Shown: one piece after another, positions 1 to 64,000 of the stretch
Layout: each line of letters starts with the position of its first letter
Numbering within the stretch: position 1 is the stretch's first letter
The notes under the pieces: generated by a model
The model's input: only the letters and a program-made list of their open reading frames with translations
Database searches by the model: none
What the model was told of the DNA's origin: nothing
NCBI GenBank assembly: GCA_013285465.1
Contig: CP053449.1
Span: 192,870-256,869 of the forward strand
DNA length: 64,000 nucleotides
Origin: Pseudomonadota bacterium
Lineage (GTDB): Bacteria > Pseudomonadota > Alphaproteobacteria > Micavibrionales > CSBR16-224
Direction of reading: 5' to 3'
Program-made: the position numbers and the translations under genes

Positions 1-1615
1 GTTTGTCATCCGGTACGCCGATCACGAGGACTTCGGAAATGCTGTGATTTTGTGCCAGAGCATCTTCGATATTACGCGGATAGACGTTATAACCATTGGT
101 GATGATCATGTCTTTGATACGGTCAACGATAAAGACGAAACCGTCATCATCAATATAGCCGATATCGCCGGTGTGGAAGAAGCCGTCTTTATCAATCGCT
201 TCTTTCGTCGCGTCATCACGTTTCCAGTAGCCTTTCATCAGCTGCGGACCGCGCAGGCAGATTTCCCCTTTGACATTGACCGGCTGGTCTTTTGTCGGGA
301 ATTCGGGGTCGCGGATACGGACTTCCGTTCCGGGTGCGGGTAGGCCGATGGAATTGGCTTTCTGCAGACCCTTCAGCGGATTGGCGGTCGCCATCGGTGA
401 GGTTTCGGACAGACCGTAACCTTCAAACAACACACAGCCGGTTTTGCCTTCGAAATCCTTTTTCAGCTCGTCGCTCAAAGGTGCGCCGCCGGAAATGCAG
501 TATTTCAGCGAGGACAGATCATATTTCGACAAGGACGGATCATCGGCAATCGCTTTGTAGATGGCGGGAACGCCGGCGAAAATCGTCGGTTTGTCTTTGT
601 GGATGGTTTTGATCGTGTCTTTCAGTTCGAAACGCGGCTTCATATTCAGCTCTGCGCCGATGGCAATCGACAGGTTCATTTCCGCCGTCATGGCAAAAAC
701 ATGGAAGAAGGGCAGAACGGCCAGAACCTGATCCTGCTTCTTTTCGCCTGTGGCGGCTTTTTCGTTACCCGTACCCATATCGAACCATGCTTTGGTCTGT
801 TGCGTGTTCACATACAGATTGGCATGGGTCAGCATGGCGCCTTTCGGCAGGCCTGTCGTACCGCCGGTATATTGCAGAACGGCGATATCATTTTCAGGGT
901 CAATCGTGACGGGCTTGAATTTGCCGTCATTTTTCAGCAATTTGCCGAATGTGGTGTGCGAATCGTCTTTCGGCAGTTTTGCTTTAAACTGTTTTGCCTC
1001 GGGTGCCATTTTGCTGCCCTTGAACACTTTATCCAGCCATGTTTTCAGGCCGAAAAGGTAGTTTTTCGGAAAGGGCAGTGCTTCGGACAGGCTGCAGGTA
1101 ACGATTTTTTTCAGCTTGTTGTCGTCTTTGCCGACCAGATCGCCGAATTTCGGATAGATCGATTCCATGTCCAGCGTGACAACGGCTTCGGCATCGCTGT
1201 CCTGAATCAGATGTTCCAGTTCATTTTTTGCGTAAAGCGGGTTCATATTGACAACAGTGGCACCGGCTTTCAGCGCGCCGTAGTAAGAGGCGACGTAAAA
1301 GGGGCTGTTCGGCAGGCACAGGGCAACTTTGCTGCCTTTTTTAATGCCCATATCCTGAAAGCCTTTTGCGGCTTTATCGGCCATTTCGCCGACTTCTTTA
1401 TAGGTGTATTTTTTGCCCATGAAGGACAGGAAGGTTTTATCGCCATGCTCTTTAACGGCGTCGTCCAAAAGATCGGTCATCGGGCGTTTTTCGAATTCCT
1501 GATGCCAATCGACATCGACGGGATAGTTTTTCAGCCACGGACGCAGATCGTTGTCATTTCCGACAGCGGCTTTTGCGGTTTTGCTTTTACCTTTGGCTTT
1601 CTGCGGTTTCGTCAT
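1..1615 (-). CDS. fadD: long-chain fatty-acid--CoA ligase (AMP-binding superfamily); C-terminal end lies beyond the window edge
   Basis: Not in the ORF track because it runs off the left edge. Reverse complement from the ATG at complement 1615-1613 reads MTKPQKAKGKSKTAKAAVGNDNDLRPWLKNYPVDVDWHQEFEKRPMTDLLDDAVKEHGDKTFLSFMGKKYTYKEVGEMADKAAKGFQDMGIKKGSKVALCLPNSP. Reverse complement of bases 1-70 reads IEDALAQNHSISEVLVIGVPDDK, typical of the acyl-CoA synthetase C-terminal domain. The + ORFs 599..1639 and 750..1061 are antisense shadows. Confidence 0.85.
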   Translation of the reverse strand, partial: MTKPQKAKGKSKTAKAAVGNDNDLRPWLKNYPVDVDWHQEFEKRPMTDLLDDAVKEHGDKTFLSFMGKKYTYKEVGEMADKAAKGFQDMGIKKGSKVALCLPNSPFYVASYYGALKAGATVVNMNPLYAKNELEHLIQDSDAEAVVTLDMESIYPKFGDLVGKDDNKLKKIVTCSLSEALPFPKNYLFGLKTWLDKVFKGSKMAPEAKQFKAKLPKDDSHTTFGKLLKNDGKFKPVTIDPENDIAVLQYTGGTTGLPKGAMLTHANLYVNTQQTKAWFDMGTGNEKAATGEKKQDQVLAVLPFFHVFAMTAEMNLSIAIGAELNMKPRFELKDTIKTIHKDKPTIFAGVPAIYKAIADDPSLSKYDLSSLKYCISGGAPLSDELKKDFEGKTGCVLFEGYGLSETSPMATANPLKGLQKANSIGLPAPGTEVRIRDPEFPTKDQPVNVKGEICLRGPQLMKGYWKRDDATKEAIDKDGFFHTGDIGYIDDDGFVFIVDRIKDMIITNGYNVYPRNIEDALAQNHSISEVLVIGVPDDK

Positions 1616-1720
1616 TCTTTTACGCCTTTCTTTGAATAGTGAGCACGATCAAATTCATAAAATTTAATTTTCGCATTGTTATGTATAATGTTGGAGCAAG
1701 TAATATGCTATATTTTTATG

Positions 1721-1734
1721 GTTCTTGCAAGAAC
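1721..1734. promoter_or_regulatory. perfect 14-bp palindrome GTTCTTGCAAGAAC in the divergent fadD/acs intergenic region (candidate operator)
   Basis: Read directly from the sequence. It is its own reverse complement and lies between two divergently transcribed acyl/acetyl-CoA ligase genes. Confidence 0.35.
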
Positions 1735-1859
1735 TTTTCGTGCAGCTCTTCCCTGCGGTTTTGCGTGGCGGTAACGCTCTTGCAGTTTTTCGCGGGATTC
1801 TCTATGATTCCGCCATATTCAAGCATGTGGGATTTATTTAAAACCTATAGGAGAGAGCC

Positions 1860-3827
1860 ATGACAGAACAACATACCCAGCATATGACGATTCCGGTTCC
1901 GGAACATATTAAAGAGACGGCAAAAATCAACCGTGCCGATTATGACCGGATGTATAAAGAATCCGTCGAAGACAGTGAAGGTTTTTGGGACAAGCAGGGC
2001 AAGCGTCTTGACTGGTTCAAACCCTATACCAAAGTGAAAGATACCGATTTTAACAATCATGTCCATGTGCGCTGGTATGAAGACGGCACGCTGAATGCCG
2101 CTTATAACTGTATTGACCGCCATTTGCCTGCCCGCGCCGCGCAGACGGCGTTGATCTGGGAAGGTGATAATCCCGCAGACAGTAAAAAAGTGACTTATGC
2201 ACAGCTGAAAGACGAAGTTTGCAAATTGGCAAACGGTCTGAAAAGCCGCGGTGTAAAAAAAGGCGACCGCGTCACGATTTATATGCCGATGGTTGTGGAG
2301 GCGGTTTATGCGATGCTGGCCTGCGCGCGTATCGGTGCGGTGCATTCGGTTGTTTTCGGCGGCTTTTCGCCGCAAAGTCTGATTGACCGTATTCTGGATT
2401 GTGAATCCGATGTGCTGATTACGGCTGATGAAGGCGTACGCGGCGGCAAGAAAATTCCGCTGAAAGCGAATGCCGATAAGGCGCTGGAAGAATGCCCGGA
2501 TGTTCACACGGTTATCGTTCTGAGACATACGGGCGGCAATACCGGCTGGAAAGACGGCCGCGATATTTGTTACCGTGAGCTGTGCGATGCGCAATCGACG
2601 GATTGTGAAGCTGAGGAAATGAATGCGGAGGATCCGCTGTTTATTCTTTATACGTCAGGGTCAACGGGCAAGCCGAAAGGCGTGCTGCACACGACCGGCG
2701 GCTATATGGTTTATGCCGCGATGACGCATGAATATGTGTTCGATTATCACGATGGTGATATTTACTGGTGTACGGCGGATGTCGGTTGGGTCACCGGACA
2801 CAGCTATATTGTTTACGGCCCGCTGGCCAATGGTGCGACCACGCTGGTTTTTGAAGGCGTGCCGAATTACCCTGATTGGAGCCGTTTCTGGCAGGTTGTG
2901 GACAAGCATGAGGTGAATATTTTCTATACCGCACCGACGGCAATCCGCGCGCTGCTGCGCGAAGGCGATGCGCCGGTGAAAAAGACCAGCCGCAAAAGCC
3001 TGCGTATTCTGGGCTCGGTCGGTGAGCCGATTAATGAAGAAGCATGGCTGTGGTATTACGATGTCGTCGGCGATAAACGCTGCGCCGTTGTGGATACGTG
3101 GTGGCAGACGGAAACGGGCGGTATTCTGATTAGCGGGTTGCCGGGTGCGATCGATATGAAACCGTCTTTTGCAACTGTCCCGTTCTTTGGTGTACAGCCT
3201 GCGCTGGTCGATGGTGAAGGCAATATTATCACGGATCAGGTCGCGGAAGGTAATCTGGTGATGCTGGATAGCTGGCCGGGACAGATGCGCAGTGTTTATA
3301 AAGACCATGAGCGTTTTGTGCAGACCTATTTCTCGACCTTCCCCGGAAAATATTTCACGGGTGACGGTGCCCGCCGCGATGAGAACGGTTTTTACCGCAT
3401 TACCGGACGTGTGGATGATGTGATTAATGTCTCGGGTCACCGCCTAGGAACGGCGGAAATCGAGGAAGCCTTGAACGCGCATGAAAAAGTGGCGGAATCC
3501 GCCGTTGTCGGTTATCCGCATGACATCAAAGGGCAGGGTATCTATGCCTATGTCACGCTGAACAGCGGCGAAGAGCCGAATGAAGAGTTGCGCCGCGAGC
3601 TGGTCGGGTGGGTACGGACGGAAATCGGTCCGATTGCCACGCCTGATGTTATTCAATGGGCACCGGGTCTGCCGAAAACCCGCTCGGGTAAAATTATGCG
3701 CCGCATTTTGCGTAAAGTGGCGGAAGGTGCGCATGACCAGCTGGGCGATACCTCAACGCTGGCGGATCCGTCTGTTGTGGATGATCTTGTTGCCGAACAT
3801 AAGAATTTGGTGAACAAGGCCGCCTGA
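1860..3827 (+). CDS. acs: acetyl-CoA synthetase
   Basis: 655-aa ORF with the AMP-binding signature [14 protein letters not shown] and the C-terminal [15 protein letters not shown] motif. Length and N-terminus ([18 protein letters not shown]) are typical of Acs. GGAGAG lies just upstream of the ATG. Confidence 0.95.
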
Positions 3828-3850
3828 AAAGCGGAATAAGGACAAAGAAA

Positions 3851-3888
3851 AACCGGGATGCGCTTTGGAACGCATTCCGGTTTTTTTA
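3851..3888 (+). terminator. rho-independent terminator after acs
   Basis: Hairpin CCGGGATGCG / CGCATTCCGG (one G-U pair) with an 8-nt loop, followed by T7. Confidence 0.75.
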
Positions 3889-4028
3889 CACCCACAAAAT
3901 ATAAGAAAGGCCGTTTGTCCTTTTCCTCTGTGAAAGTCGTTATAAAGCGACTTCCTGTTCCCATTACAGCAGTGAAAAGTTATTATTTTGTTAAGAGCCG
4001 TATAAAAAAAGCAGATCGTGCAATAAAA

Positions 4029-5900
4029 ATGACAAAAACGCGTGAGGCCGTTCCGCCTTCTCTTGCGGAGGGGATAAAAATCATTAAAGAATTTGCCGCC
4101 GGATTGCCGCTTGATCCGGGGGTGTACCGTATGCTCGATAAGAACGGTGAAGCGCTTTACGTCGGCAAGGCGAAAGAGCTGAAAAAGCGCGTGCAAAGCT
4201 ATACGCGGGCGCGGCAGTTGACGGTGCGGCTGGCACGAATGGTGGCGGAAACGGTGCGGATGGAGTTTACCGTGACGGCGACGGAGGCGGAGGCGCTACT
4301 GCTGGAAACCAATCTGATCAAAAAGCTGAAGCCGCGTTATAACATCCTGATGCGCGATGATAAATCCTTCCCCTATATCGCCATTACCAGTGACCATGAT
4401 TATCCGCGGGTGTTGAAACATCGCGGGGCAAAGCGGAAGAATCGTGACTATTTCGGCCCTTTTGCCGGGGCGGGGGATGTGAACCGCACATTGGCGCTGT
4501 TGCAAAAGGCTTTCATGCTGCGGAACTGCACCGACCATGATTTTGCCACGCGCAGCCGCCCCTGTCTGCAATATCAGATCAAACGCTGTACGGCGCCTTG
4601 TGTCGGTTATGTCAGTAAAGAGGATTATGCGGCACAGGTGAAAATGGCCGAGAATTTTCTGACGGGCAAAAGCGCGGAGATTCAAAAAGACTTCGCGGCA
4701 AAAATGCAGCAGGAAAGCGATGCGATGAATTTCGAAAAGGCGGCGCAGTACCGCGACCGGATTCGCGCTTTGTCTGCTGTGCAGTCGCGGCAGGGTTTCC
4801 ATGCGGCAGGGTTGCAGGATGCCGATATTATCGTCATTCACCAGCAGGAAGGGCGCAGCTGTATTCTTAGTTTCTTTTACCGTTCGGGGCAATATTACGG
4901 CAATCATGCTTTTTATCCGCGGCATGATGTCGATGCGGAAGATGCGGATGTTATGACGGCCTTTTTATTGCAGTTTTATGAGAGCCATCCGGCGCCGCCG
5001 GAAATTTATCTGAATGTGAAACCGCGCGAGAAAAATCTTATTGCACAGGCGTTATCATTACAGGAGGAGAAGAAGGTCGCCATCCTGGTGCCGCAACGCG
5101 GGCGCAAGCGGGAGATGATCGAACAGGCCGCACTGCAGGCTGAAAAACAATGCCGTGACTACGTATCCGGACTGGCGACACAAAAACAGCTGTTGAAAAA
5201 ACTGGCGAAAATTCTGGGGCTGGCGGCGGCGCCGACGCGGATCGAGGTCTATGATAACAGCCATATTTCCGGCACCAATGCCGTTGGCGCCATGATCGTT
5301 GCCGGCGAAGAAGGTTTTCAAAAACAGTTTTACCGTAAATTCAATATTGCGCAGGGCAGTCTGACGCCGGGTGATGATTATGCCATGATGCGGGAAGTTT
5401 TGCGCCGCCGCTTTGCCCGCGTGCAGAAAGATGATCCGGATAAGAGTAAAAATCTGTGGCCTGATCTTGTGATTCTGGATGGCGGCAAAGGGCAGCTGTC
5501 AACGGGGCTGGCGATTTTTGAGGAATTGGGGATTGCGGATGTGCCGATAGTGGCGGTTGCCAAAGGTGTGGAGCGGAATGCGGGGCGCGAGAAAATTTTC
5601 CTGCCCGGCAAAGCCGCGCCGCTATCCCTGCCGGAGGGGGATGCCGTGCTGTATTTTATCCAGCGTATCCGTGACGAAGCACATCGTTTCGCGATCGGCG
5701 CACATAGAACGCGCCGCAAAAATGCCGCGCATAAAACACCGCTGGATGATATTGACGGTATCGGTGCGAAACGCAAGAAAGCATTATTGAAACATTTCGG
5801 CTCTGCCCGTGCGGTATCGGAGGCCGGGATCGCCGATATTGCGACTGTGGAGGGGATCAGTCACGAAATGGCCAGAAAAATCTATGAATATTTCCGCTAA
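4029..5900 (+). CDS. uvrC: excinuclease ABC subunit C
   Basis: GIY-YIG N-terminus (GVYRMLDKNGEALYVGKAKELKKRV) and C-terminal helix-hairpin-helix (IDGIGAKRKKALLKHFGSARAV). I prefer ATG 4029 (MTKTREAV) to the track start 3858, because the extra 57 codons overlie the acs terminator. Confidence 0.93.
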   Translation: MTKTREAVPPSLAEGIKIIKEFAAGLPLDPGVYRMLDKNGEALYVGKAKELKKRVQSYTRARQLTVRLARMVAETVRMEFTVTATEAEALLLETNLIKKLKPRYNILMRDDKSFPYIAITSDHDYPRVLKHRGAKRKNRDYFGPFAGAGDVNRTLALLQKAFMLRNCTDHDFATRSRPCLQYQIKRCTAPCVGYVSKEDYAAQVKMAENFLTGKSAEIQKDFAAKMQQESDAMNFEKAAQYRDRIRALSAVQSRQGFHAAGLQDADIIVIHQQEGRSCILSFFYRSGQYYGNHAFYPRHDVDAEDADVMTAFLLQFYESHPAPPEIYLNVKPREKNLIAQALSLQEEKKVAILVPQRGRKREMIEQAALQAEKQCRDYVSGLATQKQLLKKLAKILGLAAAPTRIEVYDNSHISGTNAVGAMIVAGEEGFQKQFYRKFNIAQGSLTPGDDYAMMREVLRRRFARVQKDDPDKSKNLWPDLVILDGGKGQLSTGLAIFEELGIADVPIVAVAKGVERNAGREKIFLPGKAAPLSLPEGDAVLYFIQRIRDEAHRFAIGAHRTRRKNAAHKTPLDDIDGIGAKRKKALLKHFGSARAVSEAGIADIATVEGISHEMARKIYEYFR

Positions 5901-5972
5901 ACCTATAGTCTGGCAAGGGAATAAAGTGATTCTTGAAACAACAAAAATAAACCTATAAAAGGCGGTTCCGAC

Positions 5973-6539
5973 GTGCTGACAAACTTACCGAATATGTTGA
6001 CAATCTTCCGGGTGGTGGTCGTGCCGCTGCTGGTGGTGCTGTTTTATATCGGGGGGGCGACGGCGATCTGGACGGCGGTCGTGATTTTTGCGCTGGCGGG
6101 TGCCAGTGATTATCTGGACGGGTATTTTGCCCGCACCATGAAACAAACCTCCGATTTCGGGCGGTTTCTTGACCCGATTGCCGATAAGCTGATTGTGATC
6201 GTATCGCTGATGCTGGTGATCGGATTCGGCCATTTGCAGGGTTACTGGATTTTGGCGGCAATTATTATTGTGGCGCGCGAGATTATGGTCTCGGGGCTGC
6301 GCGAATTTCTCGGCCCGTATAAAATTACCGTGCCGGTGACAAAGCTGGCGAAGTGGAAAACAACCGTGCAAATGCTGTTTCTGGGGTTTCTGATTGCGGG
6401 ACCTTACGGTCCGACGCTGGTGCCTTATGCCGAGGAAATCGGCCGTTACGGGCTGGTATTGGCGGCTGTTGTGACCGTCATTACCGGATGGGATTATATG
6501 AAGAGCGGTTATAAAACCGTGAAAGAGCTAGACAGTTAA
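5973..6539 (+). CDS. pgsA: CDP-diacylglycerol--glycerol-3-phosphate 3-phosphatidyltransferase
   Basis: CDP-alcohol phosphatidyltransferase motif DYLDGYFAR...DPIADKL. Multi-TM protein of 188 aa with a GTG start. Confidence 0.9.
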   Translation: MLTNLPNMLTIFRVVVVPLLVVLFYIGGATAIWTAVVIFALAGASDYLDGYFARTMKQTSDFGRFLDPIADKLIVIVSLMLVIGFGHLQGYWILAAIIIVAREIMVSGLREFLGPYKITVPVTKLAKWKTTVQMLFLGFLIAGPYGPTLVPYAEEIGRYGLVLAAVVTVITGWDYMKSGYKTVKELDS

Positions 6540-7079
6540 GCCTTTTTGCTTGTGACCCTCAGCGCGCCGTCCGGGAAAGGCAATAACGACACCGGTTGAT
6601 CTTTGCGGCGAGAAATCCATATTTTCACGAAAATGTCCCAGAACCGGAGATTGCGCTTCCGCATTGACGGCCATGGCGCTTTCGATATACTGTGCGGCAG
6701 CGCCTTCCTGAATATCGACAATACGGCTGTGAAAAATGCACAGACCCAGTTCAATCATCGCCTGATTGCCGGCATGATGGGTTTGTCCGTCCAGTTCCAT
6801 ATGGATGATGCGGAACACATCACCGCTGCCGATACGCATGGCGCGAATCTCGACATTTTCTTCGTAATCTTTGTAAATCTGGCCGTCATCGGCTTCGTAA
6901 TCGCCGCGGCGGTGATACAGGGAGGCGGAGAACAGGCGACCGTCTTCTTCCATGCGGATTTCGGCGACACCGTTGATCATCGGGTTCGCGGCATCGCTGT
7001 AGGAGGCTGTGTATTGTCCGTCTTCGGATAATACCTCAAAGCCCATTTTACTTGCTAAATCCTGAATGCTGTAATCCAT
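6528..7079 (-). CDS. hypothetical cytoplasmic protein, no family recognised
   Basis: 183-aa ORF with coding-like composition. It is convergent with pgsA and overlaps it by 12 bp. I see no signal peptide or recognisable motif. Confidence 0.5.
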   Translation of the reverse strand: MDYSIQDLASKMGFEVLSEDGQYTASYSDAANPMINGVAEIRMEEDGRLFSASLYHRRGDYEADDGQIYKDYEENVEIRAMRIGSGDVFRIIHMELDGQTHHAGNQAMIELGLCIFHSRIVDIQEGAAAQYIESAMAVNAEAQSPVLGHFRENMDFSPQRSTGVVIAFPGRRAEGHKQKGLTV

Positions 7080-7231
7080 TTATCGCGCCTCTCTCTCAAC
7101 ACCAATAAGCTTGTCTGCTTTGTTTTTCCTGTTTTTAATTGCACCTTGGTGACGCAGACTTTATCGTAGCAAGAGAAGATTATCGAAAAGTTAACATGCA
7201 AAAAGATTTTTATCTTTAGGAATTATCAAAA

Positions 7232-7957
7232 ATGGCACCGCCATCTTCATCAGGAGCAGGCTCGGGTTCGGGAACAGGAAAAGGCAAGCCGCCGCGCGGT
7301 TTGCAAAAGAAGAAGCGCGTGCGCACGGCACGCGGACGGAAAAATTCTTCGACGCGCTGGCTGGCGCGGCAGTTGAACGACCCTTATGTGGCGGAGGCTA
7401 AACGGCATGGATACCGCAGCCGCGCCGCTTTTAAAATCATACAGCTGGATGACATGCTGGGCTTGTTTAAACCGGGGCGGCGGGTTGTCGATCTTGGCGC
7501 TGCGCCGGGCGGCTGGATGCAGGTGGCGGCAGATAAGGTAAAGCCGTCCTCAACCGGCGGCGTGGTTGTAGGGATTGATTATCTGGAAATGGATGAAATT
7601 CCCGAAACAACGATTCTTATGAAAGATTTCACCGATGACGATGCGCCGGAAGTGCTGAAGCAGATATTGGGCGGACAGGCTGATGTGGTGATGAGCGATA
7701 TGGCACCGCCGACGACAGGCCACAGGACGACCGATCATATACGCATTATGGCGCTGGCGGAGATGGCTTTTGAATTTGCGCGTGAGGTGCTGGCGCCCGA
7801 TGGCATATTTCTTGCGAAAATATTGCAGGGCGGTGCGCAGAAAACATTGCTGGATGCGATGAAAAGAGACTTTAAAAAGGTGCGCCATGTAAAACCGGAT
7901 GCCAGCCGTAAAGATTCTTCTGAAATGTATATTGTCGGAGAGGGTTTCCGCGGATAA
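7232..7957 (+). CDS. rlmE: 23S rRNA (uridine2552-2'-O)-methyltransferase RlmE/FtsJ
   Basis: STRWLARQLNDPYV...YRSRAAFKIIQLDD and the SAM-binding VVDLGAAPGGW motif, preceded by a basic G/S/K-rich N-terminal extension. Confidence 0.9.
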   Translation: MAPPSSSGAGSGSGTGKGKPPRGLQKKKRVRTARGRKNSSTRWLARQLNDPYVAEAKRHGYRSRAAFKIIQLDDMLGLFKPGRRVVDLGAAPGGWMQVAADKVKPSSTGGVVVGIDYLEMDEIPETTILMKDFTDDDAPEVLKQILGGQADVVMSDMAPPTTGHRTTDHIRIMALAEMAFEFAREVLAPDGIFLAKILQGGAQKTLLDAMKRDFKKVRHVKPDASRKDSSEMYIVGEGFRG

Positions 7958-8004
7958 GATAAGCAGGACGAATTTTGACCTTTTGATCGGGAGTGTAAGA
8001 AAAA

Positions 8005-9480
8005 ATGATTCATGAATTTAATCCGCCGGCGGCTTTGACCTTTGACGATGTATTGCTGGTGCCGCGGAAATCCGAGGTGATCCCGTCCGAGGTATCGCTG
8101 AAAACACAGCTGACCAAAAAAATTACGCTGAATGCACCGTTGATTTCGGCGGCGATGGATACGGTCACCGAAGCACCGATGGCCATTGCGCTGGCGCAGG
8201 CGGGCGGTATCGGCGTGATTCACAAAAGCATGCCTTTGGGCAAGCAGGTGGAAGAAGTCCGGCGCGTTAAACGCTATGTATCGGGAATTGTGACGGACCC
8301 GATTACGATTTCACCGGAATCCTCTCTGGCGGAAGCGCTGGATCTGATGAAAACCTATGGCATTTCCGGGATCCCCGTTGTGGAGCAGCCGTCGAAAAAG
8401 GTTGTCGGTATCCTGACAAACCGCGATGTGCGCTTTGTCGAGGAATTCGAACGCCCTGTTAAAGAGCTGATGACGCATGAAAATCTGATTACCGTCCCGA
8501 AAGGAACGGACCGGGAGGAAGCCAAGCAGTTGCTGCATGAACACCGTCTGGAAAAGCTGATTGTGGTCGATGAGCAAGGGCGCTGTGCCGGACTGATTAC
8601 CGTGAAGGATATCGAACGCGCGATTTTAAACCCTTTTGCCAGTAAGGATGATGATGGCCGTTTGCTGGTGGCTGCTGCTGTCGGCGTCGGTAAGGACGGG
8701 ATTGACCGCGCCATGGCGATGGCGGATGCAGGGCTTGATCTGGTTGTTGTTGATACGGCGCATGGTCACTCCAAGGCGGTGATCGAGACTGTGAAACAAA
8801 TCCGCCAGATGCGCTCCAAAGATATTCAGGTGATGGCCGGTAATGTGGCAACAGCCGAGGGTGCGGGCGCTTTGATCGAAGCGGGGGCGGATGCCGTTAA
8901 AATCGGTATCGGTCCGGGATCAATCTGTACGACGCGGATTGTCGCCGGTGTCGGCGTGCCGCAGCTTGCCGCGATCAAAGCCGCAGTACATGCCTGCAAA
9001 ACCTATGATATTCCGGTTGTTGCCGATGGCGGCATCAAATATTCCGGCGATATTGCTAAAGCTATCGGTGCGGGGGCGAATGCCGTGATGGTCGGTTCAC
9101 TTCTGGCCGGAACGGATGAATCGCCGGGCGAGATTATCTATTATCAGGGCCGCGCCTTTAAGAGCTATCGCGGTATGGGGTCGCTTGGCGCGATGGCGAA
9201 AGGCTCTGCCGACCGTTATGCGCAATCGGGTGATATGGGGCTGGGTAAACTGGTTCCCGAAGGTGTCGAGGGCCGCGTGCCTTATAACGGCGCGGTCGAA
9301 ACTGTGATTTACCAGCTGCTGGGCGGATTGCGTTCGGCAATGGGCTATCTTGGTGCGCCGGATATCGAGACGCTGAAACGCGATGCGGAATTCGTGCAAA
9401 TCACCCATGCGGGTGTGCTGGAAAGCCATGTTCATGATGTGCAGATCACACGCGAGGCACCGAATTACCGTCAGAAATAA
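8005..9480 (+). CDS. guaB: IMP dehydrogenase
   Basis: 491 aa with a CBS pair in the middle and the catalytic loop [13 protein letters not shown]. Confidence 0.96.
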
Positions 9481-9495
9481 GTACGGTCATATTTT

Positions 9496-10875
9496 ATGCG
9501 CATTCACCTTCCTTACGGCAGATTCTTAAAACGGTACCTGCCGCGCACGCTGCTTTGGCGGACGATGATGATTATCATCATTCCGGCGATGCTGCTGCAG
9601 GCGATTGTTTTCTTTATTTTTATGGAGCGGCACTGGGACGCGGTCGGCACAAGGCTGGCCATGGCTGTCGCGGGGGATATTTCGATTGTCTTGCGCGAGT
9701 TTGACGGGCTTCACGGCCAAGTTTCGGCGGATGACCTGACGCAGCGGCTGAATGAAATAATGGGCGGCACCGGTTTTGTTATTTATTACCACCCTGAGGC
9801 GGCATTATCGGGGCAGCACGGAAAAATCGGGAAATGGTTTGATATTGCGCCGCTTATGATCGCGAGGCTGGAGAGTGTTGTGCCGCATGATTTTCTGGTC
9901 GGCACGCCGTCGGAACGGCATAAGATGATCCAGATTCGTATCGGGCTTGAACAGCGCGGCGTTCTAGTGATTGATATGCCGGAATACCGTCTTTATACGG
10001 CGACATCCTATATTTTTGTGCTGTGGATGCTGGGCAGTGCCGTGGTGCTGTTCACGATTGCGGTTTTGTTTATGCGCAATCAGGTGCGTCCGATCAGGCG
10101 GCTGGCTGTGGCGGTGGAGAGTTTCGGGCGCGGGATGGATGCGCCGGATTTTCGTCCCGAAGGGGCGCTGGAAGTACGGCAGGCGGGGGTGTCCTTTCTG
10201 AAAATGCGTGAACGTATCCGCCGTCAGGTGGAGCAGCGCACCGCGATGCTGAACGGTATTTCACATGATTTACGCACACCCGTTACCCGTATGAAAATAG
10301 AAATCGAGATGCTGGAAGACCGTGAAACGGCGGAGGCGTTGAAAAGTGATCTGGACGCAATGGAAAAAATGCTGGAAGGATATCTGGCCTTTGCGCGCGG
10401 CGAGCAGGATGAAAAAGGTGAAGCCGTTTCCCTGAACCGTTTTCTGGCCAGTATTGTTGAAAATGCCCGCCGTCAGGGCGGGGAAATTCTGTGCAATGTC
10501 GAAACCCTGCCGGAAATACAATGCGAGGTAAAAGCCTCGGCGCTGTCGCGTGCTTTGAGTAATATCATAGATAACGGGTGTAAATACGGCACGGAAGTGC
10601 GCGTGTCACTCAATTTGGTTCAGAACGAGGTTGGCAATGATCTGGCGGAAATACTGGTGGAGGATAACGGCCCCGGCATTCCCGCAGAGTCTTACGGCGA
10701 GGTGTTCCGCCCCTTTGTGCGGCTGGAAAAGTCACGCAATCCCGAAACCGGCGGTATCGGCCTCGGTCTGTCGGTGGCGCAGGATATTATTCACAGCCAT
10801 GGCGGCCATATCACGCTGATGCCGCGCAAGGATGGTAAAAAAGGGCTGGCGGTTTCCGTTATTCTGCCGCTTTAG
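9496..10875 (+). CDS. two-component sensor histidine kinase (EnvZ-like; no adjacent response regulator)
   Basis: Two TM segments, a HAMP-like linker, the H-box ISHDLRTPVTRM, and ATPase boxes DNGCKYG, EDNGPGIP and GIGLGLSV. Confidence 0.85.
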   Translation: MRIHLPYGRFLKRYLPRTLLWRTMMIIIIPAMLLQAIVFFIFMERHWDAVGTRLAMAVAGDISIVLREFDGLHGQVSADDLTQRLNEIMGGTGFVIYYHPEAALSGQHGKIGKWFDIAPLMIARLESVVPHDFLVGTPSERHKMIQIRIGLEQRGVLVIDMPEYRLYTATSYIFVLWMLGSAVVLFTIAVLFMRNQVRPIRRLAVAVESFGRGMDAPDFRPEGALEVRQAGVSFLKMRERIRRQVEQRTAMLNGISHDLRTPVTRMKIEIEMLEDRETAEALKSDLDAMEKMLEGYLAFARGEQDEKGEAVSLNRFLASIVENARRQGGEILCNVETLPEIQCEVKASALSRALSNIIDNGCKYGTEVRVSLNLVQNEVGNDLAEILVEDNGPGIPAESYGEVFRPFVRLEKSRNPETGGIGLGLSVAQDIIHSHGGHITLMPRKDGKKGLAVSVILPL

Positions 10876-11591
10876 AATGTTTTGCGGGTTTCACGTTTTT
10901 TGCGGATAAGGGATGTCAGCAATTCTGCGGGGCTGTCGGTTTTTGTGCTGTCGCGGGTGAAGTGCTGGGCGAAGGCATCCTGCAGGGTTTCCAGCGGCAG
11001 ATCGGGATTATAGCCGAATTTTGCGAAAAGCTTTGTCAGCCCGCCTTCCTCTTTCAGGGCTGCGGCGGCGCGGGTTTTGTCTTCTTCCGTGACATCGGGC
11101 CAGATGCCGATATTTCTTTTAGCCAGAAATTCCCAGTCGAATAACTCACCGGGGTCGCGCTTGCGCCCGGGGGCAATATCGGAATGTGCCAGCACATTTG
11201 CGGCGGGGATATCATGCCGCACCATGATTTCTTGGCACAGGGCGGTGACGGCTTCCATTTGCTCCGCGGGAAATTCACGGTAGCCGTTGCTGTGCCCCGG
11301 ATTCTGGATTTCAATGCCGATGGAGTGGGAGTTGATATCGGTTTTGCCGTCCCAATAGGATTTCCCCGCATGCCATGCGCGTTTTTCTTCTTCGACAAGC
11401 TGATAAATCGTGCCGTCTTCATCGACAAGGTAATGGGCGCTGACTTCCGTTTCCGGATTTTGCAGGATGGATAATGCCTCGAAAGCCGATTTGGTATCGG
11501 TGTAATGCAGGATCAGCATATCCGGCGCGTTCTGCCCATCGGGCAGGTTACGGCTGTTTGCATTGGGTGACGGGCTGTCGATAATGTCCAT
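10872..11591 (-). CDS. N-acetylmuramoyl-L-alanine amidase (Amidase_2 / AmpD family)
   Basis: LILHYT, SAHYLVDEDG, AWHAGKSYW and SIGIEIQNPGH. I use the internal Met (MDIIDSPS, complement 11591), which removes the 41-bp overlap with the upstream phosphorylase gene that the track start 11636 would create. Confidence 0.8.
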   Translation of the reverse strand: MDIIDSPSPNANSRNLPDGQNAPDMLILHYTDTKSAFEALSILQNPETEVSAHYLVDEDGTIYQLVEEEKRAWHAGKSYWDGKTDINSHSIGIEIQNPGHSNGYREFPAEQMEAVTALCQEIMVRHDIPAANVLAHSDIAPGRKRDPGELFDWEFLAKRNIGIWPDVTEEDKTRAAAALKEEGGLTKLFAKFGYNPDLPLETLQDAFAQHFTRDSTKTDSPAELLTSLIRKKRETRKTF

Positions 11592-11595
11592 AGGC

Positions 11596-12462
11596 TCAAG
11601 CGGCGGCCAAAGCGGTGTTGTGAAAGCGCACGACAAAATCCTCGATCAATGCCGTCAGATTCTGATGTGCCAGTTTTGCACCGGACAGCGTATGTTCATG
11701 GCTGAGCGTTTCATCACGCATGCCTGCCGCCATATTGGTAATAACGGCACAGCCAAGGACGCTTAAACCGCAATGTACGGCCAGAATACATTCCGGCACG
11801 GCGGACATGCCGACGGCATCGGCACCGATCGTGCGCGCCATGCGGATTTCGGCAGGGGTTTCAAAACAAGGGCCGCGGAAGGCCGCCAGCACGCCTTCAT
11901 AAAGACGCAGATCGATCTTGTCGGCGGAATCTTTCAGTGCGGCGCGCAGCGTTTTATTCCATGCGCCTGTCATGGCGGGGAAACGCGGACCGAATTCATC
12001 CTCGTTTTCGCCCAGCAACGGATTAATGCCCATCAGATTGATATGATCCATAATGGCCATGATTGAGCCGGGGGGCATGTCATCATGCAGGCTGCCGCAG
12101 GAGCTGGTTGTCATCAGCGTCTCCACACCTGCCGCTTTCAGCGTACGGATCATGGTTTTCAGCGGCAGGAAGTCACTGGTTTCGCCTGCGGCGCCGATTT
12201 CATAGGTGTGGACGCGTCCCTTTAGACAGATCAGCGGTACGCCGTCCAGCTCGCCTGCGACCAGATCGCCGCTATGGCCTTCGACCGTCAGCACCGGAAA
12301 GCCGGGCAGGTCTTTATAGGGAATGGTGACGGCATTTTCCAGCTTATCCGCAAAACTGCCAAGGCCGGAGCCGAGGATGATGGCGAGACGCGGCATGTCT
12401 CCTTTGATTGTCTGTTGGATAATCTCCGCTGATTTTTTGACATTCCGGCTATGCTGGGTCAT
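11596..12462 (-). CDS. purine nucleoside phosphorylase (PunA/trimeric type)
   Basis: PRLAIILGSGLG, GFPVLTVEGHSG, LKGRVHTYE and GADAVGMSAVPE. Confidence 0.85.
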   Translation of the reverse strand: MTQHSRNVKKSAEIIQQTIKGDMPRLAIILGSGLGSFADKLENAVTIPYKDLPGFPVLTVEGHSGDLVAGELDGVPLICLKGRVHTYEIGAAGETSDFLPLKTMIRTLKAAGVETLMTTSSCGSLHDDMPPGSIMAIMDHINLMGINPLLGENEDEFGPRFPAMTGAWNKTLRAALKDSADKIDLRLYEGVLAAFRGPCFETPAEIRMARTIGADAVGMSAVPECILAVHCGLSVLGCAVITNMAAGMRDETLSHEHTLSGAKLAHQNLTALIEDFVVRFHNTALAAA

Positions 12463-12495
12463 GGCGCGTCCTTTTCGGTTTGGTGGGTGTCGTGG

Positions 12496-13581
12496 TCAGT
12501 TTTTTAAAATCTCGCCGAGGGCACGGCATAGTTCTTTGTTTTCGTCTTCCAGTCCGACGGTAATGCGCAGATGTTCCGCCAAACCGTAAGCGCCCATCTG
12601 GCGGATGAAGATGCCCTGATTGCGCAGTTTTTGGCGGATATTTTCCGCCTCCGCACCGAAATCAGCCAGCAGGAAATTGCCGGCGCTGGGCTGTGTGCCG
12701 ATGCCCAGTTTTTGCAGTTCTTCCGCCAGCCATGCCCGCCACTGCGTGTTATGCGCGATGGATTGCTGCAGAAAATCATGGTCGGAGAGTGCAGCAATAC
12801 CGACAATCTGGGCAACGGCATTGACGTTAAAAGGGCCGCGGACGCGGTTGATGACGTCAGCGACATCGGCGGGGAAATATCCCCAGCCAAGGCGCAATCC
12901 GGCAAGGCCGTAAATTTTTGAGAAAGTGCGCAGCATCACGACATTGCCATATGTGTCGACCAGCTTTTCGCCGCTTTCGTAGGTCGGCAGGCTTTCGGCA
13001 AATTCCGCATAGGCGGCGTCAATCACCAGCAGCACATGCTCGGGCAGGTTTTCGCGCAGGCGTTTGATTTCCGAAGACGGCAGATAGCTGCCGGTCGGGT
13101 TGTTCGGATTGGCCAGAAACAGCAGTTTCGTTTTATCCGTGACCTTGGCGAGCAGCGCATCGACATCGGCGGTCAGGTTCTGTTCTTCGGCGTAAACCGG
13201 TGTGGCGCCGACGGCTTTTGCGCCGATCGCATACATCAGAAAACCGTGACGGCTGTAGAGGACCTCGTCACCGACGCCTGCATAGGCACGGATCAGCAGA
13301 GAAATCAGCTCATCCGATCCCGCGCCGCAGACGATTTTGTCTTTATCCAGATTGTAGGTTGTGGAAATGGCCGTGCGCAAGGCGGCGGCGCTGCCGTCGG
13401 GATAGCGGTGCAGTTCACCCGCATGACCCAGATAGGCGGCTTTGGCCAGCGGGCTGCAACCGAGCGCATTTTCATTGGAGGCCAGGCGGATAAAACGTGT
13501 GATGCCTTCGATTTTTGCCTCGCCGCCGATATAGGGATTGATCTCCATAATGCCGGGTTTCGGTTTGCGTAACGCGCTCAT
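12496..13581 (-). CDS. hisC: histidinol-phosphate aminotransferase
   Basis: Class-II aminotransferase with LASNENALG near the N-terminus, NPNNPTG, and the PLP-lysine motif RTFSKIYGLAGLRLGW. Confidence 0.9.
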   Translation of the reverse strand: MSALRKPKPGIMEINPYIGGEAKIEGITRFIRLASNENALGCSPLAKAAYLGHAGELHRYPDGSAAALRTAISTTYNLDKDKIVCGAGSDELISLLIRAYAGVGDEVLYSRHGFLMYAIGAKAVGATPVYAEEQNLTADVDALLAKVTDKTKLLFLANPNNPTGSYLPSSEIKRLRENLPEHVLLVIDAAYAEFAESLPTYESGEKLVDTYGNVVMLRTFSKIYGLAGLRLGWGYFPADVADVINRVRGPFNVNAVAQIVGIAALSDHDFLQQSIAHNTQWRAWLAEELQKLGIGTQPSAGNFLLADFGAEAENIRQKLRNQGIFIRQMGAYGLAEHLRITVGLEDENKELCRALGEILKN

Positions 13582-13740
13582 ATCTCTGCCTCTTTCCTGC
13601 TAATCTTTTACGCCCCAGAAATAGCGCAATTCCGCGCATTGTTCAAGCTTTATGACAGCACTCATTCATCAACATTTTGTTAACGCATTTCCTGTATCAT
13701 ATAACTGTACAAATTTTATTTCTGTGGGATTGCCAAGAAG

Positions 13741-14691
13741 ATGTTTCAAAAACTATGTCTTGATAAAGATTATCTGCGGCAGGTTTTCTCCTTCATTATC
13801 TACAACAAAATTGTGGATAATCTCGACAGCCAGATCGAGATGCTGGAAGAGCTTTTTTCCGTCGATAACTGGGCGGGGCGGCTGGATGAAATGGAAGATT
13901 TATGGCACAGCATCCCGATGCCGAAAATGACGCGGGATGCCTTTGATTTTATCGGTGCAAAACGCTGCGTTTCCTATGATATGGGGCAGGAGTTGCGCGA
14001 AGACCGCTTAAAAAAATACGGTATTGATTATAACGATATTCCGCATATGTTTTCAGACCCTGACAAATTTATGGCGGTTTTTTCAAAATTGCAGATGTAT
14101 GGCGACGGTTTGAAAAAATCGGATTTGTTCCTGCTGGATAAAAACGGTGAGAACGCCATGTGTCAAAAGGGAACATGGAATAATTTTAATCTGGTGCTGG
14201 AGCTGTTATCCCGCAACGGTGAAACGCTTGCAAAAGATGATTTTCTGAAATGTAAGGGGCGCATGAATGCGCCTTTGGCTTATGCGGCGTGGAACGGCTG
14301 TCTGGATAAGGTTTTTGCGCCGGAGCTTTGGCACGGACGCAGAGAGGAAATGATGGCGCTGTGGGGTTACGTCAAGCCGGCATGGACGGTCGGGATTGAT
14401 ATTTTCGAGGTGAAAAACAATACCCGCAGCCCGTTGATGAATGCGGCTTACCGTGCATGGACGGGACTGAAAGCTTTATGCGGCATCCGGGAGCTCAAGA
14501 CCGAAACGTCCGAGGACATCTTTCTGCGTTTCTGTGAGGGTCTCAAGGGAGAAATCTGCAATCAGGTCGTTAAAAACGCGAAACCAATTAATCTGTGCCT
14601 GAAGATGGAGAAAAATCGATCCCATCCCCAAAGCTGCACGATCCATAAAAACGAATTCCCGCGGCACCTTCAACCCGCCAATATTGCGTAA
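13741..14691 (+). CDS. orphan hypothetical protein (AT-richer than neighbours); its 3' 216 nt run antisense through the converging kinase gene
   Basis: 316-aa ORF with no family recognised. There is a faint ankyrin-like flavour (NAPLAYAAWNGCLDKVF, GENAMCQKG...LVLELL). The last ~72 codons overlap 14476..14691 of the minus-strand ABC1 gene. Confidence 0.45.
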   Translation: MFQKLCLDKDYLRQVFSFIIYNKIVDNLDSQIEMLEELFSVDNWAGRLDEMEDLWHSIPMPKMTRDAFDFIGAKRCVSYDMGQELREDRLKKYGIDYNDIPHMFSDPDKFMAVFSKLQMYGDGLKKSDLFLLDKNGENAMCQKGTWNNFNLVLELLSRNGETLAKDDFLKCKGRMNAPLAYAAWNGCLDKVFAPELWHGRREEMMALWGYVKPAWTVGIDIFEVKNNTRSPLMNAAYRAWTGLKALCGIRELKTETSEDIFLRFCEGLKGEICNQVVKNAKPINLCLKMEKNRSHPQSCTIHKNEFPRHLQPANIA

Positions 14692-15846
14692 TTCCTTATG
14701 AACTTTTGAGGCGACGTCACGCCCGTAAACCGTTTCACCGAGTTCGCCGATCGGACGTTTCTTGTCTTCCAGTATCGGACTGTACAGGAAACGCGCCCAG
14801 ATATTCAGCACATCCACCAGCTCTTTTGTCAGATTTTCAAAACCCCAGTTGCGGTAGGCTTGCGCAGCCATGTCTTCATCATCATTTTGCAGGGCGCGGT
14901 ACAACATAATCACACCGGCGACAAAACGCGGCGGAAAAATGCGGATACAGCCAAAATCCAGCAGATTGATTGACAGGTCTTTTTGCACGGTGTAATTGCC
15001 CGGATGCGGATCGCCGTGGATAATGCCGTAATTATACAAGGGAATATACCAGGCGCGGAACAGATTCATGGCAAGCGCATCGCGTGTTTCCTGCGGCGCG
15101 GTTTTGAAATCAAGAATTTTTCCGCCGTCATGCCAGATAGAGGTCAAAAGCCGCCCTGTGGACAATTCCTCGAGCACATCAGGGACGTGCACCGTATTTT
15201 CATGCCGCAGCATATGGGCATAGAGACGCTGGTGACGTGCTTCGCGGCGGTAATCCAGCTCTTCATACAGCCTCTCGGAGATTTCCTTATAGATTTCTTC
15301 GGGCGAGATGGAGTTATCGTATTTCTGAAAGATGCGGAAAATCAGTTTCAGCTGCTTCAAATCGGCGGCAACCGCGCTTTCCATGTCAGGATATTGCAAT
15401 TTGCAGGCAATATTTTGTCCCGCAAGGGTGACGGCTTTGTGAACCTGACCGAGGGAGGCTGCTGCCGCGGCTTCTCTGTCAAAACTCTTGAATTTGCTTT
15501 GCCAGTCGCGTCCCAGCTCGGCCGCCATACGGCGGCGTACAAAGGGCCATCCCATTGGCGGGGCGTCGGCCTGCAGGCTTTGCAGCTCTTGCGCGTATTC
15601 CTGCGGCAGTGCCTGCGGAATGGTGGAAAGAAGTTGTGCGACTTTTAGAAGAGGGCCTTTCAGATTGCCGAGTGCTTGCGTTAACTGTATGGCGTGTTTG
15701 TCGCGGTTAATACCGATGCCGAGATATTTCTCGCCTGCCAGCCTAGCGGCCAGCCCGCCCATTGTTGTCGAAACGCGGGCATAACGGCTCAAGCGTCCGG
15801 ATGCGGTCGATTTCTCCGTTTCGTCTGCGCCGTCATTTTTTGACAT
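14476..15846 (-). CDS. ABC1/UbiB-family atypical protein kinase
   Basis: AAAASLGQVHKA, IIHGDPHPGNY and INLLDFGCIR; 456 aa. Confidence 0.85.
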   Translation of the reverse strand: MSKNDGADETEKSTASGRLSRYARVSTTMGGLAARLAGEKYLGIGINRDKHAIQLTQALGNLKGPLLKVAQLLSTIPQALPQEYAQELQSLQADAPPMGWPFVRRRMAAELGRDWQSKFKSFDREAAAAASLGQVHKAVTLAGQNIACKLQYPDMESAVAADLKQLKLIFRIFQKYDNSISPEEIYKEISERLYEELDYRREARHQRLYAHMLRHENTVHVPDVLEELSTGRLLTSIWHDGGKILDFKTAPQETRDALAMNLFRAWYIPLYNYGIIHGDPHPGNYTVQKDLSINLLDFGCIRIFPPRFVAGVIMLYRALQNDDEDMAAQAYRNWGFENLTKELVDVLNIWARFLYSPILEDKKRPIGELGETVYGRDVASKVHKELRNIGGLKVPREFVFMDRAALGMGSIFLHLQAQINWFRVFNDLIADFSLETLTETQKDVLGRFGLELPDAA

Positions 15847-15866
15847 GATGTTGGTTTATCCGTTAT

Positions 15867-16658
15867 TTACAGCTCGATCTTGACCATATGCTGTGTCAGT
15901 TCCTTATCGGCAAAAACATCCATTTCCAACAGTTGCCCGTTAAAAATGACTTCCTCCTGATCCGTTCCGGAGGTGCGGATATCGGCGATGGCATCCAGCC
16001 GTACACGGAAACGGATATGGACTTTACGCGTGTTGGTTCTCTCGTGCGGCTGTACAATACTGACAAATTTTTCCGCCTCTTTCGGTGTCATCGGAATTTC
16101 TTTGAAATTGATGGCACTTGGCAACCGGACGCTGAAAGAGGTCGGCAGGTGTACGGCAATAAACTGCTTTGATTTACCAAATGCATGGGAGCAGTTCTTT
16201 TCACCGCGTTGTGATTGTGTACTGTAACGGAAAATATTCAAAAGGCGAATGCCTTGAAGCGAGGCATTCTCGTTCAAAGGAAAGATTTCTTTTTCAAAAT
16301 CGTAAGGGTCAAGCTCCACGGAGCCGCTGAATTCGAAATAGCTGAAATATTCGCGGTCAAGGCGGTTGATCGACATATTCATATTTTCGCGGACTTTACG
16401 CCATTCGAATTCGTTATTGTAATATTCCACAACAAGCGGGCAGGCGAAAATCCGCGCATAACCGTCAATGTTTTTCGCGGGTCTGTTATCGGCGGGTTGG
16501 GACAGAAGATAAGTTGTAATAAGGGCATTGTAATTTGCGATAATATATCCTGTGCCGATTTCGGCGAAAGCCTGCGCTGCGGCATCACGGGCAGGCGAGG
16601 CGGCGGTCATTGTGACAGCCAGAACACAGGATATTAGGAAATTACGCAACAGTTTCAT
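15867..16658 (-). CDS. secreted hypothetical protein
   Basis: N-terminal signal peptide MKLLRNFLISCVLAVTMTAASPARDAAAQA. No catalytic motif recognised. Confidence 0.55.
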   Translation of the reverse strand: MKLLRNFLISCVLAVTMTAASPARDAAAQAFAEIGTGYIIANYNALITTYLLSQPADNRPAKNIDGYARIFACPLVVEYYNNEFEWRKVRENMNMSINRLDREYFSYFEFSGSVELDPYDFEKEIFPLNENASLQGIRLLNIFRYSTQSQRGEKNCSHAFGKSKQFIAVHLPTSFSVRLPSAINFKEIPMTPKEAEKFVSIVQPHERTNTRKVHIRFRVRLDAIADIRTSGTDQEEVIFNGQLLEMDVFADKELTQHMVKIEL

Positions 16659-16723
16659 CAGATCGTCCTTTTATTGTCCCTTTCGGATTCCATACACTTC
16701 AATAAGCTACAATGAATATTCTA

Positions 16724-17827
16724 TCACAGGAAAGATTTATTTTCTTTTAAAGTATGGTCATGGAGTTTTTTCATGACGCTGGGAAGGGCGTATTTATGCA
16801 GGTCTTTTTCTGCGGCCCAAAACAGGGAACCGGAAAGAGTTGTTTCAGGAACGGAGCCTGCCCAGACGGTCAAATGCAGGGTGAAATGGGTAAAATGATG
16901 CGTGACCCGGCCGGGCAGTTTTCTGAAAACGGCAGGAATATGACCGGGCAGCGGAAAATGCGCGAGAATATCCTGTTCCTTTTTATAAATACTGTCCCGC
17001 CACGGTGTGGAGGGGAATTCCACCATACCGCCGAGAAGACCGCTTTCAGGGCGTTTTTGCAAGAGCAGTTTTCCGCTGTTTTCCGCCGATAAAAAGAAAG
17101 CGGTTCCGTGACGTTCGGGTTTTACCTGTTTTGGCGCGCGTTTTGGCAAATCTGCGGCAATTCCCTGTTGATGCGCCAGACATGTCTTTTGCCACGGACA
17201 GGCGGGGCAGGCGGGTTTTGTCGGGGTGCAGAGGGTCGCTCCCAGCTCCATTAAGGCCTGTGTCAGATCACCGGCGTTTTTATCATCCGCATAAGCAAGC
17301 CGTTCAGCGAAAGATTTCAGTTGTTTTTTATTATCGCGGATCGGCGTGGTAATGGCGTGATAGCGCGTAAGAACACGCTCGACATTGCCGTCAACGGCGG
17401 CGGCGGGGATATTTAAAGCGATAGAGGTAATAGCGGCCGCCGTATAGGGTCCGATACCGGGCAGTTTTTGCAGTTCTTCCGCCGTGGCGGGAAATTCCCC
17501 GCCATAATCCTGTGTGACGGTTTGGGCGCATTTATGAAGATTGCGGGCGCGGGCGTAATAGCCAAGTCCCGCCCATGCCGTCAATACATCATCCAGCGGT
17601 GCGGCGGCGAGGTCTTCAATGCGGGGCCATTGCCGTATAAATTTCAGGAAATAGGGAATAACGGCTTTTACAACGGTTTGTTGCAGCATGATTTCCGACA
17701 GCCAGACATGATAGGCAGGCGGCGGCGGTGTTCCGGGAGGGCTACGCCAGGGCAGGCTGCGATGGTGGAGCCCGTACCATGTCAGAACGGTGTTACGCAG
17801 ATTTTTATCACTTGCGGCGGCGGTCAT
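16724..17827 (-). CDS. mutY: A/G-specific adenine DNA glycosylase
   Basis: HhH-GPD element LPGIGPYTAAAITSIA, an Fe-S loop C-x6-C-x2-C-x5-C (CTPTKPACPACPWQKTC), and a C-terminal NUDIX-like domain. Confidence 0.93.
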   Translation of the reverse strand: MTAAASDKNLRNTVLTWYGLHHRSLPWRSPPGTPPPPAYHVWLSEIMLQQTVVKAVIPYFLKFIRQWPRIEDLAAAPLDDVLTAWAGLGYYARARNLHKCAQTVTQDYGGEFPATAEELQKLPGIGPYTAAAITSIALNIPAAAVDGNVERVLTRYHAITTPIRDNKKQLKSFAERLAYADDKNAGDLTQALMELGATLCTPTKPACPACPWQKTCLAHQQGIAADLPKRAPKQVKPERHGTAFFLSAENSGKLLLQKRPESGLLGGMVEFPSTPWRDSIYKKEQDILAHFPLPGHIPAVFRKLPGRVTHHFTHFTLHLTVWAGSVPETTLSGSLFWAAEKDLHKYALPSVMKKLHDHTLKENKSFL

Positions 17828-17885
17828 TATATTTCTCTGGATTTCTCTCTGGTATTGCAGGCTATCATTCCACTATAATGCGCGG

Positions 17886-18387
17886 ATGTCAAAGCCCCGT
17901 TCCATAGCCGATTTTGTGCCGAAACTGACCGAAAACGCGTTCGGAAAGAAATCCGCGTTGCTGGGAAAACTGATGGTGCATTGGGATGATATTGCCGGGC
18001 CGGTGCTGGCGGAAAATGTCAAACCCGCAGAGCTGCAGCACCGGACAAGCAAGCAGAAGGACGGTAAAAGACAGCAAAATGTCGTGCTGGCGCTTTATGT
18101 GCGTGACGGCGGCACGGCGCTGGAAATGCAATACCAGACCCATGCAGCTGCTGGAAAAGATCAATATGTTCTGCGGTTATAATGCCGTCGCGGAATTGCG
18201 TTTTGTGCAGGCTCCTGAAGCCTTTTTGCCGCAAAAGCCTTTGGAAAAAGCTCGTCCGCCATTGCCGGAGGAAAAGAAACGGCAAATTCACGAGATGGTC
18301 GAGGGGGCCGGTATTGAAGATGCGGAGCTGCGCGCGGCATTGGAACGGCTGGGCGAGGGGGTTTTCTCGCAATACCGGGAATCGTGA
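17886..18387 (+). pseudogene. DUF721 (DciA-family) gene interrupted by a +1 frameshift near 18138-18142
   Basis: Frame A (17886..18182) gives MSKPRSIADFVPKLTENAFGKKSALLGKLMVHWDDIAGPVLAENVKPAELQ...VVLALYVRDGGTALEMQYQT and then junk plus a stop. Frame B (+1) continues MQLLEKINMFCGYNAVAELRFVQAPE... to 18387. Joined, they reproduce the contiguous DUF721 pattern. Divergent from mutY, as is common in Alphaproteobacteria. Confidence 0.7.
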
Positions 18388-18462
18388 TAGGGATTGCAAG
18401 CCGGGGCGCAAAATGTTATGAGAAACCTTGACGAAACGCCCAATCAATAAGAGGTCACCAAG

Positions 18463-19029
18463 ATGAAAGTCAGCGCTATTACGATACGCCCCGGCAACGT
18501 ACTCGAATATAACGAGAAACTGTGGGTCGTATTGAAAAACGATATTATTCAGCCCGGTAAGGGGGCGGCTGTTGTCCAGGTGGAAATGCGCGATCTTTCC
18601 AGCGGTAACAAAACCAATGTCCGTTTCCGCACACAGGAGACTGTGGAGCGCGCCCGCGTGGATGAGGTTGAATATCAATTCCTGTTTGAAACCGATGGTG
18701 ATTATGCCTTTATGAATGTTGAAAATTACGAGCAAATTACGATTTCCAGCGATCTGATCGGTGATCCCAAGGTCTTTTTGCAGGATGGTATGATTGTGCA
18801 GGTGCAAATTCACGACGGTAACCCGCTGGGTGTTGCTCTGCCTGATCAGGTCACGATGCAGATTGTCGAGGCTGATCCTGTTGTGAAGGGCCAGACGGCT
18901 TCTTCCTCTTATAAACCGGCAGTGCTGGAAAACGGCGTGCGCGTGATGGTGCCGCCGCATATTGAAAGCGGAACGCGTATCGTTGTGAAAACCGCCGATA
19001 ACAGCTATGTTGAACGCGCGAAAGATTAA
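18463..19029 (+). CDS. efp: elongation factor P
   Basis: 188 aa: [23 protein letters not shown]...[15 protein letters not shown]. Confidence 0.96.
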
Positions 19030-19035
19030 AAAACA

Positions 19036-19863
19036 ATGAGAAACGCACAATATTCCCCGAATATCGCTGTCATGATCCGTGCGGCGGAAAAAGCATCCCG
19101 CGGCCTTGTACGCGATTTCGGAGAAGTGGAGCAGCTTCAGGTTTCACGTAAAGGTCCTGCCGATTTTGTCTCCGCCGCTGATATCCGCGCGGAAAAGACC
19201 ATTTTTGAAGAGCTGGATAAAGCGCGCCCCGGCTATGGCTTTCTGATGGAAGAACAGGGAAAGCGCGCTCCGAAAGACGGGCATGAATCGATCTGGGTGA
19301 TTGACCCGCTGGACGGGACAACGAATTTTCTGCACGGCTTGCCGCATTGGGCGGTATCAATTGCGCTGGAAGTGAAAGGCGAGATTACCTGCGGCGTGAT
19401 TTACGACCCTGTGAAGGATGAATTATTCTGGGCGGAAAAAGGGCGCGGCGCCTATATGAATAACCGCCGGTTGCGCGTTTCGGGACGCGGCGAGATGTCG
19501 GATGCGGTAATCGCGCTGGGAACACCGGCGATCGGGAAGGAAGACGATGATTATGCCGTTTTTCTGGAGCAACTGGATGCGGTTGTCCGCCGTACGGCAT
19601 CAACACGCCGTATGGGGGCGGCCAGTCTGGATCTGGCTTATGTGGCGGCAGGACGTTTTGACGGTTTCTGGGAAACCGGCCTGCAGGCATGGGATGTTGC
19701 CGCAGGTGCACTGATTATCAAGGAAGCGGGCGGCTTTGTCACGGATATGGACGGCAAAGCCGGACATATCTATGGCGGCAGTGTTGTCGCAGGAAACGGC
19801 CAGTTACAGCGGCAATTGCTGGAACTTGTCGCGCGTCCGAAAAAGGCAAAAGCGTCCGCCTGA
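19036..19863 (+). CDS. suhB: inositol monophosphatase family protein
   Basis: WVIDPLDGTTNFLHG and WDVAAGALI motifs; 275 aa. Confidence 0.9.
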   Translation: MRNAQYSPNIAVMIRAAEKASRGLVRDFGEVEQLQVSRKGPADFVSAADIRAEKTIFEELDKARPGYGFLMEEQGKRAPKDGHESIWVIDPLDGTTNFLHGLPHWAVSIALEVKGEITCGVIYDPVKDELFWAEKGRGAYMNNRRLRVSGRGEMSDAVIALGTPAIGKEDDDYAVFLEQLDAVVRRTASTRRMGAASLDLAYVAAGRFDGFWETGLQAWDVAAGALIIKEAGGFVTDMDGKAGHIYGGSVVAGNGQLQRQLLELVARPKKAKASA

Positions 19864-19918
19864 TTTTGAAGAATAAGAAATTTTATTTTATTGATGAAAA
19901 AAACCGGAGAATGAAAAG

Positions 19919-21124
19919 ATGCGTAAGACCTCTTTAACACTCACAGTTGCAGGCTTTGCCCTGATTTGCACAATGACGACAGCCAAGGCGCAGAGCCCCG
20001 GCGTCGAAGTGAATTACGATGTTTTGAAAAATACGGCGATTCACCAACATTATTCCGTGCAGAAAGAAAAAGAACGGGAAGCGCGTGAAAACATGCTGTC
20101 TGCTCCGGAAAATATGACGGATGAACAGCCTGTGCAATCTGGTGTCAGCGGAACGGGCGCCTTTTTGACCGGGCCGGAAGTGTCGGGTGAAATTCTGGAC
20201 GGCGCTGCGCCCGTACTGACCGATCCGATGCCGCATCAGGAAGATGCTGCGGCAGATGCGGAAAAACTGTTTGAAGAAATGCAGGGCGTGCAAACCGCGC
20301 CTGAACAGGAAATGGCTGAAGAATTGCCGCATCCCGCCGAAGCAGCGCCGGAAACGGTTATCAACTGGGTTGAAGAAGAAAAAGCTGCGGAAACAGCCGC
20401 ACCTGCTGACGCCCCTGTTGTGGAGATGATGCCTGCCGATCCGCGCATCCTGAAAACCGCGCCGGATGAACTGCCGGAATCTTTGCGCCGTGAAATGATG
20501 GGGATTCCCTCCGGCGATACCGAACAGCACTCTGCCGCTCCTGTGGAAGCACCTGTTGTTGCGGCGCCGGAAATAGAGACAAAAGCGGAGGTGATGCCGG
20601 AAAAGATTGTGCCGCGCCCGTTGCAACGTCCTGCTGCTGCAAAACAACAGGCTATAGAGAAGCGTGAAGCGCAGGAAGCCGTGTCTGTACCGGAAGCTCT
20701 GCCAATGCCGGATAAGGCACCTGTGGAGGAAGTGGCGGCCGAGAAACTGCCCTTGCCGGAAGCCAGCCTGATGCCGGAGGCGTCAGTAGCCCCTGCGGTA
20801 TCCATGGATGTCGAAAATGCGGTTTCCCTCGCCTTTGACGGCAGCGAAAGCCGCATTACGCCGGAAATGGAAACCGTGTTGAAAGATATCACCACGCGTC
20901 TCGCCGCTGATAACGGGTTGCGTGTCCAGCTGAACGCCTTTGCCAGCGGTGAAGCCGGTAATCAAAGCAGCGCCCGCCGTATCTCGCTGTCACGCGCTTT
21001 GTCGGCGCGTGATTATCTGGTGGAACATGGCGGTATTACGCCGACCCGCATGGATGTGCGCGCTTTGGGTGACCAGACGCAAAAACAGCCGATTGACCGC
21101 ATCGACTTTGTTTTTGTAGAGTAA
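19919..21124 (+). CDS. OmpA/MotB-domain periplasmic protein with a long P/E/A-rich linker
   Basis: Signal peptide (TMTTAKAQSPG), about 250 aa of low-complexity P/E/A sequence, and a C-terminal OmpA-like domain (RVQLNAFASGEAGNQSSARRISLSRALSARDYLVEHGGI). Confidence 0.7.
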   Translation: MRKTSLTLTVAGFALICTMTTAKAQSPGVEVNYDVLKNTAIHQHYSVQKEKEREARENMLSAPENMTDEQPVQSGVSGTGAFLTGPEVSGEILDGAAPVLTDPMPHQEDAAADAEKLFEEMQGVQTAPEQEMAEELPHPAEAAPETVINWVEEEKAAETAAPADAPVVEMMPADPRILKTAPDELPESLRREMMGIPSGDTEQHSAAPVEAPVVAAPEIETKAEVMPEKIVPRPLQRPAAAKQQAIEKREAQEAVSVPEALPMPDKAPVEEVAAEKLPLPEASLMPEASVAPAVSMDVENAVSLAFDGSESRITPEMETVLKDITTRLAADNGLRVQLNAFASGEAGNQSSARRISLSRALSARDYLVEHGGITPTRMDVRALGDQTQKQPIDRIDFVFVE

Positions 21125-21161
21125 CGGGTGAGTTTATCTGTTACTTTATGCGGCACGGTTA

Positions 21162-21677
21162 ATGAAAAAATTACAAAAATTCCTAATTCTATTGCCGTTA
21201 CTTTTCGGGATTTCCGCCTGTGTGCCTGCGGAAATACGCCCGCTATCCGAATGGTCCGTCTTTAAAAAAACATCCCCTCCTGCTGCTGCGGGACAGAATA
21301 CTGCGCCGCGTGCGGCAGTTGATCCGCGGCCATACGGGCCGTTTATTCAGTGTACGGTTTTTGACGGGCAGGCAAAATTCCCGTCCGGCTGGTTCCCGCT
21401 GCAGAATACGGATTTTAAAATCCGCCGCGGTGACAGCAACAGTTTTACCCTGCACAGCAAGAAAAATGAAATGCGTGAAATTTATGTGCGTTTTGACGAT
21501 GCCGGACAAAAAATGGTGTTCTGCCCTGAAACGGATGATGCCGGACGGAACGGTAAAATTCCCTGTTACAGCATTTACGCGCTGGAAGATGATTTTGATG
21601 CGGGTATTAAGCGCACTTTTGATGTGCCCAAGGCTGTACGCGGCAGTGAGATGACCTGCAAGACCGCTACAAAGTAA
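21162..21677 (+). CDS. lipoprotein, function unknown
   Basis: Lipobox LLFGISAC after a hydrophobic leader; 171 aa. Confidence 0.6.
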   Translation: MKKLQKFLILLPLLFGISACVPAEIRPLSEWSVFKKTSPPAAAGQNTAPRAAVDPRPYGPFIQCTVFDGQAKFPSGWFPLQNTDFKIRRGDSNSFTLHSKKNEMREIYVRFDDAGQKMVFCPETDDAGRNGKIPCYSIYALEDDFDAGIKRTFDVPKAVRGSEMTCKTATK

Positions 21678-21696
21678 AATTTTTAGAGGAAAATAC

Positions 21697-22863
21697 ATGA
21701 GTAGAATGGTTGCGGTTGTTATTGCCGTCTTGCTGACTTGTCTTGCTGTAGTCGGAGTAGCGGAAGGCGAACCCCCGTGGAGCGATAATCCCGATTACAA
21801 AAGCCCTGCGGCGGTTGATAAACCGCGTGCGACATTTTCTATGGCGACTTTGTCGGAGCTTGATGGTGTTTTGCGCCCGACATCAAAGCACCAAATTCTT
21901 CACCATTTTACGTCTTTTACAATGCCAAGCGATTTATGGCTGGTAGAGCGTCAAATAAGAAATGAAGCCTTCTACGAAAAACATAAAAACGAGAAGCATT
22001 GGAGTTTTACCCGTTATGCCGGATATCCCCTACGGAAGAACGGAGTTACTTTGTATGATGAGAAGAATCATGTGCAAATTGCGGCGAAATATGCCGATGC
22101 GCCGCAAACCGGTCACATTGTTCGCTGGGTAAAAGAACAGCCAATAACTGTTGCATTGCTTATAGATCAAAATATGGATTTAGAAGATTTTCGCAAATGG
22201 AATATTTCCTTTAAAAATGATCAGGAGCAGCGGGACTATCTGGAAACTGTAAAGCAAATAAGGCGGGACACGCTGCGTGTATTCGAGCGTTTAAAGCCGC
22301 GTTTGGAAGCGGCAACAGGGCTAAAGCTGGAATTTGTTGAGAAGCCGGATAAGGACGTTTTCTACAAAAAATATGATGGCGATCCCTGTAAGAGCGCTGA
22401 TATTACCATCCAGTTCGGGATTAAGAAAAGTTGCAGGCGTCATGGTAGAGCAAGAGCGGATTTTGACCCTGATGATGAAATCGCTTTTCAAGCTTATGAA
22501 GTTGTTTTTCCAATTTTGCACAGCCAATACAACGCACGCAGTATTCGGGAATTTTATAAGGGAGGGCAATATCTGAAAATTATCTTCGGCGTTTCCGAAA
22601 TCGGAGAGGATTACAGCATTAAAAGCAGTATATGCAATGCCCGTGGCGGGCCGATGCCTGAAGGTAAAATATTGCGGGAAAAGTTTCTGGAGAATTGTCT
22701 GATTACAGCACTCGGCCTGCGTATGGACAGCGATTTTTATGATTTTGATTATCTAATGTTTCTACTTGATAGTCTTTACGGCATGGAAGCGGGCTGGACG
22801 TATCAGCAATATGTGTCGCCTAACCTCATGCAACGTGTGACACATTCCAAAGTAGAAAAATAA
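21697..22863 (+). CDS. secreted or membrane-anchored hypothetical protein
   Basis: N-terminal hydrophobic segment MVAVVIAVLLTCLAVVGVAEG. 388 aa, AT-richer than the core genes, no family recognised. Confidence 0.5.
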   Translation: MSRMVAVVIAVLLTCLAVVGVAEGEPPWSDNPDYKSPAAVDKPRATFSMATLSELDGVLRPTSKHQILHHFTSFTMPSDLWLVERQIRNEAFYEKHKNEKHWSFTRYAGYPLRKNGVTLYDEKNHVQIAAKYADAPQTGHIVRWVKEQPITVALLIDQNMDLEDFRKWNISFKNDQEQRDYLETVKQIRRDTLRVFERLKPRLEAATGLKLEFVEKPDKDVFYKKYDGDPCKSADITIQFGIKKSCRRHGRARADFDPDDEIAFQAYEVVFPILHSQYNARSIREFYKGGQYLKIIFGVSEIGEDYSIKSSICNARGGPMPEGKILREKFLENCLITALGLRMDSDFYDFDYLMFLLDSLYGMEAGWTYQQYVSPNLMQRVTHSKVEK

Positions 22864-22869
22864 TAAATT

Positions 22870-24879
22870 CTAGAACAATCCGAAGCGTTTTTTGCGTTTG
22901 GCCGGTTTTTCAGCGGATTTGTCCGTGGCGGTTTCGGCAGTTTGCGTTTTTTCCTGCGTTGTTTCCGCCGGTGCTGTTTCAGCGTCGGGCTCTTTTTCCG
23001 GCTGTGCCGCTTTGGCGGCGGCTTCCGCTTCGGCTTTGCGTTTGGCTTCTTCCTCGGCGGATTTTTTTGCCTCGGCATCGGCCTGTTTCTTTTTCGCCGT
23101 ATTGATCAGAATCTGCTGCATACCGCTGAGATCTTGCGCTTTTTGTTCCATGAAGCGTTTGAAGTTTTTCTGCACTTCCGGTGACGCGGTCTGGAATTGC
23201 GGACGCAGGGTCAGTTCGGTATCGCCCTCTTTGGGCTGTTCGGCGAAAATCTTTTGTACAGCCAGTAAATGATCAACGGAGCGTTCGATTTCCGGTGCAA
23301 AGGCTTCGACCGGAACGATGTTCAGCATACCGTTACCTTTCGGATCATCGCGTTCGTCAATATAGAAATAATCGGCCTGCGACATGTTGCTCATACCGGG
23401 GAAGAGGGTCGATTTCAGACGGTTGGTCGGACGGGTGACGTTTTCCACCGATACAATGGCATTGATCATCAGATATTCCGCACAGGCCGCTGTATCTTCA
23501 TTGGCAGGCAGATTCTGCATGGCGAAAACATATTTCCCCATAATGTCATTTTCCAGCGGAGCCAGCACTTCCTTCATCTGCTCACCCAGTTCGGTTCCGG
23601 CAAAAGCATCAAGATTGCTGTGACTGGAAATCAACTGCCCCGGGGTTGTGGCTTTGGAAACGGTATTATTTGCGACCATGGCCGAGAGCGGCGTCATCGG
23701 CGGCAGACCCGTTTTGATATCGCCGACAACTTTCTGGCGGTAATCGGGATCGGTATCGATTTTGTCGAAAATAGCGGCCAGCGGGAAGATCATCTGCTTG
23801 CCCGTCGGCTCGTGCATCAGCGGTACAAAGGCGGCTTTCACAGCACCGCGCGCGGCATCATAATTGCCCTGACTTTCAAAATAATCGACGGCCTGCGGCA
23901 GCGGAACGGATTTGACGCTCTTTTTCTCTTCCGTATCTGCGGCGGCGGCATCTGCAGTTTTCTCTTTACCGGCAGTTTTTTCATCTTTTTTGTCTGCCGT
24001 TTTTGCGGCATCCTCACCGACCGGATTTAACGGCACTTGTGCGATCTGGAACATGCTGTCTTTGGCCAGATAGGTTTCGACCATATCGGCAAGGCTGTAG
24101 GAGCCCCAGATCGTCGAATCGACCAGATAACGCATATTTTCGTCGAAATCCTCGGCAAAGCTTTCCTCGTCATCGCGGTACTGCCCATGCAGGGCGGAAT
24201 AGACCAGAAACGGCAGGGCTGCCTTCTGTTTGTCTTCAGGCGTACTGAAAGTTGCGGCATCGGCAAATTTGCGTGCGGCGCTGAGCGTATCCTGAATCAT
24301 GTCATATTGTTCATTGTAGAAATGCTGCTTCATTTCGTCGGCATTGCCGCCGGTCATGGTGGCTTGCATTTCCAGCTGCTGTTCCATTGCCGTCTGGTTG
24401 GTGATGATGTCTTCCATAAAGACTTCATAAGCCAGTTTGACAACGGGGTCATCGGGCAGCTGTTTGGTCGCGTAGTCTTTGTCCATATAGGCGCGGTTGA
24501 TCATTGAGCCGGTAATCAGGCTGACATTATCCAAAAAGACATCTTCCGAAATCGGTGATGTTTCGCCATCGGCATTGACGAATTTGCCTTCGGCGCGGCG
24601 GCTGAGCATATTATTGACGGTTTCGCCGAGTTTCGGCTCGATCTTTCCGAAAAATTCCGGGGCGGAGGCCAGCGCTTCATAGGCATTGGCAAAGGCTTTT
24701 GCCGCCAGTTTGGTTTGCGCTTTATCGCCTTCATATGATTTGATCTGGTCGAGAACGGCGGTAAAGACTTCCTCCGCTGCGTAATTATCTTCTGTCATGA
24801 CGCTTTTGATCGACTTGTGCAATCTGTCGTAATCAGGCTTTACCTCTTCGGGCAGCCGTGTATCTTCAAAAGCCATCAT
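22870..24879 (-). CDS. large orphan protein with a K/E/A-rich tail ending in a basic-hydrophobic tip
   Basis: 669 aa with no signal peptide. C-terminus: ...KKKQADAEAKKSAEEEAKRKAEAEAAAKA...KPAKRKKRFGLF. Confidence 0.55.
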   Translation of the reverse strand: MMAFEDTRLPEEVKPDYDRLHKSIKSVMTEDNYAAEEVFTAVLDQIKSYEGDKAQTKLAAKAFANAYEALASAPEFFGKIEPKLGETVNNMLSRRAEGKFVNADGETSPISEDVFLDNVSLITGSMINRAYMDKDYATKQLPDDPVVKLAYEVFMEDIITNQTAMEQQLEMQATMTGGNADEMKQHFYNEQYDMIQDTLSAARKFADAATFSTPEDKQKAALPFLVYSALHGQYRDDEESFAEDFDENMRYLVDSTIWGSYSLADMVETYLAKDSMFQIAQVPLNPVGEDAAKTADKKDEKTAGKEKTADAAAADTEEKKSVKSVPLPQAVDYFESQGNYDAARGAVKAAFVPLMHEPTGKQMIFPLAAIFDKIDTDPDYRQKVVGDIKTGLPPMTPLSAMVANNTVSKATTPGQLISSHSNLDAFAGTELGEQMKEVLAPLENDIMGKYVFAMQNLPANEDTAACAEYLMINAIVSVENVTRPTNRLKSTLFPGMSNMSQADYFYIDERDDPKGNGMLNIVPVEAFAPEIERSVDHLLAVQKIFAEQPKEGDTELTLRPQFQTASPEVQKNFKRFMEQKAQDLSGMQQILINTAKKKQADAEAKKSAEEEAKRKAEAEAAAKAAQPEKEPDAETAPAETTQEKTQTAETATDKSAEKPAKRKKRFGLF

Positions 24880-25112
24880 TGTCTTACACCCTCATTCATT
24901 TGAGCCGGAAGGCTCTTTCTACAAGAATCTCACTTACCGCATAATATATGACAATATAACATAATAAATCGTCATATGTCAAATAAATATCCGGTTCCCG
25001 TCATGGGGCAGGCTTATGCCTCTGCCGCTATCTTGCATTACGCGGGCAGACTGCCTAAAGTATTCGCACGGAACAAAAACAACGGAAAAACGAACGAAAA
25101 CAGGATATAAAA

Positions 25113-26780
25113 ATGAGCGAATCCGAACAGCCGCAGCGCGAAAGCATGGAATATGATGTGGTGATTGTCGGGGCGGGACCGTCCGGACTTGCCGCCGCCA
25201 TCCGTTTGAAACAGCTTGCGGCGGAAAAGGGAGCGGAAATCAGCGTTTGTATCCTTGAAAAAGCCTCTGCCGTCGGTGACCATCTGTTATCGGGCGCAAC
25301 AATTGAAACCCGCGCATTGGATGAACTGATTCCCGACTGGGCGGAAAAAGGCGCACCTTTAAAAACCGCTGTGACGGCGGAGAAATTCCTGTATCTGACG
25401 GAGAAAGGCAGCCTGCCGCTGCCGGTGCCGCCGCAGATGAAACCGCCGAAAGGGAAGAAAAACTATATTATATCGCTGGGGGAACTCGGGCGCTGGCTGG
25501 CGGAACAGGCTGAAGAGCTGGGCGTGGAAATCTATCCCGGTTTTGCCGCCGCCGAACTGCTGTACCATGATGACGGCAGCGTCAAAGGGGTGGCAACAGG
25601 CGATATGGGGATCGGCAAAGACGGCGTACGGAAAGACAGTTACGAACAAGGCATGGAACTGCATGCGCGGCAGACGGTTTTTGCCGAAGGCTGCCGCGGA
25701 TCGCTGACGAAAATTTTATTTGAGCAATTCGGGCTGCGTAAGGATTGTGATCCGCAAAGCTACGGTATCGGCATTAAGGAAGTCTGGGAAATCCAGCCGG
25801 AAAAACATCAGGCAGGTCTGGCGATGCATACGGTCGGCTGGCCGCTGGACAGCCGCACTTATGGCGGATCATGGATGTATCATTTTGAAGGGAATCATGT
25901 CTCGGTCGGTTTTGTCATCGGGCTTGATTACGAGAACCCGCATTTGTCGCCCTATGATGAAATGCAGCGTTTTAAACATCATCCTGCCATTGCCAAAGTT
26001 CTGGAAGGTGGTAAGCGCATTGAATACGGTGCACGTGCTTTGTCCGAAGGCGGCTGGCAATCGATCCCGAAATTGAGTTTCCCCGGCGGTTTATTGATCG
26101 GTGATACGGCGGGTTTTCTGAATGTACCGAAAATCAAAGGTACGCATACGGCGATGAAATCAGGCATGGTTGCGGCGGAAGCGGTTTTTGCGCATCTGAC
26201 GGCGGATGAAGCGCCGCAGCAGAATGAATGTACGGGTTATGCGGAATTGCTGAAACAAAGCTGGGTGATGGAAGAGCTGTATAAGGTGCGCAATATCCGC
26301 CCCGGCTTTCACAAGGGTTTTATCATGGGCATGCTGCGCGCGGCATGGGAAACCCTGACAGGCGGTAAATTTTCCGGTACATTGCCTTATAATCACGGCG
26401 ACCACGAGACATTGAAAAAAGCTGATGAGGCACCGAAAATCGCTTATCCGAAACCTGACGGTGTACTGAGCTTTGACAAAATGTCCTCGGTCTTTCTGTC
26501 CGGCACAACGCATGCGGAAGACCAGCCCGCGCATTTGAAACTGGCGGATGACAGTGTGCCTGTTGCGGTAAATTTGAAACTTTATGATGCGCCCGAACAG
26601 CGTTACTGTCCGGCGGGTGTGTACGAGATTATCCGCGATGCGGAGGGCAATAATCCGCAGCTGCAGATCAATGCGCAGAACTGCGTGCATTGCAAGACCT
26701 GCGATATCAAAGACCCGACACAGAATATCAACTGGGTCCCGCCCGAAGGCGGCGGCGGCCCGAAATATGCCAATATGTAA
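25113..26780 (+). CDS. electron-transfer flavoprotein-ubiquinone oxidoreductase
   Basis: FAD fingerprint VVIVGAGPSGLAAA and a C-terminal 4Fe-4S segment CVHCKTCDIKDP; 555 aa. Confidence 0.95.
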   Translation: MSESEQPQRESMEYDVVIVGAGPSGLAAAIRLKQLAAEKGAEISVCILEKASAVGDHLLSGATIETRALDELIPDWAEKGAPLKTAVTAEKFLYLTEKGSLPLPVPPQMKPPKGKKNYIISLGELGRWLAEQAEELGVEIYPGFAAAELLYHDDGSVKGVATGDMGIGKDGVRKDSYEQGMELHARQTVFAEGCRGSLTKILFEQFGLRKDCDPQSYGIGIKEVWEIQPEKHQAGLAMHTVGWPLDSRTYGGSWMYHFEGNHVSVGFVIGLDYENPHLSPYDEMQRFKHHPAIAKVLEGGKRIEYGARALSEGGWQSIPKLSFPGGLLIGDTAGFLNVPKIKGTHTAMKSGMVAAEAVFAHLTADEAPQQNECTGYAELLKQSWVMEELYKVRNIRPGFHKGFIMGMLRAAWETLTGGKFSGTLPYNHGDHETLKKADEAPKIAYPKPDGVLSFDKMSSVFLSGTTHAEDQPAHLKLADDSVPVAVNLKLYDAPEQRYCPAGVYEIIRDAEGNNPQLQINAQNCVHCKTCDIKDPTQNINWVPPEGGGGPKYANM

Positions 26781-26868
26781 GGCGGGTTTCGGCAGAAGGC
26801 TTTCCCTTTGCCCGTTTTTATGCTGGTATAAGCAAGGCATTTTTTAATTATTTGAGGGCGGCTTTTCC

Positions 26869-27714
26869 ATGCGTATTCTGATTATCGACCGTGATCCCTT
26901 ATCCATCAAACTGATGTCGTCGAAACTGGGGCAGGCGGGGCATGAGGTCGTTTGTGACGACAGCAAGCAACGCGCCATCAAATTGGCGGCGGAACAGTAT
27001 TTTGATTGTGTCTTTGTCGACCCGACGCCGCTGAATGATGTGCGTCCCGTGGTGCTGGAAATCTGGCGCGGCCTGAAAAAAGACCAGCATCGCCCTTATA
27101 TGGTGTTGCTGGCGAAAGCGGCGGAACGCGAAGCGGCCATTGGGCGCGGCTGTAATGATGTATTGTTAAAACCTTTGGATGCGAAGGCGCTGGAAACCGT
27201 GGTCGGCAATGCGGCGCGGCTGAATTATTATTACAGCGTTTTTCAGCAGGAGGTTGGTGATTATTTCCCCGAAACGGCAATCGGCGTATTGGGGCAAAAA
27301 GCCTTTGAGCAACTGTTTCTGGCGTCGGTTGATCGCGGGTTCCGTTACGGTGAGCGCAATTGCGTCATGTTTATCCGCGTCAAGAATTTTGAAGAGCTTT
27401 TAAAAAGCGGCGGCGAGAAAGCGGCGAAAGAGGCTTTGGACAAGCTGGGCGAGAAAATCTCCTGGATTCGTCGCCAGAGCGATGTTGTCGGTCATATCTG
27501 CCCCGATACTTTCGGGATTCTGATGCAGCGCCCGATCTATGAAACGGAAGTTTATGACGCGTTTTCCCGTTTTCAGGAAAAAACCAAGGAATTTGTCGCG
27601 ACACTGCCGGAGAAACACCGCCCTGAAGTGCATCTGTCCGTTGTTGAGCTGCCTTATGGTGCGATTCTTTGTGATGACGGTGATACGCGTTTCTCCAAAC
27701 TGGATAACGGATAA
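26869..27714 (+). CDS. response-regulator receiver fused to a degenerate GGDEF domain (A-site lost, RxxD I-site kept)
   Basis: REC: MRILIIDRD...CVFVDP...LLKPLD. GGDEF-like: FIRVKNFEELL...RRQSDVVGHICPDTFGILM, where CPDTF replaces GGDEF and RQSD sits five residues upstream. Confidence 0.65.
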   Translation: MRILIIDRDPLSIKLMSSKLGQAGHEVVCDDSKQRAIKLAAEQYFDCVFVDPTPLNDVRPVVLEIWRGLKKDQHRPYMVLLAKAAEREAAIGRGCNDVLLKPLDAKALETVVGNAARLNYYYSVFQQEVGDYFPETAIGVLGQKAFEQLFLASVDRGFRYGERNCVMFIRVKNFEELLKSGGEKAAKEALDKLGEKISWIRRQSDVVGHICPDTFGILMQRPIYETEVYDAFSRFQEKTKEFVATLPEKHRPEVHLSVVELPYGAILCDDGDTRFSKLDNG

Positions 27715-27725
27715 GGAATAATAAA

Positions 27726-29069
27726 ATGAAAAATATGCCGCTGGAAGATATCTTGAATCAGGCTTTGAAAGCCGGGGCGGATAGTGCCGATATTTTATTG
27801 GCGCATAGTGTTTCGCTTTCAGCCGGTGTACGGCTGGGGAAAACGGAATCGCTGGAGCGGTCGGAAAGTTTTAATCTGGGCTTAAGGGTTTTTAAGGGCA
27901 AGAAACAGGCGATTGTTTCCAGTAATGATATTTCGGATGCGGCGATCAAAACCACGGTGGAACGGGCGGTTGCGATGGCGGGGCATATTCCCGAAGATGA
28001 ATATTGCGGTATCGCTCCGGAAGAGCTTTATGCGCAAAACTGGCAGCATGATGCGGAGCAGCTGGAGCTGGAAGACCGTGTGGCGACGGTCGGGCCGGAA
28101 AGGCTGCTGGAACTGGCGCTTGAGGCCGAAGATGCGGCGCTGAGCGTTGACGGTATTGAAAATTCCGAAGGTGCCAGCGCAGGCTGGGGGCCGGAACATT
28201 ATACTTATGTGACCAGTAATGGGTTCAGAGGCAGCTATGCCCGGACAGGGGCGGGGCTCAGCGTTTCCGTTTTGGCCGGAACGGGAACGGAGATGGAGCG
28301 CGATTACGCCTATCATTCCGCCTGTCATTTTGATGATCTGGAAAGCCCGCAGGAAATCGGCAAACGCGCTGCGGAACGCACATTGAAACGCCTGCATCCG
28401 CAAAAAATCGCTACGGCACAGATGCCCGTGGTTTATGATCCGCGCGTCTCCAATTCCCTGTTGCGGCATTTATCGGGCGCGATTAACGGTTCGTCCATTG
28501 CGCGCGGCACATCCTTTTTGAAAAACGATATGGGTAAACGCATTTTTGCCGAAGGTATTACCGTTACGGATGATCCGCGTATTTGCCGCGGCATCCGTTC
28601 CCAGGTTTTTGATGATGAAGGTGTCTCGTCAGAGGAATTGTTGCTGATTGAAGACGGCGTATTGCAAAGCTGGGTGCTGGATTTACGCACGGCGCGGAAG
28701 TTGAAACTGGAAACGGGCGGGCGTGCCTCGCGTGATGTGTCCTCCCCACCCTCGCCTGCGGTGACCAATCTGTTTATGGGTGCGGGGAAAGTGACGCCGC
28801 AGGAATTGATCGGTGATATCAAACGCGGCATCTATGTGACCGAACTGATCGGCAGCGGCGTGAATATGGTCACAGGCGATTACAGCCGCGGCGCTTTCGG
28901 CTATATGATCGAAAACGGCGAGATTACGCATCCCGTCACCGAAATCACCGTCGCGGGTAATCTGCGCGATATGTGGCTGAACCTGACCCCGGCCAATGAT
29001 CTGCGCCACCGCTACGGCATTGATGCGCCGACCCTGCGCATTGACGGGATGACGGTTGCGGGGAATTGA
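27726..29069 (+). CDS. pmbA: TldD/PmbA-family metalloprotease
   Basis: 447 aa. The N-terminus (ILNQALKAGADSADILL) and C-terminal stretch (GDYSRGAFGYMIENGEITHPV...TVAGN) are typical of PmbA. Confidence 0.85.
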   Translation: MKNMPLEDILNQALKAGADSADILLAHSVSLSAGVRLGKTESLERSESFNLGLRVFKGKKQAIVSSNDISDAAIKTTVERAVAMAGHIPEDEYCGIAPEELYAQNWQHDAEQLELEDRVATVGPERLLELALEAEDAALSVDGIENSEGASAGWGPEHYTYVTSNGFRGSYARTGAGLSVSVLAGTGTEMERDYAYHSACHFDDLESPQEIGKRAAERTLKRLHPQKIATAQMPVVYDPRVSNSLLRHLSGAINGSSIARGTSFLKNDMGKRIFAEGITVTDDPRICRGIRSQVFDDEGVSSEELLLIEDGVLQSWVLDLRTARKLKLETGGRASRDVSSPPSPAVTNLFMGAGKVTPQELIGDIKRGIYVTELIGSGVNMVTGDYSRGAFGYMIENGEITHPVTEITVAGNLRDMWLNLTPANDLRHRYGIDAPTLRIDGMTVAGN

Positions 29070-29088
29070 TGGTGTCAGGCTTGCTCAG

Positions 29089-29430
29089 ATGAATTTTGAT
29101 AAAGTCAAAGAGCGCGGCGTTCTTGCTGTTTTTTCAGTTTTGTTTTTCGTTTGTGTATTAGTTGGATTAATAGCCGCTTACGAAAGCGTGAATGTTGCTT
29201 TGGCGACTCCGGAAGAGTTAAAGTTGTGGCCGTTCGGGTGGGAAGGTGGCGGTTTTAAGTATGAGTCCGCAGAGGTTTATCTGGGAACAGGAATTTTACA
29301 GTCTTATATTTTTGTTCAGGCAATGATTATCGGACTTTATTTTTATATTAAACGGCAGCGGTTTGCAGGTGTTGTTGTTTTGTTTTCTACACTGTCATTC
29401 TGGTTTTTGTTTGTCACATTCATTCCTTGA
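29089..29430 (+). CDS. small three-TM membrane protein carried on a 419-bp insertion
   Basis: ATG 29089 (MNFDKVKERGVLAVFSVLFFVCVLVGLIAAY...). AT-rich with hydrophobic segments. Flanked by the duplicated pmbA 3' end (29042-29069 and 29461-29488). Confidence 0.5.
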   Translation: MNFDKVKERGVLAVFSVLFFVCVLVGLIAAYESVNVALATPEELKLWPFGWEGGGFKYESAEVYLGTGILQSYIFVQAMIIGLYFYIKRQRFAGVVVLFSTLSFWFLFVTFIP

Positions 29431-29460
29431 TAAGAAGGTTTTTTCACCTGCAACTCGGAA

Positions 29461-29488
29461 TGACGGGCTGACGGTTGCCGGTAATTAG
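29461..29488 (+). repeat. relic second copy of the pmbA 3' end (direct repeat of 29042..29069)
   Basis: TGACGGGCTGACGGTTGCCGGTAATTAG versus TGACGGGATGACGGTTGCGGGGAATTGA: 23 of 28 identical. In the pmbA frame it still reads DGLTVAGN-stop, versus DGMTVAGN-stop. Confidence 0.75.
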
Positions 29489-29673
29489 CTGCGGGAAAAT
29501 GCTTTTAAAAGGCGTTTACCGGGCTAATGGTGACTTCGGTAAGTGTTCTATTCTAGCTGCGTTTAATATGCGGGAGCAAGCGTGAAGCTAAGGCGATCAA
29601 TTGACGGCGAGCGTTTACTTGCGGCGGGAAACGGCTTATTCTTTTATGAATGGAAAAATAAGGGTTTTGCATT

Positions 29674-31050
29674 ATGGCCAAAACAGCAGCTCAATATGTT
29701 TGTCAAAATTGCGGCTCCGTCTATAACAAATGGGCGGGGAAATGTGACGGCTGCGGGGAATGGAATACGATTTCGCAGGAAACGGGTTTTTCCGATGCCG
29801 TGCCGAAAGGGCTTGGCACGAAAAAAGGCCGTGTGATTGATTTTGTGCCGCTGGCGGGCGTCAGTAGTGATGTGCCGCGCCATATCAGCGGCATTCGTGA
29901 GCTGGATCGTGTGGTCGGCGGCGGGCTGGTGCCCGGTTCTGCCGTGTTGATCGGCGGTGATCCGGGGATCGGGAAATCGACATTATTACTGCAGGCCGTT
30001 TGCCGTCTGGCGGATAAAGTGCGCTGCTGTTATGTTTCCGGTGAGGAAGCGGTTGATCAGGTGCGGATGCGTGCAGCAAGGCTCGGCCTTGCCGATAGTA
30101 AAGTGCGGCTGGCGGCGGCGACGAATGTGCGCGACATTGTCAGCTCTATGGACAAAGGCGAAATTGATCTGATCGTCATTGATTCCATCCAGACCATGTA
30201 TCTTGATAATATTGATTCCGCGCCGGGGACGGTCAGTCAGGTGCGTGCCTCATCGCAAGAGCTGATCCGCATGGCGAAAAAGAAAAACATCGTCGTGCTG
30301 CTGGTCGGCCATGTCACCAAAGACGGGCAGATTGCCGGACCGCGCGTTGTGGAACATATGGTGGATGCGGTTTTGCATTTTGAAGGTGATCGCGGCCATC
30401 CGTTCAGGATTTTGCGGGCGGTGAAAAACCGTTTTGGCCCGACGGATGAAATCGGCGTGTTTGAAATGGCGGAAGCCGGACTGGTCGAAGTTGAAAATCC
30501 ATCGGCTCTATTTTTGTCGCAACGGCAGGAGGATATTGCCGGCAGCGCGGTTTTTGCCGGCATGGAAGGCACGCGTCCCGTGCTGGTCGAAATTCAGGCG
30601 CTGGTCGCGCCCTCGCCGCTGGGGACGCCGCGCCGTGCGGTGATCGGCTGGGATTCCTCCCGTCTTGCCATGGTGCTGGCCGTGCTGGAATCGCGCTGCG
30701 GTGTACAGATCGGTATGAATGATGTTTATCTGAATGTGGCAGGCGGTTTGCGCATTAATGAACCTGCCGCTGATCTGGCGGTGGCGGCGGCATTGCTGAG
30801 TTCATTGACCGATATTGCGCTGCCCGGTGATACGGTGGTGTTCGGGGAAATCGGGCTGTCGGGCGAGATCCGCCATGTCGGGCAGATTGAACACCGTTTG
30901 AAGGAAGCGGCGAAGCTGGGCTTTACGCAAGGTTTTATTCCCAAACCGCTGCGCACAAAAAATACTGGTCAAAAGAAGCTGTCTCAAGATATAAAGGTGG
31001 TGGAACTGGAGAAACTTTCGGATTTGATGCCGTTTTTCGCCATTGATTAG
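29674..31050 (+). CDS. radA: DNA repair protein RadA/Sms
   Basis: Zinc finger CQNCG...CDGCGEW, Walker A GGDPGIGKSTLLLQ, KNRFGPTDEIGVFEM, and a Lon-like C-terminal domain. Confidence 0.96.
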   Translation: MAKTAAQYVCQNCGSVYNKWAGKCDGCGEWNTISQETGFSDAVPKGLGTKKGRVIDFVPLAGVSSDVPRHISGIRELDRVVGGGLVPGSAVLIGGDPGIGKSTLLLQAVCRLADKVRCCYVSGEEAVDQVRMRAARLGLADSKVRLAAATNVRDIVSSMDKGEIDLIVIDSIQTMYLDNIDSAPGTVSQVRASSQELIRMAKKKNIVVLLVGHVTKDGQIAGPRVVEHMVDAVLHFEGDRGHPFRILRAVKNRFGPTDEIGVFEMAEAGLVEVENPSALFLSQRQEDIAGSAVFAGMEGTRPVLVEIQALVAPSPLGTPRRAVIGWDSSRLAMVLAVLESRCGVQIGMNDVYLNVAGGLRINEPAADLAVAAALLSSLTDIALPGDTVVFGEIGLSGEIRHVGQIEHRLKEAAKLGFTQGFIPKPLRTKNTGQKKLSQDIKVVELEKLSDLMPFFAID

Positions 31051-31074
31051 ATTTATTGACACCAAGAGGGTCTG

Positions 31075-31887
31075 ATGACAGCCATTATTTTCGACATCGT
31101 CGTCGGTGTGATCGTTTTGATTTCCACGTTGATTGCGACTTTGCGCGGTTTTGTGCGCGAGGTGCTGACGATTCTGGGTCTGATCGGTGCGACTGCCGTG
31201 ACATGGATTTTCGGCGGCGTGATGTCGGGTTTTTATACCGGACATATGACGCGCTGGGCCGAGGGGCGGCTGGAAGAGATTCCGGAGGGCGGCGTGACGC
31301 ATATGCCGTTATTCAGCGGGCGGCTGGAACTGCCGATTGATTTTTTCTCGCAGGTTGCCTCCTATAGCACGGTTTTTTTCCTGAGTTTTTCTATTGTCGC
31401 GGCAATCAATTTCTATGTTGCAGGGTTGGTACAGGAATCGAAACTCAGTATTGTTGACCGCTCGCTGGGCGCGGCTTTTGGTCTGGCGCGCGGTGTGTTG
31501 CTGGCGACATTGCTGTATATTCCGATTGCGCTGTTTGTCGCAGATGAAGAGGAAAAGCCGGTCTGGATTGCCGAGGCGCAGACCGCGCCGCTGCTGCAAT
31601 ACGGGGTCGATATTATCCAGACGCATTTTATGCCTGAAAAAGATGAAGATGAGAAAGACGGCAAAAGCCGCGATAAAACCGCGAATGCGGCTGAAAAAAT
31701 CATCTCGAATATGAAAGATGCCGCGCTGGAAGCAGGCGGCGGCGTGAATACCGATGATATTCTGTTTGGTGCAGGCGGTAAAAAAGATAAAAACACGCCC
31801 AAAGATGACGGTTATGACGGTGATGACCGCGGAGAACTGGACCAGCTGATTGAACAAGAGCTGGATCAAGGCGGCATGAACCCATGA
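31075..31887 (+). CDS. cvpA: CvpA-family membrane protein with an acidic C-terminal tail
   Basis: N-terminus IFDIVVGVIVLISTLIATLRGFVREVLTILGLIG plus further TM segments. Sits after radA, as is usual. Confidence 0.7.
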   Translation: MTAIIFDIVVGVIVLISTLIATLRGFVREVLTILGLIGATAVTWIFGGVMSGFYTGHMTRWAEGRLEEIPEGGVTHMPLFSGRLELPIDFFSQVASYSTVFFLSFSIVAAINFYVAGLVQESKLSIVDRSLGAAFGLARGVLLATLLYIPIALFVADEEEKPVWIAEAQTAPLLQYGVDIIQTHFMPEKDEDEKDGKSRDKTANAAEKIISNMKDAALEAGGGVNTDDILFGAGGKKDKNTPKDDGYDGDDRGELDQLIEQELDQGGMNP

Positions 31888-32867
31888 GTATTGCCAATCC
31901 CTTTTTGCATGATCCCGACCAGCGCGGCGAGCAGGAGCGCGGCAATAAGCTGAAACGCCTTGCCGCCGTTGCCAGTGTGACAATGGCGATCACGCTGATT
32001 GTTACCAAGCTGGTGGCCTATATGTGGACGGGCTCTGTCAGTCTTTTGTCATCGCTGATGGATTCAACGCTGGATTCGCTGGCTTCGATTGTGACATTTA
32101 TCAGCATCAAACGTGCGATGGAACCTGCCGATAAGGCGCACCGCTATGGTCACGGCAAGCTGGAGGCGATTTCCGCCATGGCGCAGGCGGCCTTTATCGT
32201 CGGCAGTGCCGTTTTTCTGTTTTACGAAGCATTGCAGCGGATTGTTAACCCGCATGTTATTGAAAAAGTGTCGCTGGGTTATGCGGTGATGCTGCTGTCG
32301 ATTGTTTTGACGCTGGCACTGGTGATGTTTCAGAAATATGTGATTAACAAAACCGGCTCTGTCGCCATTGAGGGCGACCATATCCATTATAAGGGTGACC
32401 TTTTGATGAATGCCGGTGTGGTTTTGGCGATGTTTCTGGCCAGTAAGACGGGCTGGCTTTATTTTGACCCGCTTTTTGCGCTGGCGATTTCCGTTATTTT
32501 ATTGAAATCGGCGAAAGAGGTCGGCACGCAGGCATATGATATTCTGATGGATCGCGAATTGCCGGATGAAGAACGCGCGAAAATCAGTGAAATTGTGATG
32601 AAGCACCCGCATGCGAAATCCGTGCATGATCTGCGTACACGCAGTACCGGGCAGCAGATTTTTATTGAACTGCATCTGGAGCTGGACGGAAAAATGACGC
32701 TGGATATGGCGCATCACGTGACCGAAGAGATCGAGATCATGGTCTATGCCGCTTTTCCGAATGCGGAGCTGATTATCCATCAGGAACCGGCCGGAATTGC
32801 CGATGACCGTCTTGATACCCGCGTGGAAGATGCCACGGCAGCGGAAGAGGCCTCCAGACAGGGTTAG
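31884..32867 (+). CDS. cation diffusion facilitator family transporter
   Basis: Six TM segments, SLLSSLMDSTLDSLAS in TM2, HYKGDLLMN in TM5, and a cytoplasmic C-terminal domain. ATGA overlap with cvpA. Confidence 0.85.
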   Translation: MSIANPFLHDPDQRGEQERGNKLKRLAAVASVTMAITLIVTKLVAYMWTGSVSLLSSLMDSTLDSLASIVTFISIKRAMEPADKAHRYGHGKLEAISAMAQAAFIVGSAVFLFYEALQRIVNPHVIEKVSLGYAVMLLSIVLTLALVMFQKYVINKTGSVAIEGDHIHYKGDLLMNAGVVLAMFLASKTGWLYFDPLFALAISVILLKSAKEVGTQAYDILMDRELPDEERAKISEIVMKHPHAKSVHDLRTRSTGQQIFIELHLELDGKMTLDMAHHVTEEIEIMVYAAFPNAELIIHQEPAGIADDRLDTRVEDATAAEEASRQG

Positions 32868-32873
32868 GCTTTT

Positions 32874-33491
32874 TTACGCGCCAAATCCCTGTTTTTTTGT
32901 CTTCAGATAGGCTTTGCCGGTAATGTCGCGCTTGCAATGCTGCGGATAGGACGGGTCTTTCAGGAAATTTTTCAGAACGGATTCATATAAATTCGTCGCC
33001 TCGTCACGGGTCTTGACGCCGTTTTCCGTCAGATGATGCGGAACAGTACCGGTCTGCTGCAGGATGAAGTAATCCTGTACGATCGAAGCCTGTTGTTCCA
33101 TGCCGTAATTGACAAGGTCTTTGCCGTCTTCCAAGACATAATCATAGGCGGCGTTATAGTTGAATTTATGCTTCATGCTTTCTTTCGTCGCCTCGACAAT
33201 CGGGTTCAGCACGTTATTCTTGAACTGCCAGACATGCACCATTTCATGCAGGAAGGTGCTGCGCATGGACAGTGAAACATCCTGCGCGGTGTAATCCTCC
33301 TTATAAAGATCCTGCGGCATATAAAGATGCCCGTTCGGTGCCATCGCCGTATGGTCGGACTGCAACCCGCCCGGCAGATAGGGACGGTTGTGGATTTTGA
33401 CATTCTCATAATCGATCGTGTCTTCGAAATAGGTTTTCAAGAAGGCGATCTCCCGGTCATTCAAATGCCGGTAGTCTTGTTTTTCAGACAT
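32874..33491 (-). CDS. HExxH-motif protein (putative zinc-peptidase-like)
   Basis: STFLHEMVHVWQF is the only recognisable motif. I prefer the Met at complement 33491 (MSEKQDY), which has AGGAG 9 nt upstream, to the track start 33551. Confidence 0.5.
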   Translation of the reverse strand: MSEKQDYRHLNDREIAFLKTYFEDTIDYENVKIHNRPYLPGGLQSDHTAMAPNGHLYMPQDLYKEDYTAQDVSLSMRSTFLHEMVHVWQFKNNVLNPIVEATKESMKHKFNYNAAYDYVLEDGKDLVNYGMEQQASIVQDYFILQQTGTVPHHLTENGVKTRDEATNLYESVLKNFLKDPSYPQHCKRDITGKAYLKTKKQGFGA

Positions 33492-33571
33492 GTTTTCGTT
33501 GCTCCTGTAGCCTTTGCGGGGATATAATGCCCCTTGAAAATCATAGAGCATGATAGGGGGGAAAATCTGTC

Positions 33572-34831
33572 ATGGCAATAAAAAGTAAAAAACATATGAA
33601 AACAGAAGTGCTGGTCGCCGGCGGCGGTCCGTCCGGTTTGACGATGGCGTTGTTGTTGGCAAATGCCGGTCTGAATGTGATCTGTGTGGATCAGGCGCAG
33701 AAATCCGAACAGCTGAAAGAAAGCTTTGACGGGCGCACAACGGCGATTTCCGCGGCGTCGAAAAATGTGCTGGCGGCAGCCGGTATATGGGATGCACTGG
33801 AAAAAGATGCTTGTCCCATTCTGGATATTCGTGTTGCCGATAGTGATTCTCCGCATTTTCTGCATTTTGCCAGCGATGAGAGTGATAAAGGGGCTTTTGG
33901 CTGGATTCTTGAAAACCGTGTTTTACGCAAGGCTCTGTTTGAGGCGGCGGAAACATCACCGCTGACGCATTTGCAGCCCGCAAAGATAGAGGAATTTGCT
34001 TATGCCGATGACGGTAAAGCGGTGACGGCAACACTGTCCACGGGGCAAGTGATTGAAGCGCAGCTGCTGATCGGCGCGGATGGGCGCAAATCCGCCGCGC
34101 GGGACTGGGCGGGAATCGGTACGGTTGGCTGGAGCTATAAGCAGGAAGCGATTGTCTGCTGTGCACAGCACGAGCTGGACCATGAAAATGTTGCTGTTGA
34201 ACATTTTATGCCATCGGGTCCGTTTGCAATTTTGCCGATGATGGATACGGAGACAGGCAAGCATTGCTCTTCCATCGTCTGGACGGAGCATGGCGGTGAT
34301 GCAAAGCGCTATCTTGAGATGAGTAAAAAAGACTTTGATGCGGCCTTGCAGGAGCATTTCGGCGACCAGCTCGGTAAAGTGAAGCATCTGGGAACACCGA
34401 TGGTTTATCCGTTGTCGCTGATGCATGCCAAACGCTATACCGCGCCGCGACTCGCCCTGATCGGTGAGGCCGCCCATGCGATTCACCCGATTGCGGGGCA
34501 GGGATTGAACCTGAGTATGCGCGATATTGCCCTGCTGGCGGAAATGGTGGTTGACCGCCGCCGCGTCGGGCTGGATATCGGTGCGGCAACCATGCTGAAG
34601 ACATACCAGCGGTTGCGCAAAACGGATAATCTGATGATGGCGGCGATAACGGATGGCCTTAACAGGCTGTTTTCAAACAATATTCCGCCTGTGCGTTTTT
34701 TGCGGACGCGCGGAATGTCGATGGTGAACCGTTTGCCGCCGCTCAAGCGTTTTTTTGCGGGACAGGCAATGGGCTTTGGCGGGCTGGGCGGTCGCGGCTT
34801 GCCGCGCTTGCTCAACGGAGAGTTATTGTGA
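33572..34831 (+). CDS. UbiH/UbiF/VisC/COQ6-family FAD-dependent ubiquinone hydroxylase
   Basis: VLVAGGGPSGLTMALLLA dinucleotide fold, DGRKSAAR, and LIGEAAHAIHPIAGQGLNLSMRD. Alternative start at 33596. Confidence 0.87.
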   Translation: MAIKSKKHMKTEVLVAGGGPSGLTMALLLANAGLNVICVDQAQKSEQLKESFDGRTTAISAASKNVLAAAGIWDALEKDACPILDIRVADSDSPHFLHFASDESDKGAFGWILENRVLRKALFEAAETSPLTHLQPAKIEEFAYADDGKAVTATLSTGQVIEAQLLIGADGRKSAARDWAGIGTVGWSYKQEAIVCCAQHELDHENVAVEHFMPSGPFAILPMMDTETGKHCSSIVWTEHGGDAKRYLEMSKKDFDAALQEHFGDQLGKVKHLGTPMVYPLSLMHAKRYTAPRLALIGEAAHAIHPIAGQGLNLSMRDIALLAEMVVDRRRVGLDIGAATMLKTYQRLRKTDNLMMAAITDGLNRLFSNNIPPVRFLRTRGMSMVNRLPPLKRFFAGQAMGFGGLGGRGLPRLLNGELL

Positions 34832-34965
34832 TTTTTTTGTGCTTTTTGAAAAGGATGGCTTGACGAAAGCGGACAAGGCTGGCAATCTTGTCCTCAAGTT
34901 TTCAATGGAAAGCAACCAAATACGGATTCTTTAAAAGTTCTTGTTTGAGAAGGCAGGGAATAAAA

Positions 34966-35253
34966 ATGACGAAATCAGAACTTATCCAGCGTATCGCAGA
35001 GCTCAACCCGCATTTGTATCTGCGCGATACGGAACAGATCGTGAATACGATTTTTGAGGAAATTTCCTCTGCCTTGTCACGCGGTGACCGGGTTGAATTG
35101 CGCGGCTTCGGAACCTTTTCCGTGAAACAGCGTCAGGCGCGTCAGGGCCGCAACCCGCGCACCGGCGAAAAAGTTTTTGTCGAAGAAAAGCATGTTCCGT
35201 TCTTTAAGACCGGCAAAAAACTGCATGAGCGTATGAACCCCGAAAACGCATAA
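34966..35253 (+). CDS. ihfB: integration host factor subunit beta
   Basis: [17 protein letters not shown]...[39 protein letters not shown]. The start is trimmed from the track's 34888. Confidence 0.92.
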
Positions 35254-35269
35254 AACGGGGGAACGCGCG

Positions 35270-35617
35270 ATGATGAAATATTTTTCATGGTTCATCACGA
35301 TTCCGCTGACTGTCCTGTCTTTGATGTTTTTGATCGGTAATACCGACAATGTTTCCGTTTATTACTGGATGGATACGCCGCCTTATGAGCTGCCGCTTTA
35401 TGCCGTTGGGCTTGCGATGCTGGCTGTCGGGTTTCTGGGCGGGGCATTATTTGTTTCCTTAAATTACTACGCGCTGCGCCACGAACACTGGAAAGTGAAG
35501 CGCCGTCTGGCCCGCATCGAAACGGAGCTGGAAGAAAGCAAAAAGAAGCCGGCCAAGCCCGCAGAGACAGAAAACCGGGAGATGCCGCAGAAACTGGCTT
35601 TATTGAAGCCGCGCTAA
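35270..35617 (+). CDS. LapA/DUF1049-family inner-membrane protein
   Basis: Two TM segments followed by a charged coiled C-terminus. Sits immediately after ihfB, as in many Alphaproteobacteria. Confidence 0.6.
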   Translation: MMKYFSWFITIPLTVLSLMFLIGNTDNVSVYYWMDTPPYELPLYAVGLAMLAVGFLGGALFVSLNYYALRHEHWKVKRRLARIETELEESKKKPAKPAETENREMPQKLALLKPR

Positions 35618-35718
35618 TATTTCCATTCCCCTCGTTGATTTTCCCATAAAAAAGAATTATACTGCCTGCCACAGCCGCATATTGGAATCACGGACGGTTT
35701 GAAAAGGTTATAGGCCGC

Positions 35719-36108
35719 ATGGGTGCGAAGAAATTACAGAAAAGATTATCGCTTGCGATTATCCTGTCGGAGATGGGGCATGTTTTCTGTTGCGTGCTGC
35801 CCAGCATTTTCAGTGTTCTCAGTGTTTTCGTCAGCGCGGGAGTTATCTCGGTGATGCCGCCCTTTATGGCGGTTTGGCATGAGGCCATTCATAAATGGGA
35901 AATACCGATTATTCTGTTTTCCGGCACGCTTTTGCTTTTGGGCTGGGCGCTGCATAGCTATAGCCAGAAAATCGACTGCCATGATACGGGCTGCCATCAT
36001 CCGCCCTGCACGCCGAAGAAAACAAAATCTTCAAAACTGCTGATGGTCGCCACGGCGCTGTTTGCGGTGAATGTGTTGATTTACCTGAGTATTCACGCCG
36101 GGGGTTAA
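35719..36108 (+). CDS. Cys/His-rich four-TM membrane protein (possible metal-handling; MerC-like CC motif)
   Basis: An HVFCCVLPS motif in TM1 and a loop CHDTGCHHPPC. No confident family assignment. Confidence 0.45.
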   Translation: MGAKKLQKRLSLAIILSEMGHVFCCVLPSIFSVLSVFVSAGVISVMPPFMAVWHEAIHKWEIPIILFSGTLLLLGWALHSYSQKIDCHDTGCHHPPCTPKKTKSSKLLMVATALFAVNVLIYLSIHAGG

Positions 36109-36124
36109 TCAGCTATAGGGCAAT

Positions 36125-36168
36125 AAAAAAAGCGCGGCCTCTTACATAAAAGCCGCGCTTTATTCTTT
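36125..36168. terminator. bidirectional rho-independent terminator between convergent genes
   Basis: A-run, stem AGCGCGGC / GCCGCGCT with a 13-nt loop, then a T-rich tail. It is usable from either strand. Confidence 0.7.
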
Positions 36169-36179
36169 TACGGAGGCCG

Positions 36180-36398
36180 TTATTTTGCGTTGGCGGCAAT
36201 CAGCTCGTCAATCATGCCTTTGGGCACTTCGACGACAAATTCATCATCTGCGATGCGACCGGATAGTTTCTGTTGTTCTTCCGTCGTCAGTTTCTTACCG
36301 ATAATGACGTAAGAATCATCTTCTTTCTCAAAAACCGCCGGGCAGCAGTTAGAAGTGTGGCAAAGGTAATTTTCGGGGGTAATTTCTTTCATGCTCAT
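36180..36398 (-). CDS. small hypothetical protein (72 aa) with a CHTSNCC motif
   Basis: ORF with GGAGA upstream of the ATG. No family recognised. Confidence 0.4.
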   Translation of the reverse strand: MSMKEITPENYLCHTSNCCPAVFEKEDDSYVIIGKKLTTEEQQKLSGRIADDEFVVEVPKGMIDELIAANAK

Positions 36399-36505
36399 CA
36401 GAGGTCTCCTGAAAAACTGTTACAAAGCGCGATTTTCATGTGTCGCAGATGTTTCATTCTACGAAATATACTTGAATCTTGCAAGCTGCGTGCTATGTTG
36501 CGCGC

Positions 36506-39385
36506 ATGGGCGATTATAACAGGGATATCCGCGTACGCGGGGCGCGTGAGCATAATCTGCGGAATGTCGATGTTGATATTCCGCGTGACAAGCTTGTGGT
36601 GGTGACGGGATTATCGGGCTCGGGGAAATCATCGCTGGCTTTTGACACGATTTATGCCGAAGGGCAGCGCCGCTATGTCGAGAGCCTGTCGGCATATGCG
36701 CGGCAGTTTCTGGAGATGATGCAAAAGCCGGATGTTGATTCCATTGAAGGGCTGTCGCCCGCGATTTCCATTGAACAGAAAACGACCTCGCGCAATCCGC
36801 GTTCCACCGTTGGGACGGTGACGGAAATTTATGATTATATGCGTCTGCTTTGGGCGCGGGTCGGTGTGCCGTATTCCCCTGTGACGGGCAAACCGATTAC
36901 CAGCCAGACTGTCAGCGAGATGGTTGATAAAGTCATGGAAATGGGGGACGGGGTGCGGCTGTATCTGTTGGCGCCGATTGTGCGCGGGCGTAAAGGGGAA
37001 TATAAAAAGGATTTGCAGGAGCTGCAAAAAAAGGGTTTCCAGCGCGTCAAAATTGACGGCAAAATCTATGATATTGATGATACGCCTGCGCTGGATAAGA
37101 AAATAAAACATGATATTGAAGTCGTGGTTGACCGTCTGGTCGTGCGCGAGGATATCGGGACGCGCCTGGCGGATTCGGTGGAAATTGCACTGGAGCTGTC
37201 GGACGGTTTGCTGATTGCCGAAAATGCCGATGACGGCAAGCAGACGGTTTTCTCCGCGCGTTTTGCCTGCCCTGTTTCCGGTTTTACCATCCCTGAGATT
37301 GAGCCGCGTTTGTTTTCCTTTAATAATCCGCATGGTGCCTGCCCCGATTGTGACGGTTTGGGCAACAAGATGCGGTTTGACCCTGAGCTGGTGGTGACGG
37401 ATGAAGATTTGCCGCTGAATAAGGGCGCGATTTCGGCATGGTCATCGCCTTACTATCAACAGGCGTTGCAAAGCCTGTGCGACCATTACGGTGTGAAGAT
37501 GAAAACGCCGTGGAAGGATTTGCCGGAACATGTGCGTGATGCCGTGTTATACGGATCGGGTGAGGAAGAGATCGCCATGATCTATGAAGGCGACCGCATC
37601 CGCCGCTATGAGGTTGTGCAGCCTTTTGAAGGTATTATTCCGAATTTGCGCCGCCGTTATTACGAAACCGACAGTCCGCGTATGCGGGAGGAACTGTCCC
37701 GTTATCAGTCCAGCCAGATTTGCGGCACCTGTGAAGGTTTCCGTTTAAAGCCTGAAGCGCTGGCAGTGAAAATTGACGGCAGACATGTCGGTGAAGTCTC
37801 GCTGCTGTCCATCGGCGAGGCGGTGAAATGGTTTGACCATGTACCGGAAACATTGTCGGAAAAGGATAATAATATCGCCGGACGGATTTTGAAGGAAATT
37901 CATGAGCGGCTGCATTTCCTGAATAATGTCGGGCTGGATTATTTAAGCCTGTCGCGGATGTCGGGGACGTTGTCGGGCGGGGAAAGTCAGCGTATCCGCC
38001 TTGCCTCGCAAATCGGTTCAGGCTTGACGGGGGTGCTTTATGTGCTGGACGAGCCGTCCATCGGGTTGCACCAGCGTGATAATAACCGTCTTTTGGAAAC
38101 GCTGAAACGGTTGCGCGATATGGGTAATACGGTGCTGGTTGTCGAACATGACGAAGATGCCATCCGTACCGCCGATTATCTGATTGATATGGGCCCGGGT
38201 GCGGGTATTCACGGCGGCGAGATTGTCGCGCTTGGCACGCCGGATGAGGTGATTGCCGCGGGAAAAGGTGTGACGGCTGAATATCTGAACGGCAAGCGTG
38301 AGATTTCTGTGCCGAAAACGCGCCGTCCGGGAAAACAGCTGGTCTTATCAGGCGGAAAGAAGCGCGGCGAATTTTTGCAGCTGATCGGGGCAACACATAA
38401 TAATCTGAAAGATGTGGATGTAAAAATTCCGCTGGGCACGATGACCTGCGTGACGGGTGTATCGGGCGGCGGGAAGTCATCGCTGATTATTGACACGCTT
38501 TATGCGGCGGCGGCGCGGCAATTGATGAAGGCACGGCAGACACCGGGTGAGTATCGTGAAATCCGCGGGCTGGAATATCTGGATAAGGTCATTGATATTG
38601 ACCAATCGCCGATCGGGCGGACGCCGCGCTCGAACCCCGCGACTTATACCGGTGCCTTTACGCCGATCCGTGAATGGTTTGCCGGACTGCCTGAGGCGAA
38701 GGCGCGCGGCTACGGGCCGGGGCGTTTCTCTTTTAATGTGAAGGGCGGGCGTTGTGAAACCTGTCAGGGTGACGGCGTCATCCGTATTGAGATGCATTTC
38801 CTGCCTGATGTGCATGTGACCTGTGACAGCTGTAAAGGTAAACGCTATAACCGCGAAACGCTGGAGATTAAATATCGCGGCAAATCCATTTCCGATGTGC
38901 TGGATATGACGGTTGAGGAAGGGCTGGATTTCTTTAAAGCCGTACCTGCGATTAAAAACCGTATGCAGACCTTGTTTGAAGTCGGGCTTGGTTACATCCA
39001 TATCGGGCAGCGGGCAACGACTTTGTCGGGCGGGGAGGCGCAGCGTGTGAAGCTGGCGAAGGAATTGTCGAAACGCTCGACAGGCAGAACGCTTTATATT
39101 CTGGATGAGCCGACAACAGGGCTGCATTTCGAAGATGTGCGCAAATTGCTGGAAGTGCTGCACCGCCTTGTCGATCAGGGGAATACGGTTGTGGTGATCG
39201 AGCATAATCTGGATGTGATCAAAACTGCTGACTGGCTGGTCGATATCGGGCCTGAAGGCGGCGACAAGGGCGGGCAGGTGATTGCCGAAGCCACCCCCGA
39301 AGGACTTGTGAAAGTGGCGGAGAGTTATACGGGGCAGTATTTGAAGCCGCTTTTGGCGCAAGTGAAAACGAAGAAATCAGCTTAA
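36506..39385 (+). CDS. uvrA: excinuclease ABC subunit A
   Basis: [50 protein letters not shown], two ABC modules ([12 protein letters not shown] and [12 protein letters not shown]), and zinc-finger cysteines. ATG 36506 preferred to 36479. Confidence 0.97.
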
Positions 39386-39440
39386 ATTTACATTTTGTAA
39401 ATTTTATATTGACATTTCGGGAATATTTCTGTAGTGTAAT
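39385..39440 (+). promoter_or_regulatory. island promoter module copy A: inverted repeat, UP-like A/T tract, -35 and -10
   Basis: Inverted repeat AATTTACA-TTT-TGTAAATT (39385-39403), TTGACA (39409-39414), a 17-nt spacer containing CGGGAA, then TAGTGT (39432-39437). The core is nearly identical to 41816-41846. Confidence 0.6.
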
Positions 39441-39477
39441 CCTTATCATCCCGAAAAATTATCTGACAAGACAAATC

Positions 39478-39735
39478 ATGACACAGGACAATATGGGCGA
39501 AAATGCCGGTATCCGAGAACGTATCAATGTTCTCGCCATTATTCGCGCGCTGGAAGACCATATTCTGAACGGTACGGAAATGAGTGCGACGCAGATTAAG
39601 GCGGCGCTGGTACTGCTGAAGAAAGCCGTGCCTGATATCACGGCGGCGGCGGAAGCCAAGAACCGCGAGATCAGCAAAGAAGAAATGCTGAAAATTCTGA
39701 AAAAACACGAAGACGCTTTGCAAGAGCTGGAATAA
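39478..39735 (+). CDS. small phage protein in the small-terminase (g1) position; function not established
   Basis: 85 aa (or 79 aa from MGENAG at 39496, which has AGGA upstream). Helical and charged (RINVLAIIRALEDHILNGTEMSATQIKAALVLLKKAVPDI). First gene of the island. Confidence 0.35.
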   Translation: MTQDNMGENAGIRERINVLAIIRALEDHILNGTEMSATQIKAALVLLKKAVPDITAAAEAKNREISKEEMLKILKKHEDALQELE

Positions 39736-39749
39736 GGAGATATCCGAAA

Positions 39750-40130
39750 ATGAGTGACATGACGGCACCGCGCATTACGGCGCGGGGAGAGATTGCGTTC
39801 GCTTTCGCGGGTGCGGAACATCTGTTTAAACCGACGCTGGCGAATATTGCCGCGCTGGAGGAGAAACACGGCAGCCTGTGGCTGCTGGTCGAGAAGATCG
39901 AGAAGAATGCGTTGCCGCTTTCCGCTTTGGCCGCGTCTTTTGCCGCGCTGCTGCCGCAGATGACGGAAGAGGAGATCGGTGCGGAAATTCTGCAGAAAGG
40001 CGCAGCGCATTATCTGCTGTTGCTGCTGCAAATCTGTGCGCCTTTGCTGACGGGATTGTCGGCAATCGGCGCGGCGCGGGAAGAGGATGTTCCGGCGGGG
40101 GAGGACAGCCCCCGGTGCGCCGGACTGTGA
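39750..40130 (+). CDS. tail assembly chaperone, RcGTA g10-like (paralogue 1)
   Basis: GEIAFAFAGAEHLFKPTLANIAALEEKHGSLWLLVEKIEKNALPLSALAASFAALL follows the pattern I recall for 'gene transfer agent family protein' (GEV..V.G....LRLTLGALAELE...G..SL..L..R...G..SA.DL.ALL.AGL). Confidence 0.55.
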   Translation: MSDMTAPRITARGEIAFAFAGAEHLFKPTLANIAALEEKHGSLWLLVEKIEKNALPLSALAASFAALLPQMTEEEIGAEILQKGAAHYLLLLLQICAPLLTGLSAIGAAREEDVPAGEDSPRCAGL

Positions 40131-40333
40131 CGGATGCGCGCAAGGCTGCGCGTTTTTGTCTTGGTGCGCTGGGGTGGACGCCGCAGGTTTTCCGCTGCGA
40201 GGCCGTATTGCAGGATATTATTGACGCGTTGGAAGGTTATGCGCTTTATCGGCTCGGCACGGATACGGCGGAGATGCGTTTGCCGCCTTCCGCCGCGTTT
40301 TTGAACGAGATGACGGCGCAGTTCCCCGATTGA
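40127..40333 (+). CDS. second tail assembly chaperone ORF, RcGTA g10.1-like
   Basis: GTG 40127 overlaps the TGA of the previous ORF (GTGA) and lies in its -1 frame. VTDARKAARFCLGALGWTPQVFRCEAVLQDIIDALEG resembles the G-L..LGL.P..FW.LTP.EL signature of the small GTA chaperone. Confidence 0.45.
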   Translation: MTDARKAARFCLGALGWTPQVFRCEAVLQDIIDALEGYALYRLGTDTAEMRLPPSAAFLNEMTAQFPD

Positions 40334-40334
40334 T

Positions 40335-41774
40335 ATGGACAAAAAAGAACGCGCCATCCGGCAAAGGCTGAAGGATGATTTCATTCATTACGCGGAAAAA
40401 TGCCTGAAAATCCGCTTGAAAACCGGCGGGGTTGCGCCGCTGATACTGAACCCTGCGCAGCGTTATATTCATGAGATGCTGGAGCGGCAGAAACGGGAAA
40501 CAGGACGCGTTCGTGCGCTGGTCTTGAAGGGGCGGCAGCAGGGATGTTCGACTTATGTCGCGGCGCGGTTTTACTGGCAGTTGACGCATCGGCGCGGTGC
40601 AAGCGGTTTTGTGTTGACCCATTTGGAGGCGGCATCGAAAAATATTTACAAGATTTTGCGCCGTTTTCACAAATTCTGTCCTGTCCTTGTGCGCCCTGAG
40701 GCGACGGCGGAGAATATGCAGGAGATGGTCTTCGGCAATCTGGAGACGGCCTACCGGATAGGAAGCGCGGGTTCGGCAGGAGTCGGGCGGTCGGACAGTC
40801 TGCAATATTTTCACGGATCGGAAGTGGCGTATTGGCCGCAAGCGACCACGCATATGGCGGGTATTTTGCAGGCCGTACCTGATCTGGCGGAGACGGAGAT
40901 TATCCTTGAAAGTACATCAGGGGGGGCGGAAGGACTATTTTATAAAATGTGCATGGCGGCGCAAAATGGCGAGATTCCTTATCAGCTGATTTTTGTGCCG
41001 TGGTTCTGGCAACCGGAATATGCGCTGGCTTTGCCGGAGGGCGTATTGGAGCTGACGGCGGAGGAAAAGGATATCAGCACGCATTATGATTTAACGCCGC
41101 AGCAGATTTATTGGCGGCGGATGCGGATCGGCGAGCTGGGGGGCGTTTGGGCGTTTCGCCGTGAATATCCTGCAACGGTGGAGGAGGCCTTTCATGCGGA
41201 TCGCCCCGGTGCGCTCTGGACGCGGGCGATGCTGGAAAAAAACCGTGTACAGGCGGCGCAAATTCCGCCGCTGTCGCGGATTGTCATTGCCATTGATCCT
41301 GCTGTGACCAGCAAAGAGGGCAGTGATGAAACCGGCATCATCGTCGCAGGTCTGGGTGAGGACGGGCATGGTTATGTATTGGAGGATTTAAGCGGCAGAT
41401 ACAGCCCGCGGCAATGGGCACAAAAAACCGTGGCGGCGTTTTGCCGTTATAAGGCCGACCGTATTGTCGCGGAAGTAAATCAAGGCGGGGATATGGTGAC
41501 GGCGGTTTTAAAAACATGTGATCCGCATATCCCTGTGAAAACGGTACGTGCCAGCCGCGGGAAATATGCCCGCGCCGAGCCCGTCGCAGCACTGGACGAG
41601 GCGGGGCAGGTGCATCATGCGGGTGTGCTGGGGATGCTGGAAGACCAGATGTGCGCATTTCTTCCCGGCGGCAGTACAGCTGCGGGCCAAAGCCCTGACC
41701 GTGTTGATGCCCGCGTCTGGGCAATCAGTGAGCTGATGCTGGGACGGAAAACGGATGGCCCGCAACTGTGGTGA
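40335..41774 (+). CDS. terminase large subunit
   Basis: Walker A-like VLKGRQQGCSTY in the N-terminal ATPase. The C-terminal nuclease half IVIAIDPAVTSKEGSDETGIIVAG...DRIVAEVNQGGDMV...ASRGKYARAEPVAAL is typical of GTA/HK97-type TerL. Confidence 0.88.
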   Translation: MDKKERAIRQRLKDDFIHYAEKCLKIRLKTGGVAPLILNPAQRYIHEMLERQKRETGRVRALVLKGRQQGCSTYVAARFYWQLTHRRGASGFVLTHLEAASKNIYKILRRFHKFCPVLVRPEATAENMQEMVFGNLETAYRIGSAGSAGVGRSDSLQYFHGSEVAYWPQATTHMAGILQAVPDLAETEIILESTSGGAEGLFYKMCMAAQNGEIPYQLIFVPWFWQPEYALALPEGVLELTAEEKDISTHYDLTPQQIYWRRMRIGELGGVWAFRREYPATVEEAFHADRPGALWTRAMLEKNRVQAAQIPPLSRIVIAIDPAVTSKEGSDETGIIVAGLGEDGHGYVLEDLSGRYSPRQWAQKTVAAFCRYKADRIVAEVNQGGDMVTAVLKTCDPHIPVKTVRASRGKYARAEPVAALDEAGQVHHAGVLGMLEDQMCAFLPGGSTAAGQSPDRVDARVWAISELMLGRKTDGPQLW

Positions 41775-41804
41775 AAATTCAAAAACGCAATAAATTGGAT
41801 AAAA

Positions 41805-41859
41805 AATTGCTAAAATGTAAATTTTTATCTTGACAATGCGGGAACAAAAGCAGTAAGCT
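41805..41859 (+). promoter_or_regulatory. island promoter module copy B (upstream of portal)
   Basis: AATTGCTAAAATGTAAATTTTTATC, TTGACA (41830-41835), ATGCGGGAA..., then TAAGCT (41854-41859; 18-nt spacer). Shares TGTAAATTTT..AT.TTGACA...CGGGAA with copy A. Confidence 0.55.
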
Positions 41860-41889
41860 TATTTCATCATCACAAATTCTTCTTTGCAG

Positions 41890-41924
41890 CGGCTTTTCGA
41901 CAGAAAGGCCGTTTTTGTTTTTTC
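41890..41924 (+). terminator. intrinsic terminator inside the portal leader, ~30 nt downstream of promoter copy B
   Basis: Stem CGGCTTTTC / GAAAGGCCG (one G-U pair), loop GACA, then TTTTTGTTTTTT. It lies between the promoter and the portal RBS (AAAGGA). Confidence 0.65.
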
Positions 41925-41949
41925 TACTTTTTGAAAAGGACAATACATC

Positions 41950-43191
41950 ATGGGATTGAAACACCGGATGACCGGTTTCTTTGGAGGCGGCAAAAATGCG
42001 GCGGAACAAAAAACAAGTGCGGCGGCACCGCTGCTGGTACAGTTTGGTACGGGACAGCCGCGCTTTACGCCGCGCCGTTATGACAGACTGGCGGAAGAGG
42101 GATTCCGCAAGAACGTCATTGCCTATCGCTGTATTCGTTTGATCGCACAGAATGCCGCGGCTGTGCCCTGGTCATTATACCAAGGGCATCAGGGCAACCG
42201 GGTCAAGCTGCATGATCATCCGCTGTTGTCTTTGATCAATCGTCCAAATCCGATGCAGGGGCGCGGCGAATTGATGGAAGCTTTATGCGGTTTCTTTATG
42301 ATTGCCGGTAATGCGTGGCTGGAGGCTGTCGGTCCGTCCGGCGAAACACCGCATGAGCTGTGGGCGCTTCGCCCTGACAGGATGACAATTGTGCCGGGAC
42401 GTGACGGTACGCCGGACGCCTATCGTTACAGCACGGGAGGTCAAAAAATAGACTTTAAAGTCGATCGCGTGACAGGGCGTGCGGCGGTGCTGCATTTGAA
42501 AAACTTTCATCCGCTGGATGACTGGTACGGGATGAGTCCGCTGGAAGCGGCGGCATTCAGTATTGACCAGCATAATGCGGCGGCGAAATGGAATACGGCT
42601 TTGCTGCAGAATTGCGGGCGTCCCGGCGGCGCATTGGTTTACAATCCGCCGCATGCCGACGGGCCGGATACGCTGACGGCAGAACAGCGGCAGGTTTTGA
42701 AAGACGATCTGGAGCGTCATTACAGCGGCGGTGATAATGCCGGACGGCCTCTGGTACTGGAAGGCGGGCTGGACTGGAAAGAAATGTCGCTGAGCCCGAA
42801 AGATATGGACTGGCTGGCGGGCAAGGATATGGCGGCGCGGGAAATTGCGCTGGCCTATAATGTGCCGCCGCAGCTGGTCGGGGTGGAGGGGTCACTGACC
42901 TATGCCAATTTCGAACAGGCGCGGCTGGCTTTATATGATGATGCCGTGCTGCCGCTATTGGCGCATATGCGGGACGAGCTGAATAACTGGCTGGTGCCGC
43001 AATTCGGCGCTGATTTGAAAATGGATTTCGATCTTGATGCTGTGGAGGCACTGGCGCCGCGCAGGGAAAAGATCTGGTCGCGCCTGAATAACGCCTCCTT
43101 TATGACGGTGAATGAGAAACGTGCGGCGCTTGGGTTATCTCCTCTGCCGGATGGGGACTGTCTGGAAATGCAATCAGAGCCCGCGTCCTGA
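41950..43191 (+). CDS. phage portal protein, HK97 family (g3-like)
   Basis: 413 aa. IAYRCIRLIAQNAAAVPWSLYQG...HPLLSLINRPNP...AGNAWLEAV and SPKDMDWLAGKDMAAREIALAYNVPPQLVG. Confidence 0.9.
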   Translation: MGLKHRMTGFFGGGKNAAEQKTSAAAPLLVQFGTGQPRFTPRRYDRLAEEGFRKNVIAYRCIRLIAQNAAAVPWSLYQGHQGNRVKLHDHPLLSLINRPNPMQGRGELMEALCGFFMIAGNAWLEAVGPSGETPHELWALRPDRMTIVPGRDGTPDAYRYSTGGQKIDFKVDRVTGRAAVLHLKNFHPLDDWYGMSPLEAAAFSIDQHNAAAKWNTALLQNCGRPGGALVYNPPHADGPDTLTAEQRQVLKDDLERHYSGGDNAGRPLVLEGGLDWKEMSLSPKDMDWLAGKDMAAREIALAYNVPPQLVGVEGSLTYANFEQARLALYDDAVLPLLAHMRDELNNWLVPQFGADLKMDFDLDAVEALAPRREKIWSRLNNASFMTVNEKRAALGLSPLPDGDCLEMQSEPAS

Positions 43192-43273
43192 CCCCTGCAA
43201 GAACTTGCAGTTGTATGCAGGTAAGGGATTATGTAGTTTCTTGGCAGATCAACGCGAACGGGGATGAGAAAAT

Positions 43274-43603
43274 ATGCACAAGACAGCACAAAAACATATC
43301 CGTCTTGATATCGGCAAAACCCGCTTTCTGGTGCGGCTGAGAATGCCGCTGGTCTGCCAGATTGAAGATGAAATCGGCGGGCTGCCGCTAATTCTGGCGA
43401 ATTTGCGCAGCCAGAACTGGAAACTGGCGGATCTGGTTGCGCTGGTTCATATCATGCTGGCCGAGGAAGGAACATCATATGATTACCATGAGCTGGGCAA
43501 TCATATCCTTTCGGCGGGAACGGGATATTATCACGGCAAGGTGACGGAGTTTTTGGAATTGTGTCTCGCCGATCTTCCGCAGTTTGCTGCCGGTCACGCT
43601 TAA
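43274..43603 (+). CDS. tail assembly chaperone, RcGTA g10-like (paralogue 2)
   Basis: FLVRLRMPLVCQIEDEIGGLPLILANLRSQNWKLADLVALVHIMLAEEG aligns position-for-position with paralogue 1 and with the g10 pattern. It directly precedes the tape-measure gene. Confidence 0.45.
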   Translation: MHKTAQKHIRLDIGKTRFLVRLRMPLVCQIEDEIGGLPLILANLRSQNWKLADLVALVHIMLAEEGTSYDYHELGNHILSAGTGYYHGKVTEFLELCLADLPQFAAGHA

Positions 43604-43621
43604 CGTCAAAAGGATCGTATC

Positions 43622-44374
43622 ATGAAAGAAGCAGAGGACAGTGTCCGCCTGGTGCGGGACGCGTTGCAGGATTATATCCATAGTCAGATTGTTGTGCCGC
43701 TGGAAAGTGATCAGAGCCTGCGCAATAAGGTGATGCGTGATTTACGCAGCCGCGCACAGACAGTCAATGAGACAGGGCGGCAGATGAGCGTCTTGAATGA
43801 TGCAATGACGGATGTGTCGCGGCGCGGTATCAAAAATCTGACCGATGGTTTGTTTTCGCTGTCAAAAAACGCCAGTGCGACGCAAAAGGCGCTGCATAAG
43901 GAATTATCGTCTTTGACGCGGGATTTGTTGAACGGCATTCTTGCACAGATCCGTGCGGCGGGAACACGGGGCATTGTGAATGCACCGGCAGAGACCGGCG
44001 GCGGATTACTTTCAGGCATATTTGAATGGGCGGGAGGGCTGCTCGGTTTTCGTGCGGGCGGCGGTTCGGTGATGCCGGGGCAGGCTTTTGTGGTCGGTGA
44101 AAAAGGCCCTGAATTGCTTGTGACGGGGCGGACATCGGGCACGGTCATTCCCAATGGTGGTGTTTCCGGCGGTGCGGCAGCGGTAAATGTGACAGTGATT
44201 AATAATGCCGGTGCGGAAGTGTCTGTGCGTGAAAGGCCGTCACGGGGCGGTGGTCGCGAGTTGGAAATTATGGTCGATGCGCTGGTGGCGAAATCCATCA
44301 GTCAAAGCGGGTCGAAAGCCTTTCAGGCGATGGAGGCGACTTATGGTCTGCGTCCGGTGTTAAACGGCAGATAA
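43622..44374 (+). CDS. short tail tape measure protein (g11-like), in a non-canonical position
   Basis: 250 aa. Helical N-terminal half, then GFRAGGGSVMPGQAFVVGEKGPELLVTGRTSGTVIPNG, the G-ExGPE motif of alphaproteobacterial phage/GTA tape measures. Confidence 0.6.
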   Translation: MKEAEDSVRLVRDALQDYIHSQIVVPLESDQSLRNKVMRDLRSRAQTVNETGRQMSVLNDAMTDVSRRGIKNLTDGLFSLSKNASATQKALHKELSSLTRDLLNGILAQIRAAGTRGIVNAPAETGGGLLSGIFEWAGGLLGFRAGGGSVMPGQAFVVGEKGPELLVTGRTSGTVIPNGGVSGGAAAVNVTVINNAGAEVSVRERPSRGGGRELEIMVDALVAKSISQSGSKAFQAMEATYGLRPVLNGR

Positions 44375-44384
44375 GGAAAAAATC

Positions 44385-45077
44385 ATGACAGGTCAGTTTT
44401 TGCAGGCGGCTTTCGGGATCGAGAAAGCCGGAGAGACAGGTGTGTTCGAAGGATATGCCTCCGTCTTTGATGAAATCGATAATGTAAAAGACCGTGTCGC
44501 ATCGGGAGCATTCCGTGCGTCATTGGAAACGCACCGCCGTCAGGGGCGTATGCCGCCGCTGTTGTGGCAGCATGATATGCGTGAACCTGTCGGTGTGTTG
44601 AAGGAAGTTTATGAAGATAAAAAAGGTCTGCGTATTCGCGGGCAGCTTTTTATTGAGGATATTCCGCGTGCCCGTCAGGCGCACCGCTTGATGAAAGAAA
44701 ACGGATTATCGGGGTTATCAATCGGTTTCCGTGCGGCGGAATCCGCTTTTGATCCGGGCACAGGTGTGCGGACATTGCTGAAAATCGATCTGATGGAAAT
44801 TTCGCTGGTGACCTTCCCTGCGCTGGACAGCGCACGGGTCGCCGGTGTGAAGGCGGCTCTGCAATCCGGCAATATGCCGCCTGTCAGGGCGTTTGAGGGT
44901 TTCCTGCGCGATGCAGGATTTAGCCGGAAACAGGCTAAGGGCATTATTGCCTGCGGCTATCATGGCTTGAAAACAGCGCCGCGCGATGCGGCGGAAGATG
45001 TAAATGACGGGGGTTCCGCTGAAGAGGCAGATATTTTGCTGAATTTGGCAGACCGTCTGCGGGAACTCGCGCTGTAG
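44385..45077 (+). CDS. HK97-family prohead protease (g4-like)
   Basis: FEGYASVFDEIDNVKDRVASGAFRASL...PPLLWQHDMREPVGV...GLSIGF...ISLVTFPA. Confidence 0.9.
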   Translation: MTGQFLQAAFGIEKAGETGVFEGYASVFDEIDNVKDRVASGAFRASLETHRRQGRMPPLLWQHDMREPVGVLKEVYEDKKGLRIRGQLFIEDIPRARQAHRLMKENGLSGLSIGFRAAESAFDPGTGVRTLLKIDLMEISLVTFPALDSARVAGVKAALQSGNMPPVRAFEGFLRDAGFSRKQAKGIIACGYHGLKTAPRDAAEDVNDGGSAEEADILLNLADRLRELAL

Positions 45078-45123
45078 AATTTATCTTTGAAATTTTTTCT
45101 TTGAACAATGAAAGGAATGCATC

Positions 45124-46419
45124 ATGCGTCAAGATGTTAAAAACGCTGTCGGCGAGCTTGAAAAAGCTTTCGCCGATTTTAAACAGGTGAATGATATTCG
45201 TCTGAAGGAAATTGAGAATAAGGGCTCTGCCGATCCGTTGACGGATGTGAAAGTACAGCGCCTGAATCAGGAAATCAGCCGCGCGCAGGATGCCGCCATG
45301 ACGGCGAAGCAACGCGTAGATGTGCTGGAAACCGTGCTGAAACGTGCGCCTGTCGGCGGCAATACGGGCGGCGAATATGAGGAGGCCTGCCGCTTTGCGC
45401 TGGAATTGAAGGGCAATTGGCCTGCCGATGGCGGCGATGTGGAACAGTATCGCAGCTATAAAAAAGCCTTCCGCAATTATCTGCGTAAAAACAATGCCGG
45501 ATCGGATATTGAAGAAATCAAGGCGCTTTCGGCAGGGTCTGACCCTGACGGCGGTTATCTTGTGACGCCCGATATTTCCGGACGTATTGTGCAGTTGGTC
45601 AATGAAACCTCGCCTATGCGTCAGGTGGCCAATATCGTGACCATCGGTACGGACCGTCTGGAAGGAACGCGCGATCTTGACGAGGTGACGACAGGCTGGG
45701 TTGCGGAAACGGATGCGCGGACGGAAACCGACACCCCGCAGATCGGTCAATATGCCATTCCTGTGCATGAGCAATATGCGGAGCCGCGTGCAACGCAGCG
45801 TCTGCTGGATGATGCCATGTTCAATATCGAGGAATGGCTTGCCGCAAAAATTGCCGACAAGTTTTCCCGTATGGAAAACACGGCCTTTGTCAGCGGTGAC
45901 GGTACGGGCAAACCAAAAGGTTTCCTGACCTATGCCGCCGGTGTTCCGGACAGCACGACCTTTAACGTGATTGAGCAGGTTGTCAGCGGTGCAGCGGGGG
46001 CATTTGCCGCCAGTAATCCGGGTGATGCGCTGATCAATCTGATCTACAGCTTGAAAGGCGTTTATCGCAGCAATGCCGTTTTCATGATGAAACGTGCGAC
46101 GCTGGCGGAAGTGCGCAAGCTGAAAGATACGGATGGCAATTATATCTATAACCCCGATATGCAGAACAAGACCGGCGGCACGCTGTTCGGTTTCCCTGTT
46201 GTCGAGGCGGAAGATATGCCGGCACTGGCGGCTGACAGTCTGTCGATTGCCTTTGGTGACTTTAATGCCGGTTACCAGATTGTTGATCGTCAGGGGCTGC
46301 ATATTCTGCGTGACAATCTGACAGCCAAGCCTTTCGTCAAATTCTATACGACGAAACGTGTCGGCGGTGATGTTGTGAATTTCGAAGCCATTAAACTGAT
46401 GAAATTCGCGGCTGTCTAA
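45124..46419 (+). CDS. HK97-family major capsid protein (g5-like)
   Basis: 431 aa. N-terminal coiled delta-like region, then DPDGGYLVTPDISGRIV, TGKPKGFL, and a YNPDMQNKTGGTLFGFPVVEAEDMP C-terminal half. Confidence 0.92.
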   Translation: MRQDVKNAVGELEKAFADFKQVNDIRLKEIENKGSADPLTDVKVQRLNQEISRAQDAAMTAKQRVDVLETVLKRAPVGGNTGGEYEEACRFALELKGNWPADGGDVEQYRSYKKAFRNYLRKNNAGSDIEEIKALSAGSDPDGGYLVTPDISGRIVQLVNETSPMRQVANIVTIGTDRLEGTRDLDEVTTGWVAETDARTETDTPQIGQYAIPVHEQYAEPRATQRLLDDAMFNIEEWLAAKIADKFSRMENTAFVSGDGTGKPKGFLTYAAGVPDSTTFNVIEQVVSGAAGAFAASNPGDALINLIYSLKGVYRSNAVFMMKRATLAEVRKLKDTDGNYIYNPDMQNKTGGTLFGFPVVEAEDMPALAADSLSIAFGDFNAGYQIVDRQGLHILRDNLTAKPFVKFYTTKRVGGDVVNFEAIKLMKFAAV

Positions 46420-46439
46420 GAACCGCGGCATATCCCACG

Positions 46440-46477
46440 GACGGGGGCGGCTTGATGTCGCCTCCGTCTCTTCTTTC
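46440..46477 (+). terminator. hairpin with a weak T-tract just after the capsid gene (possible partial terminator)
   Basis: Stem GACGGGGGCG / CGCCTCCGTC (one G-U pair), 9-nt loop, then TCTTCTTTC. Confidence 0.3.
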
Positions 46478-46496
46478 GATGTACAGGAGCTGATTT

Positions 46497-46673
46497 ATGA
46501 CGGTCAAAATAAAAGTCATCAAACCTTTCACTTTCGCTTATGACGGGATCAAGCCCGTACATTATGCGCCCGGCGAACACAGCGTCTCGCAGCGTTGCGC
46601 CGAAGTTGCCATTGCGGAAGGCTGGGCAAAAAAACAGCCCGCCAAAACAAAAAAGAAAGGCGGGAAAACATGA
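46497..46673 (+). CDS. small phage protein (58 aa), below the ORF-track cut-off
   Basis: Hand-translated: MTVKIKVIKPFTFAYDGIKPVHYAPGEHSVSQRCAEVAIAEGWAKKQPAKTKKKGGKT. AGGAG lies 7 nt upstream, and the stop overlaps the next start (ATGA). Confidence 0.5.
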   Translation: MTVKIKVIKPFTFAYDGIKPVHYAPGEHSVSQRCAEVAIAEGWAKKQPAKTKKKGGKT

Positions 46674-47251
46674 AAATGTCATTAATGCTGACGATACCGC
46701 CTGTCGCAGAGCCTGTTTCAACAGCGGAATTGCGTGATTATTTGCGCCTCGCTGCGGAGAGTGATGAAGCACTGTTATTTGAAATGATCAAAGCCGCACG
46801 CGGTATTTGCGAGGCTTTTACGGGACGCTGTTTTATCGCACAGGGCTATTCGTCATTTCTGGATGTCTTTCCGCAGGCGGGCGAACTTGGTTTTTCGCGT
46901 CTGCCGTTACTATCGCTGGATTTTGTAAAAATTCATACACCCGACGGTACTGTTGCGGAAGATGATTTGGGGAAATATGAAACGGATATTTCCGACGGGC
47001 GTATTGCCTTGAAAAACGGTGCTCTGCCGCCGCAATCCGCAAAACAGCACGGCGGTATTGAAATCGGTTTCACCGCCGGATATGGCGCGGAAGCAACGGA
47101 GGTGCCGTCCGCTTTGCGGCAGGCGGTGCTGCGGGTGGCGGCGGATTTGTATGAAAAGCGGGGCGATATGCAGTCCCCTTCCGGCAGTGTGATCCTGCGC
47201 AGCGGGGCGGCAGGGTTACTGCAGCCTTTCCGGGTTATGGGCGTGGAGTAA
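46670..47251 (+). CDS. head-tail connector (gp6-like; g6-like adaptor)
   Basis: MKMSLMLTIPPVAEPVSTAELRDYLRLAAESDEALLFEMIKAARGICEAFTGRCFIAQ is the classic gp6-like N-terminus. The start is trimmed from the track's 46595. Confidence 0.8.
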   Translation: MKMSLMLTIPPVAEPVSTAELRDYLRLAAESDEALLFEMIKAARGICEAFTGRCFIAQGYSSFLDVFPQAGELGFSRLPLLSLDFVKIHTPDGTVAEDDLGKYETDISDGRIALKNGALPPQSAKQHGGIEIGFTAGYGAEATEVPSALRQAVLRVAADLYEKRGDMQSPSGSVILRSGAAGLLQPFRVMGVE

Positions 47252-47256
47252 GGGCA

Positions 47257-47598
47257 ATGGATAAGGATATTATGATTGGCAGAATGACTCGTGCCATGAC
47301 TGTGGAATCGCCTGTTGTGAGTGCTGATGACGGCGGCGGTGCGGAGGTAATCTGGCAGGCTGTGGCGGAGAATTCTGTGATTGATGTGCAAAATCTGCAA
47401 GTAAAGGCAGCTGAAAAACTGCGGTTCTCACAGCTTTCCCGCCGGGTGACACATAAAATTGCTGCGCGCAACCATCCGGCACTCGTCACGGGGAACAGGC
47501 TTGTTGATGCAGAAGGTGCGGTCTACAGGATCACGGAAACAGAACAGGCTGACCGGCAGGGAGCCTATGCGGTTTGCTATCTGGAGCGCATGGTTTAG
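47257..47598 (+). CDS. head closure / head-tail joining protein (g7-like)
   Basis: 113 aa. MTRAMTVESPVVSADDGGGAEVIWQAVA...VTHKIAARNHPALVTGNRLVDAEGAVYRI. Confidence 0.75.
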   Translation: MDKDIMIGRMTRAMTVESPVVSADDGGGAEVIWQAVAENSVIDVQNLQVKAAEKLRFSQLSRRVTHKIAARNHPALVTGNRLVDAEGAVYRITETEQADRQGAYAVCYLERMV

Positions 47599-47601
47599 AT
47601 A

Positions 47602-48366
47602 TTATTCGCTGTCGCCGTCCGGTACGGTTTCTCCCTGATTGTCATCCGGAACGGTTTCCGGTTCCTGTGGGGAGGGAGCAGCTTGATCCGGGGCGACGGT
47701 TGCGATGTCCTGACCGGTTTCCGTGTTCCAGTGGATATGGGTCTGGGCAATATCTTCCCATTTTTTCTGTTTCCAGTTTTTGAGCGCTTCATCAGCTGCG
47801 GGACGGTTTTTGATCTCCATCTGCTTGTCGTAGATATGTTTTGCCAGTTTGTTTGCCGTACTGCGCATTCTGAGGGGAAGATCTCTGTCCCGCCCTGCCA
47901 GGCTGAGCCATTTATAGGAGTCTACCAGATCGGATTGCAGGCCGATTTTTTCGTCACCTGCGGCCAGTGCCATGCCGACGGCAAATTGTGCGACGGAGTT
48001 ATTGAGTTCTGCCGCTTTGCGGAACCATTCCAGTGCGGCTTTTTTATTTGCCTCGACACCCTGACCGCCGCTATAGAGCGCGGCAACGGAGACCATTGCC
48101 TCCGCATTGCCCTTTTGGGAGGATCTGAGGAAAAGGTCAAAGGCTTTTCCCGGGTCTTGCGGAACGCCGAGGCCGTCGGCATACATTTTGCCGAATAAAA
48201 GCAATGCGTCAGCATCGCCTTCCTGCGCGAGAGGGAGCAGAAATTGTGTCGCGGCAGCCCAGTTTTTTTGGTCGAATGCCGCTTTCCCGGCCGCAAAATC
48301 GGCACGGGCGGTGCCGGCGGATATAAAGACGCATAACGTAAAAGCAAGCAGGAATCTGTACAGCAT
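47602..48366 (-). CDS. secreted Sel1-like repeat (TPR-family) protein, antisense insertion in the head-tail module
   Basis: Signal peptide MLYRFLLAFTLCVFISAGTARA. Sel1 units GDADALLLFGKMYADGLGVPQDPGKAFDLFLRSSQKGNAEAMVSVAALYSGGQGVEANKKAALEWFRKAAE. Acidic P/E-rich tail. Confidence 0.85.
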   Translation of the reverse strand: MLYRFLLAFTLCVFISAGTARADFAAGKAAFDQKNWAAATQFLLPLAQEGDADALLLFGKMYADGLGVPQDPGKAFDLFLRSSQKGNAEAMVSVAALYSGGQGVEANKKAALEWFRKAAELNNSVAQFAVGMALAAGDEKIGLQSDLVDSYKWLSLAGRDRDLPLRMRSTANKLAKHIYDKQMEIKNRPAADEALKNWKQKKWEDIAQTHIHWNTETGQDIATVAPDQAAPSPQEPETVPDDNQGETVPDGDSE

Positions 48367-48389
48367 TTGAAAATCTCCTTTATGGGCAA

Positions 48390-48418
48390 AGGATAAAGGA
48401 TTTTTGCATTTGCATCAA
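48390..48418 (-). promoter_or_regulatory. putative sigma70-type promoter of the Sel1 gene
   Basis: On the minus strand: TTGATG, 17 nt, TATCCT. AAGGAG lies 8 nt before the ATG. Confidence 0.45.
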
Positions 48419-48444
48419 TTTTTTCTTGGCGAGGAGTGAAAGCC

Positions 48445-48867
48445 ATGACAGCAGACAGCCAATGGGCGGTGCAATCCGCTCTTTATGATAGTCTCTGCGG
48501 CGATAGCCAATTGATATCTCTTCTGAAAAACGGTGCGGAAAGTATTTTTGACGCCGTTCCGGATGATGCCGCACTGCCGTGCCTTGTGATGGCGGGAATG
48601 CGGACGGAGGCGTTTGAAACGCAAGCGGGCGGCGGAATGAAAATTCTGTTGTCTCTGGAGAGTTACAGCCGCTACCGCGGAATGCGTGAGTTAAAAATGA
48701 TTATGCAGGCTGTTTACGACCATCTGCACGGAAAGGATGACCTGCTTGTGGCCGGGCATCATGTTATTGACTGCCGCTTTTTGTCATCCAGAACACTGAT
48801 GGATGAAGACGGTTTGACGCGCCGCGCTGTGCAGAATTTTGAAATCCTGACGGAACCCGCTCTTTAG
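48445..48867 (+). CDS. DUF3168-type tail completion/terminator protein (g8-like)
   Basis: AVQSALYDSLCGDSQLISLL...IFDAVPDDAALPCLVMAG. ATG 48445 has GAGGAG 8 nt upstream; the track start 48436 is a GTG. Confidence 0.7.
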   Translation: MTADSQWAVQSALYDSLCGDSQLISLLKNGAESIFDAVPDDAALPCLVMAGMRTEAFETQAGGGMKILLSLESYSRYRGMRELKMIMQAVYDHLHGKDDLLVAGHHVIDCRFLSSRTLMDEDGLTRRAVQNFEILTEPAL

Positions 48868-48899
48868 AATTTTAACAACAGAAACAAGGAGACACGAAA

Positions 48900-49313
48900 A
48901 TGCCCAGTCAGAAAGGACGCGATTTTTTGCTGAAAGCCGGTGACGGCGGCAGTCCGGAAACATTTACGACAATCGGTGCCGCACGCAGCAATGCGCTGGT
49001 GGTGAATAATAACCCTGTCGATGATACGGCGATGGATAGCGGCGGCGTACAAAGCATGATTGCCGATGCCGGGGTGCAGACATTGCAGATTACCATTGAC
49101 GGATTATTTAAAAACGATGCGGCGGAAGAGCTGTTGCGCAGTGCGGCGATGGATAGGGTTGCCGCAAATTTCCAGCTTGCTTTCCCGAATGGTGACAGTT
49201 ATCAGGCCGCTTTTGTCGTGCAGGACTATAATCGCAGCGGCAGTTATGACGGGCTTGAAACATTCGCAGCGACATTGATCCGTACCGGATCCGGTGTTTT
49301 GACACCGGCTTAA
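48900..49313 (+). CDS. major tail (tube) protein, TP901-1/g9-like
   Basis: 137 aa. GRDFLLKAGDGGSPETFTTIGAARSNALVVNNNPVD...LQITIDGLF. Confidence 0.8.
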   Translation: MPSQKGRDFLLKAGDGGSPETFTTIGAARSNALVVNNNPVDDTAMDSGGVQSMIADAGVQTLQITIDGLFKNDAAEELLRSAAMDRVAANFQLAFPNGDSYQAAFVVQDYNRSGSYDGLETFAATLIRTGSGVLTPA

Positions 49314-49338
49314 GCGGCAGCAGGAAAAGGATAAAAAT

Positions 49339-49692
49339 ATGACAGCCCAATGGCCATCGGCATTGCCGGAGAGTCCGCTGACGGAGGCTTATGCAGAAGC
49401 CTTGCCGGATAATATTATACGCAGCAGTACGGATCAGGGTCCGGCAAAACTGCGCCGCAGAACAACGGCTGGTGTTCGTCATCTGCAACTTGCCTATATT
49501 TTGTCGGCGGCACAGACGGAACTGCTGGACGGATTTTATCTGGAGGATTTGCAAAGCGGCAGTCTGCCTTTCCTGCAATCCCATCCCCGTACCGGAGAGG
49601 AAAAGAGCATGCGTTTTAAATCGCCGCCTGATTATACGTCTTTGAATGGCGGCTATTTTCGCGTGACGCTTGAACTGGAGATACTGCCATGA
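49339..49692 (+). CDS. minor tail protein in the lambda gpM / distal-tail position
   Basis: 117 aa, WPSALPESPLTEAYAEALPDNIIRSSTDQGPAKLRRRTTAG. Assigned mainly from its position between the tube gene and the DUF1833 gene. Confidence 0.4.
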   Translation: MTAQWPSALPESPLTEAYAEALPDNIIRSSTDQGPAKLRRRTTAGVRHLQLAYILSAAQTELLDGFYLEDLQSGSLPFLQSHPRTGEEKSMRFKSPPDYTSLNGGYFRVTLELEILP

Positions 49693-50162
49693 GCCGTCCC
49701 TTGACACTGGCTGCGTTAAAAGCCGTGAATGCGCAGGAAACTGACGAGGTTTTTCTGGTTCTGCTGACGCTTGCCCATGAAAGCCTGATCCAGCCGCTGC
49801 GTGTGACAAGTGATGCGGTGAATACGGTAAGCCGGGGAGAGGTTTTTACCGCCTATCCTTTTGATTTGTCCCTGCCTGAAGACAGCGAGGCTTTGACGGC
49901 AACGGCGCATCTATCCATTGATAATGTGGACAGGGTGATCGTTGCAGCATTGCGCGGATTGCAGGATAGCCCGTCTGTGACGGTGGAAATTGTGCGGGCG
50001 TCTGCCCCTGATATTGTGGAGGCGGTTTTTCCTGATTTCCGCCTGTCGGAAATACAATATGATGCCGCCACGGTGACCGGCGTGCTGACAATTGAAGACT
50101 TTACGGCCGAACCTTATCCTGCCGCCGTCTTCACACCGGCGGGATTTCCCGGTCTTTTTTAG
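49689..50162 (+). CDS. DUF1833-type minor tail protein (gpL position)
   Basis: AVNAQETDEVFLVLLTLAHESLIQPLRVTSDAVNTVSRGEVFTAYPFDLSLPEDSE...IDNVDRVIV. ATGA overlap with the upstream ORF. Confidence 0.6.
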   Translation: MSRPLTLAALKAVNAQETDEVFLVLLTLAHESLIQPLRVTSDAVNTVSRGEVFTAYPFDLSLPEDSEALTATAHLSIDNVDRVIVAALRGLQDSPSVTVEIVRASAPDIVEAVFPDFRLSEIQYDAATVTGVLTIEDFTAEPYPAAVFTPAGFPGLF

Positions 50163-50254
50163 TGTAAATGAGCATTTTCGTGATTTTTCGAATCAGTTGC
50201 CGCCATTGTTGATTGCACTTAAATTGTTGAAAATAAATAATAAGTAATTTTTTG

Positions 50255-50292
50255 TTTTGCAAAACGCGCCGTTTTATGTACAATGGTATAAT
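50255..50292 (+). promoter_or_regulatory. strong sigma70-like promoter with palindromes, driving the small inserted gene
   Basis: TTGCAA (50257-62), 16 nt, TACAAT (50279-84), followed by TATAAT (50287-92). The 10-bp palindrome TTTTGCAAAA spans the -35, and the inverted repeat AAAACG-CGC-CGTTTT (50261-75) fills the spacer. Confidence 0.6.
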
Positions 50293-50351
50293 CAATTCGG
50301 ATAAGGAACAGTGGGTGAAACAATAAAAAAAGAAAAGAAGGAGCGGCGGAT

Positions 50352-50609
50352 ATGACAGATCAAGATAACACAGTACAGTCGGCATTCGGAACAGTTACCA
50401 GCACAACTGCAGCGGTTATGACAGCGCTGGATAATGTGGTTTCAGGCAATGAGGATGCTGTTAGTGCTATTCGCTCGACAGTACAAGCGAGTAGCAGTAA
50501 CAGTAATAGTAACAGCGCCAAAGCCGCAAAGGGGAACAGCAATAAATCCTCGACGACAAAATCACGCCCTTCGACGGCGATGTCGGGCAAAGGTGGTGGC
50601 GGACGCTAG
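50352..50609 (+). CDS. small S/N/T/K-rich protein (85 aa), autonomous gene inside the tail-tip module
   Basis: AAGGAG lies 7 nt upstream. Sequence MTDQDNTVQSAFGTVTSTTAAVMTALDNVVSGNEDAVSAIRSTVQASSSNSNSNSAKAAKGNSNKSSTTKSRPSTAMSGKGGGGR. It has its own promoter and terminator. Confidence 0.55.
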   Translation: MTDQDNTVQSAFGTVTSTTAAVMTALDNVVSGNEDAVSAIRSTVQASSSNSNSNSAKAAKGNSNKSSTTKSRPSTAMSGKGGGGR

Positions 50610-50650
50610 TTTTCTAGAGTTTTAAAACTCCTTCTAAGACAGAAATATAT

Positions 50651-50686
50651 GCACCCATATCTGAAACGGTATGGGTGCTTTTTTTT
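50651..50686 (+). terminator. rho-independent terminator of the small inserted gene
   Basis: Stem GCACCCATA / TATGGGTGC, 10-nt loop, then T8. Confidence 0.8.
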
Positions 50687-50731
50687 GTCCTGCAACAGCA
50701 TTATCAAATAACAGCAAAAGAGGTTTAGACA

Positions 50732-51148
50732 ATGCCGATCCCTTACTGGGCCGGTCATTATATCGGCTTGCCGTTCCGTGAGCACGGACGGAGCATTGCC
50801 GGAACGGATTGCTGGGGGTTGGTACGTCTTGTTTTGCAGGAACAGTTTGCGGCGGTTCTGCCGTCTTATGCCGCGGATTATCAGACAACCGGGAACGCAA
50901 CAGAGCTGGGGAAACTGATCGGGCAGGAAGCGGAGAAATGGATCGCCATATCTGCGGGACAAGAAAAATTGGGAGATGTCATTGTTTTAAGAATGCGGGG
51001 GGCACCGATGCATGTCGGGCTTGTTTTGGGAGACGGGCGAATGCTGCATATTGAAAAACATATCAACAGCGCCATCGAAGATTACCGCAGCAGGCGCTGG
51101 CGTGAACGGGTGACGGGGTTTTACCGTCATCCGCAGCTTGAAAAATAG
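50732..51148 (+). CDS. NlpC/P60-family tail peptidase (lambda gpK / g14-like)
   Basis: Catalytic Cys context GTDCWGLVRLV and His context GAPMHVGLVLGDGRMLH; 138 aa. Confidence 0.85.
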   Translation: MPIPYWAGHYIGLPFREHGRSIAGTDCWGLVRLVLQEQFAAVLPSYAADYQTTGNATELGKLIGQEAEKWIAISAGQEKLGDVIVLRMRGAPMHVGLVLGDGRMLHIEKHINSAIEDYRSRRWRERVTGFYRHPQLEK

Positions 51149-51157
51149 GAAGAATTC

Positions 51158-54100
51158 ATGATTTCTGATAAAAACAACAAACCCGCAGCGGCGGTGCGGG
51201 TTTCCGCACGTCCGCATCCTTTTGCGGCGCAGAATAATCTATATTTTTTGCCTGCGGGTACGACGCTGGAGGAGATGGCGCAGAAAATACAGCCGGATCC
51301 GTTGCTGCGCAGATATTTGCGGGGTTTCATTAACGATGCGATGATTCCGCAACGGAAATGGCGTTTCATACGTCCGAAAGCGGGGACGGATGTACGGTTT
51401 TGTTCTGTCCCGATGGGCGGCGGTGGCGGAAAGAATCCGCTGCGTACGGTTTTGAGCCTGGCTATTCTGGCATCAACCTCCTTTTTGGGGACGGCGTTTG
51501 CAGCCGGTGCTTTGGGACAGGCATCGCTGTTTGGAATCAGCGGTGGCAGACTGATCAGCGGTGCACTCAGCTTTGCGGGACGGTTGGCTTTGAATGCGCT
51601 GGCTCCGCCCCCGCGTCAGCGTTTGTCCTCATCTGCCAAGGCAAGTCCGACGCTGTTTATTCAGGGTGCGCAAAACCGTCTTGATCCCTTCGGGAAAGTG
51701 CCGCAAGTTCTGGGCAGGCACCGCATGGTTCCGCCAATGGGAGCAAAGCCCTTTACCGAAACTTTCGGGGATGACCAGTATTTACGGATGTTGTTTGTCT
51801 GGGGATACGGTCCGCTGGATATTGCCGATTTAAAAATCGGGGAAACACCGCTGTCGGAGTTTAAGGATGTTGAGATTGTGCACCGTTACGGTTTTCCCGA
51901 AGATGCGCCGCTGACGCTTTATAGCGGCAGCGTTATTCAGAATGACTTGCAGATTGCCTTGCGGGAAAGTGAAGGTTATCACATCCGGACAACGGCAACG
52001 GATGCGGAGGAGATTTCCGTTGATGTAACCTTTCCGCGCGGTTTGATGGTGCTGGCGGATGGCGGTGTACGCCAGTCGCGCAATGTGGTGCTGGAAGTAC
52101 AATATGCACCTGCCGGCACAGAGGCGTGGAGTGCGGGGGAAGAGGAATTCGCGCTGCTGGATGTTACGGGCAACCAGAATAATGCGCTTAGAAAATCCGT
52201 CCGCTTTATTGTGCCGAAAGGCCAATATGATGTGCGTATACGCCGTATCACGGAAGATTCGGAAGATGATTCCGTATTTGACGAATGTGTCTGGACGGCG
52301 GTCAGAACATTGCGTTATGAAGCACCGATTGCCATGGCAGGACTGGCGGTAACGGCGCTGCGTATCAAAGCGACGGATCAGTTGAGCGGTGTGATTGACC
52401 GTTTTAACGGTGTGGTGCAATCCATTGTGCCTGACTGGGATGGCGAGAACTGGGTGTCGCGCGCGACATCCAATCCTGCGGCATTGTTCCGTCATGTTCT
52501 GCAAGGTGCGGCAAATGCCCGTCCGCTGCCGGAAAACCGCCTTGATCTGGCCAAGCTGGAGAATTGGCATGCGCTTTGTGAAACAGAAGAACGGGAATTT
52601 AACGCCGTTATAGACTATCAGGCATCGGTGCGTGATGTCCTGATTGATGTCGCGGCGGCGGGGCGTGCTGCCCCTTCCGTTATTGACGGGAAATGGGGGG
52701 TGGTTGCGGATATGCCGCAAGCGGTTCCCGTACAGCATTTTACGCCGCGCAACAGTTCCGGTTTCCGGGGAGAAAAGCATTTTGATACGCCGCCGCACGG
52801 CTTGCGTGTGCGTTTTGCCAATCAGGAGAAATATTGGCAGCAGGATGAAATGCTGGTTTATGACGACGGCTATGATGCGGCAACGGCCGTGCGGTTTGAA
52901 ACGCTGGAACTGCCCGGTATTACCGACCCTGCGCAAATTTGGCGCGATGCGCGTTATCATATCGCCACGGCGCGGCTGCGCGGGGAAAGCTACAGCTTTA
53001 CCGTTGATATTGAACATCTGGTCTGTACACGCGGCGACTTGATCCGTCTGACGCATGATGTGCCGTTATTCGGCGTACAGGCGGCACGGGTCAAAGCCGT
53101 CAGTGAAACCGGCGGGCTGGTAACGCATGTCTTGCTGGACGAAGAGATCGAGATGCAGGCGGGGCATACATATTCCGTCAGATTCCGCAGGCAGGACGGT
53201 ACGAGTTTGGTCAAACAGCTGGTGACGGCTGCCGATACGGCAAATAATCTGCAATTTGAAACGCCGTTTGATTTGGCTGATGCGCCATTGGCGGGGGATC
53301 TGGCCATGTTCGGTGAAACCGGACAGGAAAGCGTGGAGCTGATTGTGCAATCCATCCGCCCCGGCCCCGATCTGACGGCGCGTCTGACTTGTCTGGATGC
53401 AGCCCCTGCCGTCCATCTGGCTGATCAGGGGGTGATTCCGGCTTTTGACAGTCACATCACTCTGCCGCAAGGGCTGGAGCGTCCGCCCCGTCCGCATATT
53501 TTATCCGTCCAGTCCGGCGCGGAAGTGCTGGAGGTGCAGGATGGCGGTCTTTTCGCGCCGCAGATTGTTGTGCGTTTTGCGCCGCCTGCGGCAGGGGATG
53601 ATTTGGAATTACGGGTCAAAATCCGTGATGTGAATAACAGTTTCTTTTCTGCGGCGCGGTTTACATTGCTGGACGGGGATGCGGTCTCAATCAAAGATGT
53701 GCGGACGGCCGGTATTTATGATTTGCGCTTTTTATACATTCGAAAGAACGGCTGGTCTTCGCAAGAGACATTACTGCCGAATTACCATGTCATCGGCACA
53801 GGCGGCGCGCCGCAGGATGTGGAAGGTTTTCGTATCAGTGTTCTGGGGGATACGGCCTTTCTGTCATGGGAGGCGGTGCCGGATATTGATCTCAGCCATT
53901 ATATTCTGCGCTTTAGCGCCGCAACGACAGCAGCCTCGTGGCATGAGGGGGTTGATATGCTGCCGCATATTGAGAAAGGTGCGTCTTCGGTGGCGGTTCC
54001 CGCATTGGTCGGCACATATCTTTTGAAGGCGGTGGACATGCAGGGGGAACAGAGCGTATCTGCGGCCGGTATCGTATCGACGGCTGCCGGATTATCCGCT

Positions 54101-54871
54101 TATAACGCGGTTGCGATTCTGACGGAAGACCCCGCATTTACCGGATTTTGTGACAATATGGCGGCAGCCGGAGGTGTTTTAAGTCTGTCCGGGCAGGACA
54201 GTATTGACGATTGGGGCGATATTGATGCGGTCACGCGTTTTGATATCGGGCTGAACGGTCTGGCACCGGAAGGCAGTTATACATTTGCATCCCCCTTTGA
54301 TCTGGGAGCTGTCTACAGCTCGACCCTGTCAGCATCGGTTGCGGTTGATGTGCTGGATTTATCCGCTGTGATGGATGAATGGGGTGATGTCGACAGTCGG
54401 CTGGATTGGGATACCGCCAGCGGCGGCGGCGCATGGCAGACCCGTTTACAGTTGCGCACAACCGCTGATGACCCTGCAGATGCGGAGGCTGTCTGGACGG
54501 AATGGGAAGATTTTATGGTCGGCGACTATACGGCGCGCGGCTTTGCTTTCCGTTTATTGGCCCGGACGGAAGACATATTTGTCACGCCTGTCGTGTCAGC
54601 TCTGAGCGTGAAAATCGATATGCCCGACCGGGTGGATGGGCGGGAAAACATTCTGTCGGATTCTGCCGGTTCAAGCGTTGTATTCAACCGTTCTTTCCGT
54701 GCCATACCTGCGATTGCCGTATCGGCACAGGATATGGAGACCGGCGATTACTACAGCATTACGGAGACCACGGAAAGCGGTTTTGATATCCGGTTCTTTA
54801 ATGCGGCAGGCGCGGGAATTATGCGCCGTTTTGATTATGTGGCCAAAGGATACGGCATTCGCCAGCCTTAA
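51158..54871 (+). CDS. host specificity / central tail fibre protein (lambda gpJ / g15-like) with a gpI-like N-terminal segment
   Basis: 1237 aa. The first ~190 aa resemble tail assembly protein I (PMGGGGGKNPLRTVLSLAILAS..., then NRLDPFGKVPQVLGRHRMVPP). The rest is J-like (YLRMLFVWGYGPLDIADLKIGETPL, large beta-rich C-terminal part). Confidence 0.8.
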   Translation: MISDKNNKPAAAVRVSARPHPFAAQNNLYFLPAGTTLEEMAQKIQPDPLLRRYLRGFINDAMIPQRKWRFIRPKAGTDVRFCSVPMGGGGGKNPLRTVLSLAILASTSFLGTAFAAGALGQASLFGISGGRLISGALSFAGRLALNALAPPPRQRLSSSAKASPTLFIQGAQNRLDPFGKVPQVLGRHRMVPPMGAKPFTETFGDDQYLRMLFVWGYGPLDIADLKIGETPLSEFKDVEIVHRYGFPEDAPLTLYSGSVIQNDLQIALRESEGYHIRTTATDAEEISVDVTFPRGLMVLADGGVRQSRNVVLEVQYAPAGTEAWSAGEEEFALLDVTGNQNNALRKSVRFIVPKGQYDVRIRRITEDSEDDSVFDECVWTAVRTLRYEAPIAMAGLAVTALRIKATDQLSGVIDRFNGVVQSIVPDWDGENWVSRATSNPAALFRHVLQGAANARPLPENRLDLAKLENWHALCETEEREFNAVIDYQASVRDVLIDVAAAGRAAPSVIDGKWGVVADMPQAVPVQHFTPRNSSGFRGEKHFDTPPHGLRVRFANQEKYWQQDEMLVYDDGYDAATAVRFETLELPGITDPAQIWRDARYHIATARLRGESYSFTVDIEHLVCTRGDLIRLTHDVPLFGVQAARVKAVSETGGLVTHVLLDEEIEMQAGHTYSVRFRRQDGTSLVKQLVTAADTANNLQFETPFDLADAPLAGDLAMFGETGQESVELIVQSIRPGPDLTARLTCLDAAPAVHLADQGVIPAFDSHITLPQGLERPPRPHILSVQSGAEVLEVQDGGLFAPQIVVRFAPPAAGDDLELRVKIRDVNNSFFSAARFTLLDGDAVSIKDVRTAGIYDLRFLYIRKNGWSSQETLLPNYHVIGTGGAPQDVEGFRISVLGDTAFLSWEAVPDIDLSHYILRFSAATTAASWHEGVDMLPHIEKGASSVAVPALVGTYLLKAVDMQGEQSVSAAGIVSTAAGLSAYNAVAILTEDPAFTGFCDNMAAAGGVLSLSGQDSIDDWGDIDAVTRFDIGLNGLAPEGSYTFASPFDLGAVYSSTLSASVAVDVLDLSAVMDEWGDVDSRLDWDTASGGGAWQTRLQLRTTADDPADAEAVWTEWEDFMVGDYTARGFAFRLLARTEDIFVTPVVSALSVKIDMPDRVDGRENILSDSAGSSVVFNRSFRAIPAIAVSAQDMETGDYYSITETTESGFDIRFFNAAGAGIMRRFDYVAKGYGIRQP

Positions 54872-54901
54872 CCGTTCTTTTTTAACAAGGAGATTATCAC
54901 G

Positions 54902-56032
54902 ATGACACAATCCAATCCTATTATCGGCGCAGATAAAAGCGGTCTGCAATACCGTAATGAAGATAATGACGGCAAACGTGCGCTTTTAAATCATCATAAG
55001 GGTGCAACCGCCCCCTCTTATGCCGAAGCGGGGGCGTTATGGCTGGATGATAATGCAACGCCCTGGCTGCTCAAATGGTATGACGGCACAAGCTGGATTA
55101 CGCAGGGCAGTCTTGATGCGGGTAGCGGTTTGTTCACGCCCTATGTGAACGGTGCGGCACTGGGGGATGCAGGGGAAAGTTCCAAAGGTCTGGTTTTGCG
55201 TGCAAGCGATGCGGAGGCGGCAGCCGGAGAGGATACGCAGAAATTTATTACACCTGCGCAACTGGCGGCTTACGGCGGCGGCGATTTTTTAACCAGCGTC
55301 AGTCAGGGGGATGTGAACACGTCGACGGGAGAAATCTCGGGGATGGTGAGTACGACCGGCGCGATTATCGGAACATTGCCGGGCGGGGAATACGGTTTCA
55401 GCTATACGCTTTTGGGGGTTACGGGTGCGTCATTTAATACCTATGTCACAACGGACAGCAATAGTTATGCCGCCAAAATTTTTGCGCATAAAACAGCAGG
55501 CGGCGGAACGAGTCTTATTACGGTCAAGCAGCGCTATATTACGGCGTCGCCGCCTTTTGATATGGGGGACGGTACGGCCTATGGCTTCCTTTATTTAAAA
55601 CTGGATGCGGCGGGAAATATTATCGGCCATTATCTCGCCGATGTGCCGCCCTGGGGTTATAACGGCCCGACATCCGTGCGTGCCGATAAAATCGACCGTA
55701 TCACAGGCAAGAAATACCGCAAGGTTCTGACGCCGCAAACTATGGAAGCTTATATGGACGGCGCGCCGCTGGAATACATTTACGAGGAAATCACACAAGA
55801 GATTAAAAACGCCGATATGGATCTGATACCGCAGCCTTTTGCTTTGGCGGAAGGCGAGACGGCGGTGCTGGTTGATCCGCTGGATCAGCGTATCGAAAAA
55901 CTGATCGAATTACAGAATACGGGCGGAGATGTTGCCGCTCTGATTAGCGGCGGTTTTGTCCGCCCTGATAACGAGGCGCTGTCTCGTAGCGGCCCTGCAG
56001 GCATTATGCAGGTTGCCTGGAAGAACGACTGA
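54902..56032 (+). CDS. tail fibre protein
   Basis: GATAPSYAEAGALWLDDNATPWLLKWYDGTSWI and SSKGLVLRASDAEAAAGEDTQKFITPAQLA are motifs common at phage fibre N-termini. Confidence 0.6.
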   Translation: MTQSNPIIGADKSGLQYRNEDNDGKRALLNHHKGATAPSYAEAGALWLDDNATPWLLKWYDGTSWITQGSLDAGSGLFTPYVNGAALGDAGESSKGLVLRASDAEAAAGEDTQKFITPAQLAAYGGGDFLTSVSQGDVNTSTGEISGMVSTTGAIIGTLPGGEYGFSYTLLGVTGASFNTYVTTDSNSYAAKIFAHKTAGGGTSLITVKQRYITASPPFDMGDGTAYGFLYLKLDAAGNIIGHYLADVPPWGYNGPTSVRADKIDRITGKKYRKVLTPQTMEAYMDGAPLEYIYEEITQEIKNADMDLIPQPFALAEGETAVLVDPLDQRIEKLIELQNTGGDVAALISGGFVRPDNEALSRSGPAGIMQVAWKND

Positions 56033-56051
56033 GTCCTGAAAGGATCAAAAA

Positions 56052-56321
56052 ATGGAAAATCACACATCATCGCTGCTGCCGGCGGTTTTTGCGGCGCTGT
56101 TTGCCGGAATGGGAACATTACTGGCCTCCGAAGAAAAACTGACATGGCGGATTGTTGTCGGGCGGGCATTGAGTTCAGCGGCGCTGGGGGCTGCGGCGGG
56201 AGCGATTTTTCTGTGGTTTCCCAATGCGCCGACGGCGGCGCTGGTCGGGGTTGCGGCATCGCTGGCCAGCCTTGGTACCAGCGGGCTTGAGAAATTACTG
56301 CAACTGGTTGCAAAGAAATAA
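56052..56321 (+). CDS. holin-like membrane protein
   Basis: 89 aa with 2-3 TM helices and a charged C-terminus (LLQLVAKK). First gene of the lysis block. Confidence 0.55.
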   Translation: MENHTSSLLPAVFAALFAGMGTLLASEEKLTWRIVVGRALSSAALGAAAGAIFLWFPNAPTAALVGVAASLASLGTSGLEKLLQLVAKK

Positions 56322-56341
56322 CCGAAAAGGAGTGACAGACA

Positions 56342-56887
56342 ATGAATGATATTCTGATGCCGCGCGGCATTCGCAATAATAATCCCGGCAATATCCGTAA
56401 AAGCAGTGCGCATTGGCAAGGAATGCGTGATGAGATGTTCGATTCCGCTTTTGTGGAATTTACCGACCCCGTTTTCGGCCTGCGCGCGATGATGAAGATT
56501 TTCCTGACCTATTACCACAAATACGGTCTGGATACGGTTCAGAGCATTATCAACCGCTGGGCGCCACCGTCGGAAAATGCGACTGACCATTATGCGGCGC
56601 ATGTTGCGCGGAAGCTGGGTGTAAAACGCTATGATCTGCTGGATGTTCCGGCATTACTGGTGCCTTTGGCGCAGGCTGTGGTGCTGCATGAAAACGGTGC
56701 GCCGCCCCGTGCATTGGAAAAACCGCATTATTGGTATGCGGATGAAATCTATCAGCAGGCGCGGGACATGGCGCTGGGGATCAGGGAAAGCGAGAGCGGC
56801 GGTAAACAGGGCGGTTTCGCGCCGCAGGAGGGGTTGTTCCCCGTTTATGAAACCAAAATGCATGACGGATATGGCAGTTTTTTGTAA
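56342..56887 (+). CDS. putative muralytic enzyme / endolysin (RGIRNNNPGNIR-motif family)
   Basis: MPRGIRNNNPGNIRKSSAHWQGM...FVEFTDPVFGLRA...INRWAPPSENAT. From memory this family is annotated as structural protein P5-like in prophages. The position between holin and spanins supports a lysis role. Confidence 0.5.
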   Translation: MNDILMPRGIRNNNPGNIRKSSAHWQGMRDEMFDSAFVEFTDPVFGLRAMMKIFLTYYHKYGLDTVQSIINRWAPPSENATDHYAAHVARKLGVKRYDLLDVPALLVPLAQAVVLHENGAPPRALEKPHYWYADEIYQQARDMALGIRESESGGKQGGFAPQEGLFPVYETKMHDGYGSFL

Positions 56888-56898
56888 GGGAGGAAAAT

Positions 56899-57087
56899 AT
56901 GTTGAAAAATATTCTGACATTTATAATTGCGCGAGCAAAGGAACGCTCGACATGGCTGGGGCTGATTTCCTTCGGCGCGGCGCTGGGGGTCGCGTTATCT
57001 CCCGAACAAACGGAGGCTATTATCGCGTCAGGCGTTGCGCTGGCGGGACTTGCGGCGGCGTTCAGCAAAGATGCGCCGAAATCATGA
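56899..57087 (+). CDS. small two-TM protein (second holin/antiholin candidate)
   Basis: 62 aa: ERSTWLGLISFGAALGVAL...IIASGVALAGLAAAF. Confidence 0.45.
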   Translation: MLKNILTFIIARAKERSTWLGLISFGAALGVALSPEQTEAIIASGVALAGLAAAFSKDAPKS

Positions 57088-57302
57088 CATCACTTTTGAT
57101 GGCAGTGCTGGGATTTTGCGCTTTGTCATTTTGCGTGTTTCTGGCCTGCCGCTGGGCGTTTCGCGCAGGGCGGGAAGAAGAAAAAGCCCAAAACGAGCGG
57201 GGGAAAAATGAACATATTGAAAAAGCGTTGCTGCATCGTGACCGTCTGCGCCGCGATGCTGATTATGCCCGCCGCTTGCGCGCCCGCTTCACGCGCAAGT
57301 GA
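57084..57302 (+). CDS. i-spanin (Rz-like)
   Basis: Internal ATG of track ORF 56631..57302. MTSLLMAVLGFCALSFCVFLAC is an N-terminal TM helix, followed by a charged helical REEEKAQNERGKNEHIEKALLHRDRLRRDADYARRLRA. ATGA overlap with the previous gene. Confidence 0.55.
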   Translation: MTSLLMAVLGFCALSFCVFLACRWAFRAGREEEKAQNERGKNEHIEKALLHRDRLRRDADYARRLRARFTRK

Positions 57303-57408
57303 TTTCTGCGCCCTCTACCGCCCTGTTTACCTAAACAGCAGTGATACGGAAGAAACGAAAAAGCAGATAGATGGCAATAATGCAATATGGTTAGAGTTTT
57401 GCTCATAA
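57208..57408 (+). CDS. o-spanin (Rz1-like lipoprotein), overlapping the i-spanin gene in the +1 frame
   Basis: Leader MNILKKRCCIVTVCAAMLIMPAAC, an atypical lipobox with Pro at -3. The mature part DFCALYRPVYLNSSDTEETKKQIDGNNAIWLEFC matches the alphaproteobacterial phage o-spanin pattern as I recall it. Confidence 0.5.
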   Translation: MNILKKRCCIVTVCAAMLIMPAACAPASRASDFCALYRPVYLNSSDTEETKKQIDGNNAIWLEFCS

Positions 57409-57445
57409 TATAATGTAAAAAAACAATATTTACATAAAAAAACAC

Positions 57446-57515
57446 TTGATTTTAATGATTTGGTAACTTATATTGAGGTATCATAGTGATACATACATAT
57501 ATCAAGGTGATATAT
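57446..57515 (+). promoter_or_regulatory. TA-module promoter plus two tandem operator palindromes
   Basis: TTGATT (57446-51), 17 nt, TATATT (57469-74). Then GTATCA-TAG-TGATAC (57478-92) and ATATATCA-AGG-TGATATAT (57497-515). The palindrome centres are 21 bp apart, and the second covers the RBS. Confidence 0.65.
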
Positions 57516-57516
57516 T

Positions 57517-57861
57517 ATGGCGAAAAATAAAAATACTGGAAAAACTAAGGTCGCAAAATTTCCTGCTAATGGAAAAATTAGTGATACAGACCTTTTAAAA
57601 AAAATAAGGGAATTGATTGCGGCTGATAGTGGAAACTTGTTTTATACCAATCACGCGCTGGATCGTATGGAAGAACGAGGTTTTACCAGACGGCAGGTTG
57701 ATTGTTGTATCCAAAAGGGGTGGGTTAAAGAGCCCAATTACTACGATCATAAGAACGGAAATTATGTAGTTAGTATTACACGAGGGTGCGCTGGAGAGAC
57801 AATTGATGTCATTTTAGCTTGGTGTCCTGAAGATAATGTTGTTGTTATAACTGTTTATTGA
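57517..57861 (+). CDS. DUF4258-domain protein (putative toxin)
   Basis: NHALDRMEERGFTRRQVDCCIQKGWV...YVVSITRG...VITVY; 114 aa, AT-rich. Confidence 0.7.
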   Translation: MAKNKNTGKTKVAKFPANGKISDTDLLKKIRELIAADSGNLFYTNHALDRMEERGFTRRQVDCCIQKGWVKEPNYYDHKNGNYVVSITRGCAGETIDVILAWCPEDNVVVITVY

Positions 57862-57878
57862 TATGGAGGTATTTAAAA

Positions 57879-58340
57879 ATGGCTAAGTCTAAAAAATACC
57901 ACTATACGGAGTGTGGTCTTGATTACGTTTATCTTTTGAATGGGTATACAGAAAGAATAACCCCATATGGGAAGGCTGTTTCTATCACTGCTGTGGAGCA
58001 GTTACATAAGATTATTGGAGAAGCAATCATTTCAAGTCCAGAGCCATTGAGTGGAGCGGAAATTCGTTTCTTGAGGCATGAACTGGACTGGTCTCAAAAA
58101 AGATTAGGCTCTCAATTGAAAGTAGAGGGACAGACTGTCGGACGGTGGGAACGTGGTGAAACTTCAATTGATAGTACGGCAGACAACTATATTCGCATCT
58201 TATACGCTTTATATGCTTTGGATGATAGTGCGGATGATATCAAATCTTTTGTGGATATGATGGCCGACTTAGATTCTAAAAAGGTACACAAAGAACTTAA
58301 GTTCACAAAAACTGACGAAAGCTGGAAAACCGCAGCTTAG
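57879..58340 (+). CDS. HTH (XRE/MqsA-like) antitoxin/regulator
   Basis: ATG 57879 with GGAGG upstream. N-terminal YHYTECGLDYVYLLNGY, C-terminal HTH LSGAEIRFLRHELDWSQKRLGSQLKVEGQTVGRWERGE. Confidence 0.7.
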   Translation: MAKSKKYHYTECGLDYVYLLNGYTERITPYGKAVSITAVEQLHKIIGEAIISSPEPLSGAEIRFLRHELDWSQKRLGSQLKVEGQTVGRWERGETSIDSTADNYIRILYALYALDDSADDIKSFVDMMADLDSKKVHKELKFTKTDESWKTAA

Positions 58341-58377
58341 TACAGAATTTTGCAGGGTATCATTACAGTATGTTTTC

Positions 58378-59625
58378 TTAGGCGACCTGACGCACGAGGC
58401 GGACGGGTTTTGCGGCGGGCAGAACCTTTTTCAGGCAATCGGCCAGATAGTGCATGTCCTCATCCGTATGGAAGGGGGACGGGGTCAGGCGTAGGCGCTC
58501 GGTGCCGCGCGGTACGGTCGGGTAGTTGATCGGTTGTACATAGATGCCGAAACGCTCCAGCAGAATATCGCTGGTTTGTTTGCAGATGCGCGGATCGCCG
58601 ATCATCACCGGAACGATATGAGTTTCGGTATCCATGATCTGGATGCCGCGCTGCGTCAGAATTTGTTTCAATGTCGCGGCGCGTTCCTGATGTTTTTCGC
58701 GCAGATCGCCCGCCTGTTTCAAATGGCGGACGCTGGCCAAAGCGCCGCTTAAAACTGCGGGCGGCAGGGCTGTTGTAAAAATAAAGCCCGGAGCGTAAGA
58801 GCGCACAACATCGACAATCGCCTGACTGGCGGTGATATAACCCCCCATCAGGCCGAAGGCTTTGCCAAGTGTGCCTTCAATCACATCCAGACGGTTCATC
58901 AACCCGCGCTGGTCGGCAATACCGCCGCCTTTTTTGCCGTACATGCCGACGGCATGGACTTCGTCCAGATAGGTTAATGCGCCGTATTCTTCCGCGATAT
59001 CACAAATTTCTTCGATCGGCGCAATATCACCATCCATGGAATAGACGGATTCAAAGGCGATCATTTTCGGGCGGCAACGCTCGACGGAATCCAGCAGGCT
59101 GCGCAGATGTTTGATATCGTTATGGCGAAAGATATATTTTTCACAGCCGCTTTGACGAATGCCTTGAATCATGGAGGCGTGGTTCATCTCGTCGGAGAAA
59201 ATCACGCAGTCAGGCATCAGTCTTGCCAGCGTACCGATAGCGGATTCATTGGAGACATATCCGGAGGAAAACAGCAGTCCTGCTTCTTTATCATGCAGAT
59301 CAGCCAGTTCTTTCTCAAGCGCGATATGGTGGTTTGTGGTGCCGGAAATATTGCGCGTTCCGCCCGCACCTGCGCCGTTTTTGCGTACGGCATCGCAAAC
59401 GGCGTCAATGACGACGGGGTTATGCCCCATGCCGAGATAATCATTACTGCACCAGATGGTGATTTCTTTTTCTACCCCGTTTTCCGTCCGGAAAAGCGCT
59501 TTGGGGTATTTTCCGACCATACGTTCAATATTCGCGAAAACGCGGTAACGTCCTTCCCTGTGCAAATCTTCGATACGTGCTTGAAAAAAACGTTCGTAGT
59601 ATTCTTTGCTTTGGGCCTGGGACAT
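58378..59625 (-). CDS. hemA: 5-aminolevulinate synthase
   Basis: [27 protein letters not shown]...[13 protein letters not shown] and a PLP-lysine region GTLGKAFG; 415 aa. Confidence 0.95.
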
Positions 59626-59852
59626 GGCTTTTAAACCCCTTGTATTTCTTTTGATTTTTTTTATTGCTTTGCTTGCTGTTCAAGAGCCTGAAAAACAGTT
59701 ATATTGAAAAGCGAAGGTAAAGCCGTGGCTTTAGGAATATGTAGAAAGATTCCGGGCAAATTGCAAGGAAAAACGGTATTTGTAAAATTGCCTTCACACG
59801 CTTAGACTGTTTTTAGTTATTTGTATTCAAGCAACAAGAGACCGTATTCCTG

Positions 59853-60698
59853 ATGAAACAAAAGCCCCTTTTCTCGGTCAAACCCAAATTTATCCCCAAA
59901 GTCGTGATGATGCAGTCGCTGTTTTACGGCTTCTTTGGTGCATTATTCTTAACGGTTATCGGTGGTCTGCTGCTGTCGCTTTTGACAATGATGCTGGGGT
60001 TTCTTGGTAAAATTGCGATCGGAAATATTTTCTGGGGATGTTTCCTGCTCGGGATTATCGGTATTCCGATTCTTTATTACGAGATCCGGCGTAAAAATGC
60101 CGCCGCAACGCGGTTTGATTTCTTTGAGGACCGTTTAAGCTTTTCCTATTTTTCCGGCCGCTTTCTAAACAGAAAGCAAGGCAGGCTTTATTACCGGGAT
60201 ATTGTGGATGTTGTACAAAATACCAGCTTTTTGCAGGGGCTTGGCAATCTGAAAACAATTGAACTGCATGCGCCAGCCTCAGCCTATTATGAGCCGGGGC
60301 AGAAATTTGTCGGTATCGCGATTGAAGATGTGCCGATGGGGACCGGCATTGCCGAGAAAATTCTGGATGTTTTGGATAAAGTACATGCCGAATACCGCGA
60401 TGCATGGGCGGCTGATATGCAGCGCAGTGCATTGGCGGAGGCGCGCGCCGCGGAAGATGCCGCATCTCCGGCGGAAGAAGAGGTGGCGGAGGCGGAAGCG
60501 TCTGAAGACACCGCGGATCTGCTGCGGGCGCAGCCTGTGATTCCGCCGTCATCCGTTCCGTCCCGTGATACGCAAGAAGATGCGGCGTTGGAAAGTGCCG
60601 GCGAAAATGAGCCGGAGGATAATGCGGAGGAGGAACCGCAAGAGCTGGAACCCGCCATTTCCGATGAAAGACCGCATCATTCCGGAAAAGATAAGTGA
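59853..60698 (+). CDS. membrane protein with a bacterial PH (bPH_2/YdbS-like) domain and an acidic tail
   Basis: Two N-terminal TM helices, YYRDIVDVVQNTSFLQGLGNLKTIEL, then an A/E/D-rich C-terminus. Confidence 0.6.
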   Translation: MKQKPLFSVKPKFIPKVVMMQSLFYGFFGALFLTVIGGLLLSLLTMMLGFLGKIAIGNIFWGCFLLGIIGIPILYYEIRRKNAAATRFDFFEDRLSFSYFSGRFLNRKQGRLYYRDIVDVVQNTSFLQGLGNLKTIELHAPASAYYEPGQKFVGIAIEDVPMGTGIAEKILDVLDKVHAEYRDAWAADMQRSALAEARAAEDAASPAEEEVAEAEASEDTADLLRAQPVIPPSSVPSRDTQEDAALESAGENEPEDNAEEEPQELEPAISDERPHHSGKDK

Positions 60699-61243
60699 CG
60701 GAAACAGCCCCAGATAACAAGCCGTTATTCAGGCTGCGCTCCGTTTTCCATCCGGCGGTGGTGGCGTATTCTTATCCGATCCGTATCATTGGTATTTCCT
60801 GTATTTTATTGATGCTGCTGCCTGAAATGGCTAAAGGCATGGCCTGGGTGACGGGCGTTGAAGGATTTTTATCTTACCTGATGGCGATTTCGATTGTCGG
60901 GCTGATCGGTTTTGCCGGTCCGCTGTTTATGACATGGCTGGATTATAAGGCTGTGGCCTTCACCGTTTACCCCAACCGCATTGAATTCATCCAGAGCTTC
61001 TGGATCAGGGAGCAATCACGCGTGTTGCTGCACAGTGTGCGCGAAATAAAGCCCTCGGCAAACTGGCTGCAGAAACGTTACGGTATCGGGAATATTTCGC
61101 TGGTTGTGGAATCGCGTATCGGCGCCAAACAAATGGGCACGGTTCTGCCGAATATCCGTTATCCTGAAAAAGTTGCGGCAAAATTATCAACGGTTCTTGA
61201 AGACCATAAAAGACGGCAACAAGAGCAACAGCAGCAACAGTAA
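60695..61243 (+). CDS. membrane protein with a bPH_2 domain (YdbT/YdbS-like)
   Basis: TM helices, then YPNRIEFIQSFWIREQSRVLLHSVREIKPSANWLQKRYGIGNISL. ATGA-type overlap with the upstream paralogue. Confidence 0.6.
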   Translation: MTETAPDNKPLFRLRSVFHPAVVAYSYPIRIIGISCILLMLLPEMAKGMAWVTGVEGFLSYLMAISIVGLIGFAGPLFMTWLDYKAVAFTVYPNRIEFIQSFWIREQSRVLLHSVREIKPSANWLQKRYGIGNISLVVESRIGAKQMGTVLPNIRYPEKVAAKLSTVLEDHKRRQQEQQQQQ

Positions 61244-61259
61244 AACCGCGTTGTCAATC

Positions 61260-61583
61260 TTAGAACTGGAAATCAAGATCGGGCGGCAGGCCGAGATCTT
61301 CCATGATTTTTGCCGTTTCTTCAGAGATTGCCTGTTCAGCCTTTTTGCGCGCATCATTGATGGCGGCAACAATCAGATCTTCCAGAACCTCGATATCATC
61401 GGGGTTGACGATACCCGGCTCCAGTTTCAGCGCACGGACTTCTCCGCGGCCGGTGATTGTAATATTGACCATACCGGCACCGGCTTCGCCAATAATTTCT
61501 CTTTCATTGGCGCGCTTTTGCATCTCCGCCATTTTTTCTTTCATGACTTGTGCTTTTTGCATCATTTGGGCGAGATTTGTCAT
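61260..61583 (-). CDS. ybaB: YbaB/EbfC-family nucleoid-associated protein
   Basis: 107 aa. MTNLAQMMQKAQVMKEKMAEMQ...GAGMVNITITGRGEV. Downstream of dnaX, as usual. Confidence 0.9.
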   Translation of the reverse strand: MTNLAQMMQKAQVMKEKMAEMQKRANEREIIGEAGAGMVNITITGRGEVRALKLEPGIVNPDDIEVLEDLIVAAINDARKKAEQAISEETAKIMEDLGLPPDLDFQF

Positions 61584-61607
61584 TTTTTCTTCTCCTTAAA
61601 AACACGT

Positions 61608-63391
61608 CTAATTCTGTTTGGCAATATCCCGGATCGTCGAAAGGCGCGCTCCGGGGAACCGTGCCAGCACATCTTTCACAATAGGATGATTGGCGGCATT
61701 TGCAAGCTTTTGTTGCTGTGCCTCCCTGTCTTCATCGGCCAGCGTTTTCATCTCCGCCGTTTTCCTGTTTTCGGGAACAAGCGAGATAATCCAGTTTGTT
61801 TTCGTCCAGTCTGACAGATGCTTTTTAATCGTGCCGGGGGCGCTGCTATCCCCTGCCGGATCAAGCCAGATATCTATTTTTCCGGCGGCAAAGCTGACGG
61901 GAACCATAAAATTATAAAGCTGGCTGTAAAGCAGCATCTCCTGTTTTTCCCGGAACATTTCGGCGATATCGCGAAAGCTTTGCGGCGCGGTGAGCGTGTC
62001 GGGATCCTGTGCCGGAAGCGCGGGGATATCTGCCGGCATCTGCGCCTGCGCTGCGGCATGTGTTGCGGCAGTGGAAGAAGGAGGGGGCGTTCTGACAGGC
62101 GGCGGTGCCGAAACGGAGGATTCTTTCGGGTTTAGGCTTGTTTCAGGCTTTTTTTTTGCGTCGCGGCATCGTCACTGCCGCTGTTTTCCAGCGCCGTAAT
62201 AATCTCCGACGGCAGCGGCATTTGCGCGGCGTAAATTGTGCGGATTAACACCATATCCAGCGCCTGTGCAGGCGTGGCGGCGGTTTTTAGCTCCTCCCGC
62301 CCTTTGGACAGGATTTGCCACAGCCGTGATAATGCCGGAACGGATAATGTATCCGCCAGCGCCAGTCCGCGCGTTTTTTCCGTTTCCGGCAAAAAGCCCG
62401 TTTTCAAGCTTTCCGGCACAAGCTTGCCCTTACTGACAAGATGCACGGCGTCCAGCAGGTCTTTTAGAATCTGGTCGGGGTCGGCGCCGGAGGTGAAGAG
62501 TTTTTCGGCGATTGCGAAACTGTTTTCGGCATTGCCTTCGCTGAGTGCCGTCAGCAGATCGAAAATCATATTGCGGTCGGACAGGCCAAGCATGTCACGC
62601 ACCAGCGCCGCTGTGATTTTACCGTCAGACAGCGCAATGGCGCGGTCAAGCAGGCTGAGCCCGTCACGGGCGGAGCCGTCCGCGGCGCGGGCAATCATAT
62701 GCACGGCTTCGTCTTCGGCCTCGATTTTTTCCCTGCCCAGCAGCTCCGTGAAATAGTCATTGAGCAAATTGCTGTCGATACGCGGCAGGTCAAAACGCTG
62801 GCAACGCGAGAGAATAGTGACGGGAACTTTGTTGATCTCGGTCGTGGCAAAGATGAATTTGACATGCGGCGGCGGTTCTTCCAGCGTTTTCAAAAGCGCA
62901 TTGAAAGCCGATTTTGACAGCATGTGGATTTCATCAATGATGAAGATTTTAAAACGTGCCGAAGCCGGGGCATATTGCACGGAATCGATAATATCGCGCA
63001 CATCATCGACACCGGTACGCGAGGCCGCATCCATTTCCAGCACGTCGACATGGCGGCCTTCCATGATGGCTTTGCAATGTGTGCATTCTCCGCAGGGTTC
63101 TGCCGTGATGCCGCTTTTTTCATCCTTGCCGATACAATTCAGTGCAAGGGCGATAATTCGTGCCGTTGTGGTTTTACCGACACCGCGGACGCCTGTCAGA
63201 ATAAAGGCATGGGCGATGCGGTTCATGGCGATCGCGTTTTGCAGGGTGCGGACCAGAGCATCCTGTCCGATCAGCTCGGAAAAATTACGGGGACGGTATT
63301 TCCGTGCCAGCACCAGATAGGGCGTATCCGGTTTGCCGTCCGTATTGGCGGCGCTTTCCTGTTTGCTCTCTGTTTTTTCAGGCTGGGACAT
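61608..63391 (-). CDS. dnaX: DNA polymerase III subunits gamma/tau. The 0-frame product stops at 62132 (419 aa); full-length tau (594 aa) needs a -1 shift at an A9 run.
   Basis: N-terminal ORF (62132..63391): clamp-loader ATPase GVRGVGKTT, zinc module CGECTHC, FIIDEIHML, SRCQRF. C-terminal ORF (61608..62039): tau-specific tail. The -1 frame is open all the way from the A9 run to ORF2 (KPETSLNPKESSVSAPPPVRTPPPSSTAATHAAAQAQM). Confidence 0.9.
62149..62157 (-). other. A9 homopolymer (T9 on the + strand) at the dnaX gamma/tau junction: candidate recoding/slippage site or homopolymer error
   Basis: mRNA sense ACG CAA AAA AAA AGC CUG AAA CAA GCC UAA. Counted directly: T at 62149-62157. Confidence 0.8.
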
Positions 63392-63420
63392 GATTAAAAT
63401 TTTACATTAAAAAGTAAAAA

Positions 63421-63521
63421 GGTGGAAGGCCGAGCAACGACCCAGCACAACCCATATGCGGCTGCTTCCTTTCGGATCTGACCGGGTTAACGGGACAGCT
63501 GCCCATTGTCAACCTTCCACC
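63421..63521 (-). ncRNA. ffs: signal recognition particle RNA (small/4.5S type)
   Basis: The minus strand contains CCGGTCAGATCCGAAAGGAAGCAGCCGCA, matching the conserved domain IV GGUCAG.UCCG.AAGGAAGCAGCC. The terminal helix GGTGGAAGG / CCTTCCACC closes a ~100-nt hairpin. Sits upstream of dnaX. Confidence 0.85.
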
Positions 63522-63619
63522 CCGTAATATGAGGGGATTCGGCGCGAAAGGCAAGGAAAACACATGGGAATCCTGCGGAAAATGCCGTGAAAAGCCGTAG
63601 ATAAGGGCAAAGCCTGTCT

Positions 63620-64000
63620 TTATCCGCCGGTGCGCGGCCCGGATGTACGGATATCGGGGCGCGTATCGGGAACGCTTTGCGTGACTTCGGGATCAACTTT
63701 GGACAGGAAGGCGTTGTAATCATCCGTCGGGATGCTTGGCATATAGGGCGGTCTGCCGCTGCCTTGCGTCCAGCCTGCATTTTGCTCCAGCCCGAGTGTC
63801 TGTACGCCGGCTTTTTGCAACAGCGGCGTGTTGATGGTTTCGCTGGTGATCTCGTCGATTTGCAATGTGCCGTCAGCATCGACATGGATATGTAAGGGGA
63901 TGACGGTATCACCCTGCTGCAGATTGGCAATAATACCGGCCTGCGGGTCCTGCACGTGCAGAAGATTTTCCGCGACGGCGTGAATGGCACCGGCTTCGGG
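63620..64000 (-). CDS. 3' end of an unidentified gene continuing beyond the window
   Basis: The frame is open to the right edge: ...PEAGAIHAVAENLLHVQDPQAGIIANLQQGDTVIPLHIHVDADGTLQIDEI...SGPRTGG-stop. The track's M at 63955 is an internal GTG. Confidence 0.4.
   Translation of the reverse strand, partial: PEAGAIHAVAENLLHVQDPQAGIIANLQQGDTVIPLHIHVDADGTLQIDEITSETINTPLLQKAGVQTLGLEQNAGWTQGSGRPPYMPSIPTDDYNAFLSKVDPEVTQSVPDTRPDIRTSGPRTGG

Follow-up and report, generated by a model that had tools for sequence, protein, structure and literature searches.

A run of phage-type genes lodged between two host genes raises the question of what kind of element it is: a gene transfer agent (GTA) of a new layout, as a sequence-only reading had proposed for 39386-58340, or the remains of a prophage. 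The window, that is, the whole stretch of DNA analysed, is 64,000 nt long and comes from a Pseudomonadota bacterium (GCA_013285465.1 CP053449.1:192870-256869); the interval studied is 39386-58340.

Boundaries, composition and cargo of the locus

The proposed flanks are confirmed by family matches: the uvrA stop codon lies at 39385 (NF001503, 1584 bits), and the 5-aminolevulinate synthase gene (hemA), on the minus strand, ends at 58378 (TIGR01821, 654 bits). The interval between them holds 26 genes of phage type, which serve packaging and lysis and encode the head, neck, tube, tail tip and fibre, and every ORF of the island, the structural ones included as had been claimed, is intact on reading. 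The conserved element proper extends from about 39386 to 57408, about 18 kb, so that the island as first delimited holds for this part but not for its last 1 kb (57517-58340). Likewise, the description as a single co-directional block applies to the phage-type genes, but not to a Sel1-repeat gene on the minus strand. The cargo genes are as follows:

47602..48366, minus strand: secreted Sel1-repeat protein with signal peptide, moron-like (PF08238, E=2e-18)
57517..58340, plus strand: toxin-antitoxin pair, strain-variable cargo outside the conserved element
57517-57861, plus strand: DUF4258 toxin (PF14076)
57858-58340, plus strand: HTH antitoxin, XRE/MqsA-like (PF13560; TIGR03830, weak)

The Sel1-repeat gene is located between the g7- and g8-like genes on the opposite strand; most family members have it at this place, and one subclade lacks it. 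The GC content of the toxin-antitoxin stretch is 36.4%, against 52-54% around it, and strain L003, whose island DNA is 98% identical, carries a different 417-aa ORF in its place. That is to say, a low-GC stretch that is replaced in a near-identical strain is cargo, not a lysogeny module. Moron-like genes are found inside the island and at both of its ends.

Family searches found no integrase, replication or recombination family in the island, which has no lysogeny module either. The earlier statement that it lacks integrase, repressor and replication ORFs is therefore upheld as to families, except that an HTH ORF does exist at 57858-58340, where it is the antitoxin of the cargo. Searches for tRNA in the interval and for direct (att) repeats at its boundaries were negative, as the first reading had it, an Rfam search matched no family, and the island showed no repeats of pac or cos type, its sole notable repeat being a 26-nt inverted one. 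The composition of the island is fully like that of the host, with a GC content of 53.6% against 52% in the flanks and a codon usage that correlates with that of host genes at r=0.93. Of the flanking genes, those closest to the island (29.7-36.1 kb and 61-63.4 kb) have housekeeping functions wherever any family matches, and those farther upstream are housekeeping in appearance, judged by eye only.

Genes for the particle and for lysis

The start of the element contains a regulatory region and the first small genes:

39386..39477, plus strand: putative regulatory region, read from the sequence
39386-39402, plus strand: palindrome ATTTACAttttGTAAAT, part of this region
39409-39414, plus strand: promoter-like TTGACA, then a 17-nt spacer
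39432-39437, plus strand: TAGTGT at the -10 position, then a 40-nt leader
39478..39735, plus strand: 85-aa helical protein, first gene of the cluster, at the small-terminase position (position only)
39750..40130, plus strand: TAC1, tail assembly chaperone (Phage_TAC_11, GTA-gp10 family; PF11836, E=3e-10)
40115..40333, plus strand: -1-frame ORF overlapping the TAC1 end, terminus ...FPD, by look a g10.1 or 'T'-type chaperone extension

The stretch 39386..39477 aligns with a promoter-like and leader block kept in 8 divergent relatives, in which promoter and leader are conserved, often with an intrinsic terminator too. A consensus promoter scan did not report the promoter at 39409-39437, because its -10 matches at 3/6 positions only. 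The 85-aa product of the first gene groups with 'hypothetical' proteins in a 468-member family and has no match in Pfam, PDB or Foldseek; its orthologues lie directly upstream of TerL in relatives, and by position only it is a putative TerS. The -1-frame ORF corresponds to a conserved partner ORF behind TAC1 in relatives, and TAC1 may be extended into it by frameshifting. A hairpin with a T-run (40132-40155) lies within this ORF.

The genes for packaging, head and neck are as follows:

40335..41774, plus strand: large terminase TerL, 479 aa (Terminase_6C, E=1.6e-17)
41950..43191, plus strand: portal, HK97 family (PF04860, E=7e-86; TIGR01537)
44385..45077, plus strand: prohead serine protease, S78 (PF04586, E=1e-33; TIGR01543)
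45124..46419, plus strand: major capsid protein, HK97 fold (TIGR01554, E=1e-114)
46497..46673, plus strand: 58-aa ORF separating capsid and connector genes (phrog_4926, weak)
46670..47251, plus strand: head-tail connector (adaptor), g6-like / gp6-like (TIGR02215, E=6e-36)
47257..47598, plus strand: head completion protein, g7-like (PF05521, E=2e-7)
48436..48867, plus strand: tail completion protein, g8-like (Tail_completion_gp17, formerly DUF3168; PF11367, E=5e-19)

TerL is 57-73% identical among family members, and the nearest phage TerLs show 43-45% identity over 58-65% of its length. The portal has the RcGTA portal Rcc01684 as its best PDB match (E=3e-100) and is 45-47% identical to the nearest phages. 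Over 320 residues, the capsid protein and its RcGTA counterpart Rcc01687 share 46.6% identity (structure match E=2e-83); its identity to the nearest phages is 43-45%, and the connector matches the RcGTA adaptor Rcc01688 (E=4e-9). Even the 58-aa ORF is found, at 54-64% identity, in L007, L008, L187 and L209.

The tail genes follow, two of them placed within the head module:

43274..43603, plus strand: TAC2, paralogue of TAC1 (PF11836, E=1.3e-4)
43622..44374, plus strand: tape measure protein, 250 aa, a single repeat unit with an insert, relocated behind TAC2 (PHROG)
48900..49313, plus strand: tail tube protein, Phage_tail_2 (PF06199, E=1e-24)
49339..49692, plus strand: 117-aa tip protein at the lambda gpM position (phrog_384, E=1e-21)
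49689..50162, plus strand: DUF1833 protein, gpL-like tail-tip hub (PF08875, E=1e-16)
50352..50609, plus strand: Ser/Asn-rich low-complexity ORF, 85 aa, uncertain gene
50732..51148, plus strand: NlpC/P60 peptidase, gpK and g14 position (PF00877, E=7e-15)
51158..54871, plus strand: TipJ-family central tip / host-specificity protein, 1237 aa (NF040662, E=1.5e-63; PF24801; PF13550)
54902..56032, plus strand: fibre-like protein, 376 aa, with conserved N-terminal anchor and variable C-terminus

The canonical gene order that the first reading implied does not hold. TAC1, whose orthologue in relatives lies behind the tube gene, is displaced together with its -1-frame partner to between the first gene and TerL (39750-40333), TAC2 and the tape measure gene lie between portal and protease (43274-44374), and the tube gene is directly followed by the gpM-position gene. 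In nearly every family locus where this part is covered, TAC2 comes after the portal gene, and one family HMM matches both TAC1 and TAC2. The tape measure matches C-terminal parts of PHROG tape measure families. By a family HMM it contains 1 unit, against 4 in the 809-aa protein of L173 and several in the 718-aa protein of L167; tape measures of other family members have 99-167 aa, and those of the family have at most one 150-aa unit, in contrast to the 809 and 718 aa of these phage-like relatives.

The tube protein matches the RcGTA tube protein Rcc01691 (E=6e-10). The gpM-position protein, whose sequence profile has no PDB match, is 42% identical to a 138-aa protein after the tape measure in phage ppBeUSDA76-1. 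An AF2 model of the DUF1833 protein (pLDDT 71.5) matches Sf11 tail chain F (4e-8) and lambda gpL (8iyk_L, 5e-6), as well as the T1 tip and RcGTA chain 6tba_7A (1e-3). The Ser/Asn-rich ORF matches no family and occurs in close relatives only, with a partial match in L008. The NlpC/P60 peptidase scores 39 bits against TIGR02219, under its 81.9-bit cutoff. The TipJ protein includes a GpJ FNIII-A domain and aligns over 99% of its length, at 38% identity, with Rhizobium phage RHph_Y3_1, whose annotation divides the matching region between tail-assembly and fibre genes, whereas it is a single gene in the island. In the fibre, the N-terminal 66-132 residues are 63-70% identical family-wide, and the remainder varies in length and sequence.

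The element ends with a lysis cassette:

56052..56321, plus strand: holin, Phage_holin_3_2 (PF04550, E=7e-13)
56342..56887, plus strand: endolysin (phrog_873, E=2e-49; PDB 7q47 'Endolysin', E=2e-19)
56899..57087, plus strand: 62-aa membrane protein, putative lysis role
57084..57302, plus strand: i-spanin-like protein with N-terminal TM helix and charged C-terminus (sequence features)
57208..57408, plus strand: o-spanin-like lipoprotein, lipobox ...MPAAC, overlapping the i-spanin-like gene in another frame

In relatives, the endolysin is 54-65%, the 62-aa protein 53-68% and the lipoprotein 43-65% identical, and the i-spanin-like protein keeps the motif RDRLRRD..YA.RLR..FTR; the overlapping TM protein and lipoprotein are read as a probable spanin pair. 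The gene inventory of the sequence-only reading (TerL, portal, protease, capsid, connectors, DUF3168, tube, chaperones, 250-aa tape measure, tip, fibre, holin, muralytic enzyme, spanins) is thus borne out by family matches, and for the spanins by sequence features.

Relatives, chromosomal context and selection

The comparison of the cluster in relatives that had been proposed was carried out, and synteny of the cluster extends to dozens of divergent genomes and contigs: 10 species-representative MAGs, about 25 IMG/VR contigs and 28 metagenome contigs. Capsid homologues form more than 120 90%-clusters with 66-100% identity to the island capsid, and their sources are labelled Micavibrio sp. or Alphaproteobacteria. 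Several of these clusters lie on contigs of 0.5-2.7 Mb, some of them on contigs of 2.25, 2.56, 2.64 and 2.67 Mb. The relatives' flanks that were inspected (by Pfam at six loci and by eye at about 8 more) showed neither integrase nor replication genes, and the genes there are those of the host: ankyrin-repeat clusters, nadABC, rodA-dnaN-M48-dsbA, petAB, thymidine kinase, uvrA and hemA. Since the island contains no integrase, replication or immunity genes, it could not propagate as a virus, and the earlier view that it is not an autonomous phage stands.

Most lineages have one common left-hand neighbour gene, which in two deep subclades encodes a small secreted protein with the motif C..Y...C.DR..K.ERMK; a neighbour common to deep subclades points to vertical descent. 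The chromosomal context does differ between some subclades (uvrA/hemA, ankyrin cluster, nadABC, dnaN-dsbA), which may be a trace of earlier mobility and not of genome rearrangement.

The element is under strong purifying selection across the Micavibrio-like relatives. Against two strains, dN/dS (w) is 0.09-0.11 at dS 0.07-0.10; in other lineages the head genes give 0.05-0.14 at dS 0.24-1.4, and in the comparison with L007, where dS is saturated, the ORFs remain intact. Within the cluster, constraint is strongest on the head and packaging genes (w 0.05-0.14, against 0.29-0.38 for tail genes). In strain comparisons, dS is a mosaic along the island, from 0 to 0.5, which indicates recombination.

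It is on these results that a cryptic, defective prophage remnant has to be weighed, namely a temperate siphophage that lost its early region, makes particles no longer, and whose late region persists by inertia or through embedded cargo such as the Sel1 protein and toxin-antitoxin pairs. Such a remnant would account for a gene set that equals what ppBeUSDA76-1 and similar phages carry in their late half, for the moron-like genes, and for chaperone and tape measure genes out of their usual place in this lineage. Decayed copies exist as well: in the marine lineage L209/L210, which is widespread, the first gene, TerL, portal, protease and tape measure are gone, as is most of the capsid gene, the neck, tube, tip, fibre and lysis genes being still intact, and three short metagenome contigs (L191, L193, L196) show deletions or a TerL frameshift, so that the element is dispensable in some lineages. 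Neutral decay, however, would bring dN/dS to about 1 with stops and frameshifts, whereas more than 20 structural genes are intact across lineages with saturated synonymous sites, and the head genes keep the low values above. The relocated genes are constrained too (TAC1, w=0.07-0.12; tape measure, w=0.09 against L017 and identical in L003). Moreover, the relocated tape measure is common to the whole subclade (window, L003, L007, L187), and the rearranged order has therefore been kept through 24-30% capsid divergence. We consider the remnant unlikely; the genes support an element kept by selection and not a recent wreck, and the earlier preference for domestication over decay holds with the exception of the headless lineage and the three damaged contigs.

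Known systems, remaining alternatives and proposed working

The best solved-structure matches of the island portal, capsid, tube and adaptor are RcGTA proteins, and the head, neck and tube of the island are homologous to those of RcGTA, but the head proteins are at least as close to those of ordinary phages. The contrasts drawn earlier hold at the family level: the island carries its own lysis cassette in the locus, and its lambda-like tip has DUF1833 and TipJ, whereas RcGTA g12/g13 are of other families (DUF2460/DUF2163). The closest complete phage has the same morphogenesis order with a 669-aa tape measure, plus integrase, HTH regulators and a methyltransferase. The island resembles the morphogenesis-plus-lysis (late) half of the temperate Bradyrhizobium siphophage ppBeUSDA76-1, and differs from phages of this type by the truncated tape measure and, in this lineage, the relocated chaperone and tape measure genes. 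Of the proposed 'new layout', these two features remain; the rest is largely the late half of temperate siphophages of a type already known.

We regard 39386-57408, with moderate confidence, as a domesticated, non-autonomous, host-controlled, phage-derived particle-and-lysis locus, probably a GTA-like 'viriform' inherited chromosomally in a clade of Micavibrio-like (predatory) alphaproteobacteria. It is quite unlikely that the island instead provides the structural genes of a split or helper-dependent mobile element whose replication, excision and regulation are encoded at another place in the genome or by a helper phage, its particles packaging that element, or the island amplified in situ as in BaGTA run-off replication, in preference to random host DNA. 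A trans-acting factor is indeed implied by the conserved promoter, leader and terminator of relatives in the absence of a regulator from the island; BaGTA, described as a GTA put together from separate phage-derived loci, is a precedent; and the varying chromosomal context, as well as a fibre C-terminus variable like that of a phage receptor-binding protein, would fit. Against it, nothing phage-like was seen within 10 kb on each side in the genomes read, the composition is host-like, the left junction gene is common to deep subclades, and there is the 26-nt inverted repeat but no pac- or cos-like one. A tail-centred function, in which the particle would act like a bacteriocin or against prey, much as an F-type tailocin does, and heads would be a dispensable leftover, would suit the genes kept by L209/L210, the peptidase and variable fibre in the tip, and hosts that appear, from MAG labels and the known habit of Micavibrio, to be obligate predators of other bacteria, but it is very improbable, since the head and packaging genes are the most constrained and the headless variant has no tape measure either, which should block tail assembly and looks like decay rather than specialisation.

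As a domesticated particle-and-lysis locus, the island would work as follows. Transcription would start at the dedicated promoter just after uvrA, and since no regulator is encoded in the island, a chromosomally encoded factor would be expected as the switch. The portal, S78 protease and HK97-fold capsid protein, by their families, would build the prohead, which TerL, probably with the 85-aa first-gene product as partner, would fill with DNA; the g6-, g7- and g8-like proteins would then close the head and join the tail. The tail would be very short, roughly 35-40 nm for a 250-aa tape measure at 1.5 A per residue, with the tape measure handled by the Phage_TAC_11 chaperones. By family and fold, the lambda-like tip would consist of the gpM-position protein, the gpL-like DUF1833 hub and the NlpC/P60 peptidase, together with TipJ, spanning what phages split into assembly and fibre genes, and a fibre with a swappable C-terminus. 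Holin, endolysin and spanin pair would lyse the producer cell, releasing particles that may carry cellular DNA, as in GTAs, which are defined by packaging random host DNA in pieces shorter than the locus and by its transfer. With genes for a complete small tailed particle and for lysis, none for copying or integrating itself, and purifying selection across many Micavibrio-like bacteria, the island is a strong candidate GTA, one that would represent a new family.

Gene content and boundaries of the locus

The phage-type locus of the window lies between uvrA and the gene of 5-aminolevulinate synthase, an enzyme typical of Alphaproteobacteria; the family matches of both genes confirm the uvrA and hemA-type brackets named in the sequence-only reading. 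The genes of the interval are as follows.

Genes of the locus and its borders (window coordinates, strand, description, basis)
36506-39385, left boundary: uvrA (NF001503, 1584 bits)
39478-39735, plus: first gene, 85-aa protein of no family (profile searches)
39750-40130, plus: TAC1, Phage_TAC_11 chaperone (profile search)
40115-40333, plus: -1-frame ORF overlapping TAC1
40335-41774, plus: large terminase, TerL (profile search)
41950-43191, plus: HK97-type portal (profile search)
43274-43603, plus: TAC2, second and weaker Phage_TAC_11 protein (profile search)
43622-44374, plus: 250-aa tape measure (matches C-terminal parts of tape-measure families)
44385-45077, plus: S78 prohead protease (PF04586)
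45124-46419, plus: HK97 capsid protein (profile search)
46497-46673, plus: 58-aa ORF
46670-47251, plus: connector (TIGR02215)
47257-47598, plus: head-completion protein, g7-like (PF05521)
47602-48366, minus: secreted Sel1-repeat protein, inside the cluster at the junction of the g7-like and g8-like genes
48436-48867, plus: Tail_completion_gp17, formerly DUF3168, g8-like (PF11367)
48900-49313, plus: tube protein (profile search)
49339-49692, plus: 117-aa protein in gpM position (phrog_384; no Pfam or NCBIfam family)
49689-50162, plus: DUF1833 protein (Pfam)
50732-51148, plus: NlpC/P60 peptidase (profile search)
51158-54871, plus: TipJ-family protein, 1237 aa (TipJ / FNIII-A_GpJ / Phage-tail_3; Pfam, NCBIfam)
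54902-56032, plus: fibre-like protein, 376 aa
56052-56321, plus: holin (profile search)
56342-56887, plus: endolysin (phrog_873; PDB 7q47)
56899-57087, plus: small membrane protein
57084-57302 and 57208-57408, plus: overlapping TM protein and lipoprotein (spanin features)
57517-58340, right-hand kilobase: DUF4258 toxin and XRE/MqsA-like HTH antitoxin (family matches)
58378-59625, minus: 5-aminolevulinate synthase gene (TIGR01821, 654 bits)

The set of particle and lysis genes described from the sequence alone was recovered, but its strict co-directionality was not, as the Sel1-repeat gene (47602-48366) is read from the minus strand. The layout then implied, with chaperones and tape measure following the tube gene, does not hold either; these genes are split between two sites in the head module. 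The interval stands as one element from about 39386 to 57408, while its last kilobase (57517-58340) is low-GC toxin-antitoxin cargo. With these three corrections, namely the strand of Sel1, the displaced chaperones and tape measure, and the toxin-antitoxin end, the earlier observation is sound.

Family searches of the window found no integrase, replication or lysogeny module, as had been claimed, and neither the window nor the inspected flanks of relatives showed an integrase, immunity repressor or replication module adjoining the late genes. The tRNA search and the search for direct repeats bracketing the island (att) were both empty, in agreement with the first reading, and no Rfam family was found in the window. 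The nearest flanking genes, where a family match exists, are of housekeeping type, namely radA, cvpA, a cation-efflux gene, a ubiH-like gene and IHF-beta on the left and dnaX on the right; further upstream, the genes have a housekeeping appearance by eye. The sequence over the island region is identical in contig RBMU01000008.1 of GCA_016743515.1.

The right end differs in composition and between strains. The GC content of 57517-58340 is 36%, versus 52-54% around it. In L003 (L-numbers denote loci of relatives and metagenome contigs compared with the window), the island is 98% identical to that of the window, and the alignment stops exactly at 57383-58378, where an unrelated 417-aa ORF of no Pfam family (L003 18604-19857) replaces the toxin-antitoxin pair. 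At the other end, a 118-aa ORF of 39% GC (L017 1-358) adjoins the left border of L017, where the window has uvrA. Therefore, both island ends collect strain-specific low-GC cargo, and the conserved element is about 39386-57408. The HTH antitoxin, the only HTH protein of the interval, is ruled out as a phage repressor, because the pair is low in GC and strain-variable.

The minus-strand Sel1 gene sits at the g7-g8 junction in most family members and is absent from the subclade of L023, L024, L028 and L203. This slot (window 47602-48366) behaves like a prophage moron site. A gene of the superinfection-immunity family (PF14373) was observed beside the Sel1 gene in L209 (7901-8718).

Gene order, tape measure and control region

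In the usual order of the family, the first gene is followed by TerL, portal, TAC2, a variable slot, protease, capsid and further genes up to g7 and the minus-strand Sel1 gene, and then by g8, tube, TAC1, the -1 ORF, the tape measure, the 117-aa protein and onward. In the window, the chaperone pair precedes TerL, and the tape measure gene is found between those of portal and protease. In the neighbour-joining tree of capsids, the window, L003, L007 and L187 form one subclade, in which the tape measure follows TAC2 and the 117-aa gene comes directly after the tube gene. All members of this subclade share the arrangement; the move of the tape measure happened once and was kept. The second displacement of the window, TAC1 and the -1 ORF between the first gene and TerL, is likewise seen in L180 and L184, as judged from short contigs. 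A GC-rich hairpin with a T-run was noticed at 40132-40155, directly after the TAC1 stop and inside the start of the -1-frame ORF; it may serve as a terminator within the operon or as a stimulator of frameshifting.

The family HMM identifies TAC1 and TAC2 as paralogues and resolves the tape measure into units of about 150 aa. Four such units are contained in the phage-like L173 (1882-4308; 809 aa) and several in L167 (1562-3715; 718 aa), exactly one of 154-167 aa in most family members (for example L009 11043-11507), and a partial one of 99-129 aa in several members (for example L022 15625-15921); the tape measure of the window is one unit plus an insert, 250 aa together. The counts make up a predicted graded series of tail shortening.

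The slot between TAC2 and protease, which in the window's subclade is occupied by the tape measure, holds in several relatives small ORFs and a 587-619-aa protein, which contains phage tail repeats (PF12789), ends in a lectin-like C-terminus and may be a head fibre. Three examples are:
L009 516-2375
L013 1911-3758
L208 13350-15113

Variation of another kind is found in the tail fibre (window 54902-56032), whose N-terminal anchor of 66-132 residues is conserved at 63-70% identity among orthologues, with C-terminal parts that are unrelated and unequal in length, presumably as in the swapping of receptor-binding domains. The orthologues are:
L007 17366-18040
L009 17427-18425
L015 18008-19330
L024 13973-14803

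The 85-aa first gene is a putative small terminase by its position: nothing was found for it in Pfam, NCBIfam or PHROGs, the family profile returned nothing from the PDB, and for its AlphaFold model, built from 50 sequences (pLDDT 68.6), all Foldseek matches had an E of 4 or more.

As for the control of the operon, the uvrA stop is followed by a perfect palindrome (39386-39402) and then by TTGACA-N17-TAGTGT (39409-39437). A promoter-like and leader block of about 60 bp lies at the same place in eight divergent relatives, whose proteins are merely 40-60% identical (alignment A4; L010 about 780-937, L018 about 3440-3572). The block contains TTGAC-N17 and, after it, a -10-like hexamer; the spacer between -35 and -10 conserved in relatives is CGGGGATCATTTC, and the conserved leader is CATGCTCGCGAAGTGTCG. 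At least five relatives carry, after the leader and ahead of the first ATG, a hairpin and T-run that resemble a terminator (the scan confirmed two of them); the copy in the window has no such hairpin before its first gene. A reading of the leader as an RNA element, such as a boxB/nut-like hairpin, was dropped because RNAalifold found no consensus pairs in it, and the block may be a DNA-level protein-binding site.

No regulator gene is present in the conserved element. The conserved promoter and leader with their terminator resemble, by analogy, a phage late operon held off by termination, and such a resemblance would imply a trans-acting factor encoded outside the island. The arrangement suggests control by antitermination from such a factor. 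In addition, part of the upstream palindrome recurs inverted in the 175-bp spacer between TerL and portal, as a 26-nt inverted repeat with 85% complementarity (39384-39409 versus 41799-41824), which may be a repeated operator or a second control point.

Distribution, selection and decay

When one genome per species was scanned, the tube protein turned up in 10 MAGs, which carry the labels Micavibrio sp., 'Bdellovibrionales' (the order to which NCBI assigns Micavibrio) or Alphaproteobacteria. As far as the contigs reach, the gene order is common to all ten, with protein identities from about 27% to 77%, and wherever a locus spans the g7-g8 junction, the minus-strand Sel1 gene is present at it. 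IMG/VR added about 25 contigs with the same synteny and capsid identities of 61-77%; its next-best capsids are at most 54% identical and come without the tip module. A metagenome scan with the first gene gave 28 loci, on contigs that include 126 kb, 403 kb, 497 kb, 621 kb, 968 kb and 2.56 Mb, and the protein database holds more than 120 capsid clusters at 66-100% identity, several of them on contigs of 0.5-2.67 Mb. Among the long contigs with the locus are OZ337366.1 (2.64 Mb), Ga0226835_1000001 (2.56 Mb) and one of 2.67 Mb that has the same capsid gene as the window; a further copy was found on a contig of the Malaspina virome.

The flanks of relatives were read up to 10 kb where the contig allowed, six loci by Pfam and about eight by eye. 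Upstream regions were covered by Pfam in L187, L197, L203, L208 and L209, and by eye or by ORF-pattern synteny in L018, L021, L022, L030, L181, L188, L195 and L202. For downstream flanks in IMG/VR, the endolysin as probe returned about 80 unrelated phages and one family member, and the conserved fibre N-terminus worked. Upstream were found ankyrin-repeat proteins, nadA-nadB-nadC, rodA-dnaN-M48 peptidase-dsbA, petB/petA, coproporphyrinogen oxidase and small secreted proteins; downstream (L168-L171, L209, L210) ankyrin proteins, an M48-like HExxH protein (by eye), DUF3126 and thymidine kinase. None of these inspected flanks showed an integrase, recombinase, repressor or replication gene. The comparison of relatives, which had been proposed as a check on the GTA claim, returned the same cluster with no integrase or replication module linked to it in the inspected flanks. 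BLAST of the early genes of the temperate Bradyrhizobium phage ppBeUSDA76-1 (integrase, HTH regulators, methyltransferase and others) gave no match in any family locus, a negative result of little weight, as genes of this class diverge fast.

Four different chromosomal contexts occur among the loci of the family. In two deep subclades, the gene directly to the left of the locus codes for a small secreted protein with the motif C..Y...C.DR..K.ERMK, an observation that argues for one old insertion that was inherited vertically; the contexts of the window (uvrA) and of L203 (dsbA) are derived. The carriers were also observed to be unusually rich in large ankyrin-repeat proteins near the locus (L187 1-9800, L197 1-9990, L208 1-9550, L168 16147-18275), proteins otherwise typical of bacteria in close interaction with other cells.

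Against L003 and L017, the island has a dS of 0.07-0.10 and a dN/dS of 0.09-0.11. In other lineages, dN/dS is 0.05-0.14 for TerL, portal, protease, capsid and connector together, at dS 0.24-1.4, and 0.29-0.38 for the genes from tube to endolysin. Synonymous sites are saturated in the comparison with L007, yet each detected orthologue aligns over nearly its full length. Along the island, dS against L003 and L017 is a mosaic of 0 to 0.5 between neighbouring genes: it is 0 for tube, g8, DUF1833 and, against L003 only, the tape measure, 0.11-0.14 for TerL, portal and capsid, and 0.2-0.5 for TAC1, which indicates recombination between strains within the element. The GC content of the island is 53.6% versus 51.9-52.1% in the flanks, GC3 is 57% versus 59%, and codon frequencies correlate with those of host genes at r=0.93; a recent transfer of the island is ruled out by this host-like composition. 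Taken together, dN/dS, codon usage, the shared left neighbour and the Mb-scale contigs point to long-term vertical co-evolution with the host chromosome under purifying selection.

Decay of the locus was found in a headless marine lineage (L209 5943-18060, and L210), the same protein of which occurs on 23 contigs of up to 850 kb. TAC2 and the last 89 capsid codons are retained, followed by intact neck, tube, tip, fibre and lysis genes, and the first gene, TerL, portal, protease and tape measure are gone; a response-regulator gene is seen inserted in this element. On three short metagenome contigs, where an assembly artefact is possible, TerL is frameshifted (L191), residues 1-74 of TerL are fused to the middle of the connector gene (L193), or the first gene and TerL are followed after 1.4 kb by the fibre gene (L196). 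Between a maintained locus and a decaying prophage, the two possibilities left by the sequence-only reading, purifying selection and the near-full-length orthologues speak for the former, and decay is seen in L209 and L210 and possibly in L191, L193 and L196. On balance, the evidence is strongly on the side of a particle-and-lysis locus that is maintained, non-autonomous and inherited with the chromosome, and against a decaying prophage.

Relation to RcGTA, phages and other particles

The closest known structures belong to RcGTA, the gene transfer agent of Rhodobacter capsulatus: portal, capsid, tube and adaptor all have their best PDB match among its chains, with E values of 3e-100, 2e-83, 6e-10 and 4e-9, respectively; the capsid is 46.6% identical to that of RcGTA over 320 residues. 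Homologues of the RcGTA head, neck and tube set (g3-g10) are present, with protease, g7, g8 and chaperone recognized through PF04586, PF05521, PF11367 and PF11836. We take RcGTA g4, g7 and g8 to be members of the first three families and g10 to belong to the same Pfam family as the chaperones of the window, PF11836, which is itself named GTA-gp10. The island resembles RcGTA-like clusters in being chromosomal and without integrase, and RcGTA in its very short tape measure, its NlpC/P60 peptidase and the Phage-tail_3 domain of its large tip protein. The tape measure of RcGTA is about 200 aa, giving a short tail; the one in the window has 250 aa, those of most relatives have 99-167 aa, and those of phage relatives 669-809 aa.

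Other characters set the island apart. The g1-to-g15 order is broken in the window, while relatives retain the succession tube, chaperone, tape measure, and their order up to the tape measure agrees with that of RcGTA g1-g11; relatives also have an extra TAC paralogue and, in most cases, the Sel1 gene. The second TAC paralogue behind the portal, the Sel1 gene embedded on the opposite strand, the fibre and the holin-endolysin-spanin cassette inside the island are all unlike RcGTA, and the lysis cassette (holin, endolysin and spanin-like pair at 56052-57408) is indeed carried in the locus, as first described. In RcGTA, g12 is of the DUF2460/TIGR02217 family and g13 of DUF2163/TIGR02218, and g15 has a GTA_TIM domain, whereas the tip of the island has the 117-aa protein in gpM position and DUF1833; Pfam and NCBIfam searches found neither baseplate proteins of the g12/g13 families nor a GTA_TIM domain in TipJ.

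Sequence profiles of the 117-aa and DUF1833 proteins had no significant PDB match to lambda gpM/gpL or RcGTA g12/g13, nor to any other RcGTA chain. The structure model of DUF1833 (pLDDT 71.5) matched small hub proteins from the tail tips of siphophages, namely Sf11 chain F (4e-8) and lambda gpL (5e-6), and also JBD30, T1, T5 pb3 and Chi; its match to the RcGTA virion chain 6tba_7A (292 residues) is weaker, at E=1e-3 and at the level of fold. Hence, the tip is lambda-like in family and shares the general fold alone with the RcGTA hub, so the description of the tip as DUF1833/lambda-like rather than g12/g13-like, now based on Pfam and NCBIfam families together with this model, is retained. The profile searches against RcGTA that had been suggested as a check of the GTA reading were positive for head, neck and tube and negative for the tip.

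RcGTA-like clusters occur in Rhodobacterales, Rhizobiales, Caulobacterales and Sphingomonadales, whereas the hosts of the island are Micavibrio-like and, placed by their MAG labels, lie outside clade 1 of Shakya 2017 and clade 4 of Kogay 2019. According to Shakya et al. (PMC5721377), Micavibrio, with other deeper groups, holds only small clusters of at most five RcGTA homologues and stands outside the clade of vertically inherited large RcGTA-like clusters. The RcGTA-like clusters predicted by Kogay et al. (2019) are confined to seven orders, and Micavibrio-like hosts are not among these (PMC6821227). By gene order, tip families and host clade, therefore, the island is outside the RcGTA-like family in the strict sense, with shared ancestry of head, neck and tube; its head proteins are as distant from RcGTA as from phages.

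Also close are temperate alphaproteobacterial siphophages. In ppBeUSDA76-1 (OP596613), the order of TerL, portal, protease, capsid, connector, adaptor, DUF3168 and tube is the same and continues with a 'gene transfer agent family' chaperone, tape measure, tip proteins of 138 and 173 aa, a C40 peptidase, a J-like protein and late genes that include a peptidoglycan-binding protein. Capsids are 43-45% identical to those of this phage and of Azospirillum phage Cd, J-like proteins 36-38%, the 117-aa protein 42% and the C40 peptidase 38%; the tip proteins of ppBeUSDA76-1 are 30-42% identical to those of the island, and the portal is 45-47% identical to those of several phages. However, TerL and portal of ppBeUSDA76-1 are of another lineage (portal 24% identical, TerL without match), its tape measure has 669 aa against 250 aa in the window, and its genome is 43 kb (that of Cd 62 kb) against an element of about 18 kb. 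It also has an integrase, HTH regulators, a DNA methyltransferase, HNH endonucleases and early genes, which the island is without; no integrase with att sites, repressor or replication module stands beside the late genes here, so a functional temperate prophage does not describe the island. An F-type (flexible, lambda-like) tailocin would share the lambda-type tail tip and its own lysis cassette, and the headless L209 and L210 resemble one in gene content, but without a tape measure; only these two lack terminase, portal, protease and capsid, which in the window are intact and strongly constrained.

Among other GTAs, VSH-1 of Brachyspira has lysis genes within its particle module. The particle module of BaGTA (Bartonella) is reported to include lysis genes too, and BaGTA depends on a separate run-off replication module. 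A lysis cassette within the locus is therefore no argument against a GTA; both agents come from unrelated phage lineages and are likened to the island by description. From Rickettsiales and Holosporaceae, GTA-like head clusters that lack a tail have been described by George et al. (2022; PMC9254644). These are RcGTA homologues outside the classical clade, in reduced genomes and under purifying selection, and they keep capsid and portal, while the island is complete from terminase to spanins.

The maintained locus is best filed among the GTA kind, as a variant whose GTA behaviour is predicted from its genes. A more specific proposal, which we hold tentatively and rate at somewhat under an even chance, is an unrecognised GTA family of Micavibrio-like obligate predators that was domesticated independently of RcGTA and combines an RcGTA-type head, a lambda-type tip, self-contained lysis, a one-unit tape measure and a chromosomal antitermination factor; its source, under the same tentative proposal, would be a temperate siphophage with RcGTA-type head and lambda-type tip. 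No description of this element was found in the literature on Micavibrio GTAs and prophages or on Micavibrionales, as far as this incompletely covered literature goes.

To our knowledge, only a handful of GTA lineages are established (RcGTA-like, BaGTA, VSH-1, Dd1 and VTA), and each informs how viruses turn into host organelles of gene exchange. The family also offers a series from full phage through four-unit and one-unit tape measures and relocated genes to a headless remnant, which is usable for studying the steps of domestication. Near-complete chromosomes exist as contigs of 2.25-2.67 Mb, so that the regulatory partner can be sought, and Micavibrio species are culturable with prey. Published surveys confine the large RcGTA-like clusters to a clade of 5-7 alphaproteobacterial orders (PMC5721377, PMC6821227); a complete, selected locus in Micavibrio-like bacteria would mean either a deeper origin of such elements or an independent domestication. 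Should the island be something other than a GTA, the reason why reduced predator genomes conserve it so strongly would still have to be found, and if it is a GTA, predators with small genomes would gain a route for exchanging chromosomal DNA.

Follow-up and report, generated by a model that had tools for sequence, protein, structure and literature searches.

The RcGTA structural cluster of Rhodobacter capsulatus runs from g1 to g15, with g9 encoding the tail tube, g10 and g10.1 the tail assembly chaperones and g11 the tape measure. In lambda-type tails the corresponding order is V-G-GT-H-M-L-K-I-J, and a -1 frameshift from G into T is conserved. Few features of long-tailed phage genomes vary as little as the order of tube, chaperones and tape measure, and annotators name these fast-evolving tail genes by that order. 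In siphophages with a DUF1833-type tail tip (Rhodovulum vB_RhkS_P1, Rhodobacter RC1 and Rhizobium RHph_Y3_1), the tip gene for a structural protein of 118 aa is followed by those for a DUF1833 protein, a minor tail protein and J, in that order. Holosporaceae/Rickettsiales endosymbionts, which are deep-branching alphaproteobacterial hosts, carry GTA clusters with conserved RcGTA-like head genes; some of these clusters have a detached TerL, and tail genes are described as "missing or undetected" [George et al. 2022, PMC9254644]. Only small GTA clusters were reported in Micavibrio [Shakya et al., PMC5721377].

The stretch of 64,000 nucleotides analyzed here (the window) comes from a Micavibrio-like marine bacterium and carries, directly 3′ of uvrA, an RcGTA-related head-tail cluster of ~17.5 kb that is phage-derived and chromosomally fixed. 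We consider it probable that this cluster is a functional GTA-like element, fixed in the chromosome, whose tail-assembly genes have been relocated and now act in trans. Both the "GTA" label and a "functional tail" are inferences from the genes. The genes on which the comparison is based are the following:

39478..39735, plus strand: small first gene in the g1 position, 85 aa from ATG, putative small terminase by position
39750..40130, plus strand: TACa, g10-like tail assembly chaperone, 126 aa; Pfam Phage_TAC_11, E 3e-10
40115..40333, plus strand: TACa2, g10.1-like, 72 aa from GTG; -1 frame, overlapping the end of TACa
40335..41774, plus strand: large terminase (TerL); Terminase_6C, E 1.6e-17
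41950..43191, plus strand: portal protein; Phage_portal, E 7e-86, and RcGTA portal Rcc01684, E 6e-102
43274..43603, plus strand: TACb, diverged g10-like chaperone paralogue, 109 aa
43622..44374, plus strand: short tape measure protein, 250 aa
44385..45077, plus strand: prohead protease; Peptidase_S78, E 1e-33
45124..46419, plus strand: major capsid protein of HK97 type with an N-terminal extension; Phage_capsid, E 2e-89, residues 143-428
48900..49313, plus strand: tail tube protein; Phage_tail_2, E 1e-24, and RcGTA tube Rcc01691, E 9e-12
49339..50162, plus strand: two tail-tip genes; phrog_384, 1e-21, and phrog_396/DUF1833
50732-51148, plus strand: NlpC/P60 tail peptidase
51158-54871, plus strand: TipJ-family central fibre/host-specificity protein; attach_TipJ_rel, 1.5e-63

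Portal and tube match solved RcGTA proteins, the TerL, protease, capsid, connector, head-completion and tail-completion genes follow the shared order, and TerL is ~50% identical to that of RcGTA-like clusters. Equivalents of g2, g3, g4, g5, g6, g7, g8, g9, g10, g10.1, g11 and g14 are present. The first gene gave no match in a family search; it has orthologues in the matching place in L001, L003, L085, L089, L098 and L099. Like RcGTA, the cluster is chromosomally fixed and lacks lysogeny genes. It differs, however, in that the g10/g10.1 pair sits between the g1-like gene and TerL, and the g11 equivalent between portal and protease rather than after g9. Moreover, it has an extra g10 paralogue, a Sel1 gene on the opposite strand within the cluster, and a tail tip of the M/DUF1833/TipJ type, the equivalents of g12, g13 and g15 belonging to a different sequence family from those of RcGTA. 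No description of this arrangement was found in PMC5721377, PMC9254644 (which reports no chaperone or tape measure in the portal/protease gap) or PMC7296036, in a literature check that was not exhaustive.

The first chaperone gene is readily placed. TACa scores 40.5 bits against Phage_TAC_11 (PF11836, the RcGTA g10 chaperone), above the gathering score of 27.8 bits, and its HMM matches, in RcGTA-like clusters, the ORF that directly follows the tube gene. The AF2 model (pLDDT 83) comprises a beta-hairpin and six helices, followed by a disordered tail (residues 109-126), and the BFVD structure matches include tail assembly chaperones. TACa2 matches Phage_TAC_6 weakly (E 0.019; the best of four orthologues reaches 7e-4, and the match is weak in all four), while its HMM finds the g10.1-position ORFs of the canonical RcGTA-like clusters L039 and L055. 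The overlap with TACa and the -1 frame are kept in five lineages (the window, L085, L001, L003 and L099), and in L055 the second chaperone ORF also overlaps the first in the -1 frame. One heptamer in the overlap region is a candidate for slippage:

40097..40103, plus strand: G GGG GAG, candidate site of -1 slippage, read in the TACa frame

The same heptamer occurs at the matching place in L085, L001 and L099. A canonical X XXY YYZ slippery heptamer is absent from the TACa/TACa2 overlap of the window; only L003 has one, G GGA AAG, in place of G GGG GAG, and there the -1 frame opens exactly at that heptamer, which is lambda's GGGAAAG in register. The window heptamer also contributes to a GGAGG that resembles a Shine-Dalgarno sequence and lies 10 nt ahead of the GTG at 40115, and an alternative GTG start at 40127 overlaps the TACa stop. 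Since GGAGG and a GTG start are present, the expression of TACa2 in the window could be explained without frameshifting. The -1 ORF of L099 has no ATG, GTG or TTG start.

The second g10-like protein, TACb, is more diverged. The window copy matches Phage_TAC_11 at E 1.3e-4 and 22.4 bits, which is under the gathering score, and all five orthologues searched match the family (best E 2e-7). Aligned with hhalign, TACa and TACb agree over 88 columns (probability 93%, E 3e-7), and the AF2 model of TACb (pLDDT 85) has the topology of TACa, with an identical top BFVD match (TM 0.77). The homology of TACb to the g10 chaperone family is secure. At 22% identity the two are old paralogues, and in HMM comparison each is nearer to ordinary g10 than to the other. 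A g3.5-type membrane protein of sphingomonad clusters was compared as a counterpart of TACb and is not the counterpart. The initial annotation had taken both small ORFs for g10-family proteins, with a g10.1-like partner after the first; Phage_TAC_11, hhalign and AF2/BFVD bear out the former, as opposed to unrelated families, and the -1 frame, the weak Phage_TAC_6 match and the HMM result agree with the latter. Its hand alignment of the two proteins has the same register as that of hhalign.

The 250-aa protein encoded after TACb matches no Pfam domain. It does match the C-termini of tape-measure PHROGs (phrog_8892, 9e-10) and, by profile, the C-terminus of the solved tape measure 9occ_M (gp18; E 7.8e-8), and a search of all six-frame ORFs in the window turned up no other ORF of tape-measure type. 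The RcGTA tape measure, 216 aa long, is of similar size and build [PMC7296036]. The slot where this gene and the chaperones would canonically lie is empty, the tube gene ending at 49313 and the next gene starting 26 nt further on, at 49339, with neither a chaperone nor a tape measure between them. That next gene (49339-49692, 117 aa) occupies the position of lambda M and is followed by the gene for a DUF1833 minor tail protein (49689-50162). These two proteins and J gave no PDB sequence match, although RcGTA tail proteins are solved structures [PMC7296036]. As the tail tip is thus not RcGTA-like by sequence, the element is a mosaic rather than a straightforward orthologue of RcGTA.

The roles represented are those of lambda: tube, a chaperone encoded by two ORFs of which the second lies in the -1 frame, tape measure, M-position gene, NlpC/P60 K-like gene and TipJ-family J. 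In contrast to lambda, the G/GT/H equivalents do not lie between V and M, there are two G-like genes, and the heptamer of the window is non-canonical. The DUF1833-tip siphophages have homologous tip genes in shared order; in these phages, however, a 643-aa tape measure and chaperones directly precede the tip genes, and the heads are Mu-like, whereas that of the window is HK97/RcGTA-like. The canonical cluster L055 has the order tube-g10-g10.1-g11, and L007, L008, L049 and L064, like vB_RhkS_P1, the order TMP-M-DUF1833-NlpC-J. Every one of the distant tape-measure homologues lies after a tube gene or just before M/DUF1833/NlpC/J genes. This synteny survey supports the earlier description of the window genes as "displaced", and the accompanying assignments (43622..44374 as the tape measure, an empty slot after the tube, and TerL, portal and prohead protease as flanking genes) also stand, the last by family matches. 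The proposal that a whole block had been duplicated, split and transposed fared less evenly. Splitting and transposition are supported by the gene order in L099 (portal-103aa-TACb-cargo-TACa-TACa2-TMP-protease), while only the g10-like gene is present twice, so that duplication does not hold for the block as a whole.

What TACb does, and where it came from, can be judged from its neighbors in other genomes. It lies 3′ of the portal gene in 12 of 12 lineages, and the portal-TACb-TMP-protease part of the order is also found in L086-88 and L092/93. The tape measure follows TACb directly in eight contigs of the window group, of 36-56% GC, and adjoins it only in the Micavibrio-like group; in L100 the protease gene comes directly after TACb, and in L089, L097, L098 and L099 fibre-like or lipase genes do. 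TACb is kept beside the portal gene in L100 and L089 with no tape measure visible nearby, and may consequently not be a tape-measure chaperone only. L089, L091 and L099 are Ank-rich contigs that resemble Holosporaceae/Rickettsiales-type symbionts. The distribution of TACb, together with its greater divergence and its lack of a g10.1 partner, would suit co-option for a head- or portal-linked job, either as a chaperone for another gap-encoded protein or as a portal-proximal tail plug, its adjacency to the tape measure being secondary. We regard this as rather unlikely, given that fold and family are those of a tail assembly chaperone and that the adjacency persists throughout the eight contigs; moreover, we know of no head function for the Phage_TAC_11 family, which counts against co-option. 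It is also conceivable that there was no duplication within the cluster, one of the chaperone genes, alone or accompanied by the tape measure, having been acquired along with the lambda/RC1-type tail tip from a different phage and the other having descended from an RcGTA-type ancestor. The mosaic nature of the element, with RcGTA-like head, neck and tube and a tip of the DUF1833/TipJ type seen in Rhodovulum, Rhodobacter and Rhizobium phages, points that way, as does the finding that TACa and TACb each resemble ordinary g10 more than one another. Nevertheless, the TACb HMM finds nothing beside the tape measure in the DUF1833-type loci L007, L008, L049 and L064, the HMMs of both copies match g10 ORFs of RcGTA-like clusters, and L098 has TACb while a tape-measure-like gene still occupies the canonical site. 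Separate acquisition is therefore, in our judgment, quite unlikely.

A more deflationary explanation is that the cluster is an ordinary, possibly defective, prophage whose gene order decay has scrambled, the resulting arrangement being devoid of functional meaning. L095, a contig with 99% identity across the TACb region, is catalogued as viral in IMG/VR, and insertions or splits are seen in L003 (extra ORFs), L092 (no TerL upstream) and L091 (four minus-strand genes in the gap). Against decay, all genes are intact, and dN/dS values of 0.04-0.25 for every cluster gene indicate purifying selection, the four relocated genes lying at 0.10-0.25 (TACa 0.10, tape measure 0.14, TACa2 0.19 and TACb 0.25). 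L001/L002, L003 and L085 share this non-canonical order, likewise after uvrA and with Sel1 on the minus strand; the window, L001 and L003 share the chromosomal site, and both order and site persist in Micavibrio-like genomes of 37-56% GC. The flanks are cellular (uvrA upstream, an aminotransferase gene and dnaX downstream), and in the window no integrase, replication gene or tRNA was found in or around the cluster, nor a repressor module or tRNA att site at it. Furthermore, uvrA and the cluster genes rank their identities to L001 and L003 alike. The cluster is thus inherited vertically at a stable site without lysogeny or replication genes, and a decaying prophage is very improbable.

The reading we favor is a domesticated element with relocated tail genes. 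Since these genes are intact, under selection and serve a single purpose, their products most likely retain the standard role, performed in trans. By analogy with lambda G/GT/H, chaperone copies would coat a tape measure trimer, and the product of TACa-TACa2, whether it arises by -1 frameshifting or coupled reinitiation, would join this complex to tube subunits. The tube would then polymerize on an M/DUF1833/NlpC/J initiator and stop growing once it is as long as the tape measure, so that the tail would be short, as in RcGTA. Three elements lie upstream of or between the genes of the cluster:

39385..39437, plus strand: putative promoter-like element P1, upstream of the cluster
41805..41924, plus strand: second P1-like copy and terminator-like hairpin, before the portal start
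43195..43210, no strand assigned: conserved palindrome CTGCAAGAACTTGCAG, in the portal/TACb gap

P1 consists of the palindrome AATTTACA-N3-TGTAAATT, TTGACA (39409-39414), CGGGAA within the spacer and TAGTGT (39432-39437); it is conserved in L085, L001 and L003 and would act as a promoter. In the second copy, TTGACA (41830-41835) is followed by the spacer GCGGGAAC, and TTGAC-N4-CGGGA has only these two exact matches in the window. The hairpin (41888-41913, z -3.7) precedes a T-run and has equivalents in L085 and L001; together with the second copy it may have a regulatory function. CTGCAAGAACTTGCAG has a single exact match in the window, and the palindrome is found in six lineages of 36 to 56% GC, with paired variants CTACA...TGTAG.

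With respect to history, the TACb subfamily forms ~70 clusters when grouped at 50% identity, and E<=1e-10 gives 71 representatives. As TACb has a much broader distribution than the other parts of the arrangement, its placement on the portal side, common to a much wider clade, would have come first. The tape measure would have joined it later, either alone or together with the G/GT pair, and the pair would then have moved ahead of TerL in the Micavibrio branch. L099, with an intact g10/g10.1/g11 block in the portal/protease gap, is a plausible intermediate, although the change between an L099-like and a window-like order may have run in either direction. A domesticated element would tolerate such shuffling, because it exchanges no modules with phages, does not package its own genome and has all its parts made in one cell.

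The finding has consequences for how such clusters are read. A conserved, selected exception to so constant an order suggests that the order is not needed for assembly once the element is domesticated, and the relocated cluster offers a natural test of the roles of gene order, co-translation or dosage in tail-length determination. Surveys that expect g10/g10.1/g11 after g9 would score such clusters as lacking tail genes, which is relevant where Micavibrio, Rhodospirillales and endosymbionts are reported to have GTA clusters that are "tail-less" or small; the TACb profile provides a marker for the TACb clade. More tentatively, and with more doubt than confidence, we suggest that the ~70 TACb clusters represent a broad, so far undescribed RcGTA-related clade, hosted by Micavibrio-like and Ank-rich, probably symbiotic, alphaproteobacteria, that has rewired tail assembly. 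A g10 paralogue would be fixed beside the portal gene, the portal/protease gap would be a landing pad for tail genes (tape measure, G/GT pair and fibre-like genes), and the units would be separately controlled through the duplicated promoter-like element, the leader terminator before portal and the palindrome before TACb. If this holds, the two chaperone copies would split the roles of lambda G and GT, and the "missing" tail genes of symbiont GTAs would partly be hidden in the head module.

Tail chaperone and tape-measure genes of the cluster in this window are relocated into the head module, where they are conserved and under selection. Family searches delineate a single plus-strand head-tail cluster between 39.4 and ~57 kb, directly 3′ of uvrA (36479-39385), with the following genes:

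39478-39735, plus strand, small gene in the g1 position
39750-40130, plus strand, TACa, g10-like tail chaperone
40115-40333, plus strand, TACa2, g10.1-like ORF in the -1 frame
40335-41774, plus strand, TerL
41950-43191, plus strand, portal
43274-43603, plus strand, TACb, second g10-like chaperone
43622-44374, plus strand, 250-aa tape-measure-like protein
44385-45077, plus strand, S78 prohead protease
45124-46419, plus strand, HK97-type capsid
46497-46673, plus strand, 58-aa ORF
46670-47251, plus strand, connector
47257-47598, plus strand, head-completion protein
47602-48366, minus strand, Sel1-repeat gene
48436-48867, plus strand, tail-completion gp17
48900-49313, plus strand, tube
49339-49692, plus strand, 117-aa gene in the lambda M position (phrog_384)
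49689-50162, plus strand, DUF1833 protein
50352-50609, plus strand, 85-aa ORF
50732-51148, plus strand, NlpC/P60
51158-54871, plus strand, TipJ-family protein
54902-56032, plus strand, fibre-like protein
56342-56887, plus strand, endolysin-like enzyme

A DUF4258/HTH pair, an aminotransferase gene and dnaX follow downstream. Family and tRNA scans found no integrase, replication gene or tRNA in the 64-kb window, and an Rfam scan gave no match.

TACa matches the Pfam family Phage_TAC_11 above the gathering score (E 3e-10) and TACb below it (E 1.3e-4), while the five TACb orthologues collected all match the family (best E 2e-7). BLASTP yields no alignment between the two; profile-profile comparison of their orthologue alignments relates them over 88 columns (probability 93%, E 3e-7; 70% with shallower alignments), in exactly the register that the initial annotation had proposed. 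They are also each other's best non-self match among all six-frame ORFs of the window. Confident AlphaFold models (pLDDT 83 for TACa and 85 for TACb) have a common topology of a β-hairpin plus six helices, to which TACa adds a disordered tail running into the TACa2 overlap. Both models retrieve the same BFVD entries, some named tail assembly chaperone, with A0A516M676 first for both; Foldseek found no solved relative of either in the PDB. The relationship is thus visible by profiles and structure only, and the placement of both small ORFs in the g10-like family holds. A word-indexed search with TACa returned close relatives only; when metagenome and viral contigs were scanned with TACb, the matches were confined to near-identical contigs from TARA and IMG/VR. 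RcGTA g3.5 lies in the same gap, but its equivalence to TACb was rejected: sphingomonad clusters encode unrelated, membrane-anchored proteins at the g3.5 position, which the TACb HMM does not match, and Zavarzinia clusters have no gene in that position.

Several tape-measure PHROGs and the solved tape measure 9occ_M (E 7.8e-8) match the 250-aa protein through their C-terminal parts, in agreement with its earlier designation as the tape measure, and an hmmsearch of the ORFs found no other tape-measure-like ORF in the 64 kb. Judged by composition, the protein would have a Gly/Pro-poor N-terminal region of ~120 residues, a Gly-rich middle containing VVGEKGPELLV, and a C-terminal segment, a three-part build that would parallel the 113+83+20 residues of RcGTA g11 (PMC7296036). 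Its relatives are few, all in Micavibrio-like metagenomic genomes, and tblastn found none in 50,697 phage genomes. Read-through from TACb, suggested by the shared reading frame in the window, was rejected, as the frames differ in the homologous locus L001. The product of 56342-56887, 3′ of the fibre-like gene, also matches a tape-measure PHROG (1.6e-14), only via its lysozyme/transglycosylase domain; because its best match is the endolysin phrog_873 (2e-49), it is not a tape measure and is probably the lysis or wall-degrading enzyme of the cluster. A minus-strand ORF without family match (56060-56602) overlaps it.

TACa2 matches Phage_TAC_6 weakly in four of four orthologues (best E 7e-4). Its HMM matches the g10.1-position ORF of canonical clusters, and it shares the pattern LGW..P..FW....FPD with g10.1 of the canonical locus L055. 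The -1-frame overlap with TACa is conserved across the lineages compared. L003 carries the lambda heptamer GGGAAAG exactly in register, and its -1 frame opens there; the corresponding site reads G GGG GAG in the window, L085, L001 and L099. A GTG or ATG is found 13 nt 5′ of the TACa stop in the window, L085 and L003, preceded by GGAGG in the first two, and would permit independent initiation, whereas the -1 ORF of L099 lacks an ATG, GTG or TTG start. Because of the conserved overlap, the heptamers and the missing L099 start codon, we favor synthesis of TACa2 by low-level -1 frameshifting, as for lambda G/GT, possibly with independent initiation alongside.

Compared with RcGTA and lambda, the element appears RcGTA-related in head and tube and lambda/DUF1833-type in the tail tip. 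Portal and tube are clearly homologous to RcGTA proteins (E 6e-102 and 9e-12), and TerL, portal, protease and capsid share ~50% identity with their counterparts in the RcGTA-like clusters found in Zavarzinia and sphingomonads, where the homologues stand in canonical order; in L055, for example, the tube gene (9111-9518) is followed by g10 (9515-9826), g10.1 (9823-10017, -1 frame) and g11 (10010-10579). The tail-tip genes come from a lineage other than RcGTA's: they have no sequence match in the PDB, which includes the RcGTA tail proteins (PMC7296036), and match DUF1833-type tips of phages and prophages. In such tips (L007, L008, L049, L064), the tape measure homologue is always immediately 5′ of the 117-aa-gene homologue, as it is in Rhodovulum phage vB_RhkS_P1 as annotated. 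In the window, only 26 nt separate the tube gene from the 117-aa gene, so that the slot is empty and the tail genes are displaced, as initially proposed. Since both comparison groups are canonical, the window order is derived. N-terminal to its FNIII-A_GpJ domain, the TipJ-family protein has ~260 residues (51158-51940) that include a Gly-rich hydrophobic stretch; as the cluster has no separate I-like gene, this region may represent a lambda-I-like part fused to the protein.

With the TACb profile, exhaustive HMMER searching at E<=1e-10 recovered 71 cluster representatives (clustered at 50% identity), which a score gap sets apart from ordinary g10-like proteins. TACb lies 3′ of the portal gene in all 12 lineages with readable context, while the other genes vary, which argues that the portal-side g10 copy is old. 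L100 has portal-TACb-protease, and its tube gene is followed directly by M. Fibre-like or unrelated genes come after TACb in L089/90, L091 and L097. L098 has TACb in the portal|protease gap and a 127-aa gene at the canonical site after the tube, whose weak match to a tape-measure C-terminus only (hhalign E 5.7e-4, probability 29%) is suggestive. In L099 (portal, a 103-aa ORF, TACb, four cargo genes, TACa, TACa2, a 146-aa tape measure, protease), an intact g10/g10.1/g11 block lies within the gap. L004, in which the portal is split and the tape-measure-like gene lies in two fragments, looks error-ridden and gives a positional hint only. In some branches, the portal-side copy would thus have been joined by the tape measure, alone or together with the G/GT pair (TACa and TACa2); in the Micavibrio-like branch the pair stands 5′ of TerL. 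The initial annotation regarded the chaperone as duplicated. A second g10 paralogue is indeed present, and the TACa and TACb HMMs each match ordinary g10 better than each other, so that a duplication must be ancient; alternatively, one copy may have been acquired independently rather than duplicated within the cluster.

Elsewhere, the gap (L099, 10344-12650; L097, 763-1458; L089, 10296-10622; L098, 10303-13101) holds small Ig-like-looking ORFs, a GDSL lipase and fibre-like genes with a shared N-terminal motif, ...EWEVGTGH...TL.RDTV.ASSN...; it appears to serve generally as a site where tail accessories insert. Nearly every lineage (L001, L003, L085, L089/90, L093, L098) keeps the Sel1-repeat gene, whose product has a signal-peptide-like N-terminus, at its place between the head-completion and tail-completion genes; L100 has an 88-aa Imm_superinfect-like gene there. 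The low-complexity, Ser/Asn-rich 85-aa ORF separates the DUF1833 gene from the NlpC/P60 gene and comes with a TTGCAA-N16-TACAAT site of its own and a strong terminator (50651-50678; region 50257-50678); its slot holds a small, unrelated-looking ORF in L001, L003, L085, L098 and L100. At the downstream edge (57517-58340), the DUF4258 and HTH (phrog_5119) genes resemble a toxin-antitoxin pair.

A promoter-like element (AT-rich palindrome, TTGACA, CGGGAA-containing spacer, TAGNNT) occurs 5′ of the first gene (39385-39437) and between TerL and portal (41805-41858). L085, L001 and L003 retain both copies, and TTGAC-N4-CGGGA has exact matches at these two sites only in the 64 kb. A terminator-like hairpin with T-run (41888-41924) lies 3′ of the second copy and 5′ of the portal start; L085, L001 and L003 have equivalent hairpins of other sequence (z about -3.2 to -3.7), the structure being kept and the sequence not. 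This layout is reminiscent of a late promoter with a downstream terminator needing antitermination. Between portal and TACb, the perfect palindrome CTGCAAGAACTTGCAG (43195-43210), different from the promoter-like one, is kept in six lineages of 36 to 56% GC with paired changes CTACA...TGTAG and could be an operator or internal promoter region. Given these elements, the cluster may be divided into several regulated units, the TerL unit including the G/GT pair and the portal unit including TACb and the tape measure. This reading fits L092 (1-6610), where the portal unit stands behind xerC/DUF484/SDF transporter genes with no TerL upstream. In some genomes the cluster is breaking up: besides the L092 case, L003 has an additional ORF between TACa2 and TerL (5163-5459) and another, on the minus strand, separating TerL from portal (7302-7652).

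Synteny shows the arrangement to be conserved and more general than a single sequence could reveal. Gene order, including the minus-strand Sel1 gene, is the same throughout L001/L002 (labelled Micavibrio sp.), L003/L005 and L085, whose 250-aa proteins are 65%, 52% and 82% identical to that of the window, and uvrA is upstream in L001 and L003/L005, the contigs reaching that far. L086-88 and L092/93 have portal-TACb-TMP-protease, and the GC content of these loci ranges from 36 to 56%. uvrA is 87% (L001) and 80% (L003) identical, and the cluster genes rank alike. Comparison of the window with L085 gives TACa, TACa2, TACb and the tape measure dN/dS values of 0.10, 0.19, 0.25 and 0.14, respectively; the relocated genes are counted as within the range of the other structural genes (TACb 0.25 versus 0.04-0.19). 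Conserved order, identity ranking and dN/dS argue strongly against a decaying prophage or a recent scramble.

Shakya et al. reported only small clusters of RcGTA homologues in Micavibrio (PMC5721377), and George et al. described symbiont GTA clusters with undetected tails, chaperone and tape measure genes being unmentioned (PMC9254644). The cluster goes unmentioned in the Micavibrio genome paper, and no description of this gene arrangement was found in the open-access papers searched. The displacement originally noticed is therefore correct and extends beyond one window. The relocation is accompanied by an old additional g10 paralogue in an RcGTA-related, GTA-like element, and we infer that the relocated genes keep chaperone and tape-measure function. 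With its order and site conserved, its identities ranking as for uvrA and its genes under purifying selection, the cluster bears the signature of a long-resident, functional and vertically inherited GTA-like element.

Follow-up and report, generated by a model that had tools for sequence, protein, structure and literature searches.

The 64,000-nucleotide stretch of DNA analysed here (the window) derives from a marine alphaproteobacterium and carries on its minus strand a dnaX gene that is split at a run of nine A's. The first open reading frame (ORF1, 63391..62132, minus strand) starts with an ATG at 63391 and encodes in the zero frame a gamma-like product of 419 aa, to which domains I-III are assigned from the list of open reading frames and from Pfam matches to DNA_pol3_delta2, DNAX_ATPase_lid and DNA_pol3_gamma3, the last of these being full length (1-142/143) and covering residues 259-400 of the 419 aa. 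The uninterrupted A9 run (62157..62149, minus strand; T9 on the plus strand), which is the recoding site, is read in the zero frame as CAA AAA AAA AGC, and the 3′ end of ORF1 is ...GCG ACG CAA AAA AAA AGC CTG AAA CAA GCC TAA. The zero-frame TAA stop (62132..62134, minus strand) lies five codons past the A9, giving a gamma terminus of ...TQKKSLKQA, and a TGA in the +1 frame (62143..62145, minus strand) lies directly 3′ of the run in the context GCC TGA. An mRNA with eight A's would consequently read CAA AAA AAA GCC TGA and encode a 415-aa gamma variant ending in ...TQKKA, with the stop one codon further.

The continuation in the -1 frame (61608..62148, minus strand) consists of the G of the Lys-415 codon followed by 179 codons and a stop, and encodes a P/A/S-rich linker and the tau-specific C-terminal domain. 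From the first base past the A9 this frame reads (K)PETSLNPKESSVSAPPPVRTPPP... and it is open for 179 codons down to 61608, at an offset of 2 mod 3 relative to ORF1, which is equivalent to -1. Residues 55-172 of the 179-aa translation match the whole of the profile for DUF3646, the tau C-terminal domain in alphaproteobacterial DnaX (PF12362, “DNA polymerase III gamma and tau subunits C terminal”; 61632..61985, minus strand; profile 1-114/114, E 3.3e-26). ORF1 also encodes the N-terminal 414 residues of tau, to which the tau region is joined only in an A10 mRNA or by a -1 slip of the ribosome. When translated in silico with one added A, the sequence gives 594 aa without a stop, and the predicted tau junction peptide is ...TQKKKPETSLNPK (junction ...TQKKKPETSL...).

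These observations bear out all the facts stated in a preliminary description of the locus. The ORF from 63391 to 62132 ending five codons past the A9 is present both in the sequence and in the list of open reading frames, the T9 at 62149-62157 of the plus strand is seen as described, and the -1 frame that had been translated by hand (K P E T S L N P K E S S V...) is indeed open to 61608. The proposal that the downstream ORF is the C-terminal region of tau is borne out by the DUF3646 match (E 3e-26), and a fused protein of 594 aa, as proposed, is what the A10 version encodes.

Gene order around the split is ffs-dnaX-ybaB, which is the usual context. A ybaB/ebfC-like gene (61260..61583, minus strand; PF02575, YbaB_DNA_bd) lies 24 nt past the tau stop, in an operon context, and the gene for the small SRP RNA (ffs; 63421..63518, minus strand; Rfam RF00169, 49 bits against a gathering score of 40, E 7e-9) is located immediately upstream of dnaX. 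The SRP RNA gene is genomic context and lies outside the recoding signal. No second dnaX is present in the 2.67-Mb genome.

The same arrangement is found in other assemblies of the species and in its genus. An identical 419-aa product is encoded on 6 contigs, and the A9 run recurs in a Logan contig (run DRR538840) and in a Tara Oceans scaffold, the Tara copy differing by one downstream SNP. A second species of the genus (MAG M3014, 93% aa identity) reads GCA CAA AAA AAA AGC CTG AAA CAA GCC TAA just before its contig ends. Further lineages were recovered by a search with the 143-aa downstream ORF, using a length filter that admitted short proteins only. This short-protein search yielded five more clusters of stand-alone DUF3646 ORFs, with 77-89% aa identity in ORF2, on contigs from five different runs or assemblies. 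All five lineages carry either CA9GCCTGAAACARGCCTGA or CA10CCTGAAACAAGCCTGA, and in each of them the zero frame ends five codons past the run and the -1 offset is preserved; the A10 in two of the five results from a G-to-A substitution, not an indel, and leaves the frame unchanged. Neither the position of this stop (TAA or TGA) nor the CCTGA context varies among the genus relatives. The preliminary description had raised the question of whether related dnaX genes have A9 or A10 at this site: all genus relatives have A9, or A10 by substitution, and retain the frame offset. In total, an out-of-frame dnaX is represented by 8 genus-level sequences and by two other genera.

The -1 frame itself is under selection. 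It continues without a stop past the run for 168-185 codons, up to its end, in 6/6 genus-level lineages, between which pairwise dS is 0.67-0.96, and its dN/dS (Nei-Gojobori, six lineages) is 0.13-0.29 over the whole stretch. The proline/alanine-rich linker has acquired several indels, all of 3n length, and the residues right after the run are conserved as PETSL or PETGL. No conserved start codon occurs in the -1 frame across the six lineages, in which the called ORFs range from 116 to 144 aa. The open -1 frame, the 3n indels, the conserved PETSL and the low dN/dS are together as expected for a recoded continuation, and unlike a separate polypeptide or a decaying pseudogene. As judged from these comparisons, the dnaX of this genome is genuinely encoded in two frames, and its recoding site is conserved. 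The earlier proposal that unshifted decoding gives the gamma-sized form and that tau would be obtained through an extra A or a -1 slip is also supported by the purifying selection, which acts on the -1 frame from the run itself onward.

The long homopolymers of the 2.67-Mb genome, 290 in number (A/T runs of at least 8, G/C runs of at least 7), were all inspected, and the dnaX run is the only one at which a single protein family is divided between two frames. Thirteen other candidates from this census were rejected as adjacent genes (murD/ftsW, ABC ATPase/permease, pyrH/frr and others) or as non-coding frames. Just 30 A/T runs have a length of 9 or more. The number of A runs falls 10.6-fold from A8 (117) to A9 (11), compared with 4.2-fold from A7 to A8, and that of T runs falls 7.3-fold from 8 to 9, compared with 4.9-fold from 7 to 8. 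A/T runs of 9 or more are thus selectively depleted in the genome, a type of depletion that Baranov et al. 2005 (PMC1088944) used to find the run length at which slippage becomes costly. In addition, 9-10 A's are present at the homologous boundary between domain III and the linker in at least 11 related lineages. Given this recurrence and the rarity of A/T runs of 9 or more, the dnaX run represents more than chance.

We extended the comparison to the order, represented by 320 species genomes, and inspected 41 regions directly. Among the matches listed in the 320-genome search, dnaX is mostly found as one match over residues ~20-588, and hence as a single ORF; such relatives carry the same parts in one protein of 560-600 aa. 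The 41 regions include a long A-run at the domain III/linker boundary in three families and in both polarities. The tau region is out of frame, in the -1 frame, in the window's genus (A9 or A10), in G007, which belongs to another genus of the same family (GTT AAA AAA AAA CTC TAA), and in G011, which belongs to another family (TCT AAA AAA AAA CTC TAG). These sites are reproducible. An NCBI MAG, a scaffold from ENA and a Logan contig agree on the site of the G007 type, and six Logan runs agree on that of the G011 type in a relative of G011 (85% aa identity).

In other representatives the run is in frame with the tau region. G003, which is in the same genus as G007, reads CAA AAA AAA ACT CTA AAT AAT, which would become CTC TAA with A8 and AAC TCT AAA TAA with A10. 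G017 reads GAA AAA AAA AAG CCT AGC GTA and would become AGC CTA GCG TAA with A9, the deletion frame alone having been examined for this site. G023 (A10), G016 (A9) and the rumen MAG RUG10838 (A10) have stops in both alternative frames, and G040 (A10) has a stop in the deletion frame, the stretch read showing none in the insertion frame. The alternative-frame stops lie within 1-5 codons of the run in G003, G023, G016 and RUG10838 (both frames) and in G017 (the frame with one A deleted). The split observed in the window therefore represents one of the states of an A-run slippery site that several families of the order have in common, in both polarities, and it extends beyond one genome.

We consider it an even question whether RNA polymerase slips on the dnaX A-run so efficiently that the frame of the tau domain in the DNA became selectively near-neutral. 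Polarity would then have flipped several times, even within a genus (G003 versus G007) and within a family (G017/G023 versus G011), each state being stably kept thereafter in the sampled assemblies. If so, this would be the first alphaproteobacterial gamma to be made by decoding rather than by proteolysis, and the order would offer a natural series for gauging how slippage efficiency constrains gene architecture.

The main route to the tau frame is probably slippage by RNA polymerase, as predicted from the features of the site. The T9 template would give rise to mixed mRNAs by such slippage (programmed transcriptional realignment), which we infer to be the dominant step. Faithful A9 mRNA would encode the 419-aa gamma-like clamp-loader subunit with domains I-III, A8 mRNA would encode the 415-aa variant, and A10 mRNA would bring the 179 downstream codons into frame to yield the 594-aa tau with DUF3646. 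By precedent from E. coli, the C-terminal part of tau would couple the clamp loader to the polymerase. A -1 slip of tRNA-Lys on A_AAA_AAA would lead to an identical protein and may contribute.

Slippage by RNA polymerase is favoured over a ribosomal event on account of the run length of 9-10, the stops in both non-tau frames, the lack of stimulatory elements, the weakness of A_AAA_AAA as a shift site and the depletion of A/T runs. The run has 9-10 A's in every lineage, although 7 would suffice for a ribosomal shift. Stops right after the run in both non-tau frames matter only if mRNAs with deletions and mRNAs with insertions both arise. We found no Shine-Dalgarno-like motif in the upstream sequence GACGATGCCGCGACGC, and the 69-80 nt downstream of the run fold no better than shuffled sequences (z -0.34 and -1.18 in the window, z -0.36 in G007), as is also the case for the 80 nt 5′ of the run in the window. 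A small hairpin (CGGCA-N7-UGCCG) located 6 nt upstream of the run was dropped as a candidate element, as it is not conserved in MAG M3014. The heptamer A_AAA_AAG is absent, the site being A_AAA_AAA followed by AGC. The split, its reproducibility, its conservation and the selection on the -1 frame are read directly from the sequences; the level at which the frame is changed, RNA or ribosome, and the ratio of gamma to tau are inferred. The slippage rates available have been measured for the RNA polymerases of E. coli and Thermus, which are from other lineages than the host. Against slippage, tau is normally essential, and reliance on a minority mRNA seems costly unless slippage is very efficient.

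Among the alternatives, the one that survives best is that the tau frame is reached mainly by programmed -1 ribosomal frameshifting on A_AAA_AAA, although we consider this unlikely. In this case a faithful A9 mRNA would be translated and the tRNA-Lys in both the P- and A-sites would re-pair one base back, so that some of the ribosomes would read on in the tau frame. Such a shift is mechanistically possible because the heptamer is in phase in CAA AAA AAA AGC and the genome has a single tRNA-Lys(UUU), like E. coli; its product would be identical, and it has been weighed for some reversed dnaX genes, for example that of Chlorobium phaeobacteroides (Atkins et al. 2016, PMC5009743). The codon phase of the run was discarded as a discriminator, as any A9 holds an in-phase A_AAA_AAA. 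On the other hand, the site lacks both the upstream Shine-Dalgarno-like element and significant 3′ structure, in E. coli A_AAA_AAA causes far less shifting than A_AAA_AAG (Atkins et al. 2016, PMC5009743), and a ribosomal shift requires neither a fixed run of 9-10 nor stops in both alternative frames of the in-frame relatives.

It is quite improbable that the gene is split without recoding, with ORF1 encoding the sole DnaX clamp-loader subunit and DUF3646 being made separately from an internal start such as the ATG at 62039. Gene callers do annotate a separate ORF of 116-144 aa in every relative, yet the called start varies (143, 144, 140 and 116 aa), nor did a ribosome-binding site stand out by eye ahead of 62039. 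Such an arrangement is also at odds with the -1 frame itself, which in all six lineages stays open from the first codon past the A-run and across a rapidly evolving linker whose indels are all of 3n length, with PETSL kept at the junction, and with the relatives that have the same parts as one protein of 560-600 aa.

Phase variation at the DNA level, in which replication slippage would maintain a mixture of A9 and A10 and only A10 cells would make tau, appears very improbable. Homopolymers of this length are hypermutable in DNA and close relatives do differ in polarity (G003 versus G007; G017 versus G011). Nevertheless, the same out-of-frame length is found in every independent assembly (at least 3 for the window species, 6 of the G011 type and 3 of the G007 type), and the “off” state would be lethal rather than a phase, since tau alone connects to the polymerase and the genome has just one dnaX.

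A homopolymer error in sequencing or assembly, which the preliminary description had offered as the trivial alternative and which would conceal a true A10 and a single ORF, is effectively refuted: although G017, an in-frame relative, has an A10 within the identical AAAGCCT context and spurious dnaX frameshifts occur in the nanopore MAGs L034, L035, L043 and L077 of the comparison set, A9 is found independently in the genome, the Tara Oceans scaffold, the Logan contig and MAG M3014, diverged lineages (at species-level divergence) keep the frame offset even where a substitution gives A10, and the genome has no further gene that is disrupted at a homopolymer.

A dnaX layout in which tau needs recoding has been described previously. 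Antonov et al. 2013 (NAR 41:6514; PMC3711429) read two-ORF poly-A dnaX genes as cases of transcriptional realignment (GeneTack cluster COF_239165634) and report this layout from Chlorobi, Bacteroidetes and Verrucomicrobia. They give 17 genes from 12 genera, all of them -1 at the DNA level, of which 12 have a poly-A run (nine A10 and one each of A9, A8 and A7). Their Fig. S3 aligns Chlorobium, Prosthecochloris, Pelodictyon, Flavobacterium, Cytophaga, Capnocytophaga and Coraliomargarita with the Thermus sequence GAG A9 GCCTGA. The ten aligned taxa and three further named species, which identify 12 of the 17 genes, include no alphaproteobacteria. Both Sharma et al. 2014 and Atkins et al. 2016 (PMC5009743) restate the finding, and the latter discuss the reversal of roles. 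The genes reported here are similar in having a gamma-sized ORF1, a tau part encoded in the -1 frame, a junction with a poly-A run of 7-10 and a zero-frame stop just beyond that run. They differ in belonging to the Alphaproteobacteria, in their DUF3646-type C-terminus, in the predominance of A9 rather than A10, and in showing both polarities among sister species with confirmation at the population level. The claim of inverted polarity in the preliminary description thus stands in so far as the layout is the reverse of that in E. coli and Thermus, but the layout is not without precedent.

The novelty of the present case is accordingly modest and resides in the alphaproteobacterial setting and in the finding that sister species have opposite polarities, either of which is borne out by independent assemblies. 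A search of the literature on dnaX recoding in Micavibrio or alphaproteobacteria returned none. The recoding layout is hereby extended to the Alphaproteobacteria, whose only studied case (Caulobacter) uses proteolysis to obtain gamma. Atkins et al. 2016 (PMC5009743) predicted that a single-nucleotide change can swap the “standard” product when the efficiency of recoding is near 50%, which is illustrated by the close relatives described here, whose shared slippery site occurs in opposite polarities. There is also a consequence for annotation. Pipelines will call a truncated dnaX and a hypothetical DUF3646 protein, or a pseudogene; the feature is real and conserved, and the proper annotation is one recoded dnaX that gives gamma and tau. 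The lineage concerned is uncultured.

The A9 run in the window is followed by GCCTGA and so shares the A9GCCTGA context of dnaX in Thermus thermophilus. RNA polymerase is reported to slip on the A9 of that gene to produce mRNAs in all three frames, with both gamma and tau made from one gene (Larsen et al. 2000, PNAS 97:1683). In Thermus the slipped mRNAs yield gamma (PMC1088944) and the DNA frame encodes tau, whereas in the window the DNA frame encodes gamma, stopping at 419 aa, and an mRNA with one additional A would encode tau. The Thermus polarity occurs in the relatives G003, G017, G023, G016 and G040.

DnaX of Caulobacter resembles the protein described here in being alphaproteobacterial and in having two forms, and presumably has the same DUF3646-type C-terminus, as we take from the Pfam family description. 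In Caulobacter crescentus gamma is formed by proteolysis of tau (PMC5009743), the gene being a single ORF and the short form post-translational, in contrast to the window, where the short form is the default product of translation. The E. coli gene likewise specifies both gamma and tau and has a lysine-codon slippery site at the domain III/IV boundary, but its A_AAA_AAG is accompanied by a Shine-Dalgarno element and a significant 3′ stem-loop, none of which was found at the site in the window. The shifted product in E. coli is the shorter gamma, whereas in the window it is the longer tau and the mechanism is probably transcriptional. A requirement of transcriptional slippage for the longer product is also found in mxiE of Shigella flexneri (cited in PMC1088944), in which two overlapping ORFs are similarly fused in the mRNA by a non-templated base in a homopolymer, although mxiE is an unrelated gene that encodes a regulator instead of a replication protein and its homopolymer is a U run.

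The error-type frameshifts that occur in dnaX differ from the conserved A-run case in that no A-run lies nearby. In four of the regions compared, all from MFD long-read MAGs (L034, L035, L043 and L077), dnaX has its N-terminal part in one frame and its C-terminal part in another, and these frameshifts are probably assembly indels. Among short-read MAGs of the family to which the window belongs, the contig ends within the dnaX linker in three cases (L002, on G001:C227; L003, on G002:C296; and L013, on G004:C91), and because of these ends the C-terminal ORF is missing or lies on another contig. In the first of these the contig end is no more than about 20 nt from the A-run site. Assemblers seem to break at the dnaX linker in these genomes, perhaps as a result of strain variation in this P/A-rich segment.

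In-frame A10 (or A9) runs are also present in dnaX of unrelated lineages, namely in L082, L093 and L099 (Arcobacteraceae, Campylobacteraceae and Sulfurovum MAGs) and in L069, a member of the gammaproteobacterial UBA6940. In the former three the run lies about 200 codons beyond the point where the N-terminal match ends (query residues 313-326), and in L069 it lies about 20 codons beyond that point. Both alternative frames stop shortly after the run in L093 (e.g. tcA AAA AAA AAA gtt tta act, which with A9 reads ttt taa), and an immediate stop is found in the deletion frame of L069. Thermus-type slippage sites, in which tau is encoded in the DNA frame and slipped mRNAs give gamma, may be more widespread in dnaX than the literature consulted indicates.

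The longest homopolymers in the window's own genome, all outside the window, are one T13 (685637-685649 of contig G000:C1) and two C11 runs (54410-54420, which sits within a 237-codon open frame, and 1737610-1737620). Counts of A/T homopolymers in this genome decrease about 4-fold per extra base up to length 8 and 7- to 11-fold from length 8 to 9 (from 117 to 11 for A and from 110 to 15 for T). The steeper decrease agrees with the idea that slippage-prone runs of at least 9 bases are selected against.

Directly upstream of dnaX is a gene for the bacterial small SRP RNA (63421-63518, minus strand; Rfam RF00169, 49 bits), and the ORFs listed at 63402-63563, which overlap it, are spurious. A 182-aa ORF ending in a poly-Q tail (...RRQQEQQQQQ) is encoded on the plus strand at 60695-61243, convergent with the ybaB-like gene; the neighbour at this position in relatives has a weak bPH_2 match.
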